The notes below the pieces were generated by a model. It was not told the origin of the DNA and did no database searches. It saw nothing but the letters and a program-made list of their open reading frames with translations. This document shows positions 1-64,000 of a stretch of 64,000 nt of DNA, one piece after another; within the stretch, counting starts at the first letter, position 1; each line of letters opens with the position of its first letter. The stretch comes from an uncultured Bacilli bacterium. GTDB lineage: Bacteria > Bacillota_I > Bacilli_A > RFN20 > CAG-826. A program made the translations under genes and the position numbers. Where the stretch lies: contig CALVXI010000001.1 of the NCBI GenBank assembly GCA_944368975.1, positions 117,365-181,364 on the forward strand. Reading direction: 5' to 3'.

Positions 1-948
1 TTCTATGTTATGTATTATCGTGATGATATAGTGAGTCAATATGGTTTTGATTTACCTGATACTTGGCAAGATGTAATTGAGATTTTACCTGAACTTCAAA
101 GAAATGGTTTTAATTATTACATTCCATTATCAACATCAACTGCAAGTAAATCCATTATGACTACTGCCCCATTTATTTATCAATATGGTGGTAATTTATT
201 TAGTGATGATGGAACTCATACAACAATCGATGAAGAAAATAGTTTAAATGCTATTAAATTAATGACTGAACTTTATACTCTTTATGGATTAGAAGATCAA
301 GTTAGTAATTTCTTTAATTCATTTAGAAATGGTAGTTTACCAATCGGTGTTTCGACTTTCGACACTTATGTTAGACTTACGATTGCTGCTCCTGAAATTA
401 GTGGAAAATGGAAAATTGCTTTACCTCCAGGAGTTAAAAATAGCGACGGAGTCGTTGAAAGATGGCAAACAGGTAGTGCCCAATCAATGTGTTTAATTGA
501 TCAAAACGAAGAAGTAAATAATGCTGGTTGGGAATTACTTAAATGGTGGACTTCAGCTGATGTTCAAACTGAGTTTAGTAATCGTTTAACTCTTCTTTAT
601 GGTAAAGGTTATATTTGGAATAGTGCTAATTTAGAAGCATTTAATAATTCAATGGTCTTTACTACTGAAGAAAAGAATGTCATTTTAGGCGAATGGGAGT
701 GGATGAGAGAAATTCCACGTGTTCCTGGATGGTATATGCTTGAAAGAGAATTATCTAATGCTTGGAATGATATTGTTCTTAATGGACAAAATACACGTGC
801 TGTTATTGAAGATGCAGTAACAGTTGTTAATAACGAACTTGAAAGAAAATTGATTGAGTTTGGTTATTTAGATGATGAAGGAAATATTATTACCCCATAT
901 AAAGTAACTACACTTGAATCAATTGAAGCTTTAAAAGAAGGTAAATAA
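1..948 (+). CDS. Sugar ABC transporter extracellular solute-binding protein, C-terminal ~315 aa (5' end outside the window)
   Basis: Frame 1 is open from base 1 (FYVMYYRDD...). The soluble W/Y/N-rich sequence is typical of family-1 sugar-binding proteins. Stop TAA at 946-948 lies 2 nt before the first permease gene. Confidence 0.7.
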
Positions 949-950
949 TT

Positions 951-1955
951 ATGGAAACTACGAATGTTAATGAAACAATTCCACAAAGCAAAAAAGATGC
1001 TGAAAAACGTAGTAAATTAGACTTTTTAAAGCGTTTTAAAAGAAATAATGAGAATAATAATCATATTGGTGGAGCTAAAAGTGCTATTAGCTCTACCATC
1101 TTGATTTTACCTTATATTTTAAGTTTCTTTACCTTTATTGTTTTACCAGTTATTTTAGCTATAATTCTTTCTTTTACAAACTTTAATGCGATGAATTTTC
1201 CAGAATTTGTCGGGTTAACTAACTATATAAACTTATTTACAAATGATGATGTTTTTATGCAAAAAATCATCCCAAATACCATTAAATTTTCATTAATTTG
1301 TGGCCCAGTTGGTTATTTTTTAAGTTTCTTCTTAGCTTGGTTACTTGCTCAAATTCCAAAAGTTCCTCGTACAATATTAGCTCTTATTATATACTCACCT
1401 AGTTTAACAGCTGGTGTTGCTATGCAAGTTGTTTGGATTGCAATATTTAGTGGTGATGCTAATGGTTATTTAAATGCTATTTTACTTGATATGGGTATTA
1501 TTAATGAAGCGATTCAATGGCTTCAAAGTGAAGAATACTTAATGACCATTATGATTATTGTAACTATATGGTCAAGTATGGGTGTTGGATTTTTAGCAAT
1601 GCTTTCTGGTATTTTAAATATCGATAGTGAATTATATGAAGCAGCTTATGTTGATGGACTTAAAAATAGATTCCAAGAAGTAGCTTATGTTACTTTACCA
1701 AGTATGAAGCCACAGTTACTTTTTGGTGCAGTTATGGCGGTTGTTAATACTTTCCAAGCAGGTTCTATTGGTGTTCAACTTTCAGGAAGTAATCCTACAC
1801 CAAATTATGCTGGAAGTTTAATTATTAACCATATTGAAGATTATGGTTATATCCGTTATGAAATGGGATATGCTAGTGCAATTAGCGTCGTACTTTTAAT
1901 CTTTATTTACGTCGTTAGTATTATTATCCGCAAGATTTTGCAAACAAAGGAGTAG
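951..1955 (+). CDS. Sugar ABC transporter permease (MalF/UgpA/LplB type)
   Basis: 334 aa with about 6 hydrophobic helices. EAA-loop-like segment [33 protein letters not shown] lies upstream of the ATG, and the gene is tightly packed behind the SBP gene. Confidence 0.85.
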
Positions 1956-1959
1956 GAAA

Positions 1960-2829
1960 ATGGCTAGTTTTCAAGGTAAAAAGATTAACCCTAAAAAGTT
2001 TCATCCAAGTCAAATTAAGTTTTATATTTTCTTAATTCCTTTTGCAATCTTTATGGCAATCCCAATTGTCTATATGTTTACAACAGCTTTTAAGCCTCAA
2101 GAGGAGTTATTTAAATTCCCTCCATCAATTTTAGTTTATAACCCAACGATGGATAATTTTAAAAGCTTATTTGATTTATTTGAAACAAGTAGCGTTCCTG
2201 CTAGTAGATACTTATTTAACTCAATTTTAGTTACTTTATTAACTGTTGTTATTTCCGTTATTTTAAGTGTTAGTGCAGGTTATGTTTTAAGTAAGAAGCA
2301 TTTTAAAGGTCAAAAATTATTATTTGAAATTAATACTTTAGCCTTAATGTTTGTTCCTATTGCAGTTACTATTCCTCGCTTTATTATTATTGTTAATTTA
2401 GGATTAATTGATAAATTTATTTCGAATATTTTACCAATTATTGCAATGCCTATTGGTTTATTCTTAGTTAAACAATTTATTGATCAAATTCCTGATGCCG
2501 TAATAGAAGCTGCAAGAATTGATGGAGCTGGAGAATTTACTATTTTATTTAGAGTAATTATTCCAATGGTTAAACCAGCTTTAGCAACAATTGCAATTTT
2601 AAGTTTCCAAAGTGCTTGGGGAGCAACTGAAGCTAGTGTTTATTTCTTAAATGATGAGTCTTTAAAAACATTTGCTTATTATATTACAACTTTTGCTAGT
2701 GGTACTAATGCAGCAACTCAAGGAGTAAGTGCTGCTAGTGCTTTAATTATGTTTGTTCCTAATTTGATTATCTTTATTATTATGCAATCAAATGTTATGG
2801 ATACAATGGCTTATTCAGGTATTAAGTAA
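1960..2829 (+). CDS. Sugar ABC transporter permease (MalG/UgpE/LplC type)
   Basis: 289 aa with about 6 TM helices. EAA loop IEAARIDGAGEFTILFRVIIPMVKPAL. AAGGAG RBS just upstream of the ATG at 1960. Confidence 0.85.
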   Translation: MASFQGKKINPKKFHPSQIKFYIFLIPFAIFMAIPIVYMFTTAFKPQEELFKFPPSILVYNPTMDNFKSLFDLFETSSVPASRYLFNSILVTLLTVVISVILSVSAGYVLSKKHFKGQKLLFEINTLALMFVPIAVTIPRFIIIVNLGLIDKFISNILPIIAMPIGLFLVKQFIDQIPDAVIEAARIDGAGEFTILFRVIIPMVKPALATIAILSFQSAWGATEASVYFLNDESLKTFAYYITTFASGTNAATQGVSAASALIMFVPNLIIFIIMQSNVMDTMAYSGIK

Positions 2830-2830
2830 T

Positions 2831-4888
2831 ATGAAAAAGAGATATTATGTTTTAATATTTTCAATATTTTTAATGATCTTAACTTTCTCTTTTTCAGCAA
2901 GTATTGCTTATGCCTTACCTTATGAAACAGAGACTAGTGGACCTAATGGAGAACTTGTTCCAACTCAACAAGTTTATGAACCATCTAGAAAAATAGTTAT
3001 CCCTTATAATATGCCAGTAAATGAAGACGAATCTAGCACCTTTAATGCTCCTGAAGACATGTTCTATGATGAAGAAACTAATTCTATCTTTATTGCAGAT
3101 ACTGGTAATAAAAGAGTAGTTAGATTAAATTATGATGGAACTGATGCTGATTTTATATATTATGGAAAAGAAGATGAAGCATTAATTGATCCTCGTGGAG
3201 TTAGTTGTAATGATGATTATTTAGTTGTCGCTGATCGTCAACTTGAGAAAGTTATAGTTTATGATAAAGAAACTCTAGCTTATGTTGATGAAATCACTAG
3301 ACCTGATAGCACATTAATTGGTGCAACTTCGACATTTGTTCCAACTAAAGTATGTGTTGATAATCGTGGCAATCTATATATAGTTAGTGAAGGTAACACT
3401 AAAGGCGTTATGCAACTTAATTTAGAAGGCGAATTTGCTGGTTATATTGGTGCAAATGAAACTCCATCTAGCTTCTTAAGTTGGATTCAAGATTTATTTG
3501 GAATTAATAATGATGATGGTTTATTAGCTCAAGGACAAAGTGTTAGTAATATTGCTCTTGATTCTAATGGGCTAGTTTATACAGTTACTAACCAAAGCGC
3601 AACTGCTGCAGTTAAAAAGCTTAATACTACTGGTGTTAGTATTATGTCTCCTTCAATGAACTTTGCTGAAACTACTCAAGTTTGTATTGATAGTAGTGGA
3701 AATATTTATAGCGTTCAAAATGATGGCTATATAACTATTTTTGATAGCTATGGAAGTTTATTATTTAGATTTGGTGGTGTTAATAATGAAGAAGTTTTAG
3801 GTGCTTTAAAAAATCCTATTGCTGTTAATGTTACATCAAATCATGAACTTTTAGTTCTAGATCGTGAACAAAATATGGTCATCTTATATACTCCAACTCA
3901 TTTTGCCAATTTAGTTTTTGATGCAGTTGATTATTATAAAGATGGTTTATATTTAGAAGGGGAAGATGCTTGGTTAGAAGTTTTAAAATATAACAATAAA
4001 TTTATTTTAGCTTATAAGGCACTTGCTAGAGCTAATATGAAAAAAGGTAATTATGATCTTGCTTTAGAACAATTTAAACTTGCTGAAGATAAACAAGGTT
4101 ATAGTGAAGCTTATTGGCAAATTAGAGATACTTGGCTTAGAAGTAACCTTATTTGGATTATTGTTCCAATTTTAGTTTTATGTATTGGAATATATGTAGT
4201 TAAATTAGTAGACCGTAAAAAACCAATGGTTTTTGCTTCTATTAAAAGTGGTTTTAATAGAGCAAACCAAACACATACTTTAGGTGATTTTACTTATATT
4301 TTCCATTATATGAGAAGGCCTCGTGATGCGACTTATGAGATGAAATATAAAGGTAAAACAAGTGTTATTGGTGCTACTATTTTATATTTATTCTTTGTTG
4401 TCATTCAAATTTTACAAGTATATTTAAAAGGTTATTTATTTAATAATACGAACGTATATGATTCTAATGCTTTAGAGATCATCTTACTATCAACTTTACC
4501 TTTAATTTTACTTGTTATATGCAATTATTTTGTTAGTAATGTTACAGATGGTGAAGGTAAGTTTAAACAAGTTTATATTGGAATGATTTATTCTTTAAGT
4601 CCTTACTTAGTATTGTCTATTCCAATTTTCTTAATTTCTAATGTTTTAACTTATAATGAACAAGTTATTTATGATGTATTAATTTGGTTTACCTATATTT
4701 GGTCAGGAATTAATATCTTTTTAACAATAATGGAACTTCATGATTTCACATTCTGGAAAGCAGTTAAAAATATATTACTTACGATTGTGTGCTTTATTTT
4801 AGTTATAGCATTTGCCTTTATTCTTTATATGTTAGCTTATCAACTTGTAGGCTACATTATTAGTGTATGTCAGGAGTTAGCCTTATGA
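2831..4888 (+). CDS. Exported NHL-repeat beta-propeller / TPR-like / Yip1-like multi-pass membrane fusion protein, function unknown
   Basis: Start moved to ATG 2831 (MKKRYYVLIFSIFLMILTFSFSASIAYA signal peptide). Six NHL-like blades, e.g. SIFIADTGNKRVVRLNYDG, YLVVADRQLEKVIVYD, NLYIVSEGNTKGVMQLNLEG, ELLVLDREQNMVILY. A TPR-like stretch (NMKKGNYDLALEQFKLAEDK) is followed by about 6 TM helices. Confidence 0.6.
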   Translation: MKKRYYVLIFSIFLMILTFSFSASIAYALPYETETSGPNGELVPTQQVYEPSRKIVIPYNMPVNEDESSTFNAPEDMFYDEETNSIFIADTGNKRVVRLNYDGTDADFIYYGKEDEALIDPRGVSCNDDYLVVADRQLEKVIVYDKETLAYVDEITRPDSTLIGATSTFVPTKVCVDNRGNLYIVSEGNTKGVMQLNLEGEFAGYIGANETPSSFLSWIQDLFGINNDDGLLAQGQSVSNIALDSNGLVYTVTNQSATAAVKKLNTTGVSIMSPSMNFAETTQVCIDSSGNIYSVQNDGYITIFDSYGSLLFRFGGVNNEEVLGALKNPIAVNVTSNHELLVLDREQNMVILYTPTHFANLVFDAVDYYKDGLYLEGEDAWLEVLKYNNKFILAYKALARANMKKGNYDLALEQFKLAEDKQGYSEAYWQIRDTWLRSNLIWIIVPILVLCIGIYVVKLVDRKKPMVFASIKSGFNRANQTHTLGDFTYIFHYMRRPRDATYEMKYKGKTSVIGATILYLFFVVIQILQVYLKGYLFNNTNVYDSNALEIILLSTLPLILLVICNYFVSNVTDGEGKFKQVYIGMIYSLSPYLVLSIPIFLISNVLTYNEQVIYDVLIWFTYIWSGINIFLTIMELHDFTFWKAVKNILLTIVCFILVIAFAFILYMLAYQLVGYIISVCQELAL

Positions 4889-7053
4889 AATTTCTTACAA
4901 AATTAATTATAACAATCGTTGGATTAACTTCCGTCAGTGTCCCAATTGCAATGGGTGGAACTTATAAACTTGAAAGTAATCAAAATAGTGAAACATTAAA
5001 TGAAGAAACTAATGAAGTTTATACAGTAACTAAAGGTGATACAACTTTAAAAGTAAATAAAGACACTTTATATTTTGAAGTAACTAAAGGTAATTCTACT
5101 TGGAATAGTGGTAAAGTTCTTGAAACTGATGAAGATGTCACAAATAGTCGTAGAGCTTTTATTGAATCGCCTTTAACAGTTTACTTTTTAACTTCTAATG
5201 GTGGAGAAAGTAGTTTTAGTATTTTTGATAGTCGTCATGAAGATACAACTCGTGTCACATTCCATGAAGAAAGTGAAGGTTTTAGTGCTGATTTAAGAAT
5301 TAGAGATGGTAATAATGCTAATTTAAGTTTAGAGATTAATTTAACTCTTAATGTAAAAATCACTGATGATGGCTTAAATATTTATATTACTGATCTAGAA
5401 GAAAATCTAGAAGCAACTAATAGATTATCAAGACTTGTTATTTATCCTGGATTTGATGCAAGTTATGGCTTAGTTGATGGATATGCTTTAATCCCTGATG
5501 GAAGTGGAGCAATCATTAATTATAATGAACCTACTAATGCTCGTAGTGCTCTTTCTTTAACAACTTATGATAGTGATATCGGAGTAAGAAATAATGGAAG
5601 AACATCAACTACTAGTAATGTTTTAACTTTACCTATGTATGCTGTTAATAATTTAAATAGCAGTTATATGGTAACTATTGAAAGTGGTAGTGAATATAGT
5701 TCATTAAATAGTAAGGTTGCTACGATGAGTGATAACTATAACTTAAATTATTTTAGTTTTACTTATCGAGAAATTTTCTACCGTTATTTTGGTATAAGTG
5801 ATTCTACTCGTCGACCAGAACCACAAGAAAACGCTAATCAATTTTTACCAAATTTAACTTATCATCTTTATGATGATAAGTTGACTTATAGTGAATTTGC
5901 TAAAGAATATCAAGACTATTTATTAACTAATAATTTACTTAATAAAGCTAGTGAACTTGAAAGTAGTTTAAGACTTGAATTTTTAATGAGTGAATCTAAA
6001 CCTAGCATGTTTGGAAGAGAAGTTATTGCTATGACTGATACTAACTTTGTTAAAAAAGTTTGCGAAGAACTTAAAGATGAAGTTAATGTTGATGTTAGTT
6101 TACTTGGCGCAAGTAAAGGTGGTTATACTAATTCTTATCCTAATAATTTCCCTCTTGAAAAGAAAACTGGAAGTGAAGGAGATTATAAAGATTTAATTAG
6201 TTATTTAAATAGTTTTGGAATAGAAACTAATTTTATAGTTGATTATATCCGTGCTTTTAGTGATAGCTCAATTAGTGATAAAGATCTTGCGATGAATATG
6301 TCAGAAAAATATATTGAAAGTAACGATATTCATCCTGGAAGTGAATTAATCTTTAATCATCTAACATTAAATAAAACTAAAGATAAGATTAATGGAGATT
6401 TAGGTTTAATTAATGAACTTAATACTAGTGGATTAGATTTTACGTCAATTGGTAATACTTTATATTCAAGTTATCATAATCAAGTATTTTCTAGAGCTGA
6501 AGCTATTAAAGCTTATCAAAATATATTAGGCTCTTTAGATTTAAATGTTAATTTAAGAAAACCTAATTTATACATGTATAATTACTTTAATGATTATTTA
6601 GAAACGCCAATTAGTAATAGTGGATTTTTAATTGAAACAAGTAGTATCCCATTTATATCAATGGTTTTAAGTGGATATAAAAATATGTATAGTAGTGCTT
6701 TAAACTTAAATTATTTAGGAACTAATCAAATCTTAAATTTAATCGATTATAACGTTAATCCAACATATTTATTGACTAAAGAAAGTGCTATTGAATTATT
6801 CCAAACAAGTAGTGAATATATTTTCTCTAGTATGTATAGTGATTGGAAAGAAGAAATTATTAATTCTATTACTTTAGTTAATGATATTTTAAAAGAAGTT
6901 AGTGGTGCTAATTTTATAAATAGAGAAGAAATTAGTAATAATGTTTATAAGAATACCTATAGTAATAATAAAGAAATCATCGTTAATTATTCTGATAATG
7001 ATTTTACTTATAACGGTATTACTATTGAGTCTAGTAGTGCGGAGGTATTTTAA
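4885..7053 (+). CDS. Large (~722 aa) membrane-anchored or secreted protein of unknown function (possibly DUF5696-like)
   Basis: ATG 4885 overlaps the upstream TGA (ATGA), with AGGAG at 4872-4876. N-terminal hydrophobic anchor KLIITIVGLTSVSVPIAMGG. The rest is a soluble S/T/N-rich sequence with no catalytic motif I recognise. The DUF5696 resemblance is from memory only. Confidence 0.45.
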   Translation: MKFLTKLIITIVGLTSVSVPIAMGGTYKLESNQNSETLNEETNEVYTVTKGDTTLKVNKDTLYFEVTKGNSTWNSGKVLETDEDVTNSRRAFIESPLTVYFLTSNGGESSFSIFDSRHEDTTRVTFHEESEGFSADLRIRDGNNANLSLEINLTLNVKITDDGLNIYITDLEENLEATNRLSRLVIYPGFDASYGLVDGYALIPDGSGAIINYNEPTNARSALSLTTYDSDIGVRNNGRTSTTSNVLTLPMYAVNNLNSSYMVTIESGSEYSSLNSKVATMSDNYNLNYFSFTYREIFYRYFGISDSTRRPEPQENANQFLPNLTYHLYDDKLTYSEFAKEYQDYLLTNNLLNKASELESSLRLEFLMSESKPSMFGREVIAMTDTNFVKKVCEELKDEVNVDVSLLGASKGGYTNSYPNNFPLEKKTGSEGDYKDLISYLNSFGIETNFIVDYIRAFSDSSISDKDLAMNMSEKYIESNDIHPGSELIFNHLTLNKTKDKINGDLGLINELNTSGLDFTSIGNTLYSSYHNQVFSRAEAIKAYQNILGSLDLNVNLRKPNLYMYNYFNDYLETPISNSGFLIETSSIPFISMVLSGYKNMYSSALNLNYLGTNQILNLIDYNVNPTYLLTKESAIELFQTSSEYIFSSMYSDWKEEIINSITLVNDILKEVSGANFINREEISNNVYKNTYSNNKEIIVNYSDNDFTYNGITIESSSAEVF

Positions 7054-7054
7054 G

Positions 7055-8557
7055 ATGATTAAATTTAAAGATATATATTTTCAATATCAATCTAATTATC
7101 CTAAAACTTTAATTAATTTTATTTTAAAGAAAGATAAGAATCATTCTTTAAATAAAAAGAGTATCAATGATAATTTAAAAAAGATTATAAAGTTTGAAGA
7201 TACTTCCTATTTAAATGATATTTTCACTAATGAAAATAAAGCTCATATGAAAGAGATTTTAAAAGAAGAAATTGAAAGAATTTCTTTTGATTATAATAAA
7301 ATCCTTTTAGAACTCGACTCTTTTTATGAAAAATCATTTAATAATGCTTCATTTAATCAAAAAGAAATTACTAAAGAATTAAATAAATTTGATAAAGAAT
7401 TTCAAAAATATAATTTACCATTTATTTACTATAATATTTCTTTTATCTTAGATTTTAAAAGAACTATCAATAATGAACTTAAGTTATTTTATGAAAAAGA
7501 GAAGTCTGGAGAATATGTTGATTTAAATGAAGTTAATAAAAGAATGAATAAATATTTTATTAACTTAAAAGAAACTATTAAAGGCTTAGAGGAAAGCTTA
7601 AGTATTGATATTGATACTTATTTAAATAATTTAATTACTCGAATTAATGAAGAATATAAAATTATTTTTGAAAATAAAGATAACTTTAAAATTACAATTC
7701 CTAATTGGACTAAAGGATTATTATTTTGCTTACCTTGGATCATTGGTTTTTGTATTTTCACTGTTTATCCTTTAATTCAAACATTCGTTTTCTCATTTAA
7801 TTATGTTGTTCCAACAAGTGATGGCTTTAGAATGGATGGAGTAGGTTTTACTAATTATATAAATCTATTTACTAAAGACACTGATTTTATAAATGCAATC
7901 GGTGATTATTTAGTTGAAATGATTATCTACGTCCCTGTTATTACAGTTGTTAGTTTATTACTTGCTTTATTATTAAATACTAAAGTTAAAGGAACAGGAT
8001 TTTTTAGAACAATTTTCTTCTTACCTGTAATTATTACTAGTGGTCCAGTTTTACAAATCTTAATGGAACAAGGTGTTACTTCTATTCCTGGACTTAGTGA
8101 AATTATTAATTTAGAAGAAATTAGTCAAGGTTTACCAAGATTCCTTCAAACAGCATTAGATATTATAACTAATGAATTTATCGTTATTTTATGGTTCTGT
8201 GGTATTCAAATTTTAGTCTTTATGACTGGTTTACAAAAGATCGATAAAGGAGTTTATGAAGCTGCGAATATTGATGGAGCTGGTAAGTGGGAGAAGTTCT
8301 GGAAAGTTACTTTACCTGCTATAAATCCAACAATTGTTATTAATGTTGTTTTCACGGTTGTCATGCAATCAATCTTTGCTTTAAATCCAATCATTTTAAA
8401 GATTCAACAAGATATGAATGATACTAGTGGTGAAAGAGGTTATGGTTATTCAAGTGCGATGGCCTTTACTTACTTCTTAATCATGATTATCGTGTTAGTT
8501 ATTTTTGTTCTTATCTTTAAGAGTAAGAACAAAAAAGTTAAGAAAGTGGGGGCATAG
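7055..8557 (+). CDS. Sugar ABC permease (MalF/UgpA type) with ~245-aa N-terminal soluble K/N/E-rich extension
   Basis: Start at ATG 7055 (GGAGG at 7038-7042), 1 nt after the upstream stop. The first TM helix appears only near aa 250 (LLFCLPWIIGFCIFTVYPLI). EAA loop VYEAANIDGAGKWEKFWKVTLPAINP. Confidence 0.8.
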   Translation: MIKFKDIYFQYQSNYPKTLINFILKKDKNHSLNKKSINDNLKKIIKFEDTSYLNDIFTNENKAHMKEILKEEIERISFDYNKILLELDSFYEKSFNNASFNQKEITKELNKFDKEFQKYNLPFIYYNISFILDFKRTINNELKLFYEKEKSGEYVDLNEVNKRMNKYFINLKETIKGLEESLSIDIDTYLNNLITRINEEYKIIFENKDNFKITIPNWTKGLLFCLPWIIGFCIFTVYPLIQTFVFSFNYVVPTSDGFRMDGVGFTNYINLFTKDTDFINAIGDYLVEMIIYVPVITVVSLLLALLLNTKVKGTGFFRTIFFLPVIITSGPVLQILMEQGVTSIPGLSEIINLEEISQGLPRFLQTALDIITNEFIVILWFCGIQILVFMTGLQKIDKGVYEAANIDGAGKWEKFWKVTLPAINPTIVINVVFTVVMQSIFALNPIILKIQQDMNDTSGERGYGYSSAMAFTYFLIMIIVLVIFVLIFKSKNKKVKKVGA

Positions 8558-8559
8558 TT

Positions 8560-10275
8560 ATGAAAAAGTTTTTTAATGATTTATTAAATAAAATTAAATA
8601 TGTCTTTACTCCTATTTCTAAAGAGACCAAAAAAGAAATAAAAGAAATTAGAATTAAAGAGAAAACTACTAAAAACCTTGCAAAAACCCGATTAAATTTA
8701 ATTATTAAAGAAATTAAAGAATCTAGTAAAGGTAATTTAGAAGCTTTAAAATTCGATATTAAAGGTTTTAAAAATGTCATTCATAACACGAAAGTTTCTA
8801 GTAATAATTTTTACTTTGAACACTTTATAAAAGAAGACTTTAATCGTTTAGGACTTAGTTCAAGTTTAGTAATATCTCATGATTCGAAAATTAATCTTAA
8901 AGAAGAATTAATTTCTAAGTTAAGTGAATTTAATAATAGTAATTTATCAAAATTTAAAGCTTATTTTGAAATGATTAAGATTAATAAATTAATTAATAAA
9001 TCTATAAATTATTTATTAGAAGATTATAAAACTAAGTCTAATTTCTTTATCATTAAAAATATCTTTAAAAAAGATGGATTAGAAGTTATTAAATCATACT
9101 TTAATGAAGTTAAAGAGTATTCTTTAACTTACATAAAGAATGATAATTTTAAATTAGATAAGGATTTAGAATTAACAATAACTAACATTAATAATTTAAT
9201 TAATAATGCATCAATTAAATTAAAAGAATATCCATATCACTTTAAAGAAACAAAAGTTTATCTTTCTTTAGTTAATTCTTTTAATAAAAAGTTTAAAAAA
9301 CTTAAACCTATTGTTACTAAAGAAGTTACTAGATTTTATGATCTATTTAAAAAAGAAAACTTTAACCGTGAAACTATTAAAACTTATTTATTTGGTAGTG
9401 AAGAACGTCGAGGAATTTTAACAAATATTGTTGTTTATGCTTTATTAATTTTATTCGGTTTTGTTTATCTTTATCCAATGCTTTATATGCTTTCTTATAG
9501 TTTTATGAGTAGTAGTGATTTAGTTAACCCTAATGTTACTTATATTCCTACTCATTTAGAAGGACAAAACTATATCGATGCATTTACAGTATTAAATTAT
9601 TGGTCAACATTAGGAGAAAGTTTACTTGTTAGTATTCTTCCAGCAATTTGTCAAACAGTATGTTGTTCACTTGTTGCTTATGGACTAGCTAGATATGAAT
9701 TTAAAGGAAAGAAAATTTTATTTGGTTTAATTATTTTCACCTTTTTAATTCCATCTTGTTTAACAATGTTACCAACTATTAGTTTATATGCCTCAATGGG
9801 CATAACTGGCAATGTTTTAAGTTATATCTTACCAGCTTTATTTGGTCAAGGGCTTAAAAGTGCCGTCTTTATCTTAATTTTTTATCAATACTTTAAAGGT
9901 ATTCCTCAATCAATTACTGAAGCTGCTGAAATTGATGGTGCAAATACATTTGTCGTATTTTTAAGAATAGCAATTCCAAGTGCTAAAAGTGGAATTCTTT
10001 TATCAATCTTACTTAGTGTAGTTTGGTATTATAACGAAACTGTTTTAGCTAGTGCTTTCTTTGGAAGTGAGATTTCTACTTTACCATTAGCCTTAGAAAA
10101 CTTTAAATCCTCATTTGATAATATTTATCAAGATGCTGCTAATGGAAAAAGTATTAATGAAGCTATTTATATGGCTGGTACAATGCTTAACATTTTACCA
10201 TTACTTATTCTTTACTTCTTTACACAAAAATACTTCGTTCAAGGTGTTGATAAAGCAGGAATTACTGGAGAATAA
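8560..10275 (+). CDS. Sugar ABC permease (MalG/UgpE type) with ~285-aa N-terminal soluble K/N-rich extension
   Basis: 571 aa. The first TM helix is near aa 287 (ILTNIVVYALLILFGFVYLYP). EAA loop ITEAAEIDGANTFVVFLRIAIPSAK. The N-terminal third has no hydrophobic segment. Confidence 0.8.
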   Translation: MKKFFNDLLNKIKYVFTPISKETKKEIKEIRIKEKTTKNLAKTRLNLIIKEIKESSKGNLEALKFDIKGFKNVIHNTKVSSNNFYFEHFIKEDFNRLGLSSSLVISHDSKINLKEELISKLSEFNNSNLSKFKAYFEMIKINKLINKSINYLLEDYKTKSNFFIIKNIFKKDGLEVIKSYFNEVKEYSLTYIKNDNFKLDKDLELTITNINNLINNASIKLKEYPYHFKETKVYLSLVNSFNKKFKKLKPIVTKEVTRFYDLFKKENFNRETIKTYLFGSEERRGILTNIVVYALLILFGFVYLYPMLYMLSYSFMSSSDLVNPNVTYIPTHLEGQNYIDAFTVLNYWSTLGESLLVSILPAICQTVCCSLVAYGLARYEFKGKKILFGLIIFTFLIPSCLTMLPTISLYASMGITGNVLSYILPALFGQGLKSAVFILIFYQYFKGIPQSITEAAEIDGANTFVVFLRIAIPSAKSGILLSILLSVVWYYNETVLASAFFGSEISTLPLALENFKSSFDNIYQDAANGKSINEAIYMAGTMLNILPLLILYFFTQKYFVQGVDKAGITGE

Positions 10276-10277
10276 AA

Positions 10278-11615
10278 ATGAAGAAAAATGTTTGTTTATT
10301 ATTAGGAACTCTAAGTTTATTAACTATTTCATCATGTGATCCATCAAAAGGTAGCATTAATGAAAATTTAATAAAGGATGAGATTGAAAAAACTTATAAC
10401 TATTTTATGGCTACTACTAATTTAAAAGAGAATAGTAATGGCTATGGTTTAGTTCAAGACCGTTTTACAAATAAAAATAACTCATCAATTGCTGCTACTG
10501 GTTTTGCTTTAGCTGCTTATCCAATTTATGTTGAAGAAGGACTTATGACAAAAGAAGAAGCAAATGAAATTGTTACTAAGTCGCTTGAAACAATTTTACG
10601 AATTCAAAATGATGAAAGAGTAAGTTACGAAGGCTGTATTTCTCATTTTGTTAACATGAATACAGGCTTAAGAGTTGGTGGAAGCGAAATTTCAACTATC
10701 GATACAGCAATTTTAGTTAGTGGAGCTATTGCTAGTGGTGCTTATTTTGAAGGTGAAGCTGAAACTCTTGCTAATACTATTTGGAGTAATGTTGATTATA
10801 ATGCTTTCTCAATTGAAAGAAATGGTAAGAAATATATTTCAATGGGAACTGATAATCCTGCAAGCTTTGAAACAATTAAACAACTTGGACCTTGGGATTA
10901 TTATGCTGAACAATTAATGATTTATATTCTTGGAGCTGGAAATCCTAATGAAGAACATCGTATTAGTAAAGAATATTATGAAGATATAACTAAAAACATT
11001 GGTGAATTTGAAGGACATAGTCATATTTATTCTTGGTATGGTTCAATTTTTACTTATCAATTCTCACATGCTTTCTATGACTTCCATACATATGAAGATA
11101 GTGATGGAATTAATTGGCACGAAAATAGTGTTGAAGCAACTTTAACAAGTAAAGCATATAGTGAGTATTATGCTAAAGCTTATCGCACTTTCGAAGAAGG
11201 TGGTTGGGGATTAACAGCATGTGATACTCCTACTGGATATAGTGGATTACTTGGTACCCCACCAAGAGGATGGAATGATGTTGGAAGTAACTATCTAGAT
11301 ATAGAAGGAACAGTTGCTCCATGTGGTGCAATTGGTAGTTTCATTTTTACTCCAGAAGAATCTTATGAAGCTTTAGAGTTATTTAGAAGTTACAAAGCAT
11401 TAAATCATCCAGATTTTGGTTTATATGATTCATATAATTTAGATTATCGTGGAATTGAATGGTATTGCCGTGATTTTGTTGGTATTGATAAAGGTATATC
11501 AGTCTTAATGATGGGTAATTATCTTCATGATAATTTAATACAAGAACTCGTTATGTCTAATCCATACGTAATTGAGGGATTTACAAATAATGGATTTAGT
11601 AAAGTGAGTGAATAA
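10278..11615 (+). CDS. Lipoprotein, putative (alpha/alpha)6 glycoside hydrolase of the glucoamylase-like / GH144-like (DUF3131) type
   Basis: Lipobox LLTISSC. Segments SSIAATGFALAAY, DYYAEQLMIYILGAGNPNEEHRI and GGWGLTACDTPTGYSG resemble, from memory, the 'putative glucoamylase' domain of endo-beta-1,2-glucanases. Not verified by search. Confidence 0.5.
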   Translation: MKKNVCLLLGTLSLLTISSCDPSKGSINENLIKDEIEKTYNYFMATTNLKENSNGYGLVQDRFTNKNNSSIAATGFALAAYPIYVEEGLMTKEEANEIVTKSLETILRIQNDERVSYEGCISHFVNMNTGLRVGGSEISTIDTAILVSGAIASGAYFEGEAETLANTIWSNVDYNAFSIERNGKKYISMGTDNPASFETIKQLGPWDYYAEQLMIYILGAGNPNEEHRISKEYYEDITKNIGEFEGHSHIYSWYGSIFTYQFSHAFYDFHTYEDSDGINWHENSVEATLTSKAYSEYYAKAYRTFEEGGWGLTACDTPTGYSGLLGTPPRGWNDVGSNYLDIEGTVAPCGAIGSFIFTPEESYEALELFRSYKALNHPDFGLYDSYNLDYRGIEWYCRDFVGIDKGISVLMMGNYLHDNLIQELVMSNPYVIEGFTNNGFSKVSE

Positions 11616-11617
11616 AC

Positions 11618-12814
11618 ATGGAATTAAACAAAGTGAATGCATATAAAGAATTAGAGTTATCAGTAAAATTCTTTTTAGACACATTTTCAAAAGAAGATAT
11701 AAGTTATGGTCTAGTGCCTGATACATATTTAACGACTAAATCAAACATTTCTTCGATAGCGGGAACTGGTTATTTATTTAGTGCTTTAGTGATTGGAAGT
11801 GAAATAAATTTAATCAGTAAAAATAAAGCTAAAGAGATCGCTATTAAAGCTCTTAAAACTATTAAAAATTTAAAAAGAGTTAAAGGATGGTATTATCATT
11901 TTTACGATATAAATAATGGTCAAAATACTCTTCATAGCGAAGTTAGCAATATTGATTCATGTTTATTATTTTTAGGAATTCTTACTTGTGGAGAATATTT
12001 TAAAGGAGAAGTTGAAAAACTTGCAAAAGAGATATTTTTCCTTGCAGATTTCAACTATTTTTTAGATAAATCTACAAATATTATGAATATGGCAATCGAT
12101 TATAAAGGGAATATGTATGCTAAATGGGATTATTTAGCTGAACAACTTATGATCTATATTTTAGGTGTTAATACTTTAAATAAAGATTACCGTATTCCAA
12201 AAGAAACTTTCTATAGCTTTAAGAAAAAATTAATGAGTTATGAAGAACTTAATTTCTATGCTTCTTGGAATGGTTCTTTATTTACTTATCAATATACTCA
12301 AACTTATGTTGATTTTAGAAATACAATTGATAATGAAGGTATTAATTGGTTTAATAATTCTAAATTAGCAACTATAGCAAGTTATCGTTATAGTAAAAGT
12401 TTAAAAGATAAATATCGTTCAATTAATGAATTAAGTTGGGGATTAACTGCTTCAGCTAGTAAAAAGGGCTATAGTGGAAATTATTCAAGTATTCCACTAG
12501 GAGATAAAGTAAATACTGTTGATGGAACAATGGCTCCTACTGGAGCAATTAGTTCAATAGTATTTCTTGAAAAAGAATCTCTTGATGCTATTAATCATTA
12601 TTATTCATTACCTTATTTAGTTGGAAAATATGGATTATATGATGCTTATAATGATGATTTAAATTTTGTTGCAGATTACTATATCTCAATTGATAAAGGA
12701 AATGCGATGGTTATGTTAAGTAATTACTTTAATGAAACAATCTGGAAATATTTCAATCAAATTGATTTTATTAAAGAAGCTAAGGAAATAATTGGAATTC
12801 GAAAGGAGAATTAG
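11618..12814 (+). CDS. Cytoplasmic paralogue of the preceding glucoamylase-like / GH144-like protein
   Basis: No signal peptide. Shares blocks with the 10278-11615 product: SSIAGTGYLFSAL, DYLAEQLMIYILGVN, LFTYQY, GINWF/GINWH, SWGLTASASKKGYSG, APTGAISS/APCGAIGS, GLYDAYN/GLYDSYN. Confidence 0.5.
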   Translation: MELNKVNAYKELELSVKFFLDTFSKEDISYGLVPDTYLTTKSNISSIAGTGYLFSALVIGSEINLISKNKAKEIAIKALKTIKNLKRVKGWYYHFYDINNGQNTLHSEVSNIDSCLLFLGILTCGEYFKGEVEKLAKEIFFLADFNYFLDKSTNIMNMAIDYKGNMYAKWDYLAEQLMIYILGVNTLNKDYRIPKETFYSFKKKLMSYEELNFYASWNGSLFTYQYTQTYVDFRNTIDNEGINWFNNSKLATIASYRYSKSLKDKYRSINELSWGLTASASKKGYSGNYSSIPLGDKVNTVDGTMAPTGAISSIVFLEKESLDAINHYYSLPYLVGKYGLYDAYNDDLNFVADYYISIDKGNAMVMLSNYFNETIWKYFNQIDFIKEAKEIIGIRKEN

Positions 12815-12816
12815 TT

Positions 12817-13938
12817 ATGGGGAGAATTTCATTACAACATATTTATAAAATTTACCCAGGTGCCACTGAACCTGCGGTAAAAGATTTTACTTTGGAAATT
12901 CACGATAAGGAATTCGTAGTTTTCGTTGGTCCTTCTGGATGTGGTAAGTCTACTACATTAAGAATGATTGCAGGACTTGAAGAAATCTCTAAAGGTGATC
13001 TTTATATCGATGATCGTAAAGTCAATAAAGTTGAACCTAAAGATCGTGATATCGCAATGGTTTTCCAAAATTATGCACTTTATCCATATATGACAGTATT
13101 TCAAAATATGTCATTTGGACTTCGTTTAAGAAAAGTTCCTAAAAAGGAAATTGAACAAAAAGTTCTTAAAGCTGCAAAAATTTTAGGAATTGAAGAATAT
13201 CTTGACCGTAAACCTAAAGCTCTTAGTGGTGGTCAAAGACAAAGAGTTGCTTTAGGTAGAGCTATCGTTCGTGAACCAAAAGTTTTCTTACTTGACGAAC
13301 CTTTAAGTAACCTTGATGCTAAGATGCGTGCTCAAATGAGAACTGAAATCATTAAGCTTCATAACGAATTACAAACAACATTCGTCTATGTTACTCACGA
13401 TCAAACAGAAGCTATGACAATGGGTACAAGAATCGTCGTTATGAAAGATGGTGTTATTCAACAAGTTGATACACCAGATAACTTATATGATTATCCAACT
13501 AATAAATTCGTTGCTGGTTTTATTGGAACACCACAAATGAACTTTATCGATGTAACTTTAATTAAAGAAAATGAAAATACTTATGCTACATTTGGTAAAA
13601 ATAAAGTTAAATTAGATGAAGAAACAGTTAAGAGAATTAAGATTAGTGATTATAACAATCATCAATTTGTCTTAGGTATTAGGCCTGAAGATATTTATCT
13701 TGAAGATGAAAAAGCAACAAGAGAAAATGGTTTAGTTGAAGCAAAAGTTAAAGTCTTGGAAAAACTTGGAAATGAAATACTAGTTTACACAAATTGCAGT
13801 GGTAAAGATGGTGAACTTGTATTTAGAAGTAAACCAAGAACAAATATTTATGAAGATGATGTCATTTCATTAAGATTTGACACCAAACAAATACATTTAT
13901 TTGATTTTAATACTGAAGAAACAATTTTAACTAGATAG
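12817..13938 (+). CDS. msmX: Multiple-sugar ABC transporter ATP-binding protein (MsmX/MalK type)
   Basis: Walker A GPSGCGKST, signature LSGGQRQRVALGRA, Walker B VFLLDEPLSNLD, H-loop YVTHDQ. C-terminal TOBE-like domain ends ISLRFDTKQIHLFD. AAGGAG RBS. Confidence 0.9.
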   Translation: MGRISLQHIYKIYPGATEPAVKDFTLEIHDKEFVVFVGPSGCGKSTTLRMIAGLEEISKGDLYIDDRKVNKVEPKDRDIAMVFQNYALYPYMTVFQNMSFGLRLRKVPKKEIEQKVLKAAKILGIEEYLDRKPKALSGGQRQRVALGRAIVREPKVFLLDEPLSNLDAKMRAQMRTEIIKLHNELQTTFVYVTHDQTEAMTMGTRIVVMKDGVIQQVDTPDNLYDYPTNKFVAGFIGTPQMNFIDVTLIKENENTYATFGKNKVKLDEETVKRIKISDYNNHQFVLGIRPEDIYLEDEKATRENGLVEAKVKVLEKLGNEILVYTNCSGKDGELVFRSKPRTNIYEDDVISLRFDTKQIHLFDFNTEETILTR

Positions 13939-13948
13939 GGAGGGTTTT

Positions 13949-16342
13949 ATGAAAAAACGTAGTAGTTTATTATTGTTAAGTGTCATCGGTGTATCCATGC
14001 TTTTAGCAGGATGTAATCCTGGTGGCGGTGAAGGTGGAGATGGTGGTAATAAAGAACCAGGCGACACCTATAGTTTAATGAAATTCTGGGCAGGAAATGC
14101 CTCAGAAGAAATTTATTCTGTTGAAGAAAATGAAACTTCAACCGTTATTACTTATACAGATGCAGTTAGTGAAGGAAATGGCGGCTGGGAATTCATTGCT
14201 AGATCATTTGCATATGATACTCTTTATATTGACTATTTCGATAAATATGAAAAATTAACTTTTACTGGTAACCTAGAAACTACAAGTGGTACTAATGAAG
14301 TTATGATTAAGTTCGAAGGTGCTGGTTCTGGTAATTATGAAAAGAGATTTACTTTCGAAGAAGAAACTAGAACATATGAACTTCCATTAAACTTTATTAG
14401 TGATTGGTCACAAGTTTCTCAAATTACCTTATTTGTTAATAGAGGTGCTAATAGTAAAGAAAATGGAAGTGGTGTCATGACATTTACTGATATTAGCCTA
14501 TCAACCGAACCTGTTAATCCTGAAAATAATATTGCTCCTGATCAAGAAGATAAACCTCAAGAAGCTAATATTTATGCTGGTGAAAAAGATAAGTTTAATG
14601 TTATGAAAAGTTGGGGCTATGACAATACTGGAACTATTAAAACAACCGAAAATAGTGATGGAACATTTAAATTTGATTATGATAAAGATGCTTCACCACA
14701 AACATATGCTTATGCTAGTGCAAAAGTTGAAGGCGATTTAAGTATATCAGGATTTAAGAGACTCCATTTTGCTATTAATGGTACTGCTGGTCAACAATTA
14801 ATGGTTAAATTCCAAACCCATGACAATGCAAAAGCTAAAGAATTAACTATTGAATTAACTGGTGAAGATCAAACTGTCGATATTGATATTACTCAAATCA
14901 TTACCGCAACTTATGAAGCTGACGGAGTCACATATACTTCATTTATTGCAGGTATATTCCCACTTCCAGGTGCTACTAGTGGAAAAGGTAGTGTCACTTT
15001 AAAAGAATGTTATATGGATACAACTGAAGCAGTTATAATCGAAACACCTGTTAATACTCCTGAAGGTGATTACTTATATCTTACAAAACCTTATAAAAAT
15101 GATAGCATCTATGACTATTCTCTTGAAGGTAATAAGATGACAATCAATTATGAATATCCTGAAACAGCTACATTACCAACATGGGCTTCACTTATGTTTG
15201 ATATTGATGGTGAAAATTTAACACAATTTACAAAATTAACTGGTACAATTACTTCAACTGTTGATGTCCAAGTACTTTTAAAGAGCTATGATAATAACGA
15301 AAAAGGACAAACATTCATTGACTTAAAGGCTAATGAACAATATAAAGTTGATGTTGAAATTGATTCTAACATTATTAATAAGGATAAAGATTTTATCATT
15401 ATTATTGGAACTACTGAAACAAGTGCTAAAAAAGGTACTGTTGTATTTGAAAATTTACGTTATGAAAAAGATACTTCAATTCCTGTTATTTATGATAATG
15501 AAAGAGAAGGAGATGAACTTAAAATTACTAAATTTTCAGTAATCCCAGAACAATTTACTTTAACTAATGGTGAAAATTCTTTTGATGTTGACTATAAAAG
15601 AACTCAATTAGATTGGAATGGTTTAGAAGCAACAATTGGTGGTGAGAACTTAACTGAATTAAGAAAATTAACTGGTACTATTACAGCAACTGTTAATACG
15701 GATATAATTATTAAACAAACTGCTGAATCAGCACCTGCTAATGAAATTAAAAGAACATTAACTGCTAATACTCCACTTGTTCTTGATGAAGTGATTCCTG
15801 AAGAATTAATGGTTGAAGGTGCTAAGTTCATCATTATGATTGCTACACCTAATAATTCTGGTAGTGCTTTAGAAGGAAAAGTTACATTTACAAATTTAAA
15901 ATTTGTTAAATATGAAGAACCAGCTCCTGTAGTTGAAGAATTAGCAATTACTAGTTTTACTGATTATAGTGAAACAATCTATAGCTATACTTATACTGAA
16001 GGTTCTAAAGAATTAAAAATTGCCTTTGATAAAACAACCGATCCAACTGGATATCCAGGATTACAAGTTAAACTAAATGCAGAAAATTTAGTAGAATTTA
16101 AAAGAGTTACTGGAAAAGTAATTAGTGATGTTGATCAAAAAATTATCATTAAAAATTTGGGCTATGAAGAGCGTATAGATTTAAAAGCAGGAGTAGAAAC
16201 AGCAATTGATTTTGTTAGTCAAAAAGAGGACGTAAATGCAATGTTTGTTATTATGTTAGGTGTCCCTGAAGATCCTTATAAAGATGCTATTAAAGGTAAT
16301 GTAACATTTACTGACCTTAAAGTTACAAAAGTTAGTGCATAA
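13949..16342 (+). CDS. 797-aa surface lipoprotein with five tandem beta-sandwich-like (CBM-like) modules, putative glycan-capture protein
   Basis: Lipobox MLLAGC followed by a Gly-rich linker NPGGGEGGDGG. Five ~130-150-aa modules each end in G-x-V-T/V-F-x-[DN]-L: GVMTFTDISL, GSVTLKECYM, GTVVFENLRY, GKVTFTNLKF, GNVTFTDLKV. An ENL[TV].F.[KR][LV]TG motif recurs in modules 3-5. Confidence 0.6.
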   Translation: MKKRSSLLLLSVIGVSMLLAGCNPGGGEGGDGGNKEPGDTYSLMKFWAGNASEEIYSVEENETSTVITYTDAVSEGNGGWEFIARSFAYDTLYIDYFDKYEKLTFTGNLETTSGTNEVMIKFEGAGSGNYEKRFTFEEETRTYELPLNFISDWSQVSQITLFVNRGANSKENGSGVMTFTDISLSTEPVNPENNIAPDQEDKPQEANIYAGEKDKFNVMKSWGYDNTGTIKTTENSDGTFKFDYDKDASPQTYAYASAKVEGDLSISGFKRLHFAINGTAGQQLMVKFQTHDNAKAKELTIELTGEDQTVDIDITQIITATYEADGVTYTSFIAGIFPLPGATSGKGSVTLKECYMDTTEAVIIETPVNTPEGDYLYLTKPYKNDSIYDYSLEGNKMTINYEYPETATLPTWASLMFDIDGENLTQFTKLTGTITSTVDVQVLLKSYDNNEKGQTFIDLKANEQYKVDVEIDSNIINKDKDFIIIIGTTETSAKKGTVVFENLRYEKDTSIPVIYDNEREGDELKITKFSVIPEQFTLTNGENSFDVDYKRTQLDWNGLEATIGGENLTELRKLTGTITATVNTDIIIKQTAESAPANEIKRTLTANTPLVLDEVIPEELMVEGAKFIIMIATPNNSGSALEGKVTFTNLKFVKYEEPAPVVEELAITSFTDYSETIYSYTYTEGSKELKIAFDKTTDPTGYPGLQVKLNAENLVEFKRVTGKVISDVDQKIIIKNLGYEERIDLKAGVETAIDFVSQKEDVNAMFVIMLGVPEDPYKDAIKGNVTFTDLKVTKVSA

Positions 16343-16356
16343 TTAATTTAATCTTA

Positions 16357-16390
16357 ATCACAATGCTAAACTTCGGTTTAGCATTGTGAT
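16357..16390 (+). terminator. Strong hairpin at the operon end (15-bp perfect stem, UUCG loop)
   Basis: atcacaatgctaaac-ttcg-gtttagcattgtgat, 15 nt after the stop at 16342. It is followed by an A-rich rather than T-rich tract, so it may be a non-canonical terminator or an RNA-stabilising hairpin. Confidence 0.55.
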
Positions 16391-16449
16391 AACAAAAAAA
16401 TAAAAAAATATTCAAGAATAGAAGGGATTTAAATTAAAAATAGAAAGTT

Positions 16450-16470
16450 TTATTAACGATTTGTTAATAA
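16450..16470. promoter_or_regulatory. Inverted repeat (candidate operator) immediately upstream of the GH39-like gene
   Basis: TTATTAAC-gattt-GTTAATAA, perfect 8-bp arms, ending 15 nt before ATG 16486. No SD sequence is visible there. Confidence 0.3.
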
Positions 16471-16485
16471 ATAAGTTATTTATTT

Positions 16486-18030
16486 ATGGAAAAAGTATCG
16501 TATATATTAAATTATCAAAGTGAATCAAAACCAATTAATGAAATATGGAATTTCTCAATTGGTAGTTGCCATGCCTATACACTTCTAAGAAGTGATTTAA
16601 GAGAACAATTAAAAATAGCAAAAAAAGAATGTGGTTTTAAATTTATTCGTTTTCATGGCTTATTTAATGAACAAATGGGTGTTTGTTTTAGAGGCCATGA
16701 TGGTAAATTAGTTTTTAATTTTAATAATATTGATAATATATATGATTATTTATTATCAATAGATATGAAACCATTTGTTGAAATATCTTTTATGCCTGAA
16801 GCTTTAGCAAGTGATAAAAGTTATGTTTTTAGATATAAAGGAAATATAACTCCACCAAAAGATTATAATGAATGGAATTTATTTATTAAAACCTTTATTG
16901 AACATCTAATTTCTCGATATGGAAAAGAAGAAATTGAATCTTGGTTTTTTGAAGTTTGGAATGAACCTAATTTAGGTGCTGATATATATAACTATAATGT
17001 TGGTTTCTTTTATGGAAAGCAAAAAGATTATTTTAAATTATATAAAGAAACTGCTTTAACTATTAAAAGTGTTGATAATAATTTAAAAGTTGGTGGTCCA
17101 GCAAGTAGTAATAATCAATGGATCCCTGAATTTATTGAATTTTGTGAATCTAATAATGTTCCATTAGATTTTATTAGTACTCATCATTATCCTACTGATG
17201 TTATTTTTGGTGATAATTGTCAAGGTGGAAAGGAATTTAAAAAGCTTCAAGAAGATTTAGATAAAGCTGAAGATAAAAGTGCTATTTGGGAAAAATTTAA
17301 TAAGTTTAAAAGTGAAATTTGGAAATATGTTCCTAAAGATGCAACATATAATATGACTTTAAAAGCTAAAGAAGAAGCTAAAAATTATCCTTTATATTAC
17401 ACCGAACAATCATCTTTAAGTGGACTTAATACTGATGGAAGTTTTGGAGCAAGCTATATTGCAAAAATTAACTTTGATAATATGTATAATGTTAAAGGCT
17501 ATTCATATTGGTGTTTAAGCGATATATTTGAAGAACATTATCCTACTAGTGAGGAATTTCATGGAGGATTTGGTTTATTTACTTATCATGGAGTTAAAAA
17601 AGCACCATATAATGCTTATAAATTATTAAATAAAATTCATGGAGAAAAGTTTATTGATGAATTTAATTATAATAGTTTAAATATTAGAGTAATTAAAGAT
17701 GAATCGAAAGATTATATTTTGATTACTAATTTTGATAGCTTATATTATGTACCTGGTTTATATAAAGGTGAAATTACTTTAAGTAATTATAATAAAAATA
17801 TTAAGAAAATTAACGTTTATATAATTGATGATAATCATTCAAATGCTTATCATCAATATTTAAAGAAAAACTACACATCATATTTAAGTAAAGAAGAGTT
17901 AAATGATTTAATTAAAAATGGAAGTTTATATAAAAAAGAAGTTAAAGATTTTAAATTAGAAAATTCTAATTTATCTATTAACTTTAAAGTTGATGGATTT
18001 AGTGTAGTTTTATTTGAAATTATAAATTAA
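16486..18030 (+). CDS. Cytoplasmic clan GH-A glycoside hydrolase, GH39-like (beta-xylosidase family)
   Basis: 514 aa with no signal peptide. FFEVWNEPNL (acid/base Glu in the NEP motif), ISTHHYPTD and LYYTEQSS (candidate nucleophile). The N-terminal pattern resembles GH39 XynB. Confidence 0.6.
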   Translation: MEKVSYILNYQSESKPINEIWNFSIGSCHAYTLLRSDLREQLKIAKKECGFKFIRFHGLFNEQMGVCFRGHDGKLVFNFNNIDNIYDYLLSIDMKPFVEISFMPEALASDKSYVFRYKGNITPPKDYNEWNLFIKTFIEHLISRYGKEEIESWFFEVWNEPNLGADIYNYNVGFFYGKQKDYFKLYKETALTIKSVDNNLKVGGPASSNNQWIPEFIEFCESNNVPLDFISTHHYPTDVIFGDNCQGGKEFKKLQEDLDKAEDKSAIWEKFNKFKSEIWKYVPKDATYNMTLKAKEEAKNYPLYYTEQSSLSGLNTDGSFGASYIAKINFDNMYNVKGYSYWCLSDIFEEHYPTSEEFHGGFGLFTYHGVKKAPYNAYKLLNKIHGEKFIDEFNYNSLNIRVIKDESKDYILITNFDSLYYVPGLYKGEITLSNYNKNIKKINVYIIDDNHSNAYHQYLKKNYTSYLSKEELNDLIKNGSLYKKEVKDFKLENSNLSINFKVDGFSVVLFEIIN

Positions 18031-18066
18031 TATTTCAATTAATCCATCGTAATTTAATTTTGTTAG

Positions 18067-18140
18067 AAATAACCAGTTTTTACATTTTTCCCCTAACTTA
18101 ATACAAAAACCTGTAAAACACTGGTTATTTTTATTTTTCT
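18067..18140 (+). terminator. Putative terminator after the GH39-like gene (long-loop hairpin plus T-run)
   Basis: aaataaccagtttttaca ... tgtaaaacactggttattt forms an 18-bp stem with one bulge and a 27-nt loop, followed by ttttatttttc. Confidence 0.45.
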
Positions 18141-18390
18141 TTATTTATATACATAAATTTTTATTCACTGAAATTTACTAAATTTAATAAAATTTCAATA
18201 ATTTCATAATAGATTTTGCTTAATTCTATATTTAAAATTTGAAGTTATGAAAGAAGATTTATATTTAATAGATAAAAAATTCTAATACGTTTTGCTTTAA
18301 TTAATGATATTCATTTTTCAAGTAGCTTAGAAAGTATTACAAGTGATTATTATAAAAAAGCTTTAGCAGGATTAAATGAATATACAAATA

Positions 18391-18423
18391 AATGAGTAAG
18401 TTATACTTACTCATTTCTTTTAT
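18391..18423 (+). terminator. Canonical intrinsic terminator with no annotated gene in front of it
   Basis: aatgagtaagt-tat-acttactcatt (11-bp perfect stem) followed by tcttttat. It sits right after the TGA of a 40-codon start-less reading frame. Confidence 0.6.
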
Positions 18424-18450
18424 ATAAAAAATAATGTAAAATACTTAAGT

Positions 18451-19716
18451 ATGAAAAAAGTAGTTTATGAAAAAAATAACAATCAAATAGCAAGTAGAAG
18501 TAAAATCTTTATGGCAGCAGCCCTAGATTTTTGTATTCATATGGTATTATTAATGCTTTTATTTGGAATAGCGAGTGTACCAATCTTAAATAATAGTAGT
18601 TTATATGCTAATTTTAATGTTTGTAGAGATGAATTCTTTAATCATATTAAAGAAACAAAGCTATATACATTTGATGAAAATGGAGAACCTATTAATAGTA
18701 ATTATGGAGCATTAAGCTATACGATTACCTTAATTAAAACAAGTTATTATTATGAAGGTGAAGAATATAGTGAATTAGTTGATGGAAAAGAAACAATTAT
18801 TGAAGTAAATGAAGATGATTTACTTGAATATGAAGTTAATGGAGAATTAGTTAATGATAATTTAGGGTATTATTTTATTCACTTTAGAGAATCAACTAAT
18901 TCTGATTTACCTAATGAAGTTAAAACAAATTATGGAGATTATTCGAATAAATATAATTATTTTTATAGTGGAGCCTTAGAATTAAATTTACCATCTAATA
19001 AAGTTTATTTTAATAGTGAAATTTATAGCGATTCTAATGGAAATATTAATGAATTAGTTAAAGGTAAGCCTTTATTAAATTTCACTACTGCGGAAATTCT
19101 TCATGATTATATTTGTTTAAACAAAGATAGTGAAGAAGGACAAAAAGCTTTTGATATTATTTTAAAAATGTATAATGGAGCAATTAATTTTGCTTTTATG
19201 GAGTTAGATACCTATAGTCCAATTTATAAAAGCTATATTACAAATCTTGATGATCAACAAAATCATATTCTTAATATGCAATTTCTATCTTTATTTTTAA
19301 CTTATGTTGTTAGTTTTGGAATATATTTTGTTTTAATTCCAGTATTTCTTAAAGAAGGAAGAACTTTAGGATTTAAAGCATGTCGCTTAACTTATAGTAC
19401 AATTAATGATGATTATCCTAAAGCAAGAAATATTATTGTTAAAGATATACTTTTATTCATTACTGATATGATTGTTATTATTTTACCAATTTTATTTATG
19501 GGTAATATGCAAATACTTTTTTCTAATTTATTTTTAGGAGTTAAACCTGTTTATCTAATTATTTTCTTAACATTATTATCTTTAATAAGTATCTCTATGG
19601 CATGCTTTAATAAAAAACATCAATTTTTAGGAGAATATGTTGCTTTACTTGTTAGTAAAGATATTGATTCACTTGTTGTAAATGAAGAAAATATTGTTAT
19701 TGATGAAACTAAATAA
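18451..19716 (+). CDS. RDD-family membrane protein with a large (~230 aa) inserted soluble domain
   Basis: N-terminus SRSKIFMAAALDFCIHMVLLMLLFG and later LIPVFLKEGRTLGFKACRLTY match the RDD pattern (R..A..D ... G.TLG.K). A non-hydrophobic N/E/Y-rich insert lies between the TM segments. Confidence 0.5.
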   Translation: MKKVVYEKNNNQIASRSKIFMAAALDFCIHMVLLMLLFGIASVPILNNSSLYANFNVCRDEFFNHIKETKLYTFDENGEPINSNYGALSYTITLIKTSYYYEGEEYSELVDGKETIIEVNEDDLLEYEVNGELVNDNLGYYFIHFRESTNSDLPNEVKTNYGDYSNKYNYFYSGALELNLPSNKVYFNSEIYSDSNGNINELVKGKPLLNFTTAEILHDYICLNKDSEEGQKAFDIILKMYNGAINFAFMELDTYSPIYKSYITNLDDQQNHILNMQFLSLFLTYVVSFGIYFVLIPVFLKEGRTLGFKACRLTYSTINDDYPKARNIIVKDILLFITDMIVIILPILFMGNMQILFSNLFLGVKPVYLIIFLTLLSLISISMACFNKKHQFLGEYVALLVSKDIDSLVVNEENIVIDETK

Positions 19717-19732
19717 AATTAATTAAAATCTT

Positions 19733-19757
19733 AAAAACCTTTTAAAAGTCCATTAAA
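19733..19757 (+). repeat. Copy 1 of a 24/25-nt intergenic motif AAAAACC(T)TTTAAAAGTCCATTAAA
   Basis: aaaaaccttttaaaagtccattaaa lies 17 nt after the stop at 19716. A near-identical copy (one T fewer) is at 60846-60870. Confidence 0.6.
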
Positions 19758-19914
19758 TTTAATAATTTTGTTAAATATATATAAGAATATTGAGATAATT
19801 TTTACTTATAAAATTTGAAATATATGTGCAATAAAATCAATTAGTAAATTGTTTGTAAAATATTAAAATTTTTCCTTGTAAAGTTAATATAAAAGTTTAA
19901 AATACTTTATCGTT

Positions 19915-21123
19915 ATGTCGATATTATTATTAGTTATTATTTATATTGTCTTTATCTCATTAGGCTTACCAGACTCATTAATTGGAAGTAGTTGGCCTTC
20001 AATTTCAAATACATTAGAAATAAGCGCCTCACTTCAAGGGGTTGTCACTTTTATTATTTCTATAATGACTATTATCTCAAGTTTTGCGACTAATTTTTTA
20101 ATAAGAAAACTTAAAGAAAAGGGAGTAGTCGCTTTATCAATTTTATTAACTGTTTTAGGTTTAGTTGGATTTAGTTTAAGTAATAATTTTTATTTATTTT
20201 GCTTTAGTGCGGTTCCTTTAGGTTTAGGAGCTGGAGCAATTGACACTACTTTAAATAATTATGTGGCAATTAGATATAAAGCAATTCATTTAAATTGGTT
20301 ACATGCTTTTTGGGGAGTAGGAGCTACAATATCACCTTTAATTTCCGGTGGATTTATTGCTAGTAGTAGTGATGGTTATAAGATCGCTGCATTAATTTTA
20401 GCTTTAATTCAAGGAACGATATTACTTATAGTTTTACTTTCTTTTCCGATTTGGAATAAGGTTAATTTTAATTTAGATAGTAAAGAATCTAATAGTGAAA
20501 TAAAAGAAATCAGATTAAATTTAATAAAAACATTCAAGATTAGAGGGGTTTTAGTTGCAGCTATTGGATTTTTTGCTTATATTGCAGTTGAACAAACTTG
20601 TGGTTTATGGTTTAGTAGTATGATTACTTATGGCTTTAATATGGATGAAGAAATAGGAACTCATTGGACTACTTTATTTTATTTAGGAATGATGATTGGA
20701 CGATTTATTAGTGGTGTTATTAGTTTAAAAATTAAAGATAAAAATATGATAAGAATTGGTGAAGGTCTTATCTTTATTGGAATTATTTTAATGACTTTTA
20801 AATTTAATGTTTATATTATGCCTGTAAGTTTAGTTCTTATTGGCTTAGGATGTGCACCTGTATATCCAGGAATAATTCATGCTACACCAAATCGTTTTAG
20901 CAAAGAATTAAGTGCTAGTGTTATGAGTGTTCAAGTAGGATGTGCTTATATTGCAAATATTACGGCAGCACCATTATTTGGAATAATTGGTAATAATTTA
21001 AGTTTCTTATTATTACCATATTATGTATTAGTCTTCTTTATAGTCTTAACAATTTGTAATGAAGTAGTATTAAAGTTAACTAAAGATAAATCTAAATTAT
21101 TAAGTAGATTAAAAGTAAATTAA
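19915..21123 (+). CDS. MFS transporter
   Basis: 402 aa with about 12 hydrophobic helices in a 6+6 layout, separated by a central hydrophilic loop (NLDSKESNSEIKEIRLN). No SD sequence is visible, so the start is uncertain. Confidence 0.7.
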   Translation: MSILLLVIIYIVFISLGLPDSLIGSSWPSISNTLEISASLQGVVTFIISIMTIISSFATNFLIRKLKEKGVVALSILLTVLGLVGFSLSNNFYLFCFSAVPLGLGAGAIDTTLNNYVAIRYKAIHLNWLHAFWGVGATISPLISGGFIASSSDGYKIAALILALIQGTILLIVLLSFPIWNKVNFNLDSKESNSEIKEIRLNLIKTFKIRGVLVAAIGFFAYIAVEQTCGLWFSSMITYGFNMDEEIGTHWTTLFYLGMMIGRFISGVISLKIKDKNMIRIGEGLIFIGIILMTFKFNVYIMPVSLVLIGLGCAPVYPGIIHATPNRFSKELSASVMSVQVGCAYIANITAAPLFGIIGNNLSFLLLPYYVLVFFIVLTICNEVVLKLTKDKSKLLSRLKVN

Positions 21124-21124
21124 T

Positions 21125-21580
21125 CTACTTAATAATTTTATAAATATCATTTCTTTTAGAGCGATCTACTAAGATATAAATATCGTAAAATAAATTATTA
21201 ATAAATAGTAAAATAAAGATTGAAATAAGAACTATAAATTCATAATAGTAATTACTAATAAAAAATATTAAGACACTAAAAGTAATAATTAAGATAAAAC
21301 TTATAGCAAGTAAAACATTATTAACAATAAAAGGAGGACGATTTATTTTATCTTGTTCATAAACTAAATCTCTAATTGTTAAATCCTCCATTTTTTTCTT
21401 TAACCCTTTAAAAGTCGCACTAATTTCAAAAATACTAAAAGCGATAATTACAAGTAAAGTGATTAAATGAATTATATTTTCGCTGATTTTTAATGATATC
21501 AAATAAATAAAATAAATATTTAAAAGAATAAATAAAATGAATGTAATAATAAATGCAATACGATAAATTTTAATCTTCAT
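21125..21580 (-). CDS. Small integral membrane protein, unknown function
   Basis: 151 aa with about 4 TM helices. Its start overlaps the 3' end of the upstream GH13 gene by 11 nt, suggesting co-transcription. Confidence 0.5.
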   Translation of the reverse strand: MKIKIYRIAFIITFILFILLNIYFIYLISLKISENIIHLITLLVIIAFSIFEISATFKGLKKKMEDLTIRDLVYEQDKINRPPFIVNNVLLAISFILIITFSVLIFFISNYYYEFIVLISIFILLFINNLFYDIYILVDRSKRNDIYKIIK

Positions 21581-22868
21581 ACTTTCTTAAATACATTGGT
21601 TCCTTTACTAAGACTTCTTGGTCTTTAATAATAACCATTTTATCATCTAATAAATTTTTATAAATACCATCAATTAAAAATTTTGAACGAATCAGTTGAG
21701 GTTTCTCATTGAAATTAAATATACCATAAATATATTTACCATTTTGATATGTATTTTTAGCAATTATAAATTCACCATTAGTTGTATCAATTTCACTTGC
21801 TGTGATATTTAAATTACATGGATCTTTCTTTAAAGAAATAATCTTTTTAACAAGATTAAACCATTCTTCATCGATACTTAAATCAAGTAAATCTTTGGTA
21901 AATAAGCTTAAATGATGATCTGCTTTAGTTTCTAAACCATTATAAATAAACATAGGTCCATCTAAAAAGAAACTATAAGCTAAAAGATTTCTTCTTTTAG
22001 CAAAATAAGAAGTATATTCTACTATACGTTTTTGATCATGATTTTCAATTTCTCTAATTCTAAGAGCACCTTCAGGATTAAATGGATTTTCATAATTCTT
22101 TAAAACCTTAAATTTATTTAATGAATCAATATCTCCGGTATTTAAATAATTTCTTAAATAATCAAAATTATTATATTGATAAAGTAAATCAAAACCTACT
22201 TCATATAAAGTAGGGTCATCTAAAACTTTAAAGCCTTCTTTTCTTAAAGCTAAGGTAAAACCTGCATCAATTGCTTCAGCTAGCATTATTGTATTAGGAT
22301 ATTCTTTTAAAACAGTATTTTTTAAAGTTAAGTAAAAATCTTTACTAACTAAGCTAGCAACATCGAATCTAAAGCCATCGATTCCTAATTCAATATAATA
22401 TTTAATAACATTACATAAATAATCGATTAATTCTGGATTATTTGTGTATTCTAAATCATAAACATCAGTCCAATCACCAGCTTTTGAAGTTAATTTACCT
22501 TCTTTATTTTTATAAAACCATTCAGGATGAGTTTTTAATAATACTGAGTCTCTTGAAGTATGATTAAAAACGATATCGAGCATGACTTTCATATTTTTAG
22601 TATGGATTAAGTTAATAGTATTTTTAAAGTCTTCTAAAGTTCCAAGTTCAGGATTAATTTCGTAATAATCTTTAATAGAATAAGGAGAACCTAAATCCCC
22701 CTTACGATTAACTTCTCCAATAGTATTAACTGGCATAAAGTAAATAATGTCAGTACCTAAATCTTTTATATAATCGATATATTTATTAAAAGCGTTAAAT
22801 GTTCCTTCTTTTGTAAAGTTACGAACATATACTTGATAGATAATTTGATTTTTTAAATAGTTTTTCAT
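21570..22868 (-). CDS. Cytoplasmic alpha-amylase-family glycoside hydrolase (GH13)
   Basis: GH13 regions DIVFNHTS (I), GFRFDVASLV (II), MLAEAID (III) and ENHDQKR (IV). Start set at the second ATG (22868), which follows GAGGTG. No signal peptide. Confidence 0.85.
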   Translation of the reverse strand: MKNYLKNQIIYQVYVRNFTKEGTFNAFNKYIDYIKDLGTDIIYFMPVNTIGEVNRKGDLGSPYSIKDYYEINPELGTLEDFKNTINLIHTKNMKVMLDIVFNHTSRDSVLLKTHPEWFYKNKEGKLTSKAGDWTDVYDLEYTNNPELIDYLCNVIKYYIELGIDGFRFDVASLVSKDFYLTLKNTVLKEYPNTIMLAEAIDAGFTLALRKEGFKVLDDPTLYEVGFDLLYQYNNFDYLRNYLNTGDIDSLNKFKVLKNYENPFNPEGALRIREIENHDQKRIVEYTSYFAKRRNLLAYSFFLDGPMFIYNGLETKADHHLSLFTKDLLDLSIDEEWFNLVKKIISLKKDPCNLNITASEIDTTNGEFIIAKNTYQNGKYIYGIFNFNEKPQLIRSKFLIDGIYKNLLDDKMVIIKDQEVLVKEPMYLRKYED

Positions 22869-23261
22869 AATACACCTCAAGAGGTAATTATAATGAAAGT
22901 TAAATTTTTTTTAACTAATTTATTTTTTAAAAGGTTAAAAATCATTTGTATTGAAAAAATTTCGAATATTTTTTTGATTTTAAAATTGTAAAAATCAAAA
23001 AATTACGATGAAATCTATTACTATTTGAATTTATAGATAAAAAATAATTAAAAATGCTATTGAAATTAGTGAAATTTCGATAGAGTAATAGAAAAATGTC
23101 GATTTAATCATACTTTTATATCATAAAATTAATTATTTAAAAAATAACGACATAATCGAAGAAATTTTAATTTATTGTAAATTTTATTTTTTTATAATAT
23201 TAAAATTGTAATTTTTTTTAAAATTGTCCGATTTAATCGATATTTTTATGAAAATTTCCGC

Positions 23262-23290
23262 TTGACAACATGCATTTTTGATTAAATAAT
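23262..23290 (+). promoter_or_regulatory. Putative sigma-A promoter of the malQ/maltodextrin operon
   Basis: TTGACA (23262-23267), 17-nt spacer, AATAAT (23285-23290). Confidence 0.5.
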
Positions 23291-23303
23291 GAAAGCGCTT
23301 ACA
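23290..23303. promoter_or_regulatory. Catabolite-responsive element (cre, CcpA operator)
   Basis: TGAAAGCGCTTACA matches every fixed position of the cre consensus TGWAANCGNTNWCA. It overlaps the end of the -10 box and the expected +1. Confidence 0.7.
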
Positions 23304-23321
23304 AAGAAAGTGTATGTTTTT

Positions 23322-24833
23322 ATGGAAAAATTAGAAGCAGGAATTTTGATGCATATATCTAGTTTACCTTCCTCTTATGGAATCGGTACTTTTGGTAAGG
23401 AAGCTTATGATTTTGTTGATTTTTTAAGTGAATCCAAAATGAAAATATGGCAAATCTTACCACTTAATTTAACTAGTTTTGGTGATTCTCCTTATCAAAG
23501 TCCATCAAATTATGGATTTAACTATTACTTTATTGATTTAGATATATTAAGAAGTAAAGGTTTACTTGAACTTGAAGATTATTCAGATATTGATTTTGGA
23601 AGTAATCCAAAAAGAGTAGATTATAAAAAACTTTTTGATGAAAGAATTAAAGTTCTTAAAAAAGCTTTTTCTAATTTTACTTACACTGATGATTTTAAAA
23701 GTTTTTTAAGAAATAATGTAAATGCCCGTGATTTTAGTTTCTTTATGACAATGAAAGAGCTAAATAATTTTGCCCCATGGAGTCAATGGAGGGGACTTAC
23801 AAACTCTTATTCGTTAGAACTAGAAAATAAGATCATAGCTGAAAATAAGCTCACTTTTGAGTTCTACATGTGGACTCAATATGAGTTTTTAAATGAATAC
23901 TTTGCTTTAAAAAGATATGCAAATAGTAAAGATGTTTTAATAATGGGTGATATTCCAATTTATTTAGCTTACGATAGTGTTGAATGTTATAAATATCCTT
24001 ATATGTTTCAAATGGATGAAAAACATAATCCAACAAATGTTGCAGGTTGTCCTCCAGATTGCTTTAGTGTAGATGGACAACTTTGGGGAAATCCATTATA
24101 TAACTGGGAATACTTTAAGAAAACAAATTATAAATGGTGGAATGAAAGAATCTTAAATGCTTTAAAGCTATATGATTTACTTCGTATAGACCACTTTAGA
24201 GGATTTAGTGCATATTATTCGATTCCATTTAAAGATAAAACTGCTAGAAATGGTAAATGGGTTAAAGGACCAGGATTTGATTTATTTAAAGATAAATTAG
24301 ACTATCCAATTATTGCTGAAGATCTTGGATATATCGATGATGATTTTAGAGATTTAATGAAGAAAACAAATTATCCTGGAATGAAAATCGTTACTCAAGG
24401 AGTTTTAGATTTAAATAAAGATAATGAATGGAGACCAAGTAATTATACATATAATTATTTTAGTTATACCTCAACGCATGATAGTGAAACTACTTTACAA
24501 TTTTTAGATAATTTATCTTTAAAAGATTTTGAATTAGCTCTTGAAGTTATAAAAGAAGAATGTGAATTATTAAATGTTCCATTTATAGATACATTAGATA
24601 AAAAAGAACTTACTTTAAAACTAGTTGAACTTAATATTGCTAGCAAAAGTAAAGTAGCAATGACTCCAATTCAAGATTTAATTCCTTTAGGAAAAGAAGC
24701 AAGAATGAATTTTCCTAGTACCTTATCAACTGATAACTGGTCATTTAGATTAACTAAAGATGAATTTTTGAAAAATAAGTTAAGAATTAGAGACTTTTTA
24801 AAGAAAAACGTCGAAAAATATAGAACAAATTAA
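23322..24833 (+). CDS. malQ: 4-alpha-glucanotransferase (amylomaltase, GH77)
   Basis: GILMHISSLPSSYGIGTFG, WQILPL, GDSPYQS, LRIDHFRGF, GNPLYNW and TSTHDS. Start set at ATG 23322 because the ORF-track start at 23289 would sit inside the promoter and cre site. Confidence 0.9.
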   Translation: MEKLEAGILMHISSLPSSYGIGTFGKEAYDFVDFLSESKMKIWQILPLNLTSFGDSPYQSPSNYGFNYYFIDLDILRSKGLLELEDYSDIDFGSNPKRVDYKKLFDERIKVLKKAFSNFTYTDDFKSFLRNNVNARDFSFFMTMKELNNFAPWSQWRGLTNSYSLELENKIIAENKLTFEFYMWTQYEFLNEYFALKRYANSKDVLIMGDIPIYLAYDSVECYKYPYMFQMDEKHNPTNVAGCPPDCFSVDGQLWGNPLYNWEYFKKTNYKWWNERILNALKLYDLLRIDHFRGFSAYYSIPFKDKTARNGKWVKGPGFDLFKDKLDYPIIAEDLGYIDDDFRDLMKKTNYPGMKIVTQGVLDLNKDNEWRPSNYTYNYFSYTSTHDSETTLQFLDNLSLKDFELALEVIKEECELLNVPFIDTLDKKELTLKLVELNIASKSKVAMTPIQDLIPLGKEARMNFPSTLSTDNWSFRLTKDEFLKNKLRIRDFLKKNVEKYRTN

Positions 24834-24905
24834 ATTCGGTAATTAAAGTCGTTGTGACTTAATTATATAAAAAAATTCAATTCATAAGGAGGTTATAATT
24901 AATTT

Positions 24906-26183
24906 ATGAGAAGAAGTTTAAAATTATTTACTGTAAGTGCCGCTTTACTTCTAGGAGTTGGTGGTTTAGTTAGTTGTGGCGAAGATGAATCAATGATCAT
25001 CGAAGTTGCTGGTCCAGGTTCTCAACAAGCTTTAATCCAAGAATTAATTGACGATTTTAAAGCAAGTAATGAAGATGCTGCTAAATATACTTGGAGATTT
25101 AGAGATATGGGTGAAGACCAAGTTGAATCTCAAGTACCAGATCCAGCAAAAGGTCCTGAAGTTTTCCATTTTTCAAGTGATAAACTTGCTAACTTATTCA
25201 AATTAAATTTATTACAAGGTGTTAGTAAAGATAGTACCTATGGAAAATGGATTGCTGAAAATAATACTGAAACAGCTTTAGGTTTTGCTGAATTTGCTGG
25301 AAAATATTATGCTTATCCATATGCAGAAGATAATACATATGTCTTATTCTATGATAGTTCTAAATTAACTGTAGAAGATGTTGCTACTTATGAAGGATTA
25401 ATTGCTAAATTAACTGAATTATCTGCTGATTTACCAGCTGATGCTAAAAAATATCAAGTAGCTTATCCTTGGGGAACTTCATATTATTCAACAGGTGTTA
25501 TGTTTACTTATGGTGCTAGATATAATGTTGAATATGATACTACAACTGGTGCTTTAACTAATGTTACTGCTGACTTTGATACTGAAAAAGGACTTAAAGC
25601 TGGTAAAGTCTTACTTCAATTTAAAAAAGATGAAGCATATGTAGTTGATCAAGGTGATGCTATTCCTACTCAAAGTGGATCTGAAAATATTATTGCTAGT
25701 GTTACTGGTACATGGAATGTTTCAAAATTAAAAGAACAATTAGGTGATAATTATGCAGTTGCTACTTTACCTACAATTACAATTGATGGTGATACAAAAA
25801 CATTAGGAAGTTTCTTAGGAGCTAAATTAATGGGTGTTAATGCTGCTGCTATTGGAACTGATGAAACTAAATCTGCTGTATGTCATGCTTTTGCTCAATA
25901 TGCTACAGGAAAAGATGCTCAAATTAAACGTCATGAAATGTATGGTACTGGAGGAACTAATATTGAATTTAGACAAACTGATGCCTTTAAAAATGACCCA
26001 GCTCAACAAGCAGTAGCTAAACAAACTGAATTAGGAAATGCTGTTTTACAAACTAATGTTCCTGGAAAATTATGGGATGCATTTACTGCAGTTTCTGCTG
26101 ATATTAAATCTGGTACTACAACTGAAGCTAACTTAGCTGATGCCTTAGTTACTGCTAATAACGTTATTCAAACATCTAGATAA
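24906..26183 (+). CDS. Maltodextrin/maltose-type ABC transporter substrate-binding lipoprotein
   Basis: Lipobox GGLVSC with an AAGGAGG RBS. Family-1 SBP-like sequence directly upstream of MalF/MalG-like permeases in a starch locus. Confidence 0.8.
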   Translation: MRRSLKLFTVSAALLLGVGGLVSCGEDESMIIEVAGPGSQQALIQELIDDFKASNEDAAKYTWRFRDMGEDQVESQVPDPAKGPEVFHFSSDKLANLFKLNLLQGVSKDSTYGKWIAENNTETALGFAEFAGKYYAYPYAEDNTYVLFYDSSKLTVEDVATYEGLIAKLTELSADLPADAKKYQVAYPWGTSYYSTGVMFTYGARYNVEYDTTTGALTNVTADFDTEKGLKAGKVLLQFKKDEAYVVDQGDAIPTQSGSENIIASVTGTWNVSKLKEQLGDNYAVATLPTITIDGDTKTLGSFLGAKLMGVNAAAIGTDETKSAVCHAFAQYATGKDAQIKRHEMYGTGGTNIEFRQTDAFKNDPAQQAVAKQTELGNAVLQTNVPGKLWDAFTAVSADIKSGTTTEANLADALVTANNVIQTSR

Positions 26184-26193
26184 TATTATTTTG

Positions 26194-26221
26194 TTAGAGA
26201 ACACGAATTCGTGTTCTCTAA
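26194..26221 (+). terminator. Hairpin/attenuator between the SBP and permease genes
   Basis: ttagagaacacg-aatt-cgtgttctctaa (12-bp perfect stem) followed by acttttatt. This placement is typical for raising SBP transcript levels over the permeases. Confidence 0.6.
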
Positions 26222-26249
26222 ACTTTTATTGATAGTTTAAGGAGAATTT

Positions 26250-27785
26250 ATGACACAAATAGAATTGATGTCAAAACCAAAATTTGAAAGATTTTTCTTA
26301 AGAATTGGAATATTTTTTTCAAGTCTTCCTTTAAAATTATCACTTTTTTTTAGAAATTTTCCTTTCTTTTTAAAGAAAGTAGGTTCTAAATTAATTAAAC
26401 CATTTGAAGTATTAAATGATGCTTTTATTAATGGTGATTGGAAGACTAGATTATCTTTCCTTTTTTGTGGTTTTGGACAAATATTCAATAAGCAAGTAGT
26501 CTATGGAATAATAAACTTTCTTTTTGAAGTTTGCTTTATAGTTTATATGTGCTTAGTTGGTGTACCTTGGATATCAAAATTTGGTACATTAGGTATTCCT
26601 ACTGATGAAATAGGTAATGCTTGTGATGTCTATATTAATGATATAACTGGAACTGAATTTTATGATTGTCATGGCAATACTAATGATAGTCGATTCATTA
26701 TCCTTTATTCCTTAATTACTATATTCTTTATGATTTGTATGCTTTATGTTTGGTATTCTTCAATTAGAAAAGCTAAACTTTTACAAGATTATAATGTTAT
26801 AGGAAAGAAAGAAACTGATAAAGACGTTACTAAAACTTTTGTTTCTAGAAACTATGATAAAACATTATTAGCTGTTCCACTTACTGGTGTTATAGTTTTT
26901 ACTGTTTTACCTTTAGTTTTTATGATTTTAATTGCCTTTACTAATTATAGTAGTGAATTTAATGGCTCTAAACTTGTTTTTAACTGGGTAGGCTTACAAA
27001 ATTTTGCTAATATGGCAGGACTTGGTGCAGGGTATGAAACATTTTTACCTACAATGTTAAAAATATTAGTTTGGACATTAATTTGGGCATTTTTTGCTAC
27101 ATTTACAAATTATTTCTTAGGAATGATTGTCGCTTTATTAATTAATCAAAAAGCTGTCAAACTTAAAAAATTATGGAGAACAGTTTTAATTACAACAATA
27201 GCTGTTCCTCAATTTGTTAGTTTACTTTTAATTAATAAGATGATTCAAGATAATGGTATTATTAATAACTTACTTCAACAATGGGGAATTATTTCTAGTC
27301 CAATAAGATTTTTATCTGATGCAATGATTGCTAGAGTAATGGTTATTGTTGTTAATATGTGGGTTGGTATTCCTTATACAATGTTAATTTGTACTGGTAT
27401 CTTATTAAATATTCCTGAAGATTTATATGAATCAGCAAGAATTGATGGTGCTAGTCCACTTAAAATGTATATGAAGATTACTTTACCATATATGTTATTT
27501 GTTACTACACCATATCTTATTCAACAATTTGTTGGTAATATTAATAACTTCAATGTTATTTATTTACTTACTCAAGGCGGACCATTGACTCAAACTTATG
27601 CTGCTGGTGCTGGTCAAACTGACTTACTTATTACTTGGTTATATAAATTAACGATGACTAATGCTAGTAAAGATTATGCTATGAGTAGTGTTATTGGTAT
27701 TATTGTTTTCTGCGTTGTCGCCTTTATTTCTTTAATCTTCTATTCAAAGAGCAAGAGTGTAAAAAATGAGGAGGAATTCCAATAA
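26250..27785 (+). CDS. Maltodextrin ABC transporter permease (MalF type)
   Basis: 511 aa with extra N-terminal TM helices and a large external loop, as in MalF. EAA loop LYESARIDGASPLKMYMKITLPYM. AAGGAG RBS. Confidence 0.85.
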   Translation: MTQIELMSKPKFERFFLRIGIFFSSLPLKLSLFFRNFPFFLKKVGSKLIKPFEVLNDAFINGDWKTRLSFLFCGFGQIFNKQVVYGIINFLFEVCFIVYMCLVGVPWISKFGTLGIPTDEIGNACDVYINDITGTEFYDCHGNTNDSRFIILYSLITIFFMICMLYVWYSSIRKAKLLQDYNVIGKKETDKDVTKTFVSRNYDKTLLAVPLTGVIVFTVLPLVFMILIAFTNYSSEFNGSKLVFNWVGLQNFANMAGLGAGYETFLPTMLKILVWTLIWAFFATFTNYFLGMIVALLINQKAVKLKKLWRTVLITTIAVPQFVSLLLINKMIQDNGIINNLLQQWGIISSPIRFLSDAMIARVMVIVVNMWVGIPYTMLICTGILLNIPEDLYESARIDGASPLKMYMKITLPYMLFVTTPYLIQQFVGNINNFNVIYLLTQGGPLTQTYAAGAGQTDLLITWLYKLTMTNASKDYAMSSVIGIIVFCVVAFISLIFYSKSKSVKNEEEFQ

Positions 27786-28645
27786 TGAGTAAATCTTTTT
27801 CATCCTCAATTAGAGTAAGAAAAAATATTAGATTAACATTAACTTATATAGTTTTAGCTATAATTAGTGTTATTTGGTTAATTCCATTTGTTTATATTAT
27901 TGCTCAATCTTTATCAGTAGATACTGCTAATTTTAGTGTCTTTTTCCCTGATGAATGGACATTTGATAATTATATTCTTTTATTTACTGATCAAAGTAAA
28001 CCATTCTGGAGATGGTGGCTTAACACATTTATTATCGCCGGATGTACATGTATTATTCAAACTCTTATTACATTAGCTACATCCTATGCCTTCTCAAGAC
28101 TTAGATTTAAATCAAGAAAATTTATTATGAAAACATTCTTAATTATTGGAATGTTCCCAAGCTTCTTAACAATGATTATTAACTATTTCTTGTTAGATAT
28201 CTTAGGTTTATCTTCATCTATATTTGGACTTGTTTTAATTTATTGTGCTAGTAGTGCAATGGGTTATTACATTGCTAAAGGATTCTTTGATACAATCCCT
28301 AAGTCACTTGATGAAGCGGCTATGATTGATGGTGCTAATAAAAATACAATTTTCTTTAAAATTATTTTGCCTTTAAGTAAACCAATTGTTGTTTATACAG
28401 TATTAATGGCTTTCACTGGTCCTTGGGGAGACTTTATGATGGCAAGTTATATTGCTCAAGGTGATGTTCAACTTATGAACGTAGCTGTCGGTTTACAAAA
28501 CTTAGCATTAGTTGGTGAAATTACTAAATATTTCTCTAGATTCTGTGCAGGTGGCGTCGTAACATCTATTCCAATTATGATTTTATTCTTCTGGTTACAA
28601 AGATATTATGTTGAAGGCGTTACTGGAGGAGCAGTTAAAGGATAA
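27785..28645 (+). CDS. Maltodextrin ABC transporter permease (MalG type)
   Basis: 286 aa with 6 TM helices. EAA loop LDEAAMIDGANKNTIFFKIILPLSKP. The start overlaps the upstream stop (TAATG). Confidence 0.85.
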   Translation: MSKSFSSSIRVRKNIRLTLTYIVLAIISVIWLIPFVYIIAQSLSVDTANFSVFFPDEWTFDNYILLFTDQSKPFWRWWLNTFIIAGCTCIIQTLITLATSYAFSRLRFKSRKFIMKTFLIIGMFPSFLTMIINYFLLDILGLSSSIFGLVLIYCASSAMGYYIAKGFFDTIPKSLDEAAMIDGANKNTIFFKIILPLSKPIVVYTVLMAFTGPWGDFMMASYIAQGDVQLMNVAVGLQNLALVGEITKYFSRFCAGGVVTSIPIMILFFWLQRYYVEGVTGGAVKG

Positions 28646-28647
28646 TT

Positions 28648-30225
28648 ATGTTTAGAAGTAGAAAAATTAAATTTTATAGTTTAACTTTACTATCTTCGAT
28701 TTTATTAATCGGATGTGGTCCAAAAAGTTTCGATCCTGATTTTGATCCAAAAACAGTTGAAATTATTGATGATAATTATCGTAATTATTATGAAATTTTC
28801 GTCGCTAGTTTTGCCGATAGTGATGGAGATGGAATGGGCGATCTTAATGGAGTAACTTCTAAATTAGACTACATTCAAGATTTAGGATTTACTGGTATTT
28901 GGTTAATGCCAATAAATGAAAGTAGTTCCTATCATAAATATAATGTTGATGATTATTATAAGATCGATGAAGATTATGGGACAATGGAAGATTTTGAAAA
29001 TCTTATTGAAGAAGCCCATAAAAGAGATATTAAAGTTATCATCGATTTAGTATTAAATCATAGTGGTAATAGAAATGAATGGTTTGGAAAAAGTTATCGT
29101 GCTTATTCTAAAAAGATTAAAAATCAACCATTAACAGAAGAAGAAGAAAAATTTGCGACTTTATATTCTTTTAGTGAAACACAATTAAATGGTTATCAAC
29201 AAGTTCCTGGTTTTTCATTTTATTATGAGGCTAATTTCTCAAATGATATGCCAGAATTTAATTGGGATTCAGAATTCTTTACTGAAACTTGGCATGACAT
29301 AGTTGATTTCTATAATGAATTAGGTGTTGATGGATATCGTTTAGATGCAGTTAAATATTATTATTTAAATGATGATACGAAAAATGTTGAAGCTTTAAAA
29401 GCATTTAATGATTATGTCAAAACTAGTAATCCTGATGCTTATATAGTAGGTGAAAATTGGTCTGAACCAAGTAGTATTGAAAGATATTATGATAGTGAAT
29501 GTGATAGTTTCTTTGCTTTCTTTGCTTCAAGTGCAAATGGTGATGGTGGATTTATCAAGGATAGCTTATATTATCAAGGTTATCCTGCTAAATATTTAAG
29601 TGGACTTAAAGAACTTGAAAGAGTTTCTATTAAAGGTATCGCTGCACCATTTTTAGATAATCATGATATGGGAAGAATTCGGTTATCTTCTCAACCAAAT
29701 TGGAATAAATTCATGTATGGATTACTATCAATGTTACCTGGAACAACTTTCACTTATTATGGAGATGAAATTAATATGAGTGGCGGTCAAAAGCCAGATC
29801 AAAATTATCGTATCCATATGGATTGGGGTGATCCAACTATTGAAACAGAAGATCCTAAAGGAACTACTATAAACGAATATGATTATCCTAACGTTAAAGA
29901 TCAATATTTAGATGCTAATAGCAAATTAAACTATGTTAAAAAAGCAAATTATTTAAGAAATACAATAAAAGAAATTGCTAGAGGCTCATTAACTAATGAA
30001 AAAATAGATGAAATTAATAAATATTTAGTTTTAGAAAAAACTTATAATAACGAAAAGATTTATATTTTATTAAACTTTAATGAAAATAGCGAAGTTGAGA
30101 TTGATTTATCTTCTATTAGTTATCAAGAAGTAATTGGTGAATTAAATATGAATTATTTTGATAAAGCAACGATTAATAATAAAGTTGCAACATTAAAACC
30201 TTATGGCATTTTAATTTTAAAATAG
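28648..30225 (+). CDS. Extracellular lipoprotein alpha-amylase-family enzyme (GH13)
   Basis: Lipobox LLIGC. GH13 regions DLVLNHSG (I), GVDGYRLDAVKYY (II), IVGENW (III) and FLDNHDMGR (IV). Confidence 0.85.
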   Translation: MFRSRKIKFYSLTLLSSILLIGCGPKSFDPDFDPKTVEIIDDNYRNYYEIFVASFADSDGDGMGDLNGVTSKLDYIQDLGFTGIWLMPINESSSYHKYNVDDYYKIDEDYGTMEDFENLIEEAHKRDIKVIIDLVLNHSGNRNEWFGKSYRAYSKKIKNQPLTEEEEKFATLYSFSETQLNGYQQVPGFSFYYEANFSNDMPEFNWDSEFFTETWHDIVDFYNELGVDGYRLDAVKYYYLNDDTKNVEALKAFNDYVKTSNPDAYIVGENWSEPSSIERYYDSECDSFFAFFASSANGDGGFIKDSLYYQGYPAKYLSGLKELERVSIKGIAAPFLDNHDMGRIRLSSQPNWNKFMYGLLSMLPGTTFTYYGDEINMSGGQKPDQNYRIHMDWGDPTIETEDPKGTTINEYDYPNVKDQYLDANSKLNYVKKANYLRNTIKEIARGSLTNEKIDEINKYLVLEKTYNNEKIYILLNFNENSEVEIDLSSISYQEVIGELNMNYFDKATINNKVATLKPYGILILK

Positions 30226-30234
30226 GAGAAAAAT

Positions 30235-32790
30235 ATGGCAGGTTTAAAATTAGAACATATTTATAAAGTTTATCCTAATGGAACTAAAGCAGTAAGTGAT
30301 TTTACAATGGACATTCAAGACCAAGAATTTATTGTTTTTGTTGGTCCTAGTGGTTGTGGTAAATCTACTACTTTAAGAATGATTGCTGGCTTAGAAGAAA
30401 TTAGTGCTGGTGAACTTTATATTGATGACAGAATTGTAAATGATGTTGAACCAAAAGATAGAGATATTGCGATGGTTTTCCAAAACTATGCTCTTTATCC
30501 ACATATGACAGTTTATGAAAATATGGCTTTTGGTTTACAACTTAGACATATGCCTACAGAAGAAATTCATGAAAAAGTTATGTGGGCAGCTGAAGTTTTA
30601 GGTTTAACTGATTATTTAGATAGAAAACCTAAAGCGATGAGTGGTGGTCAAAGACAAAGAGTTGCTTTAGGAAGAGCTATTTTAAGAAATCCTAAAGTAA
30701 TGTTATTAGATGAACCATTAAGTAATCTTGATGCAAAATTACGTGCTCAAATGAGAAGTGAAATTGCTAAACTTCATAAACAACTTAAAACTACTTTTAT
30801 TTATGTTACTCATGATCAAATTGAAGCTATGACTTTAGGAAGTAGAGTTGTTGTTATGAAATTAGGAAGAATTCAACAAGTTGATACACCTAAAAACTTA
30901 TATGATTACCCAGGAAATAAATTCGTTGCTGGATTCATTGGAACTCCACAAATGAATTTCTTTGAAGGAACATTATTAGATTTAGGAAAAGAAGTTGAAA
31001 TTACTTTCAAATATAGCGATGCTAAAATTTATATTCCAAGAGAACAATTAACTAAAGTTAATTATGAATATCTTGATGGAAAACATGATGTTTATATCGG
31101 TATTAGATGTGAAAATATTGCTGAAGCTAGTAAAGATGATGATCCTAAACTTTGTATTGATTGTAAAGTATCTCACTTTGAAGAACTTGGCAATGAAACT
31201 TTAATTTATGGCGATATCAATATGCAAGGTGATGGATTTAAAGAAACATCAACTCGTGTTATCTTTAAAGGCACACCAAATAACAATATTAAAATTGATA
31301 ATGTTGTAAAAATTAAATTAGATGCTAGTAAACTTCATTTCTTTGATAAAGAAACTGAAGAAAGTATTTCTTTAAGAATTCCTAAAGAAAATATCTTACT
31401 TTCTAAGATTGAAGGTTCTAAATTAGTTTTAGGTGATAAAGAAGTTACTTTACCTAAGGCTATTACTTCTAAATTAAGTGGGAATACTACTGGTAAATGT
31501 TTATTTAGTTTAGATGCTATCTTATTAAATGAAGGAAAAGAAAAAGCTACTATCGTTAATATTGAAGAAGTTAATGGAAATTATTTATTACATCTAAAAT
31601 ATGGAAATAACTTAATTTTCACTTTTGGTAAAAAAGAAAATAAAGTTAATGAAGTCGTTAAATTTGATATTGACTATACAAAAGTTAAATTTATCGATGA
31701 AAATGGTAATAAAGTAATCGAAGAACTTCCTGAATTTGATAAAGTTTATGGTAATTTTGTTAACTTAAATACATATTTATATAAAACTCATGATGAATCA
31801 ATTACTCATGAAATTGAAGAATTAAAAGTTAAAATTAATAGTGAATATGATACTAAAGTTAACGAAGTTAAAGCAAAATACACTGCATTAAAAGAAGAAG
31901 TTTCTAAAAAAGATTACACTTCAATTAATAAAGAAAATAATGAAGAATTAGCTGTTAAAACTCAAAAATATAAAGATCAAGTTAATGTTTTAAAAGCTGA
32001 ATTAAAAGCTAAACTCACTAGTGAGAAAAATGATTATAAAGCTAAAGTAAAAGAAACAAAAGATAGAATTATGTCTCAATATAGAGATATGTTCTATAAT
32101 GAAAAATCTACTTATCTTGATATTAAAAATAATAATAAAGATAAAGATGCAATTAAAAGAGCTCGTGCTGAATTCTTAGAAAGAAAAGAAAATCTTCCTA
32201 AAGAAAGAGAAAATGAAATTAATAATGCTATTAATTCATTAGCTTTAAATTATGAAACAGCTACTAGTGCTTTAAAATCTGGTTTTAAAAGAGAAAAATT
32301 AGCTCTTAAAAAATCTTTAAATGAACTTATTGAAAAAGCTAAAAAAGATAAAGAACCACTTAAACATATTGGAAAAGAAGAAACTAATGAAATTAGTGTT
32401 TTAGAAAAAGAAAGAAAAGAAGCTCTTTCTAAAGCTGCTATTAGATTCTATTTCGATATTAATAATACTTATTTTGAATGTAATGAATTAATTTCTAATA
32501 AGATTATTCAAGCACTAGGAACAAAGGTCTTTATTAAAAAATATTTATTTAAATTACCACACGATTCTTATTTATTAAAAGATAAAGGTATTGAAGCTAT
32601 TGTTAAAGATAACTTAGATTATGGTAATAAACAATTTGCAGTTTGTGAATGTGATTCTCTTAGCGGAAAGAAAGAAACATTAATCTTAGAAACTAAGAAA
32701 CCATTAGAAGTTGATAGTAAAGTTTATGTTGATATTGACTTTACAAAGAGCCATATAATCGAAACTGGCTTAGATATTAGATTATATTAA
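30235..32790 (+). CDS. MsmX/MalK-type ABC ATPase fused to a ~476-aa C-terminal extension (extra TOBE-like modules plus coiled coil)
   Basis: aa 1-375 are canonical: GPSGCGKST, MSGGQRQRVALGRA, VMLLDEPLSNLD and YVTHDQ, with TOBE end VKIKLDASKLHFFDKE. aa 376-851 are additional and include VVKFDIDYTKVKFIDEN, a K/E-rich helical region (~aa 520-735) and KVYVDIDFTKSHIIETG. Confidence 0.85.
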   Translation: MAGLKLEHIYKVYPNGTKAVSDFTMDIQDQEFIVFVGPSGCGKSTTLRMIAGLEEISAGELYIDDRIVNDVEPKDRDIAMVFQNYALYPHMTVYENMAFGLQLRHMPTEEIHEKVMWAAEVLGLTDYLDRKPKAMSGGQRQRVALGRAILRNPKVMLLDEPLSNLDAKLRAQMRSEIAKLHKQLKTTFIYVTHDQIEAMTLGSRVVVMKLGRIQQVDTPKNLYDYPGNKFVAGFIGTPQMNFFEGTLLDLGKEVEITFKYSDAKIYIPREQLTKVNYEYLDGKHDVYIGIRCENIAEASKDDDPKLCIDCKVSHFEELGNETLIYGDINMQGDGFKETSTRVIFKGTPNNNIKIDNVVKIKLDASKLHFFDKETEESISLRIPKENILLSKIEGSKLVLGDKEVTLPKAITSKLSGNTTGKCLFSLDAILLNEGKEKATIVNIEEVNGNYLLHLKYGNNLIFTFGKKENKVNEVVKFDIDYTKVKFIDENGNKVIEELPEFDKVYGNFVNLNTYLYKTHDESITHEIEELKVKINSEYDTKVNEVKAKYTALKEEVSKKDYTSINKENNEELAVKTQKYKDQVNVLKAELKAKLTSEKNDYKAKVKETKDRIMSQYRDMFYNEKSTYLDIKNNNKDKDAIKRARAEFLERKENLPKERENEINNAINSLALNYETATSALKSGFKREKLALKKSLNELIEKAKKDKEPLKHIGKEETNEISVLEKERKEALSKAAIRFYFDINNTYFECNELISNKIIQALGTKVFIKKYLFKLPHDSYLLKDKGIEAIVKDNLDYGNKQFAVCECDSLSGKKETLILETKKPLEVDSKVYVDIDFTKSHIIETGLDIRLY

Positions 32791-32815
32791 TTTCATTAAA
32801 TGAGGAGGTTAAATT

Positions 32816-34096
32816 ATGAAATTAACAAGAATATTATTATTAGCAGTACCTGCTTTAATGCTTGGAGTTACTGCTTGTAATCCTGAAGAAGGAGAAGGCG
32901 GAGGAGGCGGAACTACTGCTACAATTCCTACCGAAGAAGGAAAAACAACTCTTTACTTTAATTTAACAAGTGAAGACAATGTTTTAACTAATGATTATAC
33001 AACTATCTGGGGAACAGGTGGTTATAATGGATGGAAAACTGGAGCTGAATCAACTGAATTTAAACCGGTTTCTGAAGGAAGTTCAACTTGGTATGCTATA
33101 GTTGATACATGGGATACAACTGCTGAACAAGGTTTAGAAATTATGCTCATGCTTGGTTATAAAGCTGACTTACTTAATCCTGGTTTAATTTGGTCAAATG
33201 GCGACCAATATAAAGCTGCTGGATATGATATTCCTGGCGGCCCAAATATGACATTTACTGTTGAAGATGGTAAAGCTAATTTAGGTGATATTAGTTTTAA
33301 TGCTGAATTACCTGAACCAGTTGAAAACATTATGTTTACTCCAAAAATTACATTTAAAGATACATTACCAGATTATGTTAATGTTTATTTAAAAGGAACA
33401 TTTACTAATGTTGATGGCGTTAGTGGATGGGATTTCACTCAAGATATGGCTTATTGTAAAACTATGGATCACAAATCATTTACCTTAAGTCAAGCCGTTT
33501 ATGCTAGACCAGATAGTGAAGTTGTAATTCATGTTCTTTTAACAAATGCCGCTCCAGTCGAAGGCGAAGCTATTACTGATTATACTTATTCATATAAATT
33601 TGATAGTAGAGAGGGGGAAAATGGCAATGCTCCAAGTGTTACTGTTACTTTAGAAGATAATAATAAAATCGTTACATTAGCTGATGCTCTTGAAGTGGAA
33701 TTACCTCCAGATCCAAGTAGTGCCACTGTTACTAGTATTACTGGTAATATTACTGAAGTTGAAGGTGCTGCTTTACCAGCCGATACTAAATATTATGTCG
33801 TCGGTGGTTATAATGAATGGGGAAATCCAACAGTAGAATTAACTGAAACTGCCACTGGTTATACATTTACTATTGATGAAGAAGATATGACTTCAACTAT
33901 TTATGTTGGTGGATCAGTTGAAATTAAATTAGTTCAAGTAGTAGCTGAAACTGGTGCTCCAAATTGGGATACAGCAATCGGAGTTGATGGTGGAGGAAAT
34001 TACAAAGTTACTTGTGACGTAGCTACACCAACAGCTAGTATTGAACTTTATACAGTTACACCTGCTGAAGGTGATGCTTATCTTTGCTTAAGATAA
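32816..34096 (+). CDS. Surface lipoprotein with starch-binding-module-like repeats
   Basis: Lipobox GVTAC followed by NPEEGEGGGGG linker. Three G-x-x-N/G-x-W-type segments (WGTGGYNGWKTG, GTFTNVDGVSGWDF, VVGGYNEWGNP) are reminiscent of starch-binding CBMs. GAGGAGG RBS. Confidence 0.5.
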   Translation: MKLTRILLLAVPALMLGVTACNPEEGEGGGGGTTATIPTEEGKTTLYFNLTSEDNVLTNDYTTIWGTGGYNGWKTGAESTEFKPVSEGSSTWYAIVDTWDTTAEQGLEIMLMLGYKADLLNPGLIWSNGDQYKAAGYDIPGGPNMTFTVEDGKANLGDISFNAELPEPVENIMFTPKITFKDTLPDYVNVYLKGTFTNVDGVSGWDFTQDMAYCKTMDHKSFTLSQAVYARPDSEVVIHVLLTNAAPVEGEAITDYTYSYKFDSREGENGNAPSVTVTLEDNNKIVTLADALEVELPPDPSSATVTSITGNITEVEGAALPADTKYYVVGGYNEWGNPTVELTETATGYTFTIDEEDMTSTIYVGGSVEIKLVQVVAETGAPNWDTAIGVDGGGNYKVTCDVATPTASIELYTVTPAEGDAYLCLR

Positions 34097-34123
34097 TTTA
34101 ATAAAAGTTTACAAAAAAAGATT

Positions 34124-34154
34124 ATATTTGAGCCTCATTAAGAGGCTCAAATAT
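34124..34154 (+). terminator. Inter-cistronic hairpin (possible partial terminator or processing site)
   Basis: atatttgagcctc-attaa-gaggctcaaatat (13-bp perfect stem). There is no T-run, and the GGAGG RBS of the pullulanase gene follows immediately. Confidence 0.35.
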
Positions 34155-34165
34155 ATGGAGGTATT

Positions 34166-36814
34166 ATGAGAAGTTTTAAGCTTTTAAAAGTATTTTCATT
34201 ATTTGGCTTTGCTTTTTCTTTAATTAGTTGTAATAAAGAAAATAATGAAAATAATCAAGGTTGGGAAGGAAATTTAGTAAAAGGACCAGATTTAGGTGGA
34301 AAAGATGGTGTAGCTATTAGATACCAAAGAAAAGATAAACAATATGATAAATGGGGTTTATGGATTTGGGAAAATAATGGTGGAGATGGTAAAGAATATA
34401 CTTTTAGTGAAGTCGATGATTTTGGCGGAGTATGTTTTATTCCTTTAGATAATTTTTCTAGTTCAGTATTAACTAACGGATTAGGAATTATTACTAAAAC
34501 ATTAGGTAGTTGGTCACAACAATCTGCTGATATGATTTTAGATTTTTCTTTATATAGTAAAGATGAACAAGGTTACTATAACGTTTTTACAAGAGAAAAT
34601 GATAATAAATTATATGCCACACCTGATTTTAAATTTGTTGATGAAATTTTAGATGCTAGCTTCATTAATAGTAGTACTATTGAAGTAAAGACATCTAACC
34701 CAATCTCTTCTTATAAATTTTATGAAAATGGTAATGAAATCGCTAGTGAAAGTGATATTGAAGAAACTTCAATAAGTTATCACTTTACTACTTCACATAT
34801 GCCTAATATTAAAAATAAATATAGTGTTGAAGTAACATTTAAAGATTCTAAAGAAGTACAAAGTAGTGATGTCTCTATTAGAGGTTTATATAATACTGAT
34901 TTATTTAATAATGAATATTATTATGATGGTGATCTTGGTGCAATTTACACAAGTGAAAGTACAACTTTTAAAGTATGGTCTCCATTAAGTGAAGAAATTA
35001 AATTAAGAATTTATGAAAACGGAACTCCAACAAGCGTCAATAAAGAGCTTGGTAATGATAAATATGAAGAATATCCAATGACTTTAAAAGAAAAAGGAGT
35101 TTATGAAGTTACTGTTAGTGGTGATTTAGAAGGAAAATATTATACTTATGTTGTTACTAATAGTAATTATAAAAATAAAGAAATCGTTGATCCATATGCT
35201 AAATCTACTGGTATTAATGGTTTAAGAGGTATGATTGTTGATTTTAGTAAGACTAATCCTGAAGGTTGGAATGAAGCTAGTATGAATCCTTATAGTCGAA
35301 CTGAATTAGTAATATATGAAACTCATGTTGCTGATGTCACTAGTAGTGATACTTGGGGTGGAAGTAAAGAAAATCAAAAGAAATTTTTAGGATTAAGTGA
35401 AACTAATACAACTTATCAAGATGATAATAATGTCACTGTTAAAACTGGGTTTGATCATATTAAAGATTTAGGAATAAATGCTATTCAACTTCTTCCTATT
35501 TTCGATCAACAAAATAACGAAATAGCAACTGGCGACACTGCCTTTAACTGGGGTTATAATCCATTAAATTATAATTCTTTAGATGGTATTTATAGCACTA
35601 ACCCTTATGATGGTTATAGTAAGATTAAAGAATTTAAAGAAGTAGTTAAAGCTTATAATGAAGCTGGAATTAACGTAATAATGGATGTTGTTTATAATCA
35701 CGTTAATGGAGCAACAGGTAGTAATTTTGATGTCTTAATGCCAGGATATTTCTTTAGATATAATAAAGATAATACATTAAGTAATGGTAGTGGTTGTGGT
35801 AATGAAACGGCTAGTGAAAACTTAATGTTTAGAAAATTTATGGTTGATTCAACTGAATTTTGGGCTAAAGAATATCATTTAGGTGGCTTTAGATTCGATT
35901 TAATGGGTTTACATGATATTGAAACAATGAATGAAATAGCTTCTAACTTAAAAGAAAATTATAATGAAAATGTCTTTATTCATGGTGAACCTTGGACTGG
36001 TGGAACTACTCCATTAACTAGTAGTGAACAAGCAAAACAAGATAATTTATCTAAATTTGTTGGTTATGGTGCTTTTAATGATAAATTTAGAGACGGATTA
36101 ATTAAAGGTGGTCTTAATAGTGTTACTACTAAAGGTTGGGCAACTAGTTTAAATGCTACTAGAGTTAATAGTAGTGATTATAATTTAATTACAAGTGGTA
36201 TTATGGGTAAAACTGGGGCTATCGATGATGATCCATTAAAAACAACAAATTATGTAACGTGTCATGATAACTATACTCTTTATGATCGAATTAAAGGAAC
36301 TAATTTTACTGGAAGTGATGAAGAAATTGCTAAAATGGCTACTTTAGCTAATGCCGTAACATTTACTAGTGAAGGAACTTCATTTATACTTGCAGGAGAA
36401 GAAATGTTAAGAACTAAAGATGGAGATGGTAATTCTTATGAATCTGGTTATAAAGTTAATGAATTAGATTATTCTAGACTGATTACTTTTAGTGATTTAT
36501 ATGAAAACTATAAATCTTTAATTGAATTAAAAACTACTTTTGGTGGTTTAAATTATGAAACTAGTGAAGAAATTGAAGCTAACTTAACATTTAATCAAGA
36601 TAATTATAGTTATAAGAAGATTGATTATAGTATTAATTATAATAACGAAACTTATCGATTTATTCATGTTAGTAGTGCAAATATTACTAATGTCACTATT
36701 GATTTAAGTGGTTATGAATTAATTTTAGATACTTTAGGTTTAGATAATGCATCTAATTTAAGTGATTATCCATTAAGTAGTTGTCAAAGTATTGTATTAA
36801 GAAAGGTTGCTTAA
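34166..36814 (+). CDS. pulA: Type I pullulanase lipoprotein (GH13, with N-terminal carbohydrate-binding domains)
   Basis: Lipobox SLISC. FNWGYNPLNY (the YNWGYDP motif), DVVYNHV, GFRFDLMG, HGEPW and YVTCHDN. The N-terminal IRYQRKDKQYDKWGLWIWE is typical of pullulanase N-domains. Confidence 0.9.
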   Translation: MRSFKLLKVFSLFGFAFSLISCNKENNENNQGWEGNLVKGPDLGGKDGVAIRYQRKDKQYDKWGLWIWENNGGDGKEYTFSEVDDFGGVCFIPLDNFSSSVLTNGLGIITKTLGSWSQQSADMILDFSLYSKDEQGYYNVFTRENDNKLYATPDFKFVDEILDASFINSSTIEVKTSNPISSYKFYENGNEIASESDIEETSISYHFTTSHMPNIKNKYSVEVTFKDSKEVQSSDVSIRGLYNTDLFNNEYYYDGDLGAIYTSESTTFKVWSPLSEEIKLRIYENGTPTSVNKELGNDKYEEYPMTLKEKGVYEVTVSGDLEGKYYTYVVTNSNYKNKEIVDPYAKSTGINGLRGMIVDFSKTNPEGWNEASMNPYSRTELVIYETHVADVTSSDTWGGSKENQKKFLGLSETNTTYQDDNNVTVKTGFDHIKDLGINAIQLLPIFDQQNNEIATGDTAFNWGYNPLNYNSLDGIYSTNPYDGYSKIKEFKEVVKAYNEAGINVIMDVVYNHVNGATGSNFDVLMPGYFFRYNKDNTLSNGSGCGNETASENLMFRKFMVDSTEFWAKEYHLGGFRFDLMGLHDIETMNEIASNLKENYNENVFIHGEPWTGGTTPLTSSEQAKQDNLSKFVGYGAFNDKFRDGLIKGGLNSVTTKGWATSLNATRVNSSDYNLITSGIMGKTGAIDDDPLKTTNYVTCHDNYTLYDRIKGTNFTGSDEEIAKMATLANAVTFTSEGTSFILAGEEMLRTKDGDGNSYESGYKVNELDYSRLITFSDLYENYKSLIELKTTFGGLNYETSEEIEANLTFNQDNYSYKKIDYSINYNNETYRFIHVSSANITNVTIDLSGYELILDTLGLDNASNLSDYPLSSCQSIVLRKVA

Positions 36815-37570
36815 TTGCATAAAATGAATCTAAAGAAATATTTTATATTTATACCTTTAACTCTTTTATTAATAAGTTGTGATAATAATGTACCACTTGA
36901 AATAGCTAATATTGTTAATGGTTTTAGTATTGAAAAAGCTTTATTAAATGATACAACGTGTTCTTTAAATTATTTAGAAACTCATTATGAATATGATAAT
37001 GATTTTAAAGAAATAAAAGTCTATTCAAATGAAGTAGAAGTATCTTTTGATTCATCAAGCGAAGAAAATTATTATTATTACATTAAAGAAACTACTAATA
37101 ACATTAAAGAAAATAATGTTATTAGTAGTGAAATTCTTGCTAGGTATATTGAAGTTGATAAATATGAGTTATCTACTAAAGATAGTGATGGATTAAATAT
37201 TGAAACTATATCTAAATTATCAATGCAAGAAAATTTAACTGAATTTTATTACCGTGAAGCTAGTAATGAAATGTATAGTGGTGGATTATATTTTGGAGAT
37301 GAATTTAAGATTAATATTAATCAATATATTTATATGGATATAATTGATGGATATTTAACTTACACATTAGAATATACGCAATTTGATAAATTACCATTTT
37401 TACAGAAGTTAAGTTATGATGTTGATGGTGTTGGAATGGTTAAAAATTTTTATCAAGAAATTATTGAATTTGAACATAATGATATAACAACAGCTAAACC
37501 TATAAGAAAAAATATATTTACATTAACTTCAATATATAATCAAAAACTTAATAAACTAGAGAATTTATAA
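36815..37570 (+). CDS. Lipoprotein of unknown function (last gene of the starch locus)
   Basis: Lipobox LLLISC. A TTG start at 36815 has AAAGG 8 nt upstream, and ATG 36824 is an alternative start. No recognisable domain. Confidence 0.5.
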   Translation: MHKMNLKKYFIFIPLTLLLISCDNNVPLEIANIVNGFSIEKALLNDTTCSLNYLETHYEYDNDFKEIKVYSNEVEVSFDSSSEENYYYYIKETTNNIKENNVISSEILARYIEVDKYELSTKDSDGLNIETISKLSMQENLTEFYYREASNEMYSGGLYFGDEFKININQYIYMDIIDGYLTYTLEYTQFDKLPFLQKLSYDVDGVGMVKNFYQEIIEFEHNDITTAKPIRKNIFTLTSIYNQKLNKLENL

Positions 37571-37574
37571 ATAG

Positions 37575-37602
37575 ATTATTATCTAATTAATTAGATAATA
37601 AT
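37575..37602 (+). terminator. Perfect 28-nt palindrome after the starch locus (putative terminator)
   Basis: attattatctaatt/aattagataataat followed by tttt. The stem is AT-only, so it is thermodynamically weak. Confidence 0.4.
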
Positions 37603-37664
37603 TTTATAAATAAATTTATATTTTTAATCTAAATTATTATTAAAAATTATAATATAATACTTTT

Positions 37665-39203
37665 ATGAGCGCTAAAAAGAAGAAAGAATCAGCTAAATTT
37701 GATAAATATGAAAAGAAATATCGTTTATATAGTGATATTTATAATAAGTATTTATCTAAGATCAATAATGAATCTTTAAGTGATAAAGATTTATTTTTAG
37801 CATCTATTAAACTTGAATTAGCTTTCTCTTTAAGAAATCTTGCATTTAGTCAATTATTTCTTGGCTTAAATGAATTAAAACCTATTTTTCAAAGAAGATT
37901 TATTGAAGCTCTTGCTTTATATTCTTATTATGAAAATGGTTTACTTGAGGATGTTAATCTTCATATATTTAAATTAAAAGCGAAAAATAGAGAAGTAGGA
38001 GAAAAAGAAAGAGCAAAGATTAAAAAAGCAATTTTATTTTGTAAAAAAGGAGATATTGCTAAAGCAATATGTGAAAATAAATTCTTATATTTACATGGTA
38101 CTACTGAACAAGTATTTAAATTTTCTAACTTAATTAAAGATATTAAATTAGAAAATTTAAATAAATTTGATGATCATGATTTTTATTTCTTTTATTCTTT
38201 ATTTTCAATATTTATTCATCATCCAATTGTATATAGAGATGTTTATAAAAGATTTCCTAATTTAAATGGATTAGATATAGGAAATTATATTTTTAAAGAA
38301 GATATAAAAGAAATAACAAGATTAAATACTCCTTCAGTGGATCATAAAATAGATGAGTATGGTCCATTATTTGATAGTTTACATTATGTTGAAAGCGAAT
38401 TACTTAAGCTTGATATAAATTTATTAAAAAATGAAGAATCTTTTTTAAGCCATAGTTTTATATCTTTATTTAATAGTTTCTTTTTAAACTTTGCTTATAG
38501 TTTAGTTTTTGAAAATTATGAAGAAATGATTGTTCCTTTAAGATCATTTCTTGAAAAGATAAGTATTTTTTATCGTTTATTTTCTTTTGATAAAGCTAAA
38601 GCCTATAAAATATATGATTTATATTATGAAGGAATCATTTATTCTTCTATAAATTATGATTATCAAACATCGAATAATGAAACTTTACATGAAGAAGAAC
38701 TTAAAGAAGTTTATAAAATATATAAGAATGAGTTTAAAGAAAAAGATAATTATTATGATTTTAAAGAAAAGATTGTAAAGAATCCTTCGTATTTAATCTT
38801 TTTAAAGAAATACACATATTCAAATCAAGTAAAAACCTTTTTAAATGATTTTATGAAAGAAGATGCTAATGAATTATTTAAATTATATCAAGCAAGTGTT
38901 GATCTAAATCATGCTAGTGGGTTTTTAGGTTTTAAAGATAATAATGAATATAAAAAAGCGACGAATGTCATTTTTAAATTAATAAGTAAAATACTTAATA
39001 GTTATCAACAATTTTTAAATAAAATTAATGATTTTAGCTTAGAAAATAGTGAATATAGTAAAGAGATTGAATTTATAATTGAAGACTTAAATGATTCTTT
39101 TGAAGAATTTGGTTTCCACTTTAAAGATATATATGGTGGTAATAATGATAAATTTGATTTAGATATCGATATTAAGAATATATTAGATTTCTTTGAAGAC
39201 TAA
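37665..39203 (+). CDS. Hypothetical cytoplasmic protein, 512 aa, no recognisable domain
   Basis: Long uninterrupted ORF in a very AT-rich stretch. K/N/E/F/Y-rich and probably helical, with no TM segment or signal peptide. No SD sequence is visible. The 3' end overlaps the convergent ABC exporter gene by 4 nt. Confidence 0.5.
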   Translation: MSAKKKKESAKFDKYEKKYRLYSDIYNKYLSKINNESLSDKDLFLASIKLELAFSLRNLAFSQLFLGLNELKPIFQRRFIEALALYSYYENGLLEDVNLHIFKLKAKNREVGEKERAKIKKAILFCKKGDIAKAICENKFLYLHGTTEQVFKFSNLIKDIKLENLNKFDDHDFYFFYSLFSIFIHHPIVYRDVYKRFPNLNGLDIGNYIFKEDIKEITRLNTPSVDHKIDEYGPLFDSLHYVESELLKLDINLLKNEESFLSHSFISLFNSFFLNFAYSLVFENYEEMIVPLRSFLEKISIFYRLFSFDKAKAYKIYDLYYEGIIYSSINYDYQTSNNETLHEEELKEVYKIYKNEFKEKDNYYDFKEKIVKNPSYLIFLKKYTYSNQVKTFLNDFMKEDANELFKLYQASVDLNHASGFLGFKDNNEYKKATNVIFKLISKILNSYQQFLNKINDFSLENSEYSKEIEFIIEDLNDSFEEFGFHFKDIYGGNNDKFDLDIDIKNILDFFED

Positions 39204-41050
39204 TCTAATTCTGTTTTACCTTTATATAAGTTATAGTAGTAACCTTTTAAAGCGAGTAATTCTTCATGGGTCCCTCGTTCAATAATTTTACCATGTTCTA
39301 AACATAAAATAGCGTCACTATTTCTTACAGTAGATAAACGATGAGCAATAACTAAAACAGTACGATCCTCCATTAAAGCATTCATACTTTTTTGAACTAA
39401 TTTTTCAGTATGAGTATCAATATTACTTGTTGCTTCATCTAAAATTAAAACTGGAGGTCTACTTAAAGCAGCTCTTGCTAAAGCTAATAATTGTCTTTGA
39501 CCTTCACTTAGGTTATGCCCATCATCATATAAAGGAGTATCATATCCTAAAGGTAAACGTTTTATAAAGCTATCAGCATTAGCAATTTTACTTGCGTTAA
39601 TTATTTCTTCCATTGTTGAATGACGTCTAACATAGCTTATATTTTCTTTAATTGTACCGGTAAATAAGTGAGTTTCTTGAGTTACCATTGAAATAGATCT
39701 TCTTAAAGATTCTTTTTTAATATCTTTAATATTGATTCCATCATAAGTAATTTCTCCACTATTAATTTCATAAAATCTAGAAATTAAAGATATAATTGTT
39801 GTTTTACCAGCACCAGTAGAACCAACAAAAGCAATTTTTTCTCCAGGATTAGCATATAAACTTATATTATTTAAAACAATTTTTTTATCGTTATAACCGA
39901 AAGTAACATTATTAAATCTAATATCACCTTTAAGAACTTTAATTTCATTAGTCGAAGGAATTAACCAACCAAAATGATCCTTACTATTAGGATTATCATT
40001 TAATCTAATTAAAGTAACTTTACCTTCATCTATTTCTTCATCTAAATCTAAATAATTAAATATTCTTTCAGCACCTGCTAAAGCAGTTAAGATTGCATTT
40101 ATATGTTGAGTAATGAAGTTAAATGGTTGAGCACTTTGTCTAACATAAACCATATAACTAGTTAAAGCAGGAACTCCACCAATTAACCAACCATTTACTG
40201 AAAAAATAACTCCTAATACGCAAGATATAGCAAAATTAAAATAACTCAAAGAAACTATTACTGGAACATTTAATTGAGTGTGAAAGAAACTTTTAGTAGC
40301 AATCTTTTGTAAAGCTTTATTTCTTTTATTAAATTCTTCATAATTTTCATTTTGATGATTAAAAGCTTTTTCAACTTTACTACCATTAATATTTTCTTCA
40401 ATAAAGCCATTCATATTTGATAATTCTTTTTGTTGTTCTTTAAAATATCCTCTACATTTATGAGAATTATATAAAACAAAGCTCATCATCAAGATTAAAA
40501 AGAATATAACTATTAAAGTTAAATAAACATTTAATAAAAATAAACCAGTAAGAGTACCAACAATATTTGCTAAACTAAATACAAAATTAGCAAAAGAATC
40601 ATTTAAAGCTGTATTAAGTGTATCGATATCATTAGTGAAATAAGTCATAAATTCACCATGAGTATGTTTATCAAATTCACTTAAAGGTAATTTTAAAGTG
40701 TGGATAATTAAATCTTTTCTAATTTCACTAATTACTTTTTGTGATGTTCTAATCATTAATTGGTTGTAAACTAAAGTTGAAATAACTCCACCTAAATATA
40801 AACTTGCCATTAATATAATGTTATTCATTAAATCGATACTAGTAGCAGTGCCATCTTTTAAATTAAGAATAACACTTATTACATCTTGCAATTTAAATGT
40901 TCCAAAGATTGAAGCAATACTAGAAAAGATTGTTAATAGGACTACTAAAACTAAAATAAAGCCTTTAACACCTTTATAATAAGAAAGTAGTCTAAAGAAG
41001 GTTTTAAAGAAATTTTGTGGTCGAGCTCTTTTAATAACTAATTGTTTCAT
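39200..41050 (-). CDS. ABC exporter half-transporter (TMD-NBD), consensus-site subunit of a heterodimer
   Basis: Six N-terminal TM helices. Walker A GSTGAGKTT, Walker B LILDEATSNID and H-loop IAHRLST are canonical, but the signature is LSEGQRQLL (non-canonical). Confidence 0.85.
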   Translation of the reverse strand: MKQLVIKRARPQNFFKTFFRLLSYYKGVKGFILVLVVLLTIFSSIASIFGTFKLQDVISVILNLKDGTATSIDLMNNIILMASLYLGGVISTLVYNQLMIRTSQKVISEIRKDLIIHTLKLPLSEFDKHTHGEFMTYFTNDIDTLNTALNDSFANFVFSLANIVGTLTGLFLLNVYLTLIVIFFLILMMSFVLYNSHKCRGYFKEQQKELSNMNGFIEENINGSKVEKAFNHQNENYEEFNKRNKALQKIATKSFFHTQLNVPVIVSLSYFNFAISCVLGVIFSVNGWLIGGVPALTSYMVYVRQSAQPFNFITQHINAILTALAGAERIFNYLDLDEEIDEGKVTLIRLNDNPNSKDHFGWLIPSTNEIKVLKGDIRFNNVTFGYNDKKIVLNNISLYANPGEKIAFVGSTGAGKTTIISLISRFYEINSGEITYDGINIKDIKKESLRRSISMVTQETHLFTGTIKENISYVRRHSTMEEIINASKIANADSFIKRLPLGYDTPLYDDGHNLSEGQRQLLALARAALSRPPVLILDEATSNIDTHTEKLVQKSMNALMEDRTVLVIAHRLSTVRNSDAILCLEHGKIIERGTHEELLALKGYYYNLYKGKTELD

Positions 41051-42807
41051 TCTAATTTACCTTCATTTTGAATTTTGTACGTATTTTGATAAATTTCATC
41101 TTTAATAAGAAGTTCATCGTGAGTACCAATATTTTCAATTTTTCCTTCATTTAAAACAATTATTTCATCAGCATCTTCAATAGCACTAACTTTTTGTGAA
41201 ATAACAATTTTGGTTATATCTTTTAAAGATTTAAGATTTTCTTTAATTTGAGCTTCAGTTATTCTATCTAAAGCACTAAAAGAATCATCTAAAATAAGTA
41301 TTTTTGGTTTTTTTAATAATGCTCTAGCTAGACAAAGTCTTTGTCTTTGTCCTCCACTAACATTACTTCCCGTTTGTCCTATAATTGTCTCAAATCCATT
41401 AGGTAATTGATTCATAATAAAATCATAAGAACAGGTTATTTTACAAGCTTCAATAATTTCTTCCATTGAAGCATTTTTGTTACCCCACTTAAGATTATCT
41501 AAAATAGTACCAGAAAATAGAAGTGGTCCTTGAAAGGAAATTGCAATTTTATCATGCAATTCTTTTAAACTAAAATCTTTTATATTTTGATTATCAATAT
41601 ATATTTCACCTTCGGTTGTATCATAAAATCTTTCAATTAAATTAATTAATGTAGTTTTACTACTTCCTGTTTGTCCAATAATTCCGATATATTGGCCGTG
41701 TTTTATGTTAAAATTAATATCTTTTAAAACATATTCTTTTGCATCTTTATTATATTTAAAGCTAACATGATCAAATCTAATTGATCCGCTATTTATTCTT
41801 GAAGTAGAGTTAACATTATCAATAATTTCACTTTTTGTATCGATTACTTCTAAGACTCTAGTAACACTAGCACTTGATCTATTAATCATCATAAAGACAT
41901 TACTTAGCATTTGCATTGTGGCCAATAATTGCATAATGTAACTTAAAAAAGTAGAAATTTCGCTAACATCTTGGATTAATCCTTGTGTGAAGAAGCTTGC
42001 ACCAAAAACAAGTAAAGCAATAATTGTTGAATAGGTTACAAATTGCATAGTTGGCATATTCATAGCAATTAAACTAAATGAACTACTAGCTGTTTTTCTT
42101 AAATCTTCATTAACTTCATTAAATTTAAGTTGTTCATAATCTTCTTTTACATAAGCTTTAATTGTCCTAATTGCGATAATTGATTCTTGAGTAGTGCGAT
42201 TTAATCTATCAACTATTTTTTGTAGTGCTTTAAATTTAGGTGTAACTAGTTTTAATAAAATTCCTAAAATGATTGCTAATACTGGAATAGCAACTAAAAA
42301 TATTAAACCTAAATAAGGACTAACGATAAATGCTAAAACTAATGAAAAAATAAGAAGAACTGGGCTTCTTAAGCTTGCTCTAAATGATTGACAGAAACTA
42401 TCTTGTATAATTGTTATATCATTAGTAAGTCTAGTAATTAAGCTAGAAGCTCTAAAATTATCCAAATTATTAAATGAATATTTTTGAATCGCTTTATATT
42501 CTTCATCTCTTAATGTAGCTCCTAAGCCTCTACCACAAATTGCAGTATATCTTGCTCCTAAAATACCAAATAAAAAGGCAAGTAGTGCACAGCCTATCAT
42601 TGCTCCTCCAACACTATAAACAACTACATAATTAACTTTTGTAATAACTTGATCACTTCCATAAAAAATACCAAGATTATTTTGCAAAATGAAATTCATA
42701 AGAAATGGAACAACTATTTCAAGTAAGGTTTCTAAAACGACAAAGATTATAGCAAGTATCGTTTCTTTTTTATAATATTTTAAATAACTAAAGAGTTTTT
42801 TAATCAT
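41047..42807 (-). CDS. ABC exporter half-transporter (TMD-NBD), degenerate-site subunit of a heterodimer
   Basis: Walker A GQTGSSKTT and canonical signature VSGGQRQRL. Walker B is ILILDDSFSALD (catalytic Glu replaced by Asp) and the H-loop is ISQKVS (His replaced by Gln). It overlaps the partner gene by 4 nt. Confidence 0.85.
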   Translation of the reverse strand: MIKKLFSYLKYYKKETILAIIFVVLETLLEIVVPFLMNFILQNNLGIFYGSDQVITKVNYVVVYSVGGAMIGCALLAFLFGILGARYTAICGRGLGATLRDEEYKAIQKYSFNNLDNFRASSLITRLTNDITIIQDSFCQSFRASLRSPVLLIFSLVLAFIVSPYLGLIFLVAIPVLAIILGILLKLVTPKFKALQKIVDRLNRTTQESIIAIRTIKAYVKEDYEQLKFNEVNEDLRKTASSSFSLIAMNMPTMQFVTYSTIIALLVFGASFFTQGLIQDVSEISTFLSYIMQLLATMQMLSNVFMMINRSSASVTRVLEVIDTKSEIIDNVNSTSRINSGSIRFDHVSFKYNKDAKEYVLKDINFNIKHGQYIGIIGQTGSSKTTLINLIERFYDTTEGEIYIDNQNIKDFSLKELHDKIAISFQGPLLFSGTILDNLKWGNKNASMEEIIEACKITCSYDFIMNQLPNGFETIIGQTGSNVSGGQRQRLCLARALLKKPKILILDDSFSALDRITEAQIKENLKSLKDITKIVISQKVSAIEDADEIIVLNEGKIENIGTHDELLIKDEIYQNTYKIQNEGKLE

Positions 42808-43049
42808 GATTATATTCTAAACTCAATTTTAATATTTTCAATAAATAATATATTTCCATTAATTAATAAAAAAATTAAAATTTTAGTAATTTAGTATAAA
42901 ATTAGTATATTTCTAGTAGTTTTATAGTCATCTTTTTTATTCAAGAAATAAAGAATAATAATTTTTTATTTTTATATACTTTTTATTTATATCAAACTTT
43001 ATAAAAAAATTTTTAATATGTTAAAATAATATTATCGAGGTAGAAAAAT

Positions 43050-43571
43050 ATGAATGAATTTTATCAAGGTATTATTACTCGTAGAAGTGTTCGAAAGTTT
43101 AAAAATACTCCTATAAGCGATGAAATAATTAAGGAAATAGTTGATGCTGGTTTAAAAGCACCAAGCGGAAGAAATTCTCAAGATACAATTATTTTAGCTA
43201 TAACAAATAAAGAAATAATTAAGAAACTTTCAAAAGCTAATGCTTTAGTTGGTGAAATGGAAGGAGACCCTTTTTATGGAGCACCAGCTATTTTAGTAGT
43301 TTTAGCTAAAAAAGATAGTCCATTAAGAATTTATAATGGTAGTTTAGTAATGGAAAATTTAATGTTAGCAAGCCATAGTTTAGGTTTAGGAAGTTGTTGG
43401 ATTCATAGAGCAAAAGAAACTTTCGAGATGCCTGAATTTAAAAAAATATTAATTGATAATGGAATAAATGAAGAATATGAAGGTATAGGAAATTGTATTA
43501 TCGGTTATATTGATGGAGAATATCCAAGTGATAAAGAAATAAAATCAAATAGAGTTATCTATATAAAATAA
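43050..43571 (+). CDS. Nitroreductase-family oxidoreductase
   Basis: 173 aa with IITRRSVRKFK near the N-terminus, APSGRNSQ and GLGSCWI, typical of FMN nitroreductases. Confidence 0.8.
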   Translation: MNEFYQGIITRRSVRKFKNTPISDEIIKEIVDAGLKAPSGRNSQDTIILAITNKEIIKKLSKANALVGEMEGDPFYGAPAILVVLAKKDSPLRIYNGSLVMENLMLASHSLGLGSCWIHRAKETFEMPEFKKILIDNGINEEYEGIGNCIIGYIDGEYPSDKEIKSNRVIYIK

Positions 43572-43634
43572 TTTCTATCTACAAAATTAATATAAAATCA
43601 TTTAAAATGATTAAGTTGTTTTTGAGGAAGTTTT

Positions 43635-45254
43635 ATGGACAAATCTAAAATGAAATTTATCTTTGTTACGGGCGGAGTTGTTTCTAGTTTAGGAAAAGGA
43701 ATTAGTGCCGCAAGTATTGGAAGATTACTTAAAAGAAGGGGATTAAATATTTTTTCAGTTAAATTAGATCCTTATTTAAATATCGATCCAGGTACAATGT
43801 CACCTTATCAACATGGGGAAGTTTTCGTAACAAAAGATGGTGCAGAAACTGATTTAGATTTAGGCCATTATGAAAGAATAATTAATACTAGTTTAACCAA
43901 AGAAAGTAGCGTAACGAGTGGTAAAGTTTATCAAACGGTATTAGACAAAGAAAGAAAAGGCGAATATTTAGGAGCTACTATTCAAATTATTCCTCATATT
44001 ACTAATGAGATTAAAAAAAGATTATTCGATGCTTTTAATGCAAAAGGCGATACCGACGTTTGTATAGTTGAAATAGGTGGAACAGTAGGTGATATTGAAT
44101 CTTTACCATTTTTTGAAGCTATTAGACAACTTCGTAGAGAATTAGGCTATGAAAATACTTTTTTTATGCATAACACCTTAGTTCCTTATTTAGAGACTAG
44201 TGGAGAAATTAAAACAAAGCCTACTCAACATAGTGTTAAAGAACTTACGGGGCTTGGAATTCAACCTGATGCTTTACTTTTAAGAAGTCATCATAATATC
44301 GATAAAGCTAATAAAAAGAAAGTTGCTTTATTTTGTAATGTCGATGATGATGCAGTTATTAGCGTTAAAGATGTTGATATTATTTATGAAGTTGCTTTAA
44401 ATTTACAAAAGCAACATCTTGATGATTTAATAGTTAATCATCTTAGACTTAATTGTGAACCAGTTGCATATATGGATGATTGGGTTGAATTAATTAAGAA
44501 GATTAAAAACTTAAAAAAAGAAGTAAATATTGCTTTAGTTGGTAAGTATGTAAAACTTCATGATGCATATTTAAGTGTTTATGAATCACTTAAATATGCA
44601 GGTTATGTTTATAATACAAAAGTTAATGTCACTTGGGTTGATAGTGAAGAACTTGAAAGTATAGATGACTTAAATGAAGTTTTTAAAGATGTTAAAGGTA
44701 TTATTGTTCCAGGAGGATTTGGATCTCGTGGTATAGAAGGGAAAATTAAGGCTATTAAATATGCTAGAGAAAATAATATTCCTTTCTTAGGCTTATGCTT
44801 AGGAATGCAATTATCATTAATTGAAATCGCTAGAGATTTATTAGGCTATCAAGGAGCAAATTCAACCGAATTTGATTCAGAAACTAATTATAAAATAATT
44901 GATTATTTACCAAATCAATATAAAGGTATAAGACTTGGTGGAACAATGAGACTTGGAGAATATGATTGTGAAGTTTTAGAAAATACTAAAGCTTTTGATT
45001 TGTATCAAGAACACTTAATTCAAGAAAGACATCGTCATAGATATGAGTTTAATAATATCTATAAAGAAGATTTTGAAAGAGTAGGTGTTACTTTTAGTGG
45101 AGTTAATCCACAAACTAAACTTTGTGAAATAATTGAGCTTAAAGATCATCCTTTCTTTATTGCTTGTCAATTTCATCCAGAGTTTAAATCACGTCCTTTA
45201 AATGCTCATCCATTATTTAAAGGATTTATTGAAGCTAGTATTAATAAAGACTAA
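43635..45254 (+). CDS. pyrG: CTP synthase
   Basis: FVTGGVVSSLGKGI, DPYLNIDPGTMSPYQHGEVFV, the glutaminase site GLCLGMQ, and HRHRYEFN. Confidence 0.95.
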   Translation: MDKSKMKFIFVTGGVVSSLGKGISAASIGRLLKRRGLNIFSVKLDPYLNIDPGTMSPYQHGEVFVTKDGAETDLDLGHYERIINTSLTKESSVTSGKVYQTVLDKERKGEYLGATIQIIPHITNEIKKRLFDAFNAKGDTDVCIVEIGGTVGDIESLPFFEAIRQLRRELGYENTFFMHNTLVPYLETSGEIKTKPTQHSVKELTGLGIQPDALLLRSHHNIDKANKKKVALFCNVDDDAVISVKDVDIIYEVALNLQKQHLDDLIVNHLRLNCEPVAYMDDWVELIKKIKNLKKEVNIALVGKYVKLHDAYLSVYESLKYAGYVYNTKVNVTWVDSEELESIDDLNEVFKDVKGIIVPGGFGSRGIEGKIKAIKYARENNIPFLGLCLGMQLSLIEIARDLLGYQGANSTEFDSETNYKIIDYLPNQYKGIRLGGTMRLGEYDCEVLENTKAFDLYQEHLIQERHRHRYEFNNIYKEDFERVGVTFSGVNPQTKLCEIIELKDHPFFIACQFHPEFKSRPLNAHPLFKGFIEASINKD

Positions 45255-45275
45255 ACTTTATTAATACATTAATTT

Positions 45276-45351
45276 GGGGCAATAGCTCAGTTGGGAGAGC
45301 GCATCGTTCGCAACGATGAGGTCGCGAGTTCGATCCTCGTTTGCTCCACCA
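45276..45351 (+). tRNA. tRNA-Ala (anticodon CGC), CCA encoded
   Basis: 76-nt cloverleaf: acceptor GGGGCAA/TTGCTCC with the G3:U70 alanine identity pair, D arm GCTC-AGTTGGGA-GAGC, anticodon arm CATCG-TTCGCAA-CGATG, T arm GCGAG-TTCGATC-CTCGT, A73 and CCA. Confidence 0.9.
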
Positions 45352-45734
45352 GAAGTAGAAAAAATGTGATAGTTGCTTTCATTCAGGATAACTTTGTAAG
45401 CTTGCATAGATTTAGTTATTAAAATTTCTAAAGTTTATGTTCTTATTAAAATGTGCAAAGGAAGATGTCGCCAAAAAGGAAAGCGAAAACTTGTCAAAAA
45501 GCAAAAAAAGCGGTAATTGTTTTTAATAATATCTCTTCTATTTTATTTGTCGAAAATATTATAAATGATAAGAAATCGGCCAATTTATAAGATATACGCT
45601 TTGATTTTATATATGTAATAAAAATCGAGAAATATAAAATATTACTTTAGATTTCTCGAAAATTATTATTGAATATTTTTTAATTTGGAAATTAAGTGAA
45701 TAATAATTATTTTGGTATCAAGATAAAGAATAAT

Positions 45735-45762
45735 TTGAAATTTTGCATAATTTTATTATAAT
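45735..45762 (+). promoter_or_regulatory. Putative promoter for the DUF4143-type ATPase gene
   Basis: TTGAAA (45735-45740), 16-nt spacer, TATAAT (45757-45762). Such matches are common by chance in AT-rich DNA. Confidence 0.35.
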
Positions 45763-45811
45763 AAGAACGAGATTAATAAATTGACACTTTAGAAATCTCG
45801 GAGGTAATAAC

Positions 45812-47041
45812 ATGAAATATATCAATAGAACAATTGAAAAAGAAATTTTTGAGGCTTCGAAATATTATCCTGTTGTTATGGTTTGTGGTCAAAGACAAGT
45901 TGGAAAATCAACCATGTTAAATCATATAAAAGAACCAAATAGAAGATTTGTTAGCTTTGATGATTTAAATGCTAGAAGATTGGCACTCGAAGATCCTGAT
46001 TTATTTTTTGATGTCTACAAATATCCACTTATTATTGATGAGTTTCAAAAAGTCCCATCGATATTAGAAAAAATTAAAGAAATTGTTGATCGACTTGCCT
46101 TAGAAGGGAAGGATAATAATGGTTTATTTTGGTTAACTGGTTCACAAAAGTTTAAAATGATGAAAAATATATCAGAATCTCTAGCTGGAAGAGTTTCTAT
46201 ATATGAATTATCAAGTTTATCTTTTAATGAGATTTATGAAGTTGATGATAAAGGAGTTTTTACTCCTAATATAGATGTGCTTAAAGAAAGACAACCAATT
46301 CCTTTAAATGTTAACGAGGTTTTTAAAAATATTTTTAGAGGTGGTATGCCTAGAATAATTACAAATGGTATTAATAGAGAAAAATATTATAGTAACTATA
46401 TAACAACTTATATTGAAAGAGACATAAGAGAAATGGAGGCAGTAGGAAAACTTAATGAGTTTTATGATTTCTTAGTTTTTATGGCTAGTAGAACTGCACA
46501 AGAACTCCATTATGATGAAATTGCTAAAAAAATTGGAATAAGTGCTCCAACCGCTAAAGAGTGGGTCTCTATTTTAGAAAGATCAGGCTTAATATTTATT
46601 TTAAGACCATATTATAAAGATATAACTAGTCGACTTGTTAAAACTCCAAAAGTTTATTTTTTAGATACTGGTTTAGCTAGCTATTTATGTCGTTGGTTAA
46701 CACCTGAAACTTTGGCAAATGGCAATATGGATGGAGCAATGTTAGAAACTTATGTTGTAAGTGAAATAGTAAAAAGTTATTACAATCATGGTAAAGAAAT
46801 AAATAATTTATATTATTATCGAGATTTTGATAAAAAAGAAATTGATTTATTAGTCGTCGAAGATAATAACATTTATCCTATTGAGATAAGGAAAAATAAA
46901 TCACCTAATCATCCTGATAAAAATTTTTCAGTTCTTAATAAATTTAATATGAACATTAAACCTGGATTAGTTATTTGTTTGGTTGATGAATTAATGCCAA
47001 TAAATAAAGATTGTTGGCTTTGTCCAATCTCTTTAATCTAA
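45812..47041 (+). CDS. AAA-type ATPase with C-terminal DUF4143-like domain (function unknown)
   Basis: Walker A CGQRQVGKST and Walker B LIIDEFQ. Architecture and length (409 aa) match the widespread ATP-binding protein family (AAA_14 plus DUF4143). GGAGG RBS. Confidence 0.7.
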   Translation: MKYINRTIEKEIFEASKYYPVVMVCGQRQVGKSTMLNHIKEPNRRFVSFDDLNARRLALEDPDLFFDVYKYPLIIDEFQKVPSILEKIKEIVDRLALEGKDNNGLFWLTGSQKFKMMKNISESLAGRVSIYELSSLSFNEIYEVDDKGVFTPNIDVLKERQPIPLNVNEVFKNIFRGGMPRIITNGINREKYYSNYITTYIERDIREMEAVGKLNEFYDFLVFMASRTAQELHYDEIAKKIGISAPTAKEWVSILERSGLIFILRPYYKDITSRLVKTPKVYFLDTGLASYLCRWLTPETLANGNMDGAMLETYVVSEIVKSYYNHGKEINNLYYYRDFDKKEIDLLVVEDNNIYPIEIRKNKSPNHPDKNFSVLNKFNMNIKPGLVICLVDELMPINKDCWLCPISLI

Positions 47042-47181
47042 GTTGATAATTAAATTATTATTGTTAGAATTTAAGTAAAGAAAAAAGTAAACGCTTTAAG
47101 TTTATTTTTAAGAACTTATTTATAAAATTAATTTTTTTGTTCATAAATTCAATAATCTCACTACTTGTAAGTAGGGAGGTT

Positions 47182-47784
47182 ATGATGATTATTTTATTTA
47201 ATATTGTTATTGGAATAAGTTTAATATTTTTAATAGTTTTAGTTTCTTTCTTTGTTTTTAAGATTTTTAAGCTTAAAAGTTGGTATATGAATGATTTACT
47301 TAATAAAGATAAAGAATTTAAAGATATTTATATTAATGTATTTAATGATACAAATTTAAGTTTATTTAATAATAAAGATTATTTGTTATTAACAGATATT
47401 ATCTTAAAAGATAATGATCTTATTTTAAGCTATGATGAACTTATTAAAATTAGTAAAGAAACAAAGTTTAAAAATATTAAAGCTCTTGAAAATGAATTTA
47501 ATAACTTAATTATAAGTAAAGTTAATGATATTGATAGTGAATGTCCATTAAATTACTTATGTGAAAAAGTTATTAAAGAAGTAAATTTATTAGAAAAATT
47601 TGCCTTTTATGTTAATAACTCGTTTCTATCAAGAAACGAGTGTAAAAAATATAAGAAGGACTTTATTAATAAAATTAGAGCCTATTCTTATATTATTTCT
47701 AGTTTAAATTATGATAAAGATAGTTATTTAAATATTCGTAAGTTATATAAAAAATGGAATAAGAAAATTAAATATGGTTTTTAA
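47182..47784 (+). CDS. Hypothetical N-terminally membrane-anchored protein
   Basis: Start moved to ATG 47182 behind GGGAGG. One TM helix (IILFNIVIGISLIFLIVLVSFFVF) is followed by a K/N-rich soluble part. Confidence 0.45.
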   Translation: MMIILFNIVIGISLIFLIVLVSFFVFKIFKLKSWYMNDLLNKDKEFKDIYINVFNDTNLSLFNNKDYLLLTDIILKDNDLILSYDELIKISKETKFKNIKALENEFNNLIISKVNDIDSECPLNYLCEKVIKEVNLLEKFAFYVNNSFLSRNECKKYKKDFINKIRAYSYIISSLNYDKDSYLNIRKLYKKWNKKIKYGF

Positions 47785-48700
47785 TAAAAGTATCGATTGC
47801 ATCGTTACATTTTTTAGATATATCTAAAAATGGTTGAGTAACGTTATATACATGTCCACAACTAGGATCATCTTCTAAATATGTTTCATAATTAAATTCA
47901 TGTGCCTTAAATAATGCAATTAAATCATAATATTGATATCCACAAACTGTGTCATTTGTACTAGAAATTACGTAATAATTTATGTCTTTTGGTAAATAAT
48001 TTATAAAGTTACGAACATCAGCATAAATGTAACGTGCTTCATGTTTGTAAAATTTACCATACATGAATAAATTAAAATAACATTCAATAAATTTATTAAT
48101 TAATTTCTTATCTTTTAATAAATTAACGGTATGAATAAAAGGGGCAGGATGATTTAAGATAACATTTTGAAATTTAATATTTGCTTTATTTATTTTATAA
48201 GTTGATTCTAAGAAAGTTGAGTTATATATGGCACTAATTAATAATGCTAAATGTCCACCAGCGCTATCACCCATTAAACTAACTTTATTTAAATCAATAT
48301 TAAAATTTGAAGCATTTTTAACAATATAGGTTATTGCTTCATTTATATCAAAAAGCATGTCAGTAATTGTGAAATCATCTAAGATTAAGCGATAAGACAT
48401 CGTCATTACAATATAACCTTTACTAGCAAATTCCATTGCGAGTAATCCATTTAAATCTTTATCGCCATAAATCCATCCTCCACCATGGATATCAATAATT
48501 AATGGATAAGACTTAGATTTATCTAGATCTTTACTTGTGTATATGTTTAATTTATGCATTGGGTGATTATCATCGAAATATTGAAATTCACTTACATCAA
48601 TAGTGGTATTATCTTTTTGTTTTTCAATATTTTTTAGATCGTTTTGATACATTCCATCACGAACTTTAATAAATTGTTTTTTCATTAATTTTTTAAACAT
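47768..48700 (-). CDS. Alpha/beta-hydrolase esterase/lipase (hormone-sensitive-lipase-like family)
   Basis: Oxyanion-hole motif IHGGGWIYGD and nucleophile elbow GDSAGGHL. Confidence 0.8.
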   Translation of the reverse strand: MFKKLMKKQFIKVRDGMYQNDLKNIEKQKDNTTIDVSEFQYFDDNHPMHKLNIYTSKDLDKSKSYPLIIDIHGGGWIYGDKDLNGLLAMEFASKGYIVMTMSYRLILDDFTITDMLFDINEAITYIVKNASNFNIDLNKVSLMGDSAGGHLALLISAIYNSTFLESTYKINKANIKFQNVILNHPAPFIHTVNLLKDKKLINKFIECYFNLFMYGKFYKHEARYIYADVRNFINYLPKDINYYVISSTNDTVCGYQYYDLIALFKAHEFNYETYLEDDPSCGHVYNVTQPFLDISKKCNDAIDTFIKNHI

Positions 48701-48703
48701 AAT

Positions 48704-49279
48704 TTACTCCATAATGTCCATTTTAAATAATTTATAATTTTTTATTGATTTAACACGATAAGAATTAACTCCAAAAGCTAGTAAATCGCAGGTTTCCCAA
48801 ATGAAAACCCAAGCAAATATATCAATTATTTCTTGAAGTATTTCATTAAGATTATAATGTACAAAAATTGTGTAAATTCCAAACATTACTAAACCAGCAA
48901 TAAAACTAATTAAAGCAATTATTCTAGTTCTAACTATATCTTTATGATTATTTTTATATTCTAAGGCATAATGAGTTTTAATTAAGTTAATCACTTTTTC
49001 TTTTTCAAATGTAGAAGTAGTATCTTTAAATATTACTTTAAGCTTCATATTTTTCTTTTTATCAATTAAACCAAATGAATTATCAAGATAATCAAAGATT
49101 TCTTGCTTTAATAAAGATTGATTAGAAAAATCTTTATAATATTCTTCATCTTCTAAATGAAGTACGATAGTTGCTTCATTTAGATTATTATTACTTACTA
49201 AATCATCTTTTAAATATTTTTGATATGTGGAAGCTATTTGATTATCAATTTCATTTTTAACTTTTTTAAATTTATTCAT
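48704..49279 (-). CDS. Hypothetical membrane protein
   Basis: 191 aa with a soluble N-terminal half and two C-terminal TM helices. The stop lies 3 nt before the esterase start codon. Confidence 0.45.
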   Translation of the reverse strand: MNKFKKVKNEIDNQIASTYQKYLKDDLVSNNNLNEATIVLHLEDEEYYKDFSNQSLLKQEIFDYLDNSFGLIDKKKNMKLKVIFKDTTSTFEKEKVINLIKTHYALEYKNNHKDIVRTRIIALISFIAGLVMFGIYTIFVHYNLNEILQEIIDIFAWVFIWETCDLLAFGVNSYRVKSIKNYKLFKMDIME

Positions 49280-49350
49280 AGCATAATCATTATAATTAAA
49301 ATTCGAAAAAAATAAATGTAGAATATTCTTAATAAATAGGAGAATTCGTT

Positions 49351-49896
49351 ATGAAAAGTTTATTAATTAGTGATATTCATGGTTCTAGTTTATATTTAAA
49401 AAAAGTATTAGATGAAGTTAAAGATTTTGATAATTTAATAATTTTAGGGGATGTACTTTATCATGGACCACGAAATGACTTACCATTAGGATATAATCCT
49501 AAAGAAGTTGTTAAAGTACTTAATTCATTAAAAGAAAAAATTATATGCGTTAAAGGTAATTGTGAAGCTTATGTTGATGAAATGGTTTTAGATTTTCCTA
49601 TTGTTGAAAGTGCATATTTTAATAATGGATATTTAAATTTATTTTTAACTCATGGACACCTAATTAATCCTGAAAATCCTATTAAATTGCCTTTAGGAAC
49701 AATTTGTCTTTATGGACATACTCATATTCATAAAATAAGCGAAGTTAATGGTAATACATATCTTAATCCTGGAAGTATATCTTTAGCTAAAGGCGATAAG
49801 ATAAATAGCTATGGAATCATTATCAATAATCAAATTTCAATATATACTTATGAACATAAAGAACTTATGAGATTTATTCAAAAAATAGAAAAATAA
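49351..49896 (+). CDS. yfcE: Metallophosphoesterase, YfcE/MJ0936 family phosphodiesterase
   Basis: Metal-ligand motifs SDIHGS, GDVLYHGPRN, GNCE, THGH and GHTH in the canonical order. Confidence 0.8.
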   Translation: MKSLLISDIHGSSLYLKKVLDEVKDFDNLIILGDVLYHGPRNDLPLGYNPKEVVKVLNSLKEKIICVKGNCEAYVDEMVLDFPIVESAYFNNGYLNLFLTHGHLINPENPIKLPLGTICLYGHTHIHKISEVNGNTYLNPGSISLAKGDKINSYGIIINNQISIYTYEHKELMRFIQKIEK

Positions 49897-49926
49897 TAAA
49901 GTTTTAGAAGGTTTTTAATAGAAAAT

Positions 49927-50325
49927 ATGGAAAAATATTCAACAGTTATCTTATCAAATATGTGTATGGTTTATGATAAAGATAGGATATTAGTTATAAA
50001 TAGAACTAAAAGTGATTGGCCTGGAATAAGTTTTCCAGGAGGTCATGTCGAGGAAAATGAAACACTTACTGAAGCAGTAATTAGAGAAATTAAAGAAGAA
50101 ACTGGTTTAGAAATTAGTGATCCTATTTTATGTAATATAAAAGAATGGCGATTTGAAGATAATGTGCGTTATATTGGCTTACTTTATAAAACTAATAAAT
50201 ATAAAGGAAAAATAACTTCTAGTGATGAAGGTGAAGTTTTTTGGATTAATAAAAAAGATTTATTTAATTATCCCTTATCAATGGATTTTGAAGAACTTTA
50301 TAATTTAATAAATGAAAGCAAATAA
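49927..50325 (+). CDS. NUDIX hydrolase
   Basis: Nudix box GGHVEENETLTEAVIREIKEETGL (Gx5Ex7REUxEExGU). Confidence 0.85.
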   Translation: MEKYSTVILSNMCMVYDKDRILVINRTKSDWPGISFPGGHVEENETLTEAVIREIKEETGLEISDPILCNIKEWRFEDNVRYIGLLYKTNKYKGKITSSDEGEVFWINKKDLFNYPLSMDFEELYNLINESK

Positions 50326-50385
50326 CTTTAATTTTTATTTATAAAAGATACAATATTAGTAGTTAAATTAACGGAGGAAAAAACT

Positions 50386-50871
50386 ATGAATCAAAAACTT
50401 ATTAGTTTACTTGAAGATCAAGTAAATAAAGAAATGTATAGTGCTTATTTATATTTAGGCATTAGTGATTATTATGCAAAAGAAGGCTTTATGGGCTTTA
50501 GTTCATATTTTAAAAAACAAGCAATGGAAGAATTTGAACATGCTACAAAATTTATTGAACATTTAAATGATTTAGATTTAGATTACTCATTTAAAGCAAT
50601 TGAAAAAGTTGAAAATCATTTTGACTCTTTAAAAGAACCATTAACTCTTCAATTAGCACATGAAAAATATGTTACTAGCTTAATTCTTAAATTATACGAA
50701 ACAAGTAGAGATTTTGAAGAAATTGCTACTAAACTTTTCCTTGAAGAATTTGTAAAAGAACAAGTTGAAGAAGAAAAAAGAAGTAGAGATTTATTAAAAC
50801 AATTTGAATTTGTTAGTGATGATAAAACTGCTTTACTTAAACTTGATAAACAATTAGCTAAAAGAGATTAA
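50386..50871 (+). CDS. ftnA: Non-haem ferritin
   Basis: 161 aa. Ferroxidase-centre pattern NKEMYSAYLYL ... EEFEHATKFIEHL ... QLAHEKYV. GGAGG RBS. Confidence 0.85.
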   Translation: MNQKLISLLEDQVNKEMYSAYLYLGISDYYAKEGFMGFSSYFKKQAMEEFEHATKFIEHLNDLDLDYSFKAIEKVENHFDSLKEPLTLQLAHEKYVTSLILKLYETSRDFEEIATKLFLEEFVKEQVEEEKRSRDLLKQFEFVSDDKTALLKLDKQLAKRD

Positions 50872-51767
50872 TGACAATTAGAGATCTTATAATTATTGGT
50901 GCTGGTCCAGGTGGTGTAACTAGTGCCATATATGCTAAACGTGCTGGTTTAGATGTTTTAGTTTTTGAAAAATATGTAATTGGCGGACAAGTTGTTAATG
51001 CTTTTGAAATCGAAAACTATCCTGGATTTAGTAAAATTAATGGATTTGATTTAGCTTTACTTTTTCAAAACCAACTTAAAGACAATGATATAAAAGTAAT
51101 AAATGAAGAAGTAATTAAAATTGAACCTAATGATAATTACTTTAAAATTATTACGAATAATAATGAATATTTTTCAAAGAAAGTAATACTAGCTTTAGGA
51201 AGTAAACATAAAACTTTAACTCTTTCTAATTTAGAAAAATATGAGGGACACGGTATAAGTTACTGTGCAACTTGTGATGGAGCATTTTATAAAGACAAAA
51301 ATGTTGCTATTGTTGGCGCTGGAAATAGTGCAATTAGTGAAGCTATATATTTGGCTAAAATTGCTAAATCTCTAAATTTAATCGTTCGTAGTAAAATTAA
51401 AGCTGAACAAAGCTTAGTTAAGGAATTATTGTCATTTAAAAATGTAAATATTTTTGAAGGATATGAAATAACTAAACTAGATGGAGATATTAATTTAAGT
51501 AATATCACAATTACTAATAAAGTTACAAAAGATGAAAAAATACTTGAGATTGAAGGGGTTTTTGTTTATATTGGCTTAATTCCATCAACAAAATTCTTAT
51601 TAGATTTAGGTATTACTGATGAAAATGGATATATAATTACCGATAATCATTTTGAAACAAAAATTAAAGGTCTTTATGCAATTGGTGATTGCATAAAGAA
51701 AGATTTACGTCAAATTGTTAATTCTACAAGTGATGGCGCAATGGTAATTCATTATCTTAAAGACTAG
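50871..51767 (+). CDS. trxB: Thioredoxin-disulfide reductase
   Basis: FAD motif IIGAGPGG, redox-active CATCDG and second dinucleotide fold VGAGNSA. The start overlaps the ferritin stop (TAATG). Confidence 0.9.
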   Translation: MTIRDLIIIGAGPGGVTSAIYAKRAGLDVLVFEKYVIGGQVVNAFEIENYPGFSKINGFDLALLFQNQLKDNDIKVINEEVIKIEPNDNYFKIITNNNEYFSKKVILALGSKHKTLTLSNLEKYEGHGISYCATCDGAFYKDKNVAIVGAGNSAISEAIYLAKIAKSLNLIVRSKIKAEQSLVKELLSFKNVNIFEGYEITKLDGDINLSNITITNKVTKDEKILEIEGVFVYIGLIPSTKFLLDLGITDENGYIITDNHFETKIKGLYAIGDCIKKDLRQIVNSTSDGAMVIHYLKD

Positions 51768-51790
51768 TAAAATAAAAAGTTAATCACAAT

Positions 51791-51819
51791 AAACTATCGA
51801 TGTTTTCGATAGTTTTTTT
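51791..51819 (+). terminator. Intrinsic terminator after trxB
   Basis: aaactatcga-tgttt-tcgatagttt followed by tttt. Confidence 0.7.
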
Positions 51820-51820
51820 G

Positions 51821-51834
51821 TGTAAGCGCTTACA
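51821..51834. promoter_or_regulatory. Perfectly palindromic cre site upstream of the hydrogenase operon
   Basis: TGTAAGCGCTTACA matches TGWAANCGNTNWCA at all fixed positions and is its own reverse complement. Confidence 0.65.
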
Positions 51835-51842
51835 ATATTTTA

Positions 51843-51871
51843 TTGTAAATGTTTTAAGTCTACTTTAAAAT
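51843..51871 (+). promoter_or_regulatory. Putative promoter of the hydrogenase operon
   Basis: TTGTAA (51843-51848), 17-nt spacer, TAAAAT (51866-51871). The AGGAG RBS and ATG 51897 follow. Confidence 0.45.
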
Positions 51872-51896
51872 TAAATACGTTGTAGGAGAAAAAAGT

Positions 51897-52379
51897 ATGC
51901 ACTTAAGAAAAGAAGCAATCGATATGATTAAAGCTATTTGTGCTCGCTATAAGGATGAACCAAGTCCTTTGATGTTAATTCTTAGCGACACGCAAAAAGA
52001 ATATGGTTATATCCCTCTTGAAGTACAAGAAATTATAAGTGAAGAAACAAATATTCCAGTTAGTGAAATTTATGGGGTTGTAACTTTTTATTCTTTTTTT
52101 AGTTTAACACCTAAAGGAAGATATGTAATTGGAGTTTGTATTGGAACTGCATGTTATGTTAAAGGTGGACAAAATGTTTTAGATAAGTTTGGTGAATTAC
52201 TTCATATTAAACCTGGACAAACTACTGAAGATGGCTTATTTACTTTAGATGGTCTTAGATGTATTGGAGCTTGTGGTATTGCTCCAGCCATTTCAATAAA
52301 TGGTAAAGTTTATCCTAAAGTTAAATTAGCAGATATTCCAAACATTATTAATGAATATCGTAATAAGGAGATGGATTAG
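51897..52379 (+). CDS. hydC: [FeFe]-hydrogenase gamma subunit, NuoE-like [2Fe-2S] protein
   Basis: 160 aa thioredoxin-like fold with cluster cysteines in GVCIGTACYVKG and LRCIGACGIAP, as in NuoE/HydC. Confidence 0.85.
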   Translation: MHLRKEAIDMIKAICARYKDEPSPLMLILSDTQKEYGYIPLEVQEIISEETNIPVSEIYGVVTFYSFFSLTPKGRYVIGVCIGTACYVKGGQNVLDKFGELLHIKPGQTTEDGLFTLDGLRCIGACGIAPAISINGKVYPKVKLADIPNIINEYRNKEMD

Positions 52380-52380
52380 T

Positions 52381-54258
52381 ATGAAAGAAAAAAGTATTAA
52401 GACATTAAAAGAACTCGAAAAGAAAATTCAAACTTGTGAAGAATGTATCACTAAAAAATTTAATGGAGAAGACGGGAAAAGACATATCGTTGTTTGTGGA
52501 GGAACAGGATGTTTAAGTAGTGATTCTCAACAAATTATCGATAACTTTAATAAAATAATTAAAGAGAAGAAACTTCAAGACAAAGTAACATGTAATGTTG
52601 TTGGATGCTTTGGTTTTTGTTCTCAAGGTCCATTCGTAAAAATTTATCCTGAAGATACTTTATATCATGCTGTTAAACCTAGTGATTGCGAAAGAATTAT
52701 TAATGAAGATATAATTGGTGGCAAAATTATTGAAGATCTTCTTTACGAAGATCCAAATACTCATCAAAAAGTTACTAGACAAGATGATATTAATTTCTAT
52801 AAAAAACAATTAAGAATTGTTCTTCATGGATGTGGTCAAATTGATCCTGAAGTTTTAGATGAAGCTTTAGGTTTTGATGCTTTTAAAGGTTTAATCAAAG
52901 CTTTAAGCATGAAACCTCAAGAAGTTATTGATGAAGTTCTTGCTAGTGGTCTTAGAGGAAGAGGAGGAGCTGGCTTCCCTACTGGAAGAAAATGGCAATT
53001 TGCTCATGATCAAGTAAGTGATACAAAATATGTTGTCTGTAATGGTGATGAAGGTGATCCAGGTGCATTTATGGATCGTAGTATCTTAGAAGGAAATCCA
53101 GTTGCTGTTATTGAAGGTATGATGATTGCCGGGTATGCTATTGGTGCTAATAATGGATATTTCTATGTCCGTGCTGAATATCCAATTGCTGTAAATAGAT
53201 TAAGAAAAGCTATTGAAGAATTAGAAAAAGTTGGTTTACTTGGCGATAATATTTTAGGAAGTGGCTTTAGCTTTAAAGTTCATATCCGTTTAGGAGCAGG
53301 AGCTTTCGTTTGTGGAGAAGAAACTGCCTTACTTAATTCGATTGAAGGCAAAAGAGGTATGCCTAGACCTCGTCCACCATTCCCAGCTGTAAAAGGTTTA
53401 TGGGGAAAACCTACAATTATTAATAATGTTGAAACGTTAGCAAATGTTCCTTATATTCTTAGAAAAGGAGCAAAAGAATTTGCTAAAGTCGGAACAGAAA
53501 GATCAAAAGGTACTAAAGTTTTTGCTTTAGGTGGTAAAGTTAAAAATGTTGGTTTAGTCGAAGTTCCTATGGGAACAACTTTAAGAGAACTTGTTTATGA
53601 TATTGGTGGTGGAATACCTAATAATAAACGCTTCCAAGCAATACAAACAGGTGGACCAAGTGGTGGATGTTTAACTTTAAATGAACTTGATACACCAATT
53701 GATTTTGATAACTTAATTGAAAAAGGTAGTATGATGGGTAGTGGCGGTGCCATCGTTATGGATGAAGATAATTGTATGGTTGATGTTGCTAAATTCTATC
53801 TTGAATTTATTTGTGATGAAAGTTGTGGAAAATGTAGTCAATGTCGTATAGGAACAAAGAGATTACTTGAAATTTTAACTAAAGTTACTGATGGTCGTGC
53901 AACTATGGAAGACTTAGATAAACTAGAAACTTTAAGTGAATCAATTAGAGTTGGAAGTTTATGTGGTTTAGGACAAACTGCTCCAAATCCTGTTATATCA
54001 ACATTAACTAAATTTAAAGATGTTTATATTAGACATGTTCAAGATAAAAAATGTGATGCTGGGGTATGTAAAAGTTTAATTAGCTTCCATATTGATCCAG
54101 ATAAATGTAAAAAATGTAGTTTATGTGCAAGAAATTGTCCAGTAAATGCAATTAGTGGAGTCGTTGGAAAAGAAGTCTTTAAAATTGATAATGATAAATG
54201 TATTAAATGTGGTACTTGTATTAGTGCTTGTAAATTTAATGCAATTTATAAAAAGTGA
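52381..54258 (+). CDS. hydB: [FeFe]-hydrogenase beta subunit, NuoF-like NAD(P)H/FMN-binding iron-sulfur protein
   Basis: Start set at ATG 52381 (GGAG upstream), 1 nt after the hydC stop. N-terminal 2Fe-2S domain (VCGGTGC, GCFGFCSQGP). GLRGRGGAGFPTGRKW, SCGKCSQCRIG, and two C-terminal ferredoxin motifs CKKCSLCARNCP and CIKCGTCISAC. Confidence 0.9.
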   Translation: MKEKSIKTLKELEKKIQTCEECITKKFNGEDGKRHIVVCGGTGCLSSDSQQIIDNFNKIIKEKKLQDKVTCNVVGCFGFCSQGPFVKIYPEDTLYHAVKPSDCERIINEDIIGGKIIEDLLYEDPNTHQKVTRQDDINFYKKQLRIVLHGCGQIDPEVLDEALGFDAFKGLIKALSMKPQEVIDEVLASGLRGRGGAGFPTGRKWQFAHDQVSDTKYVVCNGDEGDPGAFMDRSILEGNPVAVIEGMMIAGYAIGANNGYFYVRAEYPIAVNRLRKAIEELEKVGLLGDNILGSGFSFKVHIRLGAGAFVCGEETALLNSIEGKRGMPRPRPPFPAVKGLWGKPTIINNVETLANVPYILRKGAKEFAKVGTERSKGTKVFALGGKVKNVGLVEVPMGTTLRELVYDIGGGIPNNKRFQAIQTGGPSGGCLTLNELDTPIDFDNLIEKGSMMGSGGAIVMDEDNCMVDVAKFYLEFICDESCGKCSQCRIGTKRLLEILTKVTDGRATMEDLDKLETLSESIRVGSLCGLGQTAPNPVISTLTKFKDVYIRHVQDKKCDAGVCKSLISFHIDPDKCKKCSLCARNCPVNAISGVVGKEVFKIDNDKCIKCGTCISACKFNAIYKK

Positions 54259-54267
54259 GGTTAACTT

Positions 54268-56055
54268 ATGGCAAAGATTCAAATATATATTGAAAATAAA
54301 CCTTATGTTGTTGAAGAAGGTTTAACAATCTTAGAAGCTTGTAAGATTTGTGGCTTTAATATTCCAAGCTTATGTACTTGGAAAGATGGCGAATGTAGTG
54401 TTGCTAGTTGTCGAGTTTGCCTTGTTCATGTTGATGGCGAAAGAAGACTTGTTCCAAGTTGTGCTTATCCAATTCGTGATGGTATAAGAATATCAATTAG
54501 TGATCCTAAAGCCGTTATTGCTAGAAGAACAAGTGTTGAACTTTTACTTAGTAATCATTACTATAACTGTCAAGCTTGTAGAAAAAACGGCCAATGTGAA
54601 TTACTTGAAGTTGCTAAAAGAGTTGGAGCTAGACCTGAAATGTATGTTGGAGAAAAAACTAAAACAACATATGATGATGTTGCTCCAAGTTTAGTTAGAG
54701 ATACTTCAAAATGTATTTTATGTGGTAGATGTATTGAAGCTTGTAAAAATACACAAGGAATAGGTATTTTAGGATTTGAAAATAGAGGTTTTAATACTAT
54801 TGTTGGACCTAGTGAAAATCGTTCATTTGCTAATGTTCCTTGTATTCAATGTGGTCAATGTACTTTAGTTTGCCCAACTGGAGCTTTAATGGAACATAAT
54901 GAAATAGATAAATTAGATAAAGCTTTCCAAGAAGGAAAATATGTAATTGTTCAAACAGCTCCAGCAGTTAGAGCTGCAATTGGTGAAGAATTTGGTGAAA
55001 AAATTGGTACAAGATGTACTGGTAAAATGGTCGCTGCTTTACATAGATTAGGTTTTTATCGTGTTTTTGATACAAATTTTGCCGCCGATTTAACTATAAC
55101 TGAAGAAGCTAGCGAATTTATTCAAAGAATTACCTCTCATAGACCAGGACCTATGATTACAAGTTGTTCACCAGGTTGGATTAATTATATTGAATATTAT
55201 TATCCTGAATTATTACCACATTTATCAAGTTGCAAATCACCTCATGAAATGATGGGAGCAATTATTAAATCATATTATGCTGAGAAACATAATTTAGATA
55301 GATCACAAATTTGTGTCGTTTCCATTATGCCTTGTACTGCTAAAAAATATGAGAAAGATCGTCCAGCTAATTCAGTTGATGGAATAAGTGATGTCGATGT
55401 TGTTTTAACAACTAGAGAACTTGCTCAACTTATTAAAAGAGCTGGTATTATGTGGAAGAAACTTCCTGATGAAGAATTTGATAATGATTTAATTGGTGAA
55501 TATAGTGGAGCTGGTGCCTTATTTGGCGTTACTGGAGGAGTTATGGAAGCAGCTATAAGAACTGCTTACCATATTTTAACTAATAATGAACTTGAACCTA
55601 TTGAGTTTACTCCTTGTAGAGGACTTGAAGGAATTAAAGAAGCTAGTTTAAAAATAAATGGTGTTCCATATAATTTTGCGATGTGTAGTGGTATGAAAAA
55701 TGCCAAAGTTATACTTGAACAAATTAAAAATGGAACTTGTAAGTATGACTTTGTTGAAGTTATGGGTTGCCCAGGAGGATGTATTAATGGTGGAGGTCAA
55801 CCATATGTAACTCCATTATTCCTTCCAAATGAAGATGACAATATTCAAGATACTTATATTCAAAAAAGAGCTAGTGTTCTTTATGAAGAAGATAGAGCTA
55901 AGAAAGTTAGAAGAAGTCATTTAAATCCAGATATTATCACCTTATATAAAGAATATTTAGGAGAATATGGTTCTCCTAAAGCTCATAAGTTATTACATAC
56001 AACTTATAATTATCATCGTGAGAAATATCCTGATATTAAAAAAGATGAGGAATAA
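54268..56055 (+). CDS. hydA: [FeFe]-hydrogenase catalytic subunit (multi-cluster, M3-like architecture)
   Basis: N-terminal 2Fe-2S (CTWKDGECSVASCRVC), His-ligated cluster (HYYNCQACRKNGQC) and 2x[4Fe-4S] (CILCGRCIEAC, CIQCGQCTLVCP). H-cluster motifs L2 MPCTAKKYE and L3 EVMGCPGGCINGGGQP. L1 reads TSCSPGW. Confidence 0.9.
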   Translation: MAKIQIYIENKPYVVEEGLTILEACKICGFNIPSLCTWKDGECSVASCRVCLVHVDGERRLVPSCAYPIRDGIRISISDPKAVIARRTSVELLLSNHYYNCQACRKNGQCELLEVAKRVGARPEMYVGEKTKTTYDDVAPSLVRDTSKCILCGRCIEACKNTQGIGILGFENRGFNTIVGPSENRSFANVPCIQCGQCTLVCPTGALMEHNEIDKLDKAFQEGKYVIVQTAPAVRAAIGEEFGEKIGTRCTGKMVAALHRLGFYRVFDTNFAADLTITEEASEFIQRITSHRPGPMITSCSPGWINYIEYYYPELLPHLSSCKSPHEMMGAIIKSYYAEKHNLDRSQICVVSIMPCTAKKYEKDRPANSVDGISDVDVVLTTRELAQLIKRAGIMWKKLPDEEFDNDLIGEYSGAGALFGVTGGVMEAAIRTAYHILTNNELEPIEFTPCRGLEGIKEASLKINGVPYNFAMCSGMKNAKVILEQIKNGTCKYDFVEVMGCPGGCINGGGQPYVTPLFLPNEDDNIQDTYIQKRASVLYEEDRAKKVRRSHLNPDIITLYKEYLGEYGSPKAHKLLHTTYNYHREKYPDIKKDEE

Positions 56056-56057
56056 TA

Positions 56058-56087
56058 AAATAGGAGCGAAAATTCGCTCCTATTTTT
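56058..56087 (+). terminator. Intrinsic terminator after hydA
   Basis: aaataggagcg-aaaatt-cgctcctattt followed by tt, beginning 3 nt after the stop. Confidence 0.75.
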
Positions 56088-56200
56088 AGTATTAACTTTA
56101 AATAAAAGTATATTGCAACGATAAATACTATTAATGCTACCTTAAGTTGCTTATAATTAATCCTAATTTTCTTAAAATATTTTTTTAGGAGGATATTGTT

Positions 56201-56695
56201 ATGACTTTAGGGGAAAAGATAAAAGAATTAAGAAAAAATAAAGGCTTATCTCAAGAGGATCTTGCTAATAAATTAAATATTTCTAGACAAGCAGTGTCTA
56301 AATATGAAAAAGACATTAATGAGCCTAATATCGATACAATTAAGAGAATTTCTAAATATTTTAATGTCGACTTAGAATATTTATTAAATGATGATTCGTC
56401 TTTAGATAGTAAAGATGAATCTAAAAATAATATTTCTAATAACGTAAATAATAAAAATATTTTTTTATATTATATTGTACTAATTATATCGATTTTAATT
56501 ATTATACTTTGCTTTATTTGGTCATTAATCGATTCACGTTCTAATCCTAATTTTGGTGAAGGATTTTATCTTTGGTATATACCTTTTTATTCAAGCGATA
56601 TAGAACTAATTATCTTCCAAGTACTTAATATTTTAGGAATTATTGGTATTGTAATATCAATAATTATGATAGTTAAAAAGAATAAGAATAAGTAA
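56201..56695 (+). CDS. Membrane-tethered XRE-family helix-turn-helix protein
   Basis: N-terminus LGEKIKELRKNKGLSQEDLANKLNISRQAVSKYEKD is a classic HTH_3. An S/N/D-rich linker follows, then about 3 TM helices (IFLYYIVLIISILIIILCFIW ...). AGGAGG RBS. Confidence 0.8.
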   Translation: MTLGEKIKELRKNKGLSQEDLANKLNISRQAVSKYEKDINEPNIDTIKRISKYFNVDLEYLLNDDSSLDSKDESKNNISNNVNNKNIFLYYIVLIISILIIILCFIWSLIDSRSNPNFGEGFYLWYIPFYSSDIELIIFQVLNILGIIGIVISIIMIVKKNKNK

Positions 56696-56812
56696 GTTAA
56701 GAAAAATCGAGATATTTTCCTAAAAAATATTTGAGTTTTAAAGACTTTTTATTAAATGAGTATAGCAGTAAAAAATAATTTGATATACAATTTAGTTATG
56801 ATTTTAATGGCT

Positions 56813-58528
56813 ATGGAAAATATTATTATATCGATTGTTTGTTCTATTGGTGGAGTGCTTGCACTAATTGTTATTATTTTAGTACTGGAAAAATTTGTAT
56901 TTTTTAAAAATAGATGTAAAAAAGAACTTCGCGAAATTGGTAATAAATATGAATATCTTCATGGATTACTAAAAGGAGAAATATCGCAAAATATTGCTAA
57001 ACTGGAATTTATATCAAGAACCAATTTGTTTTATTGTGAGATTCATGCTAGTTTCTCAAAAAAATATAAAGAAATTAAAGATAATTTAGACACTCAAGCT
57101 AAAGAAATAAAAGATGAACTAAATGATTTATATTATGGAAAGCAATATAAAGAATTTAAGAAAAGATATAAAGAATGCTTACCTTTAATAAATGAATTTA
57201 GTGATAAAACTGATGAATTAAGTAAAGAATTAATCGATAAATTAAAGCCAGAAGAAGATGCTAGACAAAGAATTCTTGAGCTTAAAGAAAGATTCAGAGA
57301 AGTTAAATCTTTATATAATAATAATGAAAATGAATTATCTTATATAAATGATTCATTTCAAAAAGTATTCGATAAGATTGAAACGAATTTTAAACAATTT
57401 GAAAGTTTATTAGATAGTGCCAAATATGAAGAAGCTAATGCTTTACTTCCTAATATTGAAAAAGTTTTAGAAGAACTTATTAAATTAATAAATATAACTC
57501 CAAAATACATTAAGGAAGTAAATGAAATTTTACCTAATGAAATTGATAATTTACTTAGAGAATATAAAGAATTAATTCTTCAAGGTTTACCATTAAAAAC
57601 TTTTGATATTGAAGGAGTTATTGAAAATATTAATCATCAGATTGAAAGTATTAAGGTTGATTTAAGATCACTTCATATGACTAGAATTGAAAAGAAAATT
57701 GAAAATATTCATATTCAACTTCAAGAAGTTAAAGATAGTTTTGTTGAAGAAAAAACATCTAAAAAACAATATGAAGAAAATAGTGTGAAGATTAATACTA
57801 AATTTAGACAATTAAGTAAAGAATTTATAAAAATATCTGGAAGTATTGAAAAAATTGAGAAAATCTATTTAATTGATGAAGGTCATAAAGCTTTGTTTAA
57901 TGAAATTAGAGATACTTTAGAAGATGTTAACCGTGACAAATCTAAATTAGAACTTTATGTTCACCAAATTGAAAGTTTACCTTATAAAGTTTTAGTTAGT
58001 AAAATGAATGAACTTGCTAAAGGTACAAATAATTTAGAAAAACGAATCGTTGAATTTAAAGAGTATACAAATAGCTTAAAAAATGATTCAGAGAGAGCTT
58101 ATAATTCAATTGATGGAATATATATAAAGCTTAAAAAATATGAATCGAATTTAAAAGATTTAGGAAGTGATGATCTTTATAATTTATATAGTGAAAACTT
58201 TTTAACTTCTTATCAATATTTAGATAAAATTCATGGTTTATTAAGTAAAGTTCCTCTTGATGTAACTTCAATTAATGAATTAATGAATAAGTTAGAAACT
58301 TTAACATCATCAATATATAAAGATATTGATGATTTACTAATGTATAAAGAAAAAGCAATTAATGCCATATTAATTGGAAATAAAGAAAGAAACAAATTTG
58401 CAGATGTTAATACTTTATTAGATCAAGCAGAAGAACTATATTTTAAATATAATTTTAAAGAAGCGTTTAATTATAGTACTAAAGCACTAGAAAAAATAAA
58501 TTATCGAGATGGTGGATTTACTAACTAA
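56813..58528 (+). CDS. ezrA: Septation ring formation regulator EzrA
   Basis: N-terminal TM helix (IIISIVCSIGGVLALIVIILVL), ~540 aa of coiled coil, and a C-terminal block LLDQAEELYFKYNFKEAFNYSTKALEKI as in EzrA. Synteny with nifS-like and thiI genes matches Bacilli. The start is uncertain (ORF opens at 56756). Confidence 0.75.
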   Translation: MENIIISIVCSIGGVLALIVIILVLEKFVFFKNRCKKELREIGNKYEYLHGLLKGEISQNIAKLEFISRTNLFYCEIHASFSKKYKEIKDNLDTQAKEIKDELNDLYYGKQYKEFKKRYKECLPLINEFSDKTDELSKELIDKLKPEEDARQRILELKERFREVKSLYNNNENELSYINDSFQKVFDKIETNFKQFESLLDSAKYEEANALLPNIEKVLEELIKLINITPKYIKEVNEILPNEIDNLLREYKELILQGLPLKTFDIEGVIENINHQIESIKVDLRSLHMTRIEKKIENIHIQLQEVKDSFVEEKTSKKQYEENSVKINTKFRQLSKEFIKISGSIEKIEKIYLIDEGHKALFNEIRDTLEDVNRDKSKLELYVHQIESLPYKVLVSKMNELAKGTNNLEKRIVEFKEYTNSLKNDSERAYNSIDGIYIKLKKYESNLKDLGSDDLYNLYSENFLTSYQYLDKIHGLLSKVPLDVTSINELMNKLETLTSSIYKDIDDLLMYKEKAINAILIGNKERNKFADVNTLLDQAEELYFKYNFKEAFNYSTKALEKINYRDGGFTN

Positions 58529-59661
58529 TGATTTATTTTGATAATGCCGCTACTACAAAAGTAAGTAAAGATGTATTAAAGGTCTATATTGAAAATATAG
58601 ACCGTTATTTTGCTAATCCTAGTTCTATTCATTATTTAGGAATGGAAGCAAATAATAAAATTAATTTAGCTAAAATAAGTATTTTAAATTATTTAAAACT
58701 TAATACTAATGAATATGATGTTATATTTACTAGTTCAGCAACTGAAAGCAATAATTTAGCAATTAAAGGTTATGCTAGTAAAAATCATAATCGTGGTAAT
58801 ACGATTGTTACTAGTAAAATTGAACACGCTTCAGTTATTGAAGTATTTAAACACTTAGAGAATGAATATAATTTTAACGTTAAATATTTATCAGTTGATG
58901 ATAATGGTAATTTCTTAAAAGAGGAATTAGAAAATTATATTAATAAAGATACAATCTTAGTTAGTTTAAGCCCTATTAATAATGAATTAGGGCTTAAACT
59001 AAATATTGATCAAGTAAAAGCTTATATTAATAAATTTCCTAAATGTGTTTTACATTTAGATTTAGCTCAAACTTTAGGAAAAGATAATTTTAACTATTCA
59101 AAAGGAGATTTGCTCACCCTATCTTCTCATAAAATTCATGGTTTAAAAAGCATTGCTTGCTTAATTAAAAAGAAGAAAATTCTTCTTAATCCAATTCTAT
59201 ATGGGGGTGGACAAGAATTTGGTTTAAGAAGTTCTACAATGGATTTACCTTTAATACTTTCTTTTACGGAAGCTATTAAAGAAACTACATTAAATTATTC
59301 AAAAAGCCTCTTAAAAGTAAAGGAAATTTATGATTTCTTAGTTAATGAATTATCTAAAATAGATGACGTTATTTTACATAATTCCTTAAATCAATCACCA
59401 TTTATTTTAAATTTTTCTTTAAAAAGTAAAAAAGCAAGTGTTGTCGTAGAAGCGTTAAGTAATAAAGAAATTTATGTAAGTAGCGTTAGTGCTTGCTCAA
59501 GTAAAAAAGAAGAACCATCGTATGTTTTACTTGCATTAAATAAAACACTTAAAGAAGCTAGTAATTCAATTAGATTATCATTTAGTTATGAAAATACACT
59601 AGAAGAAGCTAAAATATTTATTAAAGAACTAAGTAATATTTTAGATACTATTAGGAGTTAA
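58528..59661 (+). CDS. Cysteine desulfurase (NifS/NifZ/IscS-like, class V aminotransferase)
   Basis: PLP-lysine motif SSHKIHGLKS and active-site Cys in VSSVSACSS. Directly upstream of thiI, as in Bacillus and Staphylococcus. Confidence 0.85.
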   Translation: MIYFDNAATTKVSKDVLKVYIENIDRYFANPSSIHYLGMEANNKINLAKISILNYLKLNTNEYDVIFTSSATESNNLAIKGYASKNHNRGNTIVTSKIEHASVIEVFKHLENEYNFNVKYLSVDDNGNFLKEELENYINKDTILVSLSPINNELGLKLNIDQVKAYINKFPKCVLHLDLAQTLGKDNFNYSKGDLLTLSSHKIHGLKSIACLIKKKKILLNPILYGGGQEFGLRSSTMDLPLILSFTEAIKETTLNYSKSLLKVKEIYDFLVNELSKIDDVILHNSLNQSPFILNFSLKSKKASVVVEALSNKEIYVSSVSACSSKKEEPSYVLLALNKTLKEASNSIRLSFSYENTLEEAKIFIKELSNILDTIRS

Positions 59662-59662
59662 T

Positions 59663-60844
59663 ATGGAATATAACGTTATTATTGTGCGATTTGGAGAATT
59701 ATCAACAAAAGGAAAAAATCGAAAAGATTTTATTTTTAAATTAGCTAAAAGTATAACTAGAAATTTATTAGGAATTAACAAAACTTATACTTTAGATGTT
59801 CGACATGATCATATTTATATAAACTTACTTATTAATTCTAATGAATTTGATTATACTCCTTTATTAAAGATATCTGGAATAAATGGAATATCATTAGCCT
59901 ATAAAAAAGAGATATATGATTTAGACGATATTGTTGATACTTCATTAAAATTAATTAAAGAAGAAAATGGAACAACTTTTAAAATAAGAGCTAAAAGAAA
60001 TGATAAATCATTTCCTTATATAAGTGATGAAATTAATCGAGCAGTAGCTAGTAAAATTTTAAAAAATACTTCCTTAAAAGTTGATGTTCATAATCCTGAT
60101 ATTCTTTTATCAATTGAAATTCATCTTGAAGGAACTTACTTTTATACAAAAACATTAAAAGGAATGGGTGGTTATCCTTTAGGAAGTACTGGGAGAATCT
60201 TAATGATGCTTAGTGGAGGAATTGATTCACCTGTTGCTACTTATTTACTTATGAAAAGAGGAGTTGAGGTAAGTTGTATTCATTTTTCTAGTCCACCTTA
60301 TACAAATCAAGGAGTAATCATAAAACTTCAAGATTTATTAAGTAAACTTAATATTTATCAACCTAAGATAAATTTATATATCGTACCATTTACTAAAATT
60401 CAAGAAAAAATCTATGAAGTTAGTAAAGAAGGTTATCCTATAACTATTATGAGAAGAATGATGTATCGCTTAGCCAGTAAATTAGCTAATCGATTACATA
60501 TTAATGCTTTAGCAACTGGCGAATCAATTGGACAAGTAGCTAGTCAAACTCTAGAATCTTTAAAAGCTATTAATGAGGTTACTAATTTACCTATTATTAG
60601 ACCATTAGCAACTTATGATAAAGTAGATATAATTAACATCTCAAAAGATATAGATACTTACGAAATCTCTATTAGGCCTTATGAAGATTGTTGTACAATC
60701 TTCACTAATAAAAATCCTAAAACTAAACCTAAGATTGAAGATTGTCTTGAGATTGAAAAACTTTATGATTTTGAAGAACTTTTAAATGAAGCTATTGATA
60801 ATATTGAATTAAAGATTATTGAAGATAAAACTACTATATTTTAG
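59663..60844 (+). CDS. thiI: tRNA 4-thiouridine(8) synthase ThiI (no rhodanese domain)
   Basis: N-terminal ferredoxin-like/THUMP region (VRFGELSTKGKNR) and PP-loop SGGIDSPVA, in 393 aa. Confidence 0.9.
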   Translation: MEYNVIIVRFGELSTKGKNRKDFIFKLAKSITRNLLGINKTYTLDVRHDHIYINLLINSNEFDYTPLLKISGINGISLAYKKEIYDLDDIVDTSLKLIKEENGTTFKIRAKRNDKSFPYISDEINRAVASKILKNTSLKVDVHNPDILLSIEIHLEGTYFYTKTLKGMGGYPLGSTGRILMMLSGGIDSPVATYLLMKRGVEVSCIHFSSPPYTNQGVIIKLQDLLSKLNIYQPKINLYIVPFTKIQEKIYEVSKEGYPITIMRRMMYRLASKLANRLHINALATGESIGQVASQTLESLKAINEVTNLPIIRPLATYDKVDIINISKDIDTYEISIRPYEDCCTIFTNKNPKTKPKIEDCLEIEKLYDFEELLNEAIDNIELKIIEDKTTIF

Positions 60845-60845
60845 T

Positions 60846-60870
60846 AAAAAACCTTTAAAAGTCCATTAAA
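60846..60870 (+). repeat. Copy 2 of the AAAAACCTTTAAAAGTCCATTAAA intergenic motif
   Basis: aaaaaacctttaaaagtccattaaa begins 2 nt after the thiI stop. It matches 19733-19757 apart from one T. Confidence 0.6.
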
Positions 60871-60883
60871 AAAATAAAAATTA

Positions 60884-60915
60884 AAAAATGAGAGGATTAA
60901 AAACCTCTCATTTTT
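60884..60915. terminator. Bidirectional intrinsic terminator between convergent thiI and thrS
   Basis: aaaaatgagagg-attaaaaa-cctctcattttt, with an A-run and a T-run flanking a 7-bp GC-containing core stem. Confidence 0.75.
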
Positions 60916-60934
60916 AATAAGTAAATTTAATTAT

Positions 60935-62857
60935 TTAAAGACTTTTAGGATCAACAAGTAAAGCTTTTGAAGCAATTTCCTTATTAATTAAATCAATAAA
61001 TTCATTAACTGAAGTAGTAATTTGTTTTGGATCACCAAATTTACGATAAGTAACTGTGTTATCCTTAACTTCATTATCACCAATAACTAAAGTATATGGA
61101 ATTTTATTAATTTGAGCTTGTCTAAGACGATATCCTAATTTCTCATTAGATTCATTTAATTCAACTCTAAGTTTATTGTTTATTAAAGTTTCTTGTAATT
61201 TCTTAGCATATTCTAAATGGAACTCATTATTAACAGGTAAAACCTCAATTTGAACAGGTGCTAACCATGTAGGGAAAGCTCCAGCAAAGTGTTCTGTAAT
61301 AATACCAAGGAATCTTTCAAATGAACCTAAAATTGCTCTATGAAGCATAACAGGACGTACTTTTTCTCCATTACTATCAATGTAAGTACAATCAAATCTT
61401 TCAGGTAAATTCATATCAAGTTGAATGGTACCACATTGCCAAATTCTACCCATACAATCTTTTAATTTAAAATCAAGTTTAGGACCATAGAAAGCTCCAT
61501 CCCCTGGATTAATCTTAAACTCTTTACCGCTAGCCAAACATGCTTCACTTAATATCTTTTCAGATTCATTCCAAATCTCGATATCACCAATATAATCCCT
61601 TTCAGGTCTAGTTGATAAAACGATTGAATAGTCTAAACCAAAAATAGAATACATTTCATCATAAAGTTTTAATAACTTTAAGATTTCACTTTTAAGTTGT
61701 TCACGGGTGCAGAAAATATGTGCATCATCTTGAGTAAAGCATCTAACTCTAAATAAACCATTTAAAGCACCACTAGCTTCATGACGATGGACTAGACCAA
61801 GTTCAGCATATCTTAATGGTAAATCACGATATGAATGAAGCTCGTTATTATAAACTAAAATAGCACCAGGACAATTCATAGGTTTAATTGCAAAGTCCTT
61901 TTCATCAATTTTAGTTGTATACATATTGTCTTTATAATGATCCCAGTGACCACTTGTAAGCCAAAGTTCTTTTGATAAAATTATTGGAGTTTTAATAATT
62001 TTATAGCCTTCACGATCATGAATATCATTCCACCAATATTCCATTTGTCTTCTAAGCATTAAACCTTTAGGTAAATAAAATGGAAAACCTGGGCCATATT
62101 CACTAAACATAAATAAACCAAGTTCTTTACCAAGCTTACGATGGTCTCTTTTCTTAGCTTCTTCCTTTAAATGAAGATAATTTTGAAGATCCTCTTCATT
62201 AAAGAAACTACAACCATAGATTCTTGTTAATTGTTTATTTTTAGAATCTCCTCTCCAATAAGCACCAGCTAAGGATTCAAGTTTAAAATGCTTTATATAG
62301 TTTGTACTTGGAACATGAGGTCCTGTGCATAAATCAACGAAATCTCCTTGACGATAAATTGAAATTTCTTCATTTTCTGGTAACTCATTAATAATTTCAA
62401 CTTTATATGGATTATCTTTAAACATTTCTAAAGCTTTTTCTTTAGAAATTACTTCTTTTTTGATATAGAAATTCTTCTTAGAAAATTCTTTCATTTTCTT
62501 TTCGATTTTGGTTAAATCTTCTTCTTTAAGAATAGTAGATCCAAAATCTATATCATAATAAAATCCATTTTCAATTGATGGACCAATAGCTAACTTAGCA
62601 TCTTTAAATATATCTAAAACTGCTTCAGCAAGTAAATGAGCGGTTGAGTGATTTAAAATATCTTTAGCTTCTTCACTATTATTTAAAATTAATTCAATTT
62701 CTCCTTCGCTAGTAATAGGAGAATATAAATCATAAATTACTCCATTATGTTTATAGGCAATTACACTTTTAAGATCAATATTTAAAGCTTTAGCAATATC
62801 AGCTCCAGAAGAATTTTCGTTAAGTTCTAATTCTTGATTATTACAAATTATTTTCAT
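60935..62857 (-). CDS. thrS: Threonine--tRNA ligase
   Basis: 640 aa with an N-terminal TGS domain and editing-domain HSTAHLLA. Class II motifs LVHRHEASGALNGLFRVRCFTQDDAHIF and GTIQLD, plus a C-terminal anticodon-binding domain. AGGAGG RBS. Confidence 0.95.
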   Translation of the reverse strand: MKIICNNQELELNENSSGADIAKALNIDLKSVIAYKHNGVIYDLYSPITSEGEIELILNNSEEAKDILNHSTAHLLAEAVLDIFKDAKLAIGPSIENGFYYDIDFGSTILKEEDLTKIEKKMKEFSKKNFYIKKEVISKEKALEMFKDNPYKVEIINELPENEEISIYRQGDFVDLCTGPHVPSTNYIKHFKLESLAGAYWRGDSKNKQLTRIYGCSFFNEEDLQNYLHLKEEAKKRDHRKLGKELGLFMFSEYGPGFPFYLPKGLMLRRQMEYWWNDIHDREGYKIIKTPIILSKELWLTSGHWDHYKDNMYTTKIDEKDFAIKPMNCPGAILVYNNELHSYRDLPLRYAELGLVHRHEASGALNGLFRVRCFTQDDAHIFCTREQLKSEILKLLKLYDEMYSIFGLDYSIVLSTRPERDYIGDIEIWNESEKILSEACLASGKEFKINPGDGAFYGPKLDFKLKDCMGRIWQCGTIQLDMNLPERFDCTYIDSNGEKVRPVMLHRAILGSFERFLGIITEHFAGAFPTWLAPVQIEVLPVNNEFHLEYAKKLQETLINNKLRVELNESNEKLGYRLRQAQINKIPYTLVIGDNEVKDNTVTYRKFGDPKQITTSVNEFIDLINKEIASKALLVDPKSL

Positions 62858-62869
62858 AGCTTACCTCCT

Positions 62870-63110
62870 AAAATAAAAAGTCCTTAGATAAAATTTATCT
62901 AAGGACGTAAATATCTAAGTATACGCGGTACCACCTTAGTTATAACTAATAATATAGTTATCACCTTGATTTATAATTAATTACGTTAATCACTCGTTAA
63001 GTTACCTTAAGTGCTCCAAAGTGGTATTGCTAACTTACTTTCAAGAAACTTTCACCAAATGTTTCTATTCTCTAAGAAAGATAGATTAGCAACATGTCTT
63101 TTTCGTTGCG
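62870..63110 (-). promoter_or_regulatory. T-box riboswitch leader of thrS (Thr-specific, candidate ACC specifier)
   Basis: On the minus strand: AGAGA and GGTGAAA Stem-I elements, T-box sequence AACTAAGGTGGTACCGCG (62924-62941), and terminator GTCCTTAGATAAATTTTATCTAAGGAC plus U-run (62870-62906). An ACC-A triplet at 63023-63025 lies 3' of Stem I. Confidence 0.8.
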
Positions 63111-63115
63111 TATTT

Positions 63116-63144
63116 ATCGTATAACTATTTTTAAATTTTGTAAA
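63116..63144 (-). promoter_or_regulatory. Putative promoter of the thrS leader
   Basis: On the minus strand: TTTACA (63139-63144), 17-nt spacer, TACGAT (63116-63121). Confidence 0.35.
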
Positions 63145-63223
63145 TATTGAAATTTCGTATTCTTGGATGTTTATTTGATTTTAGTTAAATTAAAGTAACG
63201 CTCTTATATCATTATAATTTTTA

Positions 63224-63901
63224 TTAAAATAGAAGAAGTTGCTCATAGTTTTCCTTTTTGTAGTTAAGACAATATAAATATATTTTCTTATAACTTTTTA
63301 ATACTAGCTTTTCATTAAATAGATCATAAAATCTATTTAGATTATTTTGTTTAGATTTTAAATATTCAATAGTCTTTTCTTGGAATTCCAAGTAATTATT
63401 TGCTTTATCAAAATCAATTGTATTAAATATTTCAATAAGTCTCTTTTCTAATCCTTTTGCTGGTTCTTTATTTAAGCAAACATTAACTAAACTAGCGATA
63501 TTATCTAATTTTTTATGATATAAAGAAATAACATTATCATAAGATAAAAGACCTAAACCGACTCCTAAAGGTGGTAAGTTGATTGATTTAATTTTTTTAC
63601 TATTTATTACTTTAATTAAATCATTTAAACCTTTCTCAATATAAGATAATCTAGGAGGATATTTAAAGGTTATTTGAATAGGAAAATTAATTATTAAATA
63701 GTCATCAGTTTTAAATAAAAACATTGTCCCAATGTTTATATTATTCTTTTTAAGTTCATTTAAATAAGCTTCATATAATCCTTTATATCTTAAAGAACAT
63801 TCTAAACTTAATCCACTAGCCATAGTTCCTGCTAAATTAATTGGAATAACAATAGCTTCAGAATTTATATTAAAAATACTTTCATTAGAGAAGTTAATCA
63901 T
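63224..63901 (-). CDS. Macro-domain (ADP-ribose-binding/processing) protein with ~85-aa helical C-terminal extension
   Basis: NSEAIVIPINLAGTMASGLSLECSLRY and SINLPPLGVGLGLLSY fit the macro-domain pattern (N...G.M..G.A and a P.LG.G.G phosphate loop). Recognition by eye only. Confidence 0.5.
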   Translation of the reverse strand: MINFSNESIFNINSEAIVIPINLAGTMASGLSLECSLRYKGLYEAYLNELKKNNINIGTMFLFKTDDYLIINFPIQITFKYPPRLSYIEKGLNDLIKVINSKKIKSINLPPLGVGLGLLSYDNVISLYHKKLDNIASLVNVCLNKEPAKGLEKRLIEIFNTIDFDKANNYLEFQEKTIEYLKSKQNNLNRFYDLFNEKLVLKSYKKIYLYCLNYKKENYEQLLLF

Positions 63902-63960
63902 AAAGTAATTTTAAACTATCAATTAGTAATTTTTAATATTTTAATTATTCTCTTTTAGAC

Positions 63961-63996
63961 TATAATTTCTTTATGCTTATTAATAAAGAAATTATA
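63961..63996. repeat. Perfect 13-bp inverted repeat at the window edge
   Basis: tataatttcttta-tgcttattaa-taaagaaattata. It could be a terminator of an out-of-window gene or an operator upstream of the macro-domain gene. Confidence 0.4.
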
Positions 63997-64000
63997 GTTA

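Follow-up and report, generated by a model that had tools for sequence, protein, structure and literature searches.

The window analysed here is a stretch of 64,000 nucleotides. The best reading of its positions 1-16342 is that they cover the distal two-thirds of an operon for glycan utilisation, which is about 22-24 kb long and controlled by LacI. The operon belongs to an uncultured member of the class Bacilli from the gut, a relative of Candidatus Onthovivens. Judging from the encoded proteins, the operon probably serves the utilisation of beta-1,2-glucan and is built on an uncharacterised cassette with two importers. In the proposed scheme, a five-module CBM-like lipoprotein would hold the polymer at the cell surface, and a GH144-type lipoprotein would cut it to sophoro-oligosaccharides. 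Two binding proteins (SBPs) would then hand the products to two importers, both driven by an MsmX-type ATPase, and a cytoplasmic GH144 paralogue together with a GH94 phosphorylase would complete the degradation. The features found in the window are listed in Table 1.

Table 1. Features of the operon within the window
Feature	Positions	Strand	Evidence
Large SBP (S), C-terminal 315 codons	1-948	+	SBP_bac_1 (Pfam)
Permease a1, MalF-like TMD, importer A	951-1955	+	PF00528 (BPD_transp_1); EAA motif YEAAYVDG
Permease a2, MalG-like TMD, importer A	1960-2829	+	PF00528; EAA motif IEAARIDGAG
Protein Y: signal peptide, extracellular NHL beta-propeller, C-terminal Yip1 multi-TM domain	2831-4888	+	Pfam Yip1, NHL, SBBP
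Protein D, exported or anchored DUF5696	4885-7053	+	PF18952, E 1e-117
Permease b1, TMD of importer B	7055-8557	+	PF00528 at residues 319-526; EAA motif YEAANIDGAG
Permease b2, TMD of importer B	8560-10275	+	PF00528 at residues 373-564; EAA motif TEAAEIDGAN
GH144-type lipoprotein	10278-11615	+	PF10091 1e-50; lipobox ISSC
Second GH144-type protein	11618-12814	+	PF10091 5e-45; PDB 8xul 1.6e-33, CpSGL 5gzh 8e-23
MalK/UgpC/MsmX-type ATPase	12817-13938	+	ABC_tran + OB_MalK + TOBE_2 (Pfam)
797-aa lipoprotein	13949-16342	+	Lipobox LAGC; no Pfam or NCBIfam match
Hairpin, likely 3' end of the transcription unit	16357-16390	+	15-bp stem, dG -21.6 kcal/mol, z -7.4

According to the ORF translation list, all ORFs within positions 1-16342 lie on the plus strand; neighbouring genes overlap by up to 4 nt or are separated by up to 10 nt, and a GGAGG-like SD sequence precedes most of the genes. 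The checks of ORFs, junctions and folding bear out the genes, coordinates, one-strand layout, tight junctions and terminal hairpin given in a preliminary description of this DNA, as well as its long, packed and co-directional unit. The strong hairpin that it reported is real by its folding energy and z-score and likely marks the 3' end of the operon. It is followed by an A-run instead of a T-tract, which is why the terminator scan did not flag it, and read-through into the downstream GH39 gene (identified by Pfam) is therefore possible.

The sequence upstream of the window was read on a metagenome contig (ENA ERZ28614306 scaffold_267, hereafter L001), whose sequence agrees with the window at every one of the 11,955 bases that overlap. 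Upstream of the window this contig encodes LacI, a 248-aa signal-peptidase-I-like protein, a GH94 protein (785 aa), a 483-aa lipoprotein SBP (s) and the complete 986-aa SBP (S). A near-consensus promoter, TTGAAA-17-TATAAT (11 of 12 matches), was found inside the 139-nt gap preceding the GH94 gene, and the palindrome AAAATCGATTTT within the promoter spacer is a putative operator. Counted from the GH94 promoter, the unit with these upstream genes is about 22 kb long, and counted from LacI it is about 24 kb; the operon proposed earlier thus stands as a packed unit, but its size of about 16 kb does not, since the window edge cuts it. The observation that no transcription factor is linked in positions 1-18030 is, given the upstream LacI gene, not a property of the locus. 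The preliminary description had also suggested inspecting the upstream sequence for a further SBP gene; a second SBP gene does lie directly upstream of the window, the very outcome that the description had named as refuting its reading. Together with the LacI regulator, it indicates that a binding protein only seemed to be 'missing' because the edge of the window cuts the operon.

The genes of L001 and of the window therefore add up to two SBPs, two permease pairs and one MsmX-type ATPase, so that the two pairs and the single ATPase of the preliminary description are retained and its single SBP is not. In the best explanation, the products of the cassette make up two complete ABC importers of type I (CUT1), each probably with its own binding protein; according to Pfam, an SBP of the SBP_bac_1/8 family is present for each importer. 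The membrane-anchored product of the complete S gene (L001 7038-9998) consists of an N-terminal TM anchor (residues 29-47), about 520 aa of extra extracellular sequence and an SBP_bac_1/8 domain (PF13416/PF01547 at residues 574-865, Pfam), and the N-terminal part of S homologues shows only weak, sub-threshold matches with CBM_6, CBM_35 and Golvesin_C. The small SBP, encoded outside the window, contains PF01547/PF13416 and the lipobox LTSC. The EAA-x2-DG coupling motif is kept in all four permeases (two BPD_transp_1 TMDs per importer), and the two pairs are distinct, as described earlier, with identities of 30% between a1 and b1 and 24% between a2 and b2. Both permeases of importer B have cytoplasmic N-terminal extensions: that of b2 is about 285 aa long, and that of b1 is lineage-specific, K/N-rich and about 220 aa long, with no TM segment before residue 223. 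The departure from the usual layout of one SBP and one permease pair, as found in the window's own maltodextrin locus (24906-32790), is supported.

The eight-gene cassette s-S-a1-a2-Y-D-b1-b2, with all genes on the same strand, is complete in L001 and the window taken together. Its conservation was assessed in 80 DUF5696 loci out of at least 567 genomic ones, and counts of gene order rest on the 60 loci with enough flanking sequence. The order S-a1-a2-Y-D-b1-b2 is kept in all 60, a1 always following S, and s lies directly upstream of S in 53. These loci belong to Bacillota and Mycoplasmatota, plus one Anaerolineae and one Treponema, with DUF5696 identities of 23-41%, and the order persists in more distant loci at 20-25% identity. 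Judged by gene order and encoded families, the eight-gene dual-importer module is widespread and uncharacterised.

Two ordinary sugar loci standing in tandem by chance, co-transcribed and functionally unlinked to each other and to Y and D, could also account for two SBPs and two permease pairs. Each importer could then work alone, and the two SBPs are unrelated in pairwise comparison, with the permease pairs sharing no more than the low identities given above. Such a juxtaposition is unlikely, however, as chance would hardly conserve the interleaved order across phyla down to about 20% identity, with both SBP genes usually together at the head of the cassette and Y and D always between the permease pairs. 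In addition, S, Y and D co-vary in their distance matrices (partial r 0.47-0.58), which may be phylogenetic. The alternative named in the preliminary description, a pair of conventional loci with one SBP apiece, does not fit, because loci of different phyla share the interleaved order.

Within the dual-importer cassette, S most likely pairs with a1a2 and s with b1b2. In one related locus (L087), the small SBP gene is located directly 3' of b2. Mirror-tree partial correlations, a weak and phylogeny-confounded signal, are 0.60 (a1), 0.51 (a2), 0.17 (b1) and 0.30 (b2) for S, and 0.48 (b2), 0.26 (b1) and -0.30 (both a1 and a2) for s. As seven of the 60 loci keep b1b2 and have no adjacent small SBP, both pairs could depend on S, or b1b2 could work with an SBP encoded elsewhere.

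The ATPase, assigned to the NCBIfam UgpC subfamily at 478 bits (above the cutoff), is encoded by the sole NBD gene in the operon and presumably powers both importers. In Bacillota, MsmX-type 'multitask' ATPases, such as B. subtilis MsmX, serve several CUT1 importers. The protein found here resembles them as a single MalK-like NBD with OB/TOBE domains that presumably energises more than one TMD pair, and it differs in being encoded inside the operon and in that its two importers come from one conserved cassette. Most related cassettes carry no ATPase; one was found within 10 kb in only 10 of the 60 loci.

The 797-aa lipoprotein belongs to a narrow family with 32 homologues. Its AlphaFold2 model (pLDDT 80) consists of five all-beta modules, and Foldseek matches include reelin repeats, Cry protoxin domains, 5x7o, BT SGBP-B (7kwb) and BcsB. 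According to this model, the protein is likely a surface glycan-binding protein with five CBM-like beta-sandwiches. An SBP identity was considered and rejected, as the all-beta model is not a Venus-flytrap, no SBP was found among the Foldseek matches, and Pfam and NCBIfam gave no match. In the preliminary description, pair B lacked a canonical SBP and this lipoprotein was proposed as its extracellular binder, a reading consistent with the extracellular, modular nature of the protein and with the second SBP not being visible within the window. This reading has become very improbable, since the operon also contains, a short way 5' of the window, the gene of the 483-aa SBP_bac_1 lipoprotein. Moreover, the lipoprotein is modelled as a string of beta-sandwiches and not as a two-lobed SBP, and its homologues occur in only 8 of the 60 loci, whereas b1b2 is present in all of them.

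As for the two proteins encoded between the permease pairs, Y and D are probably extracytoplasmic accessory components of the cassette. Protein Y, with TM segments at residues 439-457 and 512-666, is present in all 60 loci; in the related loci L084 and L088, its NHL and Yip1 parts are encoded by two separate genes. In B. subtilis, the ABC transporter YknXYZ has an accessory membrane subunit, YknW, which carries a Yip1 domain. The two cases are alike, by description only, in that a bacterial Yip1-domain membrane protein is encoded and works with an ABC transporter, but YknXYZ is of the exporter type and YknW has no NHL propeller.

A literature search on the DUF5696 family found no paper. The AlphaFold2 model of protein D (pLDDT 87.5, pTM 0.88) confidently predicts a GH129/GH101-like fold composed of a beta-sandwich, a (beta/alpha)8 barrel and a second beta-sandwich. 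Foldseek placed GH129 at the top (5opq, 7.7e-31; also 5wzn), followed by GH101, GH36 and GH97, and the profile-to-sequence match of DUF5696 with GH129/GH101 is marginal (about 1e-3). The predicted DUF5696 structure shares its three-domain architecture with ZgGH129 (5opq), NagBb (5wzn) and SpGH101 (5a55), with TMq 0.62-0.66, TMt 0.71-0.75 and Foldseek E-values down to 8e-31, whereas sequence identity is only 12-13% and the acidic barrel pair is not kept across the family. The substrates of the GH129 and GH101 enzymes known so far are alpha-linked galactosides or anhydro-galactosides and not beta-glucans. The PDGSGA motif, located in the N-domain, is invariant in DUF5696; D205 within this motif and D/E621 are the only acidic residues universal in the 80 sequences, and no acidic pair at barrel positions is conserved throughout them. 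The candidate barrel positions 453, 529, 569 and 586 vary, and in the protein of the window the latter three are occupied by S, N and S, respectively. Catalysis by D is therefore a candidate function only, and the protein would either trim or bind the substrate on its GH129/GH101-like fold.

A tentative possibility, less than an even chance, is that the conserved proteins form one surface machine, in which S, whose N-terminal half is CBM-like, would form a complex with Y, D and both importers. The polymer would be captured, D would process it, and two classes of products would be co-imported, with the small SBP as a secondary addition. Pointing in this direction are the fact that S, a1a2, Y, D and b1b2 strictly occur together and in one order, the co-variation of S, Y and D, the retention of b1b2 in the seven loci with no adjacent small SBP and the precedent of YknW. 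On the other hand, the co-variation has the possible phylogenetic origin mentioned above, and D has no conserved acidic barrel pair; the frequency of s (53 of 60 loci) and its place after b2 in L087 fit a plain importer formed by s and b1b2. Such a machine, if it exists, would be the counterpart of the Bacteroidota utilisome in Gram-positive bacteria and Mycoplasmatota. DUF5696 would then either found a new family of glycoside hydrolases or represent a conserved lectin of pseudo-glycosidase type.

The preferred reading of two importers for beta-1,2-glucan products relies on the enzymes of the operon. Both PF10091 paralogues, which are 37% identical to each other, belong to GH144 by sequence, combining PF10091 with similarity to characterised SGLs. 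For the first of them, the best PDB match was XCC2207 (XcSGL, 8xul; 5e-39), followed by CpSGL (5gzh; 2e-16), and XcSGL has been identified as a GH144 beta-1,2-glucanase (PMC12102758). XcSGL is also the best PDB match of the second paralogue. This lipoprotein is likely an extracellular endo-beta-1,2-glucanase; the second paralogue has no signal peptide and is therefore probably cytoplasmic. The GH94 protein is assigned to its family by Pfam, and its closest PDB match is the GH94 domain of cyclic beta-1,2-glucan synthase (Cgs; 4.3e-135), with cellobiose phosphorylases almost as close (1.6e-115) and chitobiose phosphorylases also among the matches. An SOGP-type assignment was rejected, since the protein has 785 aa against about 1100 aa with a duplicated N-domain and gave no match with LpSOGP (5h3z) at E<=1e-3.

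GH144 and/or GH94 genes accompany 35 of the 60 loci, and the substrate in the clade of the window is accordingly suggested to be bacterial beta-1,2-glucan. This assignment is limited to that clade, because distant cassettes adjoin unrelated CAZymes (DUF4434, GH106 and GH20). It is rather doubtful that the substrate is instead another beta-glucoside or oligosaccharide, such as cellobiose/cellodextrin or a mixed glycan, with a different specificity of the PF10091 enzymes. The nearly equal similarity of the GH94 protein to cellobiose phosphorylases, the GH39 gene after the hairpin and the other CAZymes beside the cassette elsewhere are compatible with this alternative; however, the best solved relatives of the two PF10091 proteins are proven beta-1,2-glucanases, and cellulases of the GH5, GH9 and GH48 types are absent. 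In Bacillaceae, moreover, the cassette recurs beside true SOGP orthologues, the GH94 protein adjoining the Sutcliffiella cassette matching LpSOGP (5H3Z) at E=0.

Sus-like PULs or utilisomes and Gram-positive PULs combine a surface glycan-binding lipoprotein, a surface endo-enzyme, an importer, cytoplasmic enzymes and a regulator. The operon follows the same logic of parts, but unlike the Sus-like PULs of Bacteroidota it has no SusC/D, and transport would proceed via two SBP-dependent ABC importers. We know of no counterpart of Y and D in the Gram-positive PULs described so far.

Closer systems are the beta-1,2-gluco-oligosaccharide clusters lin1839-1841 of Listeria innocua and SGR_2422-2427 of Streptomyces griseus (PMC12369401). 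These contain one SBP (Lin1841 or SGR_2425), one permease pair and neither Yip1/NHL nor DUF5696 proteins (PMC12369401), whereas the operon described here has a GH94 protein that is not SOGP-like. Neither of its SBPs matches the solved structure of an SBP named for beta-1,2-oligosaccharides, s having returned only 22hh and 4g68. In common with this operon, the Listeria and Streptomyces clusters pair a Gram-positive CUT1 ABC importer with enzymes for beta-1,2-glucan, either a GH94 phosphorylase or a glucosidase together with a beta-1,2-glucanase, and finish the degradation of the oligosaccharides in the cytoplasm (PMC12369401).

Gram-positive bacteria of gut and soil take up glycans mainly through SBP-dependent ABC importers (SBP, solute-binding protein), for which the usual description is a single SBP with two permeases and a shared ATPase. 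The ORF listing and translation of the window showed that + strand genes follow one another without interruption over bases 1–16342, as stated in the preliminary description, with tight junctions (4-nt overlap to 10-nt gap) and a GGAGG-like ribosome-binding site at most starts. The two permease pairs, a1/a2 (pair A) and b1/b2 (pair B), are indeed distinct: identity is 30% for a1/b1 and 24% for a2/b2. The EAA-x2-DG motif, by which permeases dock the ATPase, is kept in all four proteins, as read from their sequences.

Features of the operon in the window and on the overlapping ENA contig L001
Feature	Location	Strand	Basis or remark
LacI-family regulator	L001 1419–2357	same as operon
Membrane protein, 248 aa, weak signal-peptidase-I similarity	L001 2357–3103	same as operon
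Gap, 139 nt	L001, between the 248-aa protein gene and GH94
GH94, 785 aa	L001 3243–5600	same as operon
Small SBP (s), SBP_bac_1 lipoprotein, 483 aa	L001 5609–7060	same as operon	lipobox LTSC
Large SBP (S), complete, 986 aa	L001 7038–9998	same as operon	last 315 codons = window 1–948
SBP_bac_1/8 tail (C-terminal part of S)	window 1–948	+	Pfam
BPD_transp_1 permeases, pair A (a1, a2)	window 951–1955, 1960–2829	+	Pfam
NHL + Yip1 protein (Y)	window 2831–4888	+	Pfam
DUF5696 protein (D)	window 4885–7053	+	PF18952, E 1e-117
BPD_transp_1 permeases, pair B (b1, b2)	window 7055–8557, 8560–10275	+	Pfam
PF10091 "glucoamylase-like" proteins, two	window 10278–11615, 11618–12814	+	Pfam
ATPase, ABC_tran + OB_MalK + TOBE_2	window 12817–13938	+	Pfam
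Lipoprotein without family	window 13949–16342	+	Pfam search

The genes upstream of the window were found on contig L001 (ENA ERZ28614306, scaffold_267), which was retrieved by an exact look-up of the a1 protein in public assemblies. It is identical to the window across all 11,955 overlapping bases, with L001 position 9051 corresponding to window base 1. The preliminary description had proposed a ~16-kb operon with only one visible binding protein and no linked transcription factor, and had named a second SBP gene directly upstream of the window as a finding that would refute it. Such a gene, encoding s, is present immediately upstream, a LacI-family regulator gene lies further upstream, and the unit comprises 13 genes over ~22 kb from the promoter, or ~24 kb with LacI. 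Given this gene content, SBPs and permease pairs number two each in the operon, with one ATPase and a linked regulator, and it is only the window edge that made a permease pair seem to lack its binding protein. Of the promoter matches in this region, the best one (TTGAAA-17-TATAAT, 11 of 12 positions; L001 ~3154–3182) is located in the 139-nt gap, and its spacer contains a 12-nt palindrome, AAAATCGATTTT, that looks like a LacI-type operator. The gene of the 248-aa protein lies ~6–6.7 kb ahead of window base 1 and shares 1 nt with the stop codon of LacI; its product has two TM segments and TIGR02228/02227 matches below cutoff, and it may serve the operon as a dedicated peptidase that processes the exported proteins.

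Whether the eight-gene order s-S-a1-a2-Y-D-b1-b2 (hereafter, the cassette) occurs elsewhere was assessed by scanning a one-genome-per-species collection with an alignment of DUF5696 homologues. DUF5696 relatives were encoded in at least 567 stretches; the best 80 of these loci (23–41% DUF5696 identity to the window protein) were taken with 10-kb flanks, and all sixteen operon proteins were searched against their six-frame ORFs using phmmer and then jackhmmer. Sixty of the 80 loci, those with at least 8.5 kb upstream and at least 2.2 kb downstream of DUF5696, were counted. The order large SBP-permease-permease-NHL/Yip1-DUF5696-permease-permease was found on one strand in 60/60, and a small SBP lay directly upstream of this core in 53. 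The hosts belong to Bacillaceae, Paenibacillaceae, Lachnospiraceae, Oscillospiraceae and Mycoplasmatota (Izemoplasmatales, Acholeplasmatales), plus a single member each of Anaerolineae and Treponema. In metagenome contigs L083, L084, L087 and L088, the cassette order is still kept at 20–26% identity, and gene order in the MAG GCA_949298345.1 (95% protein identity) is the same as in the window. NHL and Yip1 are encoded by two adjacent genes in L084 (5530–7605), L088 (5361–7681), L066, L073 and L076; thus, their fusion is not obligatory.

Two permease pairs in succession could also represent a chance tandem of two ordinary sugar loci. The conserved order argues against this, since the loci were retrieved by DUF5696 alone and gene neighbourhood was no retrieval criterion; it is therefore real evidence that both permease pairs, Y and D belong together. 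The 2:2:1 layout is also particular to this operon and no habit of the genome, as shown by the next locus of the window (23289–36814), a maltodextrin system of conventional type in which one SBP goes with one permease pair and one ATPase. Its MalK-like ATPase (30235–32790) has 851 aa, of which ~480 residues beyond NBD+OB have no Pfam match. The locus had previously been called non-standard on account of a missing SBP; its layout is indeed unusual, but the actual reason is the conserved dual-importer cassette. It is still an SBP-dependent ABC glycan-utilisation locus and no new category.

At 50% identity (E ≤ 1e-3), 3,506 representatives of the DUF5696 family were counted, and a full-text literature search found no paper on the family. 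The search likewise gave nothing relevant on Yip1 with SBP and GH, nor on double permease pairs with MsmX. The cassette is thus apparently an undescribed, widespread dual-importer module with two conserved accessory proteins. As a fixed module of two importers and two unstudied extracytoplasmic proteins, it departs from the usual description, would add a new building block to the annotation of polysaccharide utilisation loci in Gram-positive bacteria, and offers a way into the function of DUF5696 and bacterial NHL-Yip1 proteins. What Y and D do mechanistically, and why there are two importers, are matters that we infer; these questions are directly testable because cultured carriers exist, namely, Sutcliffiella, Fictibacillus, Metabacillus, Paenibacillus lactis and Cohnella.

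The pairing of SBPs with permeases was analyzed by a mirror-tree comparison of distance matrices for the 53 loci with eight full-length genes, the mean of the other families being removed. In related loci S is always directly 5' of a1a2, and its partial correlations were 0.60 with a1 and 0.51 with a2 versus 0.17 with b1 and 0.30 with b2. For s, the values were 0.48 with b2, 0.26 with b1 and −0.30 with a1/a2, while S, Y and D co-varied (0.47–0.58). Seven loci keep b1b2 without an adjacent small SBP, which counts against strict pairing. A positional variant bears on the pairing as well: in the distant cassette of L087, the small SBP gene (14153–15487) lies directly 3' of b2 instead of at the cassette head, and SBP genes are also found 3' of b2 in L050 and L062. 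On balance of these indirect lines of evidence, we lean towards S serving a1a2 and s serving b1b2.

The preliminary description had regarded the five-module lipoprotein as a candidate binder for pair B. Its AlphaFold2 model (14-sequence alignment) contains five all-beta modules with pLDDT 80; the low pTM (0.34) is what a beads-on-a-string arrangement should give. In the Foldseek search, the neighbours were jelly-roll/CBM-like (reelin repeats, Cry protoxin domains, the CBM35-bearing 5x7o, Bacteroides SGBP-B 7kwb and BcsB), and no periplasmic-binding-protein fold was among them. The family is small, with 32 homologues and presence in 8 of the 60 loci. Judging by the predicted model, the best reading of the lipoprotein is that of an accessory protein that binds glycans at the surface, and not that of the SBP of pair B.

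Among PDB entries, s strongly matched only 22hh–22hl (E 9.5e-41), which bear the name "Extracellular solute-binding protein family 1". A 384-residue fragment of this chain, the part aligned, has 29% identity to s and 74% to the small SBP of the Anaerolineae locus L012 (1734–3206); by the latter identity, a cassette orthologue has already been crystallised, five times. No publication for 22hh–22hl was located in the literature search.

As for the substrate, beta-1,2-glucan is a polymer made by Proteobacteria. For both PF10091 proteins, the best solved relative was Xanthomonas GH144 XcSGL (XCC2207), followed by CpSGL, both of which are beta-1,2-glucanases (PMC12102758). A lipobox (ISSC) marks the first paralogue as a lipoprotein and the second lacks a signal peptide, which suggests extracellular endo-cleavage by the first and then cytoplasmic trimming by the second. 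In the PDB search, the operon GH94 scored best with the GH94 domain of cyclic beta-1,2-glucan synthase (4e-135) and next best with cellobiose phosphorylases (1.6e-115); there was no match with the SOGP structure 5H3Z. This structure, LpSOGP (PMC5309861), is matched over the full length (E = 0) by a 1,117-aa GH94 adjoining the Sutcliffiella cassette. GH144 was found in 24 of the 60 related loci, GH94 in 27 and either in 35. Distant cassettes adjoin other genes: DUF4434 with GFO/IDH/MocA oxidoreductases, GH106, or GH20. The window operon is most likely dedicated to beta-1,2-glucan, and the cassette itself would be substrate-generic, with beta-1,2-glucan as a clade-specific use. The beta-1,2-oligosaccharide loci of Listeria innocua and Streptomyces griseus have one SBP and one permease pair each (PMC12369401), whereas two of both are present here. 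The cassette of this clade points to beta-1,2-glucan use by uncultured gut Bacilli, which would be a cross-feeding link. To our knowledge, such cross-feeding has hardly been explored.

The model of D is of high confidence (pLDDT 87.5, pTM 0.88) and consists of a (beta/alpha)8 barrel flanked by one beta-sandwich at the N-terminal and another at the C-terminal side. The best structural matches were GH129 proteins, ZgGH129 5opq (E 7.7e-31, TM 0.66/0.72) and NagBb 5wzn, followed by GH101, GH36 and GH97. The DUF5696 profile matched GH129 sequences with E ~1e-3, the alignment being limited to non-catalytic segments. Among the 80 members, the only universal acidic residues were D205 (N-domain, invariant PDGSGA motif) and D/E621, and candidate barrel positions vary. 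D may be an enzyme or a glycosidase-derived binding protein. Residues 529, 569 and 586 of the window protein are S, N and S (Asp or Glu in 51–86% of the 80 members), and this member may have degenerated catalytically. In Y, a signal peptide and a ~410-aa extracellular NHL propeller are accompanied by six predicted TM segments including the Yip1 domain. S has an N-terminal TM anchor and ~520 extra residues ahead of the SBP domain; for this half, homologues gave sub-threshold CBM_6/CBM_35/Golvesin_C matches at two positions and the PDB sequence search gave no match, so "CBM-like" is suggestive only.

Both b1 and b2 carry TM-free, K/N/I-rich, presumably cytoplasmic N-terminal extensions of ~220 aa (7055–7720) and ~285 aa (8560–9415). 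Most orthologues lack them (typical lengths 290–330 aa). Extensions also occur in loci L003, L006, L007 and L012, only that of L003 b1 being weakly similar to the window's (25% identity). They were rejected as a conserved feature of the system, being lineage-specific and K/N-rich.

The hairpin reported at 16357–16390 was confirmed (15-bp stem, dG −21.6 kcal/mol, 0 of 200 shuffles folding as well); a T-tract is absent. Terminator-like sites were at the chance level (6 found, 4.0 expected), and the sole one in the operon, a 12-bp hairpin and T-rich run in the a1 coding sequence (1067–1098), is therefore probably fortuitous. Rfam search of the window gave a single tRNA (45276–45348) and, within the operon, neither a riboswitch nor a leader. 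A GH39 gene (16486–18030) whose product lacks a signal peptide lies 3' of the hairpin with a 143-nt gap; it is kept in the 95%-identical MAG and was not found beside any other cassette examined.

PyrG of the window shares 85% identity with the homologue in Candidatus Onthovivens, a genus classified within Bacilli, and the window (GC ~27%) also encodes EzrA and [FeFe]-hydrogenase; this points to a walled, anaerobic, low-GC member of the class Bacilli as the host. A NuoF-like flavoprotein adjoins the [FeFe]-hydrogenase large subunit (52351–56055), a pair consistent with the electron-bifurcating hydrogenase of an anaerobe.

Follow-up and report, generated by a model that had tools for sequence, protein, structure and literature searches.

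Genes A and B, two neighbours in the 64,000-nucleotide window (the whole stretch of DNA analysed here, from an uncultured Bacilli bacterium), are fixed parts of a widespread and undescribed sugar-uptake cassette of 7-8 genes which always includes two ABC channels. We consider it probable (roughly 0.6) that their products serve as dedicated accessory subunits in a conserved twin CUT1 ABC glycan importer found in bacteria with no outer membrane; what each of them does is inferred, and there is no physical evidence of a complex. No publication and no NCBIfam or curated family model was found for either protein or for the A/B pair.

Gene organization of the window

The features of the array are listed in Table 1. 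The solute-binding protein (SBP) truncated at the window edge measures 986 aa in a 99%-identical relative (L083). As the first-pass annotation had proposed, genes A and B lie between two ABC permease pairs (951-2829 and 7055-10275). These permeases score as UgpAE/MalFG-like CUT1 proteins, with weak NCBIfam matches of the UgpA/UgpE-, MalF/MalG- and GlcT/GlcU-like types. As in canonical CUT1 importers such as MalEFGK2 and the MsmX-powered systems of Bacillota, an SBP, two BPD_transp_1 permeases and a MalK/MsmX-type ATPase are encoded together. The cassette differs from them by its two permease pairs, its usual two SBPs, one of which has CBM35-like modules and a coiled coil, and the two extra conserved proteins between the pairs. 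Around the cassette, the operon has genes for LacI, the ATPase, a surface lipoprotein, GH94 and two GH144-like proteins. It most likely serves the uptake and degradation of beta-1,2-glucan, the only grounds for this substrate being the GH144-like and GH94 genes on the flanks.

Table 1. Features of the cassette and its neighbours, with positions in the window.
Feature	Position	Strand	Remarks
Long solute-binding protein	10-948	+	C-terminal 312 aa; truncated at window edge
Permease A1	951-1955	+	BPD_transp_1, MalF/UgpA type
Permease A2	1960-2829	+	BPD_transp_1, MalG/UgpE type
Gene A	2831-4888	+	685 aa; membrane protein with NHL propeller, TPR, TM helix and Yip1 domain
Gene A, residues 1-29	2831-2917	+	Hydrophobic stretch 7-25 with AYA after it; signal peptide or anchor
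Gene A, residues 30-356	2918-3898	+	Six-bladed NHL beta-propeller, extracytoplasmic
Gene A, residues 357-438	3899-4144	+	Two TPR-like hairpins and membrane-proximal stretch AEDKQGYSEAYWQIR
Gene A, residues 439-457	4145-4201	+	TM helix 1 (hydropathy)
Gene A, residues 458-685	4202-4885	+	Yip1 domain: K/R-rich cytoplasmic loop and five TM helices
A/B coupling junction	4872-4888	+	AGGAG 4872-4876 within the end of gene A; ATGA 4885-4888, B start over A stop
Gene B	4885-7053	+	DUF5696 protein, 722 aa; N-terminal anchor, GH129/GH101-like fold
Permease B1	7055-8557	+	BPD_transp_1; K/N-rich N-terminal extension of ~220 aa
Permease B2	8560-10275	+	BPD_transp_1; K/N-rich N-terminal extension of ~285 aa
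PF10091 (GH144-like) protein	10278-11615	+	Lipoprotein-type signal (...LLTISSC); probably an outside endo-glucanase
PF10091 (GH144-like) protein	11618-12814	+	Signal-less; probably cytoplasmic
ABC ATPase	12817-13938	+	MsmX/MalK type
797-aa lipoprotein	13949-16342	+	Internally repeated sequence; no Pfam match; last tightly packed gene of the array

The genes are closely joined. Gene A starts with an ATG at 2831, one base past the TAA of the upstream permease, and ends with a TGA (4886-4888) which overlaps the ATG of gene B (4885-4887) in the ATGA already pointed out in the first-pass annotation; the AGGAG lies 8 nt upstream of this start. The distance from the A stop to a possible B start ranges from -20 to +26 nt in all 79 related loci.

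Predicted molecular structure of gene A

The six NHL-like blades, the TPR-like helices and the membrane domain of about six helices resembling Yip1 that had been read from the sequence of gene A were all recovered. Pfam searches returned NHL (PF01436) with 26.2 bits (cut-off 20) and Yip1 (PF04893) with 35.7 bits against a cut-off of 28.6, residues 493-662 covering positions 3-171 of the 173-position model; phmmer matched the NHL domains of TRIM2/3/71, Thin and PknD down to an E-value of 1e-9. In the AlphaFold2 model (pLDDT 83.7), 24 strands make up six four-stranded blades (~residues 30-355), four helices at 357-417 form two TPR-like hairpins, and a helical membrane bundle follows. With Foldseek, the predicted structure resembles the six-bladed NHL propellers of TRIM71, Thin and PknD, with target TM-scores of 0.78-0.81. 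TPR Pfam models match some gene A homologues only. Hydropathy analysis predicts an N-terminal segment, an acidic outside region (26-438) and 1+5 TM helices, the first being separated from the other five by the K/R-rich loop of 54 aa (458-511).

Conservation in gene A peaks at the membrane-proximal end of the TPR region, which includes AEDKQGYSEAYWQIR, and in a cytoplasmic loop; within the Yip1 region, the cytoplasmic DGEGK loop (residues 564-579) is highly conserved. This is the pattern expected of contact surfaces. In loci L064, L069, L082 and L090, gene A is split into an NHL/TPR protein which stops just past TM helix 1 and a separate Yip1 protein of 204-229 aa, so the two halves are cooperating modules.

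A Yip1-family polytopic membrane protein is also encoded with an ABC transporter in Bacillus subtilis / B. amyloliquefaciens, where YknW modulates the assembly of YknXYZ (PMC4887032). However, YknWXYZ belongs to the MacB-type exporters and includes a membrane fusion protein, and YknW comes without a GH-like partner and lacks a propeller or TPR ectodomain; a shared Pfam family is the only established tie.

Fold and putative active site of gene B

The N-terminal anchor previously proposed for the 722-aa protein corresponds to a single hydrophobic segment (residues 7-25, by hydropathy), and such a segment is present in 175 of the 181 full-length family members. DUF5696 (PF18952) matches with 394.5 bits (cut-off 25.6, E 1e-117) over positions 6-611 of the 612-position model. 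On the other hand, this protein, in which no catalytic motif had been recognized, does have recognizable relatives. Its predicted model (pLDDT 88) has the three-domain GH129 layout, with an N-terminal beta-sandwich (~44-330), a central (beta/alpha)8 barrel (~361-672) and a C-terminal beta-sandwich (673-722), and Foldseek aligned it to DagB (GH129-like, 5opq; E 2e-30, TM 0.66/0.71), NagBb (GH129, 5wzp; E 1e-26) and GH101 (E 1e-21). A profile search against PDB sequences gave an E-value of 8e-5 for the GH129-like relationship, and hhalign a probability of 93.6% across 585 columns. The GH129 family PF11308 (GHL1-GHL3) matched neither the window gene B nor three relatives at E-values up to 10; precomputed matches to both PF18952 and PF11308 exist on two GH129-like proteins. 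By these predicted structures and profiles, gene B is remotely homologous to glycosidases of the GH129/GH101 fold.

Only some of the GH129 catalytic residues are kept. D231, D518 and E573 of gene B are at or adjoin Asp202, Asp486 and Glu531, which are all essential in DagB. D231 is a conserved Asp of an N-domain loop adjoining Asp202 in the alignment, and D518 is three residues off the position aligned by hhalign (without superposition) to the nucleophile, DagB Asp486 or NagBb Asp435. An acid is found at 518 or 520, on barrel strand 4, in 78 of 120 relatives and is absent from the other 42; the same numbers apply to D/E at position 573, and only 59/120 combine all three putative catalytic acids. 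The second catalytic acid (DagB Glu517; NagBb Glu478) aligns to R558, in a region with conserved P560-N561; no acid is conserved at 556-564, and the Glu517 position is acid-free in all 120 relatives. E573 could be an alternative second acid, and conserved polar residues follow most of the barrel strands. Because the acids vary among the family and Glu517 has no counterpart, gene B may be catalytic in some clades and non-catalytic in others, and its role is ambiguous.

DagB (ZGAL_3152, a 3,6-anhydro-D-galactosidase), NagBb and the GH101 endo-alpha-GalNAcases thus share with gene B a common domain architecture and a sequence similarity detectable at the profile level. Unlike them, gene B lacks a PF11308 match and the Glu517 counterpart, has a variable strand-4 acid, is membrane-anchored and is locked into an ABC cassette, the neighbours of which act on beta-glucans and not on alpha-linked sugars. 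What is known of the GH129/GH101/GH36 fold class concerns alpha-glycosides, whereas the flanking enzymes act on beta-glucans, a mismatch that counts against the accessory-subunit reading.

Conservation of the cassette

According to the first-pass annotation, Paenibacillus and Clostridia have pairs of Yip1 and DUF5696 genes that travel with ABC transporters for sugars, there labelled LplABC-type. The pairing is real and stricter than stated there: wherever a locus is informative, A and B have one permease pair on each side, across five phyla (Bacillota, Mycoplasmatota, Chloroflexota, Thermotogota and Spirochaetota), with loci in Bacilli, Clostridia, Mycoplasmatota, Anaerolineae, Fervidobacterium and Treponema. 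A Yip1-containing ORF is directly upstream of DUF5696 in 70 of the 71 related loci with room upstream, and the order long SBP, A1, A2, A, B, B1, B2 is found in all of the best 80 genome loci wherever the contig allows. Paenibacillus lactis DSM 15596 and Sutcliffiella horikoshii are examples of carriers that have been cultured. Usually a small SBP lipoprotein heads the cassette, directly upstream in 59/63 loci. In full-length homologues of the long SBP, a signal or anchor, two CBM35/CBM6-like modules and a coiled coil accompany the SBP_bac_1 domain. Genes A and B have full-length homologues at E = 0 to 1e-100, and chance is excluded; the remotest homologues, at 32-35% identity for A and 23-25% for B, belong to the same cassette. 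Synteny among related genomes is partly inherited and is not wholly independent evidence.

The flanks contain catabolic glycoside hydrolases and LacI-type regulators, and the enzymes differ by locus (GH144-like, GH94, GH16, GH35-like, GH3, GH20, GH43). Diverged DUF5696 genes also occur outside the cassette: in L081 and L088, an RR-HK-DUF5696 array was observed, in which DUF5696 overlaps a HisKA sensor-kinase gene at the 3' end of the latter.

Possible roles of genes A and B

The first-pass annotation had suggested a device for glycan capture, processing or hand-over, a suggestion supported by the GH129/GH101-like fold of B, the CBM35-like modules of the long SBP and the catabolic flanks. Of the outcomes that were to refute it, homology of gene B to a glycosidase without conservation of the NHL/Yip1 gene beside it is only half met: the homology exists, and the NHL/Yip1 gene is conserved. 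The other, that A and B are unrelated passengers between two transporters, was rejected by the neighbourhood survey, the pair being kept in 70/71 loci, its order fixed in five phyla and its junction overlapping or nearly so in 79/79; no evidence in favour of it was found and hardly any weight is left to it.

As accessory subunits, A and B would belong to a cassette made of the small SBP lipoprotein (in most loci), the long SBP, whose coiled-coil stalk bears its two CBM35-like modules, and permease pairs A and B with proteins A and B between them, with energy supplied by an MsmX-type ATPase. The polymer would be captured by the CBM-bearing SBP and the surface lipoprotein, then cut by the lipoprotein GH144-like enzyme. 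Protein B, probably a dimer by analogy with its relative DagB, would bind the oligosaccharide on the membrane surface and might also trim it. Protein A would scaffold B and the SBPs at both translocators, with its propeller/TPR platform outside, its Yip1 bundle in the membrane and its conserved cytoplasmic loop touching the transporter. All of these steps are inferred and none has been demonstrated; what was observed is the fold and domain assignments, the topology prediction, the strict synteny, the overlapping-gene junction and the families of the flanking enzymes. The need for two permease pairs has no explanation under the accessory-subunit reading.

Gene B could instead be an active membrane-tethered retaining glycosidase of a new GH129-related family, trimming oligosaccharides outside, with A as its anchor or chaperone and both transporters independent. 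The fold, the three acids at or adjoining essential DagB residues and the polar residues after the barrel strands are compatible with such an activity, which is itself inferred, but we find this doubtful given the uneven distribution of the acids and the missing Glu517 counterpart. Moreover, B remains constant while the flanking enzymes switch between GH144-like, GH16, GH20 and GH43, and a free-standing enzyme needs neither a slot between permease pairs nor an overlap with A. Improbable, too, is a sensing or regulatory module in which the propeller and the GH-like domain would sense glycan outside the cell and pass the signal on, either to the gates of the transporters or to gene expression, the signalling alternative of the first-pass annotation. 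NHL propellers do act as extracellular sensor domains, as in PknD of Mycobacterium tuberculosis, where a six-bladed propeller is likewise tethered outside the membrane by a TM helix, and the overlap of a diverged DUF5696 gene with a HisKA kinase gene also points this way. However, PknD has a cytoplasmic kinase where gene A has a Yip1 bundle, and the signalling alternative loses ground because no output domain, be it a kinase, an HTH or another, is present in gene A, whose cytoplasmic part is limited to the 54-aa loop and short loops. The regulators (LacI, AraC/response regulator) are on separate genes, and the overlap of genes amid the structural genes suggests synthesis coordinated with that of the transporter subunits.

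Very little speaks for a cassette that exports or remodels a glycan of the cell surface instead of taking up nutrients. It does occur in wall-less Mycoplasmatota, which carry surface glycans, and some GH129-like and other TIM-barrel enzymes can transglycosylate. Yet transporters built from BPD_transp_1 permeases and SBPs work as importers, and the flanking genes are catabolic (GH94 phosphorylases, GH3, GH16, LacI repressors), with no glycosyltransferases seen among them.

Capture, cutting and import are also encoded together in the Sus-like 'utilisomes' of Bacteroidota (SusCD, surface glycan-binding proteins, glycosidase), which are possibly assembled at the surface. The logic of the cassette may match theirs by analogy only, as the Sus proteins are unrelated, reside in an outer membrane and are TonB-powered, whereas assembly of a cassette complex has not been shown. 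Tentatively, and with much less confidence than for the accessory-subunit role itself, we suggest that the cassette forms a single supercomplex at the cell surface, a 'utilisome' of bacteria that have no outer membrane. In it, a dimeric GH129-like DUF5696 protein would act as a non-SBP substrate receptor and processor, clamped by the propeller/TPR/Yip1 protein over two different ABC translocators, and chains caught by the CBM-bearing SBP would be passed straight into the channels; the same receptor module would be reused as the ligand-sensing partner of histidine kinases in the RR-HK-DUF5696 arrays.

Organisation of the operon

Twelve genes separated by spacers of no more than 10 nt follow one another on the + strand of the window, and no + strand terminator-like site was found between positions 1098 and 18390. 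The GC content is about 28%, and a genetic code with TGA read as tryptophan was ruled out, since none of the twelve ORFs is interrupted when read with table 11. Gene A, coding for an NHL propeller/TPR/Yip1 membrane protein, and gene B, coding for a DUF5696 (PF18952) protein, had been described in the first-pass annotation as overlapping genes lying between two ABC permease pairs. ORF coordinates and Pfam assignments bear out the genes, their positions, the ATGA overlap and the BPD_transp_1 permeases on both sides (pair A: A1, A2; pair B: B1, B2). The sequence AGGAG lies 8 nt upstream of the gene B ATG, inside the end of gene A. According to Pfam, pair B is followed by two PF10091 "Glycoamylase" (GH144-like) genes.

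Positions of features in the window and, where an L number is given, in related genome loci
Feature	Position	Strand	Description
Twelve-gene array	10-16342	+
Long solute-binding protein (SBP), C-terminal end	10-948	+	end of the counterpart in L083
Permease pair A (A1, A2)	951-2829	+
Gene A	ATG 2831 to TGA 4886-4888	+	table-11 ORF, 685 aa
Gene B	start ATG 4885, within ATGA 4885-4888; to 7053	+	table-11 ORF, 722 aa
Permease pair B (B1, B2)	7055-10275	+
N-terminal extensions of B1, B2	7055-7730, 8560-9415	+
GH144-like genes	10278-12814	+
Lipoprotein	13949-16342	+	797 aa; with MsmX-type ATPase closes the array; no Pfam or NCBIfam match
Further sugar genes	16486-36814
MalK-like ATPase	30235-32790		851 aa
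Long SBP, L083	5158-8118
Split gene A, L082	7927-9983
Split gene A, L090	5361-7681
Diverged DUF5696, L081	10001-12247
Diverged DUF5696, L088	6001-8250

Ahead of their first TM helix, permeases B1 and B2 have N-terminal extensions of ~220 and ~285 aa that are rich in K/N/I/E and in which local GC drops to ~0.20; most relatives have plain permeases of 285-330 aa, and extended ones occur only in the clade of the window (L001, partly L002-L005). About five repeats can be seen by eye in the 797-aa lipoprotein (e.g. '…LTGTITSTVDVQVLLK…', '…LTGTITATVNTDIIIK…', '…VTGKVISDVDQKIIIK…'), homologues of which come after the cassette in L002 and L003. The sugar genes further downstream code for GH39, an MFS transporter, GH77, a maltodextrin-type SBP with permeases, GH13 and pullulanase, and the MalK-like ATPase found there has ABC_tran and OB_MalK domains in its first ~300 aa, its remaining ~550 residues being without a Pfam match. 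The source bacterium has a low GC content and is strongly saccharolytic.

Conservation of the cassette

Scanning a single genome for each GTDB species gave at least 555 loci with DUF5696 relatives, the best 80 of which were retained and their genes identified by purpose-built profiles run on the locus ORFs. Among these best 80 of at least 555 loci, the same-strand order long SBP (~980 aa), A1, A2, NHL/TPR/Yip1, DUF5696, B1, B2 is present in every locus where the contig permits. Within the same selection, a Yip1-containing ORF directly precedes DUF5696 in 70 of the 71 genes that have 2.3 kb or more of upstream sequence, and the stop of A lies -20 to +26 nt from a possible start of B in 79/79 loci, with a possible overlap in 56. 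The most distant homologues of A and of B are likewise located in the same cassette, and the proposal that the two genes are unrelated passengers is refuted. Just one exception came up: in L081 and L088 a highly diverged DUF5696 (~20% identity) lies outside any ABC cassette, as part of an array of response regulator, kinase and DUF5696 in which it overlaps the HisKA sensor-kinase gene at the 3' end of the latter.

The N-terminal ~550 aa of the long SBP comprise two CBM35/CBM6-like modules and a coiled coil ahead of the SBP domain. The idea that gene B stands in for a missing SBP of permease pair B is weakened, because a second, small SBP lipoprotein is encoded directly upstream of the long one in 59 of 63 loci (again among the best 80 of at least 555) and after B2 in L089.

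The cassette occurs in five phyla, and its carriers range from gut Lachnospiraceae and soil bacilli to wall-less Mycoplasmatota. Among its hosts are Paenibacillus, Cohnella, Fictibacillus, Sutcliffiella, Alkalibacterium, Lachnospiraceae, Oscillospiraceae, Izemoplasmatales, Acholeplasmatales, Anaerolineae, Fervidobacterium and Treponema, and the DUF5696 family as a whole numbers 5,911 cluster representatives at 50% identity (E up to 1e-3). Whether its parts form one machine is directly testable, since several carriers are in culture (Paenibacillus lactis, Cohnella hongkongensis, Sutcliffiella horikoshii, Alkalibacterium and Peloplasma aerotolerans). The DUF5696 proteins of L036 (Mariniplasma), L055 (Treponema) and L027 (Halanaerobiales) are Lachnospiraceae-like (T518, Q573) and unlike those of their own phyla, which suggests that whole cassette subtypes may have been transferred between phyla.

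Architecture of the gene A product

Pfam attributes NHL and Yip1 domains to gene A. An AlphaFold2 model built on a 41-sequence alignment (pLDDT 83.7) displays six four-stranded blades (residues ~30-355), four helices forming two TPR-like hairpins (357-417) and, C-terminal to these, a helical membrane bundle. Searches of PDB sequences and folds retrieved six-bladed NHL propellers only (TRIM71, TRIM2/3, Thin, PknD), and Foldseek returned no match informative on the Yip1 bundle. By hydropathy and charge, residues 26-438 are predicted to be extracellular (60 D+E vs 30 K+R), followed by a TM helix (439-457) and a K/R-rich 54-aa loop predicted inside; the Yip1 domain consists of five further TM helices, predicted by hydropathy. 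Among 41 homologues, the most conserved stretches are AEDKQGYSEAYWQIR (418-432), at the membrane-proximal TPR end, and the cytoplasmic loop CNYFVSNVTDGEGKFK (564-579), both of which we infer to be contact surfaces.

Just after TM1, gene A is split in L064, L069, L082 and L090 into an NHL-TPR-TM1 protein of 479-594 aa and a Yip1 protein on its own, with 5 TM helices and 204-229 aa. Only YknW offers a documented precedent for a bacterial Yip1-family protein; it modulates assembly of the YknXYZ ABC transporter (PMC4887032).

Fold and possible activity of the gene B product

Gene B matches DUF5696 in Pfam (E 1e-117), and its closest match among GTDB species genomes has just 41% identity. The predicted model (pLDDT 88.2, pTM 0.88) has a disordered N-terminal region with one hydrophobic segment, an N beta-sandwich, a (beta/alpha)8 barrel and a C beta-sandwich. 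Foldseek against the PDB gave DagB (ZGAL_3152, a GH129-like 3,6-anhydro-D-galactosidase; E 2e-30, TM 0.66/0.71), NagBb (GH129; E 1e-26), GH101 (E 1e-21) and, more weakly, GH36, GH97 and GH31. Single-sequence phmmer against PDB sequences found no match, and a profile search was needed to get to GH129: the DUF5696 family profile recovered both DagB and NagBb, with E-values of 8e-5 to 4e-4. An hhalign comparison with the rebuilt DagB sequence reached 93.6% probability over 585 columns, and two GH129-like proteins have precomputed matches to both PF18952 and PF11308. Because Foldseek, profile and hhalign agree, the predicted gene B protein is a remote homologue of the GH129/GH101 fold. By family-level sequence criteria it falls outside GH129: no GH129/GH101 Pfam model was matched up to E 10. 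When a rebuilt DagB fragment served as query for GH129 relatives, just 6 proteins were retrieved. The initial description of gene B holds, with one correction: a glycosidase-type fold can be recognised where no catalytic motif had been.

In DagB, mutation of any one of Asp202, Asp486, Glu517 and Glu531 abolishes activity; Asp202 is supplied by the N-domain of the other monomer, and Asp486 alone is common to NagBb (PMC5698469). The position of Asp486 was confirmed via the D486N entry 8rzk, and the four residues were mapped on 120 DUF5696 proteins by hhalign and HMMER alignments.

DUF5696 counterparts of four DagB residues (register uncertain by ~3 residues)
DagB residue	DUF5696 position	State in DUF5696 proteins
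Asp202	adjoins D231	conserved 93%
Asp486	near 518/520	acid at either in 78/120
Glu517	conserved P560-N561 region	no acid
Glu531	adjoins 573	D/E in 78/120, Q/N in 33/120

The window protein has D231, D518 and E573, all three of which occur in just 59/120 relatives, and GH16-flanked loci mostly have T518/T520 and Q573. Universally conserved are PDGSGA (204-209, N-domain), D231, P589-F590, N607 and D/E621. Given that the DagB set has four residues, one of them from the N-domain, the reading that gene B lacks the whole GH129 catalytic set was dropped in favour of one in which the set is partly kept and variable. Catalysis by the window protein is thus possible, as judged from alignments, and cannot be the function uniting the DUF5696 family; sugar recognition would be the safer common denominator.

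Probable substrate

Flanking gene families differ from locus to locus. PF10091 lies directly downstream of the cassette in 16/47 loci, GH16 is found in the flanks in 13/47, GH35-like genes in 9-10 loci and SOGP-type GH94 in 5, besides GH3, GH31, GH5, GH30, GH43/GH2/GH4 and GH20. The 99%-identical locus L083, which otherwise agrees with the window, supplies the upstream part that the window lacks: LacI, a 248-aa unknown, GH94, small SBP (483 aa) and long SBP (986 aa). Only the first of the adjacent GH144-like genes of the window has a lipoprotein-type signal, the second being without signal, which suggests that one enzyme may act outside the cell and one inside. GH144 enzymes are endo-beta-1,2-glucanases, and GH94 enzymes are phosphorylases; judged by these two families, beta-1,2-glucan is most likely the substrate of the operon, inferred on family membership only.

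A proposed accessory module of a twin importer

The domain identities, predicted topology, invariant gene order, coupled junction and catabolic context are observations, and the working of the parts is inferred. We propose a twin ABC importer in which A and B serve as accessory subunits in stoichiometric amounts. Gene B would recognise an oligosaccharide at the membrane surface and perhaps trim it in some clades; gene A would organise the assembly, reaching outside with the propeller/TPR platform, spanning the membrane with the Yip1 bundle and placing the conserved loop on the inner side. The domains, gene order and catabolic context support the capture, processing or hand-over role suggested in the first-pass annotation, individual roles being inferred.

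A free-standing ecto-glycosidase accompanied by an anchor protein would suit the fold of gene B and the acids kept in the window, and would have to accommodate their variation among relatives and the fixed place of both genes in the cassette; we regard it as unlikely, if the most serious of the rivals. That A and B form a sensing or gating module is more doubtful still: the DUF5696 beside a sensor kinase recalls it, and gene A has no output domain. A cassette for surface-glycan export has very little to commend it next to binding proteins and catabolic genes.

The usual picture of a Gram-positive sugar ABC importer has a single binding protein, two permeases and one ATPase. The core of the cassette is a CUT1 ABC importer, a known kind of system; beyond the usual importer it has another permease pair plus two uncharacterised proteins, in fixed order, and such a doubled translocator with two fixed extra proteins appears undescribed. 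Our literature search found no paper naming DUF5696 or PF18952 and nothing relevant on Yip1 with ABC, glycoside hydrolase or glucan; the cassette is absent from the text of a paper on new beta-1,2-glucanase families, and neither A nor B is covered by an NCBIfam model. Should the parts prove to be one machine, it would reveal how bacteria without an outer membrane link the capture of polysaccharide fragments to their processing and import, would provide a first function for DUF5696 and bacterial propeller-Yip1 proteins, and would change the annotation of such loci in microbiome genomes.

Follow-up and report, generated by a model that had tools for sequence, protein, structure and literature searches.

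Two adjacent genes of one operon raise the question of why the permeases that they encode begin with more than two hundred residues of soluble sequence before the first membrane helix: are these N-terminal parts genuine, to what do they belong, and what could they do? The genes lie in the window, a 64,000-nucleotide stretch of DNA that was analysed as a whole and that comes from an AT-rich, uncultured gut bacterium.

Both reading frames, B1 (7055-8557, 500 aa) and B2 (8560-10275, 571 aa), were present. Genetic code 4 was considered and set aside; the frames of the operon genes were identical under codes 11 and 4, except for 2792-4888, which was longer at both ends under code 4. The sole Pfam match in each product was BPD_transp_1, covering residues 281-488 of B1 and 373-564 of B2 with 42.4 and 56.6 bits, respectively, and both scores passed the Pfam gathering cut-off of 26.4. 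Hydropathy segments and AlphaFold2 helices indicated a six-helix core in both proteins, with block-mean pLDDT values mostly of 65-89 and lower values in some loops. A Foldseek search, performed for the B1 model only, matched SugA, MalF, MalG, and AlgM with a probability of 1.00, and the top matches were 7cad_A, 8ja7_A, and the MalF/MalG chains; with the full-length model, the matches were confined to the membrane core and none covered the extension. B1 and B2 are therefore the membrane-subunit pair of a sugar ABC importer of the CUT1 family (type I). The best scores against the NCBIfam equivalog models (UgpA/UgpE, MalF/MalG, and GlcT/GlcU) were 44 and 66 bits versus cut-offs of 297-360, and the two proteins are generic CUT1 members rather than a named permease. 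The only ATPase of the operon, which keeps its own normal OB_MalK and TOBE_2 domains, is presumed to drive this pair (pair B) and may be a partner of the extensions. The tail of a substrate-binding protein (SBP) gene lies at 1-948 in the window, and SBP genes were found in the related loci L001, L108, L112, and L113. The coordinates of the main features are collected in Table 1.

Table 1. Features of the pair B permeases and their presumed ATPase, in window coordinates.
Feature	Position	Strand	Evidence
Shine-Dalgarno sequence GGAGGT of the B1 start	7041..7046	+	8 nt 5′ of ATG 7055
B1 N-terminal domain, 218 aa, predicted helical and probably cytoplasmic	7055..7708	+	hydropathy, AlphaFold2, family alignment
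Top-conserved B1-domain motif FEDTSYLNDIFTNENK (family consensus KYEDVSYLKD..ENK)	7193..7240	+	alignment
Second B1-domain motif EKSGEYVDL (family consensus KHKSDEYMDM)	7499..7525	+	alignment
B1 membrane core, UgpA/MalF/SugA-type six-helix TMD	7709..8557	+	Pfam, hydropathy, Foldseek, EAA motif
B1 EAA coupling loop YEAANIDGAGKWEKFWKVTLP	8255-8317	+	motif EAA..DGA........P between core helices
B2 N-terminal extension, 285 aa, net charge +22, probably cytoplasmic	8560..9414	+	hydropathy, composition, family alignment
B2-domain motif FDIKGFKNVIHNTKV (family consensus RFDVASLKNNIHN.K)	8752..8796	+	alignment
Conserved basic juxtamembrane segment of B2, KPIVTKE..FKKENFNRETIKTYLFGSEERRG	9304..9414	+	alignment
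B2 membrane core, UgpE/MalG-type six-helix TMD	9415..10275	+	Pfam, hydropathy, EAA motif
EAA coupling loop of B2 TEAAEIDGANTFVVFLRIAIP	9916-9978	+	motif EAA..DGA........P between core helices
Only ATPase of the operon, MalK/MsmX type (ABC_tran + OB_MalK + TOBE_2)	12817..13938	+	Pfam

A Kyte-Doolittle scan with a 19-residue window placed the first hydrophobic helix at residue ~219 in B1 and residue ~284 in B2, and the N-terminal extensions are therefore 218 aa and ~285 aa long, respectively. The earlier note on this DNA had put the helix near residue 287 in B2, which agrees with this result, and near residue 250 in B1 (an extension of ~245-250 aa), which has to be corrected; a first helix at residue ~257 fits only a non-conserved alternative ATG at 6941. 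The extensions were rich in K/N/E/I/F, as the note had described, and in L, and contained no hidden membrane segment, the mean hydropathy of every 19-residue window being 0.5 or less. No signal peptide was detected in either extension, and basic residues flanked TM1 on the extension side in both proteins. Together with the topology of type I importers, in which the N-terminus is inside, these features would place the extensions in the cytoplasm according to topology rules and homologous structures, as had been proposed.

In known CUT1 subunits, the first helix begins within a few tens of residues, and MalF adds membrane helices and a periplasmic loop. The proposal that B1 and B2 are atypical in comparison with MalF/MalG and UgpA/UgpE was borne out by the following observations. 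In pair A of the same operon (951-1955 and 1960-2829), the first TM helix begins at residues 44 and 18, respectively. Across ~80 orthologous cassettes, the N-terminal length had a median of 16 aa in B1 and 41 aa in B2; the ~75 cassettes other than the domain carriers had normal short N-termini, and no open frame longer than ~330 aa was found for the other permeases in the same genome. The DNA encoding the extensions had a GC content of 17-19% versus 27% across the window. The chance of a stop-free run at this local GC content was 9e-12 for 218 codons and 1e-14 for 285 codons, and the remaining two frames over the extensions contained 19-72 stops.

The searches with the extensions did not yield any known family: the best Pfam match (E 0.016) was under the cut-off, NCBIfam gave no match, and the PDB sequence profile search gave nothing significant (best E 0.085). 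No recognisable fold or motif was found in either domain in Pfam, NCBIfam, or PDB sequences, and no SBP domain was matched by Pfam or NCBIfam. Tandem Repeats Finder reported only short low-complexity DNA repeats, and BLASTP self-comparison revealed no internal duplication in either extension; a candidate duplication in the B1 domain was rejected, its signal being weak (E 0.025, probability 2%). Homology between the B1 and B2 extensions was likewise rejected on the basis of E values of 0.04-0.1 (0.04 with BLASTP) and an hhalign probability below 1%, both with 2-sequence profiles and with the 8- and 23-sequence profiles. The two extensions are thus unrelated to each other, in line with the dissimilarity pointed out before.

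The long N-termini would be annotation artefacts if translation started near the first TM helix or if the upstream parts were separate small genes, and the earlier note had itself raised both possibilities. Within the extensions in the window, the only in-frame ATG, GTG, or TTG triplets were codons 65 and 164 in B1 and codon 138 in B2, with no Shine-Dalgarno sequence ahead of any of them, and the B2 gene of L001 had no start codon at all across its 294 extension codons. The B1 start of L001 is preceded by GAGGT, equivalent to the sequence found in the window, and in relatives the B1 start overlaps or adjoins the stop codon of a DUF5696 gene; our literature search found no paper mentioning DUF5696. 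The alternative ATG at 6941, which would add a hydrophobic segment of 38 aa, was rejected as the B1 start because in L001 this frame is closed by a stop codon 30 nt 5′ of the start and because a strong Shine-Dalgarno sequence precedes 7055. Among strain variants, 13-15 had full-length products with both frames intact; the N-terminal residues were themselves conserved, and the domain and the permease were fused in all loci on long contigs. The observations in favour of an artefact came from two metagenome contigs, L109, in which a stop codon lies 6 nt before the contig end, and L110, which has a single in-frame TAG at B1-domain codon 185. After this TAG, however, the frame of L110 runs on into the permease, and a scan for ATG found none before the first TM helix. 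No genuine stand-alone B1 domain was found among the four short matches (P0040-P0043), which were explained by contig ends, a chimeric contig, or early stops. Neither internal starts nor separate upstream genes were therefore borne out, and we consider an artefact extremely improbable. B1 and B2 are each translated from the annotated start as a single polypeptide.

If the extensions are real protein, their conservation can be examined with relatives, for which domain profiles were built from 8 B1-domain and 23 B2-domain sequences. The length of the B1 domain was constant (~212-222 aa), invariant residues were retained across the 8 sequences at only 22-48% identity, and the domain persisted in a locus with 52% GC. 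The B1-domain profile had 6 matches among 1.84 billion representative proteins, each of which was fused to a permease, cut by a contig end or in a chimeric contig, or stopped early. AlphaFold2 modelled the B1 domain as 10 helices of 7-26 residues each with loops between them, and the block-mean pLDDT was mostly ~60-80, falling lower over the initial residues and immediately ahead of TM1. The model points to bundled short helices rather than to one long coiled coil. The extensions had previously been said to look helical or coiled-coil; the helical part of this description agrees with the predictions for both proteins, and a long coiled coil seems less likely in B1.

In the B2 family, at least 20 clusters of proteins 437-448 aa long share a domain of ~150-157 aa, and many columns of this short form were at least 90% conserved. 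Only in the window's lineage did the domain reach 285-297 aa, with a gain of ~135 aa of poorly conserved sequence, and the B2 extension in the window is an enlarged form of the ~155-aa domain family. AlphaFold2 predicted this extension to be all-helical, with helices of up to 41 residues, at a pLDDT below 50, and the fold of B2 is therefore not established. The sequence gained might be hardly more than a basic, flexible tail. The net charge of the domains was neutral to acidic for B1 (+1 to −11) and mostly basic for B2 (−2 to +22), with weak complementarity in the short-form loci.

All six complete or near-complete loci (27-52% GC) carried both domains in an identical gene order, the full 12 genes being seen in the loci that extend far enough, and the B1 domain accompanied the B2 domain in every locus in which both genes were readable. 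The carriers of the B2 domain formed one clade in the B2 core tree with a support of 100/99, and the B2 domain therefore arose once. Among the GTDB species representatives, hits were found in 1 of 60 species of the window's genus, 1 of 58 species of the genus of G411, and 2 of 401 in the family sample as well as in the order sample. Both families are rare: they comprise roughly two dozen protein clusters, and every one of these comes from uncultured organisms. The B1 and B2 extensions thus represent two previously undescribed small domain families common to a small clade of operons. That they form conserved families, and that the B2 form in the window is expanded and strongly relaxed, goes beyond the earlier note.

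The sister clade includes Candidatus Coproplasma, Christensenellaceae, and Clostridia MAGs from the rabbit gut (L014-L018); over the length covered by these loci, the genes stand in the same order and the ATPase gene is part of the operon. In these loci, the B2 core was 60-62% identical and B2 began with a long cytoplasmic extension, 121 to ~260 aa in length, which was not homologous to that of the window and consisted of acidic low-complexity stretches and W/F/K-rich amphipathic helices; B1 had only 16-44 residues before TM1. Across the sister clade, these non-homologous, partly disordered B2 extensions ranged from 35 to ~260 aa. L019, which also belongs to this clade and shares the gene order as far as it reaches, including the ATPase, had no B2 extension, and the extensions are therefore not needed for such an operon to work. 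Unrelated extras also occurred in other lineages, namely an N-terminal extension of ~100 aa in L091 and a charged C-terminal tail in L004.

The extensions are under purifying selection, which is relaxed in the window's lineage. For the L108/L112 pair of the short-form clade, dN/dS was 0.12-0.22 in the extensions versus 0.04-0.07 in the cores, and in the window/L001 lineage, where dS was close to saturation, it rose to 0.35-0.73 in B1 and 0.58-0.86 in B2. At the protein level, the domains evolve 2-3 times faster than the cores, and within the species 13% of the B2-extension columns were variable versus 2% of the core columns. In the window's lineage, the B2 extension evolves almost neutrally under strongly relaxed constraint.

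Genuine extensions may still be tolerated, largely functionless tails: a peripheral N-terminus would accept insertions, AT pressure would add low-complexity helical sequence, and the product would be kept because its loss brings no gain. Such tails are consistent with the low GC content of the extension DNA, the relaxed dN/dS and the poorly conserved growth of B2 in the window's lineage, the within-species variability of the B2 extension, the unrelated extensions in L014-L018, L091, and L004, and the operon of L019, which works without any extension. However, the constant length and invariant residues of the B1 domain, its retention at 52% GC, the highly conserved columns of the short-form B2, the low dN/dS of the short-form clade, and the joint presence of both domains in all six loci argue against this explanation, which we consider unlikely while still giving it real weight. 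The domains might instead dock a cytoplasmic enzyme, for example the GH144-like hydrolase encoded at 11618-12814, at the channel exit, so that oligosaccharides would be cleaved immediately in a transport metabolon. Two GH144-like paralogues, a lipoprotein and this signal-less cytoplasmic protein, are encoded directly after B2, and the second paralogue was found in each locus that carries the extensions and is long enough to include this position; yet it also occurs in the sister clade, including the extension-less L019, and enzyme docking seems very unlikely to us.

The explanation that we prefer is that each subunit bears its own alpha-helical cytoplasmic N-terminal domain, unrelated between B1 and B2, and that the pair has been inherited together since its origin, in part through transfer of the operon among gut Bacillota. 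The docking site for the ATPase in type I importers is formed by the coupling (EAA) helices, which lie between core TM3 and TM4; the N-terminal helix is peripheral and wraps the partner subunit (PMC3971661). The claim of the earlier note that the extensions sit where the ATPase docks is therefore too strong, and the domains are more likely to flank the ATPase dimer than to fill the docking site. Their most likely role would be an accessory one: placed in the cytoplasm beside the MalK/MsmX-type ATPase dimer, they would form a module that tunes or tethers the ATPase on the pair B channel, a regulatory or scaffolding element carried by the membrane subunits and not by the ATPase. Contacts of the domains with each other or with the ATPase, like any regulatory function, are something that we infer. 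The descriptive part alone, comprising the starts, fusion, conservation, co-occurrence, single clade, selection, helicity, and lack of known homologues, is in our judgement highly probable; the specific regulatory or tethering role is possible and somewhat doubtful; and the whole statement, in which real, fused, co-inherited cytoplasmic helical domains flank the ATPase and tune or tether it, stands at about an even chance. A more speculative and rather improbable version is that the acidic B1 domain and the basic B2 domain pair in the cytoplasm to form a regulatory or tethering module, which would share the single ATPase between the two channels of the 'twin' cassette or gate ATPase closure on a cytoplasmic signal.

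If this explanation is true, importers can be controlled or organised in another manner, through conserved and co-inherited domains on both membrane subunits. The idea can be tested directly with the natural series of operons of the same gene order, which comprises no extension, the ~155-aa form, the ~285-aa form, and the unrelated disordered type of the sister clade. The analysis also defines two small domain families that are new for annotation, and it shows that N-termini of reduced gut Bacillota may be genuine conserved domains even where they are very AT-rich and look like low-complexity sequence. The practical importance is moderate and the families are rare.

In the type I importers covered by two reviews (PMC3971661, PMC10710835), post-translational control acts via domains of the ATPase subunit, and neither review describes cytoplasmic N-terminal domains on the membrane subunits; nor did we find in the literature a description of a module of paired domains on these subunits. 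It is the ATPase and not the membrane subunit that carries the known regulatory domains (PMC3971661), and the C-terminal domains of the ATPase, as in MalK with EIIAGlc/MalT, MetN (C2), ModC, and OpuA (CBS), gate ATPase closure (PMC3971661, PMC10710835). The domains of B1 and B2 resemble the MalK, MetN, ModC, and OpuA domains in being extra cytoplasmic domains of an ABC importer that would adjoin the ATPase dimer. The domains of the MalK/MetN/ModC type, however, are fused C-terminally to the ATPase, have defined folds (OB/TOBE or ACT-like), and bind ligands, whereas those of B1 and B2 lie at the N-termini of membrane subunits and are predicted to be all-helical, which sets them outside that class. 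They also differ from the SBD-TMD fusions of GlnPQ and OpuA, in which an extracytoplasmic SBD follows a signal or anchor helix that is absent in B1 and B2. The closest comparison is with SugA/SugB of the mycobacterial LpqY-SugABC trehalose importer, MalF/MalG of E. coli MalFGK2, and UgpA/UgpE, which likewise have BPD_transp_1, six helices, and an EAA loop and form a heterodimer that is encoded side by side and works with a MalK/MsmX-type ATPase with OB/TOBE domains. In contrast to all of these, 218 and ~285 soluble and predicted helical residues precede TM1 in B1 and B2, respectively, probably on the cytoplasmic side.

The two membrane subunits of permease pair B, B1 (500 aa) and B2 (571 aa), are encoded in a single operon spanning bases 1–16342 of the window, which is read by the standard bacterial code and is part of a genome of 1.3 Mb in 21 contigs. 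BPD_transp_1 was the sole Pfam domain in both proteins and was located in their C-terminal halves. In NCBIfam, the B1 core resembled UgpA/GlcT/MalF and the B2 core resembled UgpE/GlcU/MalG, with scores far below the equivalog cut-offs.

Genes of the operon carrying permease pair B, in order of transcription
Feature	Coordinates	Strand	Position
Solute-binding protein, tail portion		+	operon start
Permease pair A	951–1955 and 1960–2829	+
NHL/Yip1 membrane protein		+	after pair A
DUF5696 protein		+	directly before pair B
Permease pair B	B1 7055–8557, B2 8560–10275	+
Two GH144-like "Glycoamylase" paralogues, one lipoprotein and one without signal		+	after pair B
MalK/MsmX-type ATPase		+	after the GH144-like pair
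797-aa lipoprotein		+	last in operon

A hydropathy scan placed the first membrane helix (TM1) of B2 at about residue 284, in agreement with residue 287 in the earlier note, and that of B1 at about residue 219, so that the figure of 250 proposed there was about 30 residues too high. As also claimed, neither extension contained a hydrophobic segment. The extension-coding DNA (7055–7708 and 8560–9414) has a GC content of 17–19% versus 27% for the window, in keeping with AT mutational pressure acting where constraint is relaxed. The probability of the frames staying open at this GC content was 9e-12 for the B1 extension and 1e-14 for the B2 extension, and these frames are therefore far from chance; the remaining two frames contained 19–72 stops. 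GGAGGT was present 8 nt upstream of the B1 start, ATG 7055. Within the window's extensions, in-frame start codons were limited to codons 65 and 164 of B1 and codon 138 of B2, and no SD sequence preceded any of them. In the related operon locus L001, the B2 orthologue had no ATG, GTG, or TTG over 294 extension codons, and thus a TM1-containing permease can be obtained only from the annotated starts. The B1 and B2 protein clusters comprised 22 and 29 member sequences, and the members listed were full length throughout, except those from very short contigs. Mis-annotation of the long N-termini is essentially excluded.

A longer B1 frame starting at ATG 6941 was rejected for lack of conservation, since in L001 a stop stands 30 nt upstream of the start. 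This ATG would add a very hydrophobic 38-aa stretch (MFIRIPIVIIKKSSLIILIMILLITVLLLSLVVRRYFK; 6941–7054), which lies, in a different frame, over the end of the DUF5696 gene and has the appearance of an out-of-frame artefact of AT-rich DNA.

Apart from near-identical proteins, word-based searches with the extensions yielded a single protein, 45% identical and located in L001, where the operon has the same twelve genes. Neither domain matched Pfam, NCBIfam, or PDB sequences. A search of 1.84 billion representative proteins with a B1-extension HMM gave six matches: P0039 (493 aa) was complete and located in the same operon again (L108), P0044 was an N-terminally incomplete copy fused to an entire permease, P0043 ran off the contig end, P0041 was on a chimeric contig, P0040 had a stop 6 nt ahead of the contig end, and P0042 had one in-frame TAG. 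Separate-gene versions of the domain had been suggested as a check, and no convincing free-standing gene was found among these six. The single in-frame TAG was seen on a metagenome contig (L110, 510–1402), where it stands at B1-domain codon 185 and the frame then continues unchanged into the permease; a sequencing error, a natural split, or a pseudogene may explain it. The B2-extension profile matched 20 protein clusters of 437–448 aa and two fragments. Two loci from this set, L112 and L113, contained the same operon, with B1 proteins of 490–492 aa. An additional copy was found on contig C50 of genome G411 (L106; 10.8 kb, 52% GC). The operon was absent from the 57 other species of that genus, and this copy could be an operon transfer or a mis-binned contig.

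The B1 domain was constant in length (TM1 at residue 212–222) and gave a nearly gapless alignment, with its invariant residues within the motifs KYEDVSYLKD, KHKSDEYMDM, and I.FEN. The B2 domain consisted of about 155 aa in most members, with the blocks EERFDVASLKNNIHN.K and KHLKPVIAYEKINIITMFRKENRNKETFKMVL.GNQERKG strongly conserved, and had gained about 35 residues at the N-terminus and about 100 residues of internal insertions in the window and L001. The two domains were unrelated on comparison, in line with the earlier note, which saw no obvious resemblance between them. Weak, non-significant similarities were seen between the halves of the B1 domain (7193–7240 and 7499–7525; hhalign E 0.025) and between B1 7145–7231, ending in the KYEDVSYL motif, and the B2 motif RFD..LKNN..N.KV..D..YL at 8752–8796 (E 0.1).

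All 23 extension-bearing sequences fell into one clade (100/99 support) in a maximum-likelihood B2 core tree; within this clade, the window and L001 were sister to 21 short-form proteins. The next clade comprised Candidatus Coproplasma, Christensenellaceae, and rabbit-gut Clostridia MAGs. In the sister clade, the gene order was identical as far as the loci reached and the B1 N-termini were short; its B2 extensions were non-homologous, 35 to about 260 aa long (121 to about 260 aa in L014–L018), and made up of acidic E/A/T/P-rich low-complexity sequence and repeated W/F/K-rich amphipathic helices. It seems that the B2 N-terminus is particularly prone to lineage-specific additions on the cytoplasmic side. 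The other approximately 65 cassettes (Bacillaceae, Paenibacillaceae, Lachnospiraceae, Thermotogota, and others) had median N-termini of 16 aa for B1 and 41 aa for B2 and no ATPase within about 4.5 kb downstream of B2, and orthologues in two other families of the window's order had short N-termini too. The B1 orthologue of one such family (L004 of genome G027, 2489–3667, minus strand) has a normal N-terminus and a C-terminal K/R/E-rich charged tail of about 70 aa. In a Caldilineae MAG (L091, 3841–4974), about 100 residues precede the first membrane helix of the B1 orthologue, another independent extension. Three features, the MalK-type ATPase inside the operon, the large lipoprotein, and a second GH144-like gene for a cytoplasmic product, were restricted to the window's 29-sequence clade (window 12817–16342; loci L014–L019, L068, L001, L108, L112, and L113). 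Among GTDB species representatives, the 60 species of the window's genus and the 58 of the genus of G411 each included one carrier of the operon, and the family and order samples, of 401 species each, included two apiece. This patchy distribution and the GC range of 27–52% point to transfer of the operon as a whole.

AlphaFold2 was run on full-length alignments of both proteins. The B1 domain was modeled as ten helices of 7–26 residues with block-mean pLDDT mostly about 60–80, and the B2 extension as helical with pLDDT <50. Of the helical or coiled-coil look described in the earlier note, helices were predicted for both; the B1 model looked more like a helical bundle than a long coiled coil. 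Foldseek with the full-length B1 model matched the membrane core only, to SugA of LpqY-SugABC, MalF/MalG, and AlgM1/M2. The N-termini of type I importer subunits are cytoplasmic, neither extension has a signal or an anchor, and TM1 has flanking basic residues on the extension side; the extensions should therefore be cytoplasmic. The earlier note placed them where the ATPase docks. However, the docking site in type I importers is formed by the coupling helices between core TM3 and TM4, and the N-terminal helix wraps the partner subunit (PMC3971661), so that the domains should emerge at the periphery, flanking the ATPase dimer and not filling its docking site. The B1 domains were neutral to acidic (+1 to −11) and the B2 domains mostly basic (−2 to +22), a weak hint that the two domains pair or that the B2 domain lies against the membrane.

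Between L108 and L112, dN/dS was 0.12–0.22 for the extensions and 0.04–0.07 for the cores; between the window and L001, it was 0.35–0.73 for the B1 extension, 0.58–0.86 for the B2 extension, and 0.09–0.17 for the cores, all ratios being rough with dS near saturation in every comparison. Within the species, variable columns amounted to 3.7% and 2.1% in the B1 extension and core, and 13% and 2.1% in the B2 extension and core, respectively. These substitution patterns indicate that both domains are under constraint across the clade as a whole and that, in the window's genome, the B1 domain is still moderately constrained and much of the expanded B2 extension is close to neutral. The main rival explanation, in which the domains have little function and are tolerated as tails, is favored by this relaxed selection in the window's lineage, the very low GC of the extension DNA, and the unrelated or missing extensions of the sister clade; the clade-wide constraint stands on the other side. 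A role of the domains in docking the cytoplasmic GH144-like enzyme is conceivable but lacks support.

Very probably, each of the two membrane subunits of this CUT1 importer carries a new helical domain in the cytoplasm, and the two domains are inherited together. In our preferred reading, they would form an accessory module that acts on the ATPase cycle of the transporter itself or on its assembly. In two reviews, PMC3971661 and PMC10710835, the regulatory domains of type I importers are carried by the ATPase, and the latter review lists none on a membrane subunit.

Follow-up and report, generated by a model that had tools for sequence, protein, structure and literature searches.

A long MalK/MsmX-type ATPase with two putative extra regulatory-domain copies and a helical insertion, encoded in an alpha-glucan operon of an uncultured gut Bacillota bacterium

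The window analyzed here, a 64-kb stretch of DNA from an uncultured Bacilli bacterium, contains an alpha-glucan operon, in which all the genes described below lie on the forward strand and were recognized mainly by Pfam matches. A GH77 4-alpha-glucanotransferase (23289-24833), a solute-binding protein (SBP_bac_8; 24906-26183), MalF-like and MalG-like permeases (both BPD_transp_1; 26250-27785 and 27785-28645, respectively) and a GH13 lipoprotein (28648-30225), whose lipobox is visible among the upstream translations, are encoded upstream of a long-form MsmX/UgpC-type ABC ATPase gene (30235-32790), with the GH13 gene directly adjoining it. On the other side lie genes for a lipoprotein with a weak CBM53 match (32816-34096), a pullulanase-type GH13 lipoprotein (34166-36814) and a 251-aa lipoprotein of no known family (36815-37570), the last of which is homologous (E-value = 2e-11) to a 257-aa lipoprotein that stands downstream of the long ATPase in another locus, L005. 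The order of binding protein, MalF, MalG, GH13 and ATPase is repeated in five other loci (L001, L002, L003, L005 and L010), and no regulator gene was found beside the operon in the 64-kb window. A second sugar-importer operon contains a short MsmX paralogue of 373 aa (12817-13938, forward strand), with matches to ABC_tran, OB_MalK and TOBE_2. Two permeases encoded at 6941-10275 each have about 300 extra N-terminal residues, and cytoplasmic additions to sugar importers might be a theme of this genome.

The long ATPase gene is a single open reading frame of 851 aa ending with a stop codon at 32788-32790, and the uninterrupted run past the ATPase body, to which an earlier note on this DNA had drawn attention, was borne out. 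The chance that 476 codons would be free of stops at the extension's own base composition is about 2e-23, and the other two forward frames contain 32 and 115 stops. Because the identical 851-aa protein was found on at least seven independent contigs of ENA/NCBI assemblies, the longest of them 388 kb, a frameshift or an assembly fusion is excluded, and the extension, which might otherwise have been taken for a separate gene, belongs to the same frame. The genomes of three GTDB species share this single ORF, at least 117 further clusters of the same length align at 100% coverage, and the extension yields a confident AF2 model. The idea that a sequencing or assembly frameshift had joined a separate downstream gene to msmX, or that the extension is a non-coding AT-rich open stretch, would be suggested by nothing more than the AT-richness of the region (22-25% GC) and the low-complexity noise that the K/E-rich helices caused in one search; this explanation was rejected, and its probability is negligible.

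The first 378 residues constitute a complete ATPase body that matches UgpC, MsmX and MalK ATPases end to end (E-value = 1.6e-131 to 5.6e-91). The nucleotide-binding domain (NBD; aa 1-235, 30235-30939; PF00005, E-value = 8.6e-32) contains all six ABC motifs in intact form, namely Walker A (GPSGCGKST), the Q-loop (Q83), the signature (SGGQ), Walker B (LLDE), the D-loop (SNLD) and the H-loop (H193), and its median identity within the family is 89%. The canonical MalK-type regulatory domain (REG; aa 236-378, 30940-31368) scored 29.3 bits with PF17912 (OB_MalK) against a cut-off of 27 bits, and aligns over the whole length of the regulatory domains in 7x0q, 6yir and 1g29. The 373-aa paralogue was used as the reference for the end of a normal-length protein; it shares 60% identity with residues 1-378, and its last aligned residues coincide with residue 378. 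The claim of a complete MsmX-like ATPase at the N-terminus was thus confirmed, with its boundary at this residue. Among the NCBIfam models, the UgpC subfamily (NF008653) gave 462.6 bits over aa 1-378 (cut-off, 432), and the E. coli-type MalK equivalog (NF008233) gave 398.3 bits, which is below its cut-off of 568. The protein is therefore a CUT1-type ABC importer ATPase of the MsmX/UgpC/MalK subfamily, for which ATP hydrolysis that drives sugar import is predicted, and it is MalK-like in function by its operon context, though not an NCBIfam MalK equivalog. Because the gene sits in an alpha-glucan operon, the substrate in the name UgpC is unsupported, and glycerol-3-phosphate transport was rejected as the likely function.

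Two modules beyond residue 378, namely module 1 (M1; aa 379-497, 31369-31725) and the core of module 3 (M3; aa 736-851, 32440-32787), were delimited by hhalign, PDB profile matches and the AF2 model. Comparison of REG with M1 by hhalign gave probabilities of 94-96.5% (E-value = 1e-9 to 1e-7) over 108-110 columns, and that of M1 with M3 gave 96-97.7% (E-value = 1.6e-12 to 3e-9) over 71-96 columns; the direct match of REG to M3 was partial (74-81% over 28-48 columns). In profile searches of the PDB, M1 matched residues 237-354 of 2it1 (E-value = 2e-4) and M3 was aligned with residues 298-364 of MsmX 6yir (E-value = 0.05), and a profile of M1 and M3 compared with all PDB sequences matched only MalK/MsmX-type ATPases, at their regulatory domains. 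In the AF2 model, in which the pLDDT of the extension is mostly above 85 and that of M1 and M3 about 90, strands and helices follow one another in the same order in REG, M1 and M3; a single-sequence AlphaFold model had a pLDDT of 34. With the whole model as query, Foldseek found only chains of MalK type, whose alignments covered the first 375-390 columns or so; the NBD dominated this result, which is uninformative on the modules. PF17912 and PF08402 gave no match above the gathering threshold on the extension (M1 and M3) of the window's protein, and TOBE_2 or OB_MalK matches on the extension were recognized in only two of 17 family members, where they were weak (best E-values, 0.004 and 0.011). 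Since DNA-level repeat searches detected only short AT-rich chance matches, the triplication would be ancient and not a recent tandem duplication. The profile comparisons and the model support the view that M1 and M3 are two further ancient, diverged copies of the OB/TOBE regulatory domain, with M3 linked mainly via M1. The earlier note had proposed a triplicated regulatory module together with a long helical region; the module endings that it quoted (VKIKLDASKLHFFDKE, VVKFDIDYTKVKFIDEN and KVYVDIDFTKSHIIETG) are all present in the translation, and both the profile matches and the predicted order of structural elements speak for its proposal.

Between M1 and the M3 core lie a short stretch (aa 498-520, 31726-31794) and the helical insertion (aa 521-735, about 215 residues, 31795-32439). 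The former, judged from the AF2 model and conservation, probably comprises the first strand of M3 (residues 501-510, with conserved D502, F508 and N510) and a lead-in to the helices. The latter is modeled as four helices (521-557, 561-633, 637-706 and 708-735) with a pLDDT of about 82-93. As the earlier description of a K/E-rich helical part implied, aa 506-740 contain 17.9% K and 13.6% E, and the helical region exhibits a hydrophobic periodicity of 3.5 residues that none of 500 shuffles exceeded. The central turn with its flank (aa 630-651, IKNNNKDKDAIKRARAEFLERK; 32122-32187), between helices 561-633 and 637-706, is the best-conserved part of the region: in the turn itself (NKD, 634-636) N634 is conserved at 100%, K635 at 93% and D636 at 96%, and around it are D638 (91%), E623 (99%) and basic and aromatic columns of 93-97%. 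Pfam and PDB sequence searches with the helical region found no relative, only noise (E-values of 0.46 or more) and one sub-threshold phage-tail match. M3 seems to start before the helices, at strand 501-510, and in relatives of about 630 aa, where M1 and M3 are joined by a short loop, the counterpart of this stretch connects through such a loop to the remainder of M3. It is thus in the first beta-hairpin of M3, which would consist of aa 498-512 and 736-851, that the four amphipathic helices appear to have been inserted. The three parts into which the extension had been divided were recovered, but the helices would then lie within M3 and not form a spacer between modules. In short, the gene very probably encodes the dedicated ATP-hydrolysing subunit of the adjacent maltodextrin importer, composed of the ATPase body, two further REG copies and a fixed-length helical insertion with a conserved turn.

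This long form (820-868 aa) is a large family and is not peculiar to the source genome: besides the window's own, at least 117 further 90%-identity clusters were found, some with more than 400 member sequences, and the carriers belong to RF39/Onthovivens, Anaeroplasmataceae and Erysipelotrichales. The named copies of this architecture, which is widespread in gut Bacillota, are annotated as "UgpC" or "multiple sugar transport system ATP-binding protein". The family was revealed by an exhaustive search of representatives together with a full-length query. A word-index search with the extension alone found no relatives, as K/E-rich words saturated the 8000 candidates; a sequence search with the M1 and M3 profile recovered nothing but a fragment (239 aa) of the protein encoded in the window itself; and a contig scan with the single extension as query found none. 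The relatives from the contig scan were obtained with a three-sequence alignment, two other alignments being too diverse for search patterns. A sister class of about 617-637 aa (P0020, P0037, P0046, P0047, P0050, P0061 and P0065), uncharacterised and annotated as UgpC, exists in Clostridia and other Bacillota MAGs. The Mycoplasma carbohydrate ATPases MG187 and MPN134, which we take to be about 585 aa long, might be relatives. In the literature, where coverage of subscription journals was thin, no description was found of a MalK/MsmX ATPase that has several regulatory domains or carries a coiled coil.

Overall, the best explanation, to which we assign a probability of roughly 45%, is that the protein is a maltodextrin-importer ATPase with an appendage that serves as a regulatory or docking scaffold. 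EIIA-Glc and MalT both bind to the MalK regulatory domain, which acts as a hub (PMC11466899), and EIIA-Glc on MalK blocks the rotations between domains that ATP hydrolysis needs (PMC10710835); the proposal takes its start from this role of the E. coli domain as the binding place of regulators that block NBD closing. The mechanism, drawn by analogy, is offered tentatively. In the assembled transporter, the pair of ATPase subunits would carry four additional regulatory-type modules and a rigid helical arm each time beneath the NBD dimer, two arms in all, and the appendage might engage a partner in the cytoplasm, or its counterpart on the sister subunit, via the conserved polar patch of M3 and the conserved turn; such binding could gate ATPase closure or report transporter activity. 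The conservation in at least 118 clusters of fixed helix lengths, the NKD turn and the polar residues of M3 points to selection on the appendage, as does its retention even in members with decayed ABC motifs (P0014 and P0021).

The lengths of the helices bear on a second reading as well. Among 118 sequences at about 26% identity, segments of 72 and 30 aa are of the same length in all 118, and a segment of 75 aa in 114, which fits in-register packing, and the amphipathic, heptad-like periodicity is strong. MalK regulatory domains hold the MalK dimer together (structures 1q12 and 2awn, both of which were among the matches of the long ATPase). The appendages of two subunits might therefore bind each other, with additional contacts between regulatory domains and with both helical units packed into one bundle. 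This would lengthen the dimer handle that MalK regulatory domains constitutively form and, with no outside partner needed, would steady or adjust the tweezers-like movement by which the NBDs open. However, the class of about 630 aa does without the helices, and the conserved polar turn resembles a specific contact site more than the core of a bundle, and we regard this architectural role as rather unlikely.

The conserved features of the M3 core include a helix (ISNKIIQALG), the motifs PHD-Y and DYG, and a C-terminal RLY, and its conserved polar residues K756, Q759, K768, H776 and D795 are clustered. Such a cluster might be a site at which a small cytoplasmic molecule, for instance maltodextrin, maltose or a sugar phosphate, attaches to the added TOBE-like modules, so that the importer is locked when the pool is full. 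There is a precedent in other importers: ModC TOBE domains act in this way with molybdate and MetN C-terminal domains with methionine, both being cases of trans-inhibition through TOBE-type regulatory domains (references 11 and 12 in PMC10710835). Of the seven loci examined, five have the helix-bearing form inside an alpha-glucan operon, the exceptions being the degenerate members P0014 and P0021, and this distribution would suit a sensor of the same sugars. On the other hand, no recognizable ligand-binding motif exists in the extension, one member of the 630-aa class lies in a GH30 operon and not an alpha-glucan one, and the rigid 215-residue helical unit would be left unexplained. To our knowledge, no sugar-type MalK/MsmX regulatory domain binds substrate. 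Trans-inhibition of this kind is accordingly improbable.

The two degenerate members suggest still another possibility. P0021 (946 aa) still has M1, the helices and M3, although the signature, the Walker B Glu and the H-loop are lost, and it is surrounded by housekeeping genes with no permease; P0014 also keeps the appendage despite degenerate ABC motifs. An orphan, catalytically degenerate protein that retains the appendage hints that the latter may act apart from transport, and the arm and modules, with conserved basic and aromatic residues flanking the turn, might anchor the transporter to some other structure of the cell or gather transporters into clusters, largely independently of ATP-driven transport. 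Such a role seems quite doubtful, given that the ATPase motifs are perfectly conserved in the window's protein and in most relatives and that the motif-intact members are embedded in a transporter operon. It is likewise hardly probable, though conceivable, that the arm is a mechanical or positional element joining the maltodextrin transporter to something else, whether the membrane, sister complexes or a cytoplasmic alpha-glucan enzyme. If sister complexes were joined, importers could be clustered under the surface amylase and pullulanase lipoproteins as a starch-utilisation patch, and the function of the appendage would outlive lost ATPase catalysis, as in P0021 and P0014.

The textbook example of an ABC importer ATPase is MalK/MsmX, whose one regulatory domain serves as the paradigm of how an ABC importer is controlled post-translationally. 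A widespread and strongly conserved form with three such domains and a rigid helical arm would imply a layer of control or organisation that is absent from the model systems. Its carriers are uncultured, genome-reduced gut Bacillota, which are abundant and unstudied, and starch-derived maltodextrins appear to be one of their main foods, given that the operon encodes amylase, pullulanase and glucanotransferase. In databases, the shared annotation names hide this architecture, and the substrate named in UgpC is probably wrong.

Several known systems resemble the long ATPase in part. As in SMC, Rad50 and MukB, an ABC-type ATPase is combined with a helical arm that is long, presumably antiparallel and constant in length and that has a conserved turn, but the likeness is one of layout only. 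In SMC and Rad50 the coiled coil projects from within the NBD, at a point between the Walker A and signature motifs, and its apex is a hinge or zinc hook, whereas the helices of the long ATPase come after both the NBD and two regulatory-type modules, within an OB/TOBE module at the C-terminus and a long way from the catalytic core; no CxxC hook (NKD instead), no match to the SMC hinge family and no sequence relationship to these proteins was found with Pfam and the PDB. ModC (TOBE; 3d31) and MetN (C2/NIL) are importer ATPases in which a C-terminal beta-rich regulatory domain controls NBD closure, but they have a single such domain with a defined small-molecule site, in contrast to three copies and helices with no recognizable ligand site. 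The class of about 630 aa shares the order NBD-REG-M1-M3 and the module boundaries, but its M1 and M3 are joined by a short loop, and it has neither the roughly 215-residue helical insertion nor PHD-Y in M3; P0050 stands in an equivalent maltodextrin operon, and P0065 in a LacI/GH30 operon unrelated to alpha-glucans. Closest are MsmX of B. subtilis (6yir), Clo1313_2554 of C. thermocellum (7x0q) and MalK of T. litoralis (1g29) and E. coli (1q12/2r6g), which align with aa 1-378 end to end and share the NBD and OB_MalK/TOBE domain, a CUT1-type binding protein with two permeases, and alpha-glucan chemistry. B. subtilis MsmX is a stand-alone ATPase common to several importers (Table 2 of PMC11466899), whereas the long ATPase is encoded within an operon. 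These closest known proteins stop at about 360-380 aa with one regulatory domain, and what seems to be new here is a MalK/MsmX-type ATPase that adds 473 residues, comprising two putative further copies of REG and a helical arm, to bring the regulatory-domain copies to three.

The gene at 30235..32790 (+) is an open frame without interruption that encodes 851 residues, and an earlier note, made from the sequence alone, was right to treat it as a single ORF. Given the extension's own composition (44% A, 32% T), the chance of 476 stop-free codons is about 2e-23, the other two forward frames contain 32 and 115 stops, and the exact 851-aa sequence occurs in at least seven contigs from NCBI and ENA assemblies, the longest being 388 kb. 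Residues 1-378 are matched end to end by PDB 7x0q (E = 1.6e-131), B. subtilis MsmX (6yir, E = 2.1e-119) and T. litoralis MalK (1g29, E = 2.5e-97), and every catalytic motif is intact. The protein scores 462.6 bits with NCBIfam NF008653 (cut-off 432) and 398 bits with the E. coli MalK equivalog model, below its 568-bit cut-off. The N-terminal part is thus a complete MsmX-like ATPase, as had been proposed; it belongs to the MsmX/UgpC/MalK subfamily, as shown by its motifs, its score above the NCBIfam subfamily cut-off, its OB_MalK domain and its partner genes. The 373-aa paralogue (12817-13938) shares 60% identity, and because its alignment stops at residue 378 of the long ATPase, the extra 473 residues start exactly at the end of the normal protein. 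No Pfam or NCBIfam model matches this extension.

Profile-profile comparisons, repeated on two independent alignments (17 and 118 sequences), related the regulatory domain (236-378) to module 1 (379-497) over the whole domain (108-110 columns; 94-96.5% probability, E = 1e-9 to 1e-7), and module 1 to module 3 (498-512 plus 736-851) over 71-96 columns (96-97.7%, E = 1.6e-12 to 3e-9). The direct comparison of the regulatory domain with module 3 gave 74-81% (E of about 1e-5, 28-48 columns). When a profile of modules 1 and 3 was searched against all PDB sequences (E up to 10), all eight matched chains were MalK/MsmX-type ATPases, and the three printed alignments covered their regulatory domains; the top matches were 2it1 residues 237-354 for module 1 (E = 2e-4) and 6yir residues 298-364 for module 3 (E = 0.05). 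Judged by these profile methods, both modules appear homologous to the MalK regulatory domain, though neither reaches Pfam thresholds. A search for DNA-level repeats found none, and the module duplications are therefore old.

An AlphaFold model of 30235-32787, built on the 118-sequence alignment, has an overall pLDDT of 80.8, with the extension mostly above 85. The same order of elements (three strands, a short helix and seven strands) recurs three times in it: strands 240-249, 253-258 and 264-268, helix 269-272 and remaining strands to 371 in the regulatory domain; strands 385-393, 396-399 and 402-405, helix 408-411 and strands to 488 in module 1; and strands 501-510, 738-742 and 745-748, helix 751-761 and strands to 843 in module 3, the long helices lying between its first two strands. 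The opening motifs of the three units are also alike (TPQMNFFEGTL, IPKENILLSKI and LPEFDKVYGNF). Together with the profile and PDB matches, this supports the triplicated regulatory module suggested earlier. From the model we infer that the helices interrupt the first beta-hairpin of the third copy, which would put both ends of the helical unit side by side, in an antiparallel arrangement. Despite the confident extension, pLDDT falls below 50 in parts of the nucleotide-binding domain (NBD; 39-42, 55-87 and 132-165); this probably results from near-invariant NBD columns in a shallow family alignment and does not indicate disorder.

The modelled helices span 521-557, 561-633, 637-706 and 708-735, and the hydrophobicity averaged over the family has a 3.5-residue period that was reached by none of 500 shuffles. 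Every one of the 118 sequences has exactly 72 residues in segment 636-707 and 30 in segment 708-737, and 114 of them have 75 in segment 561-635. Because these lengths hold at a median identity to the window protein of only 26%, the unit is an element of fixed geometry rather than a floppy spacer. The long helical region described earlier is borne out. Its best-conserved spot is the turn joining the two long helices (N634 100%, K635 93%, D636 96%, D638 91%); E623 (99%) and a set of basic and aromatic columns, likewise conserved, flank this turn. In a single hairpin, the helices would be interrupted at facing positions, 558-560 and the conserved P708; segments of these lengths would fit a folded four-helix unit as well. 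PDB and Pfam searches gave no relative of the region.

An exhaustive HMMER search with residues 376-851 returned 67 representative clusters of two architectures: one of 848-871 aa, built as the window protein, and one of 617-637 aa, which has the ATPase, module 1 and module 3, with a short loop in place of the approximately 215 helical residues. Insertion into the first hairpin would explain why this class of about 630 aa can dispense with the helices. Besides the window's own cluster, the best 120 matches to the full-length query included 117 other 90%-identity clusters (820-868 aa, query coverage 100%), some with more than 400 member sequences; those named come from Anaeroplasmataceae, Erysipelotrichales or Bacilli MAGs. 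All named relatives are labelled 'sn-glycerol-3-phosphate ABC transporter ATP-binding protein UgpC' or 'multiple sugar transport system ATP-binding protein'. The UgpC label stems from the NF008653 subfamily model and is probably a misnomer, as the alpha-glucan operon context speaks against glycerol-3-phosphate. A 1088-aa protein of an Erysipelotrichales MAG (P0184), whose MsmX-type ATPase is 60% identical to the window protein (65% query coverage), has fused DUF6693 and DUF898 (membrane-protein) regions where the window protein has its helix-bearing module; this may be another kind of fusion, or a joining produced by gene calling or assembly.

In the window, the long ATPase (30235-32790) follows genes for a GH77 4-alpha-glucanotransferase (23289-24833), a binding protein (24906-26183), MalF-like (26250-27785) and MalG-like (27785-28645) permeases and a GH13 lipoprotein (28648-30225), and precedes a 426-aa lipoprotein (32816-34096), a pullulanase-type lipoprotein (34166-36814) and a 251-aa lipoprotein (36815-37570). 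The order binding protein-MalF-MalG-GH13-ATPase is repeated in Candidatus Onthovivens merdipullorum (extension identity 51%; L001), an Anaeroplasmataceae MAG (31%; L002), a Bacillota MAG (29%; L003), a JGI metagenome contig (L005) and, but with a 632-aa form of the ATPase, locus L010. All five examined loci of helix-bearing members with intact ATPase motifs lie in an alpha-glucan operon. The long ATPase serves a maltodextrin importer, in whose operon it is encoded; its two additional regulatory-type domains and its conserved, rigid helical unit are all under purifying selection. One 617-aa member belongs to a LacI/GH30 operon, and the triple-domain body is therefore not confined to alpha-glucan systems.

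The 426-aa lipoprotein contains a linker rich in Gly and Thr; its one match, to CBM53, stays below threshold (E = 5e-4, 20.7 bits, cut-off 27.6), and it is likely a novel starch-binding surface protein. The 251-aa lipoprotein, which has no family in Pfam or NCBIfam, shows homology (25% identity, E = 2e-11) to a 257-aa lipoprotein (L005:11209-11982). In Anaeroplasmataceae-type loci the gene for the latter closely follows that of the long ATPase and is preceded by a conserved 214-aa ORF absent from the window. The 251-aa protein probably belongs to the starch system as a surface component not recognised before. The second sugar-importer operon includes two PF10091 'putative glucoamylase' proteins (10278-12814), and upstream of it (2792-7053) lie a 698-aa Yip1 and NHL repeat protein and a 728-aa DUF5696 protein. 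The earlier note had also pointed to extended permeases, and BPD_transp_1 indeed does not begin until about residue 319 in the one at 6941-8557 (538 aa) and about residue 373 in that at 8560-10275 (571 aa), leaving about 300 N-terminal residues in each without a family match.

In MalK, the regulatory domain sits beneath the NBDs and contributes to holding the dimer together. It is possible, if doubtful, that the two appendages lock onto one another as an inter-subunit clamp. EIIA-Glc bound to this domain blocks the rotations required for ATP hydrolysis (PMC10710835), and elsewhere the domain is called a hub that EIIA-Glc and MalT bind (PMC11466899). By analogy, we favour the appendage as a regulatory or docking scaffold, at a probability of roughly 35%: a cytoplasmic partner would dock on a patch of conserved polar residues in module 3 (K756, Q759, K768, H776 and D795), with the conserved helical turn as a second contact, and its binding would gate NBD closure. 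A small-molecule sensor for trans-inhibition, as in ModC or MetN, is unlikely.

Slightly less probable still is a tethering or moonlighting role partly independent of transport, which two degenerate relatives suggest. Both P0021 (946 aa, L013:10001-12841) and P0014 (L011:10001-12556) retain module 1, the helices and module 3. P0021 has lost its signature (now LSEDT), the catalytic Glu of Walker B (LIDD) and the H-loop His, its regulatory domain is partly deleted, and it is an orphan amid housekeeping genes, without permeases. P0014 (Walker A GDKNSSKST, signature LSPLI, H-loop Gln) lies behind two permeases, with neither a binding protein nor a glycosidase nearby.

Full-text searching, of incomplete coverage, found no account of such an ATPase. 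It is a variant, widespread yet apparently undescribed, of a very familiar protein and would surprise ABC-transporter specialists, although nothing so far shows a new principle. In layout, an ABC ATPase with a long, predicted antiparallel arm and a conserved turn, it resembles SMC and Rad50; however, it lacks their defining feature, a coiled coil that emerges from within the NBD and bears an apical hinge or hook.
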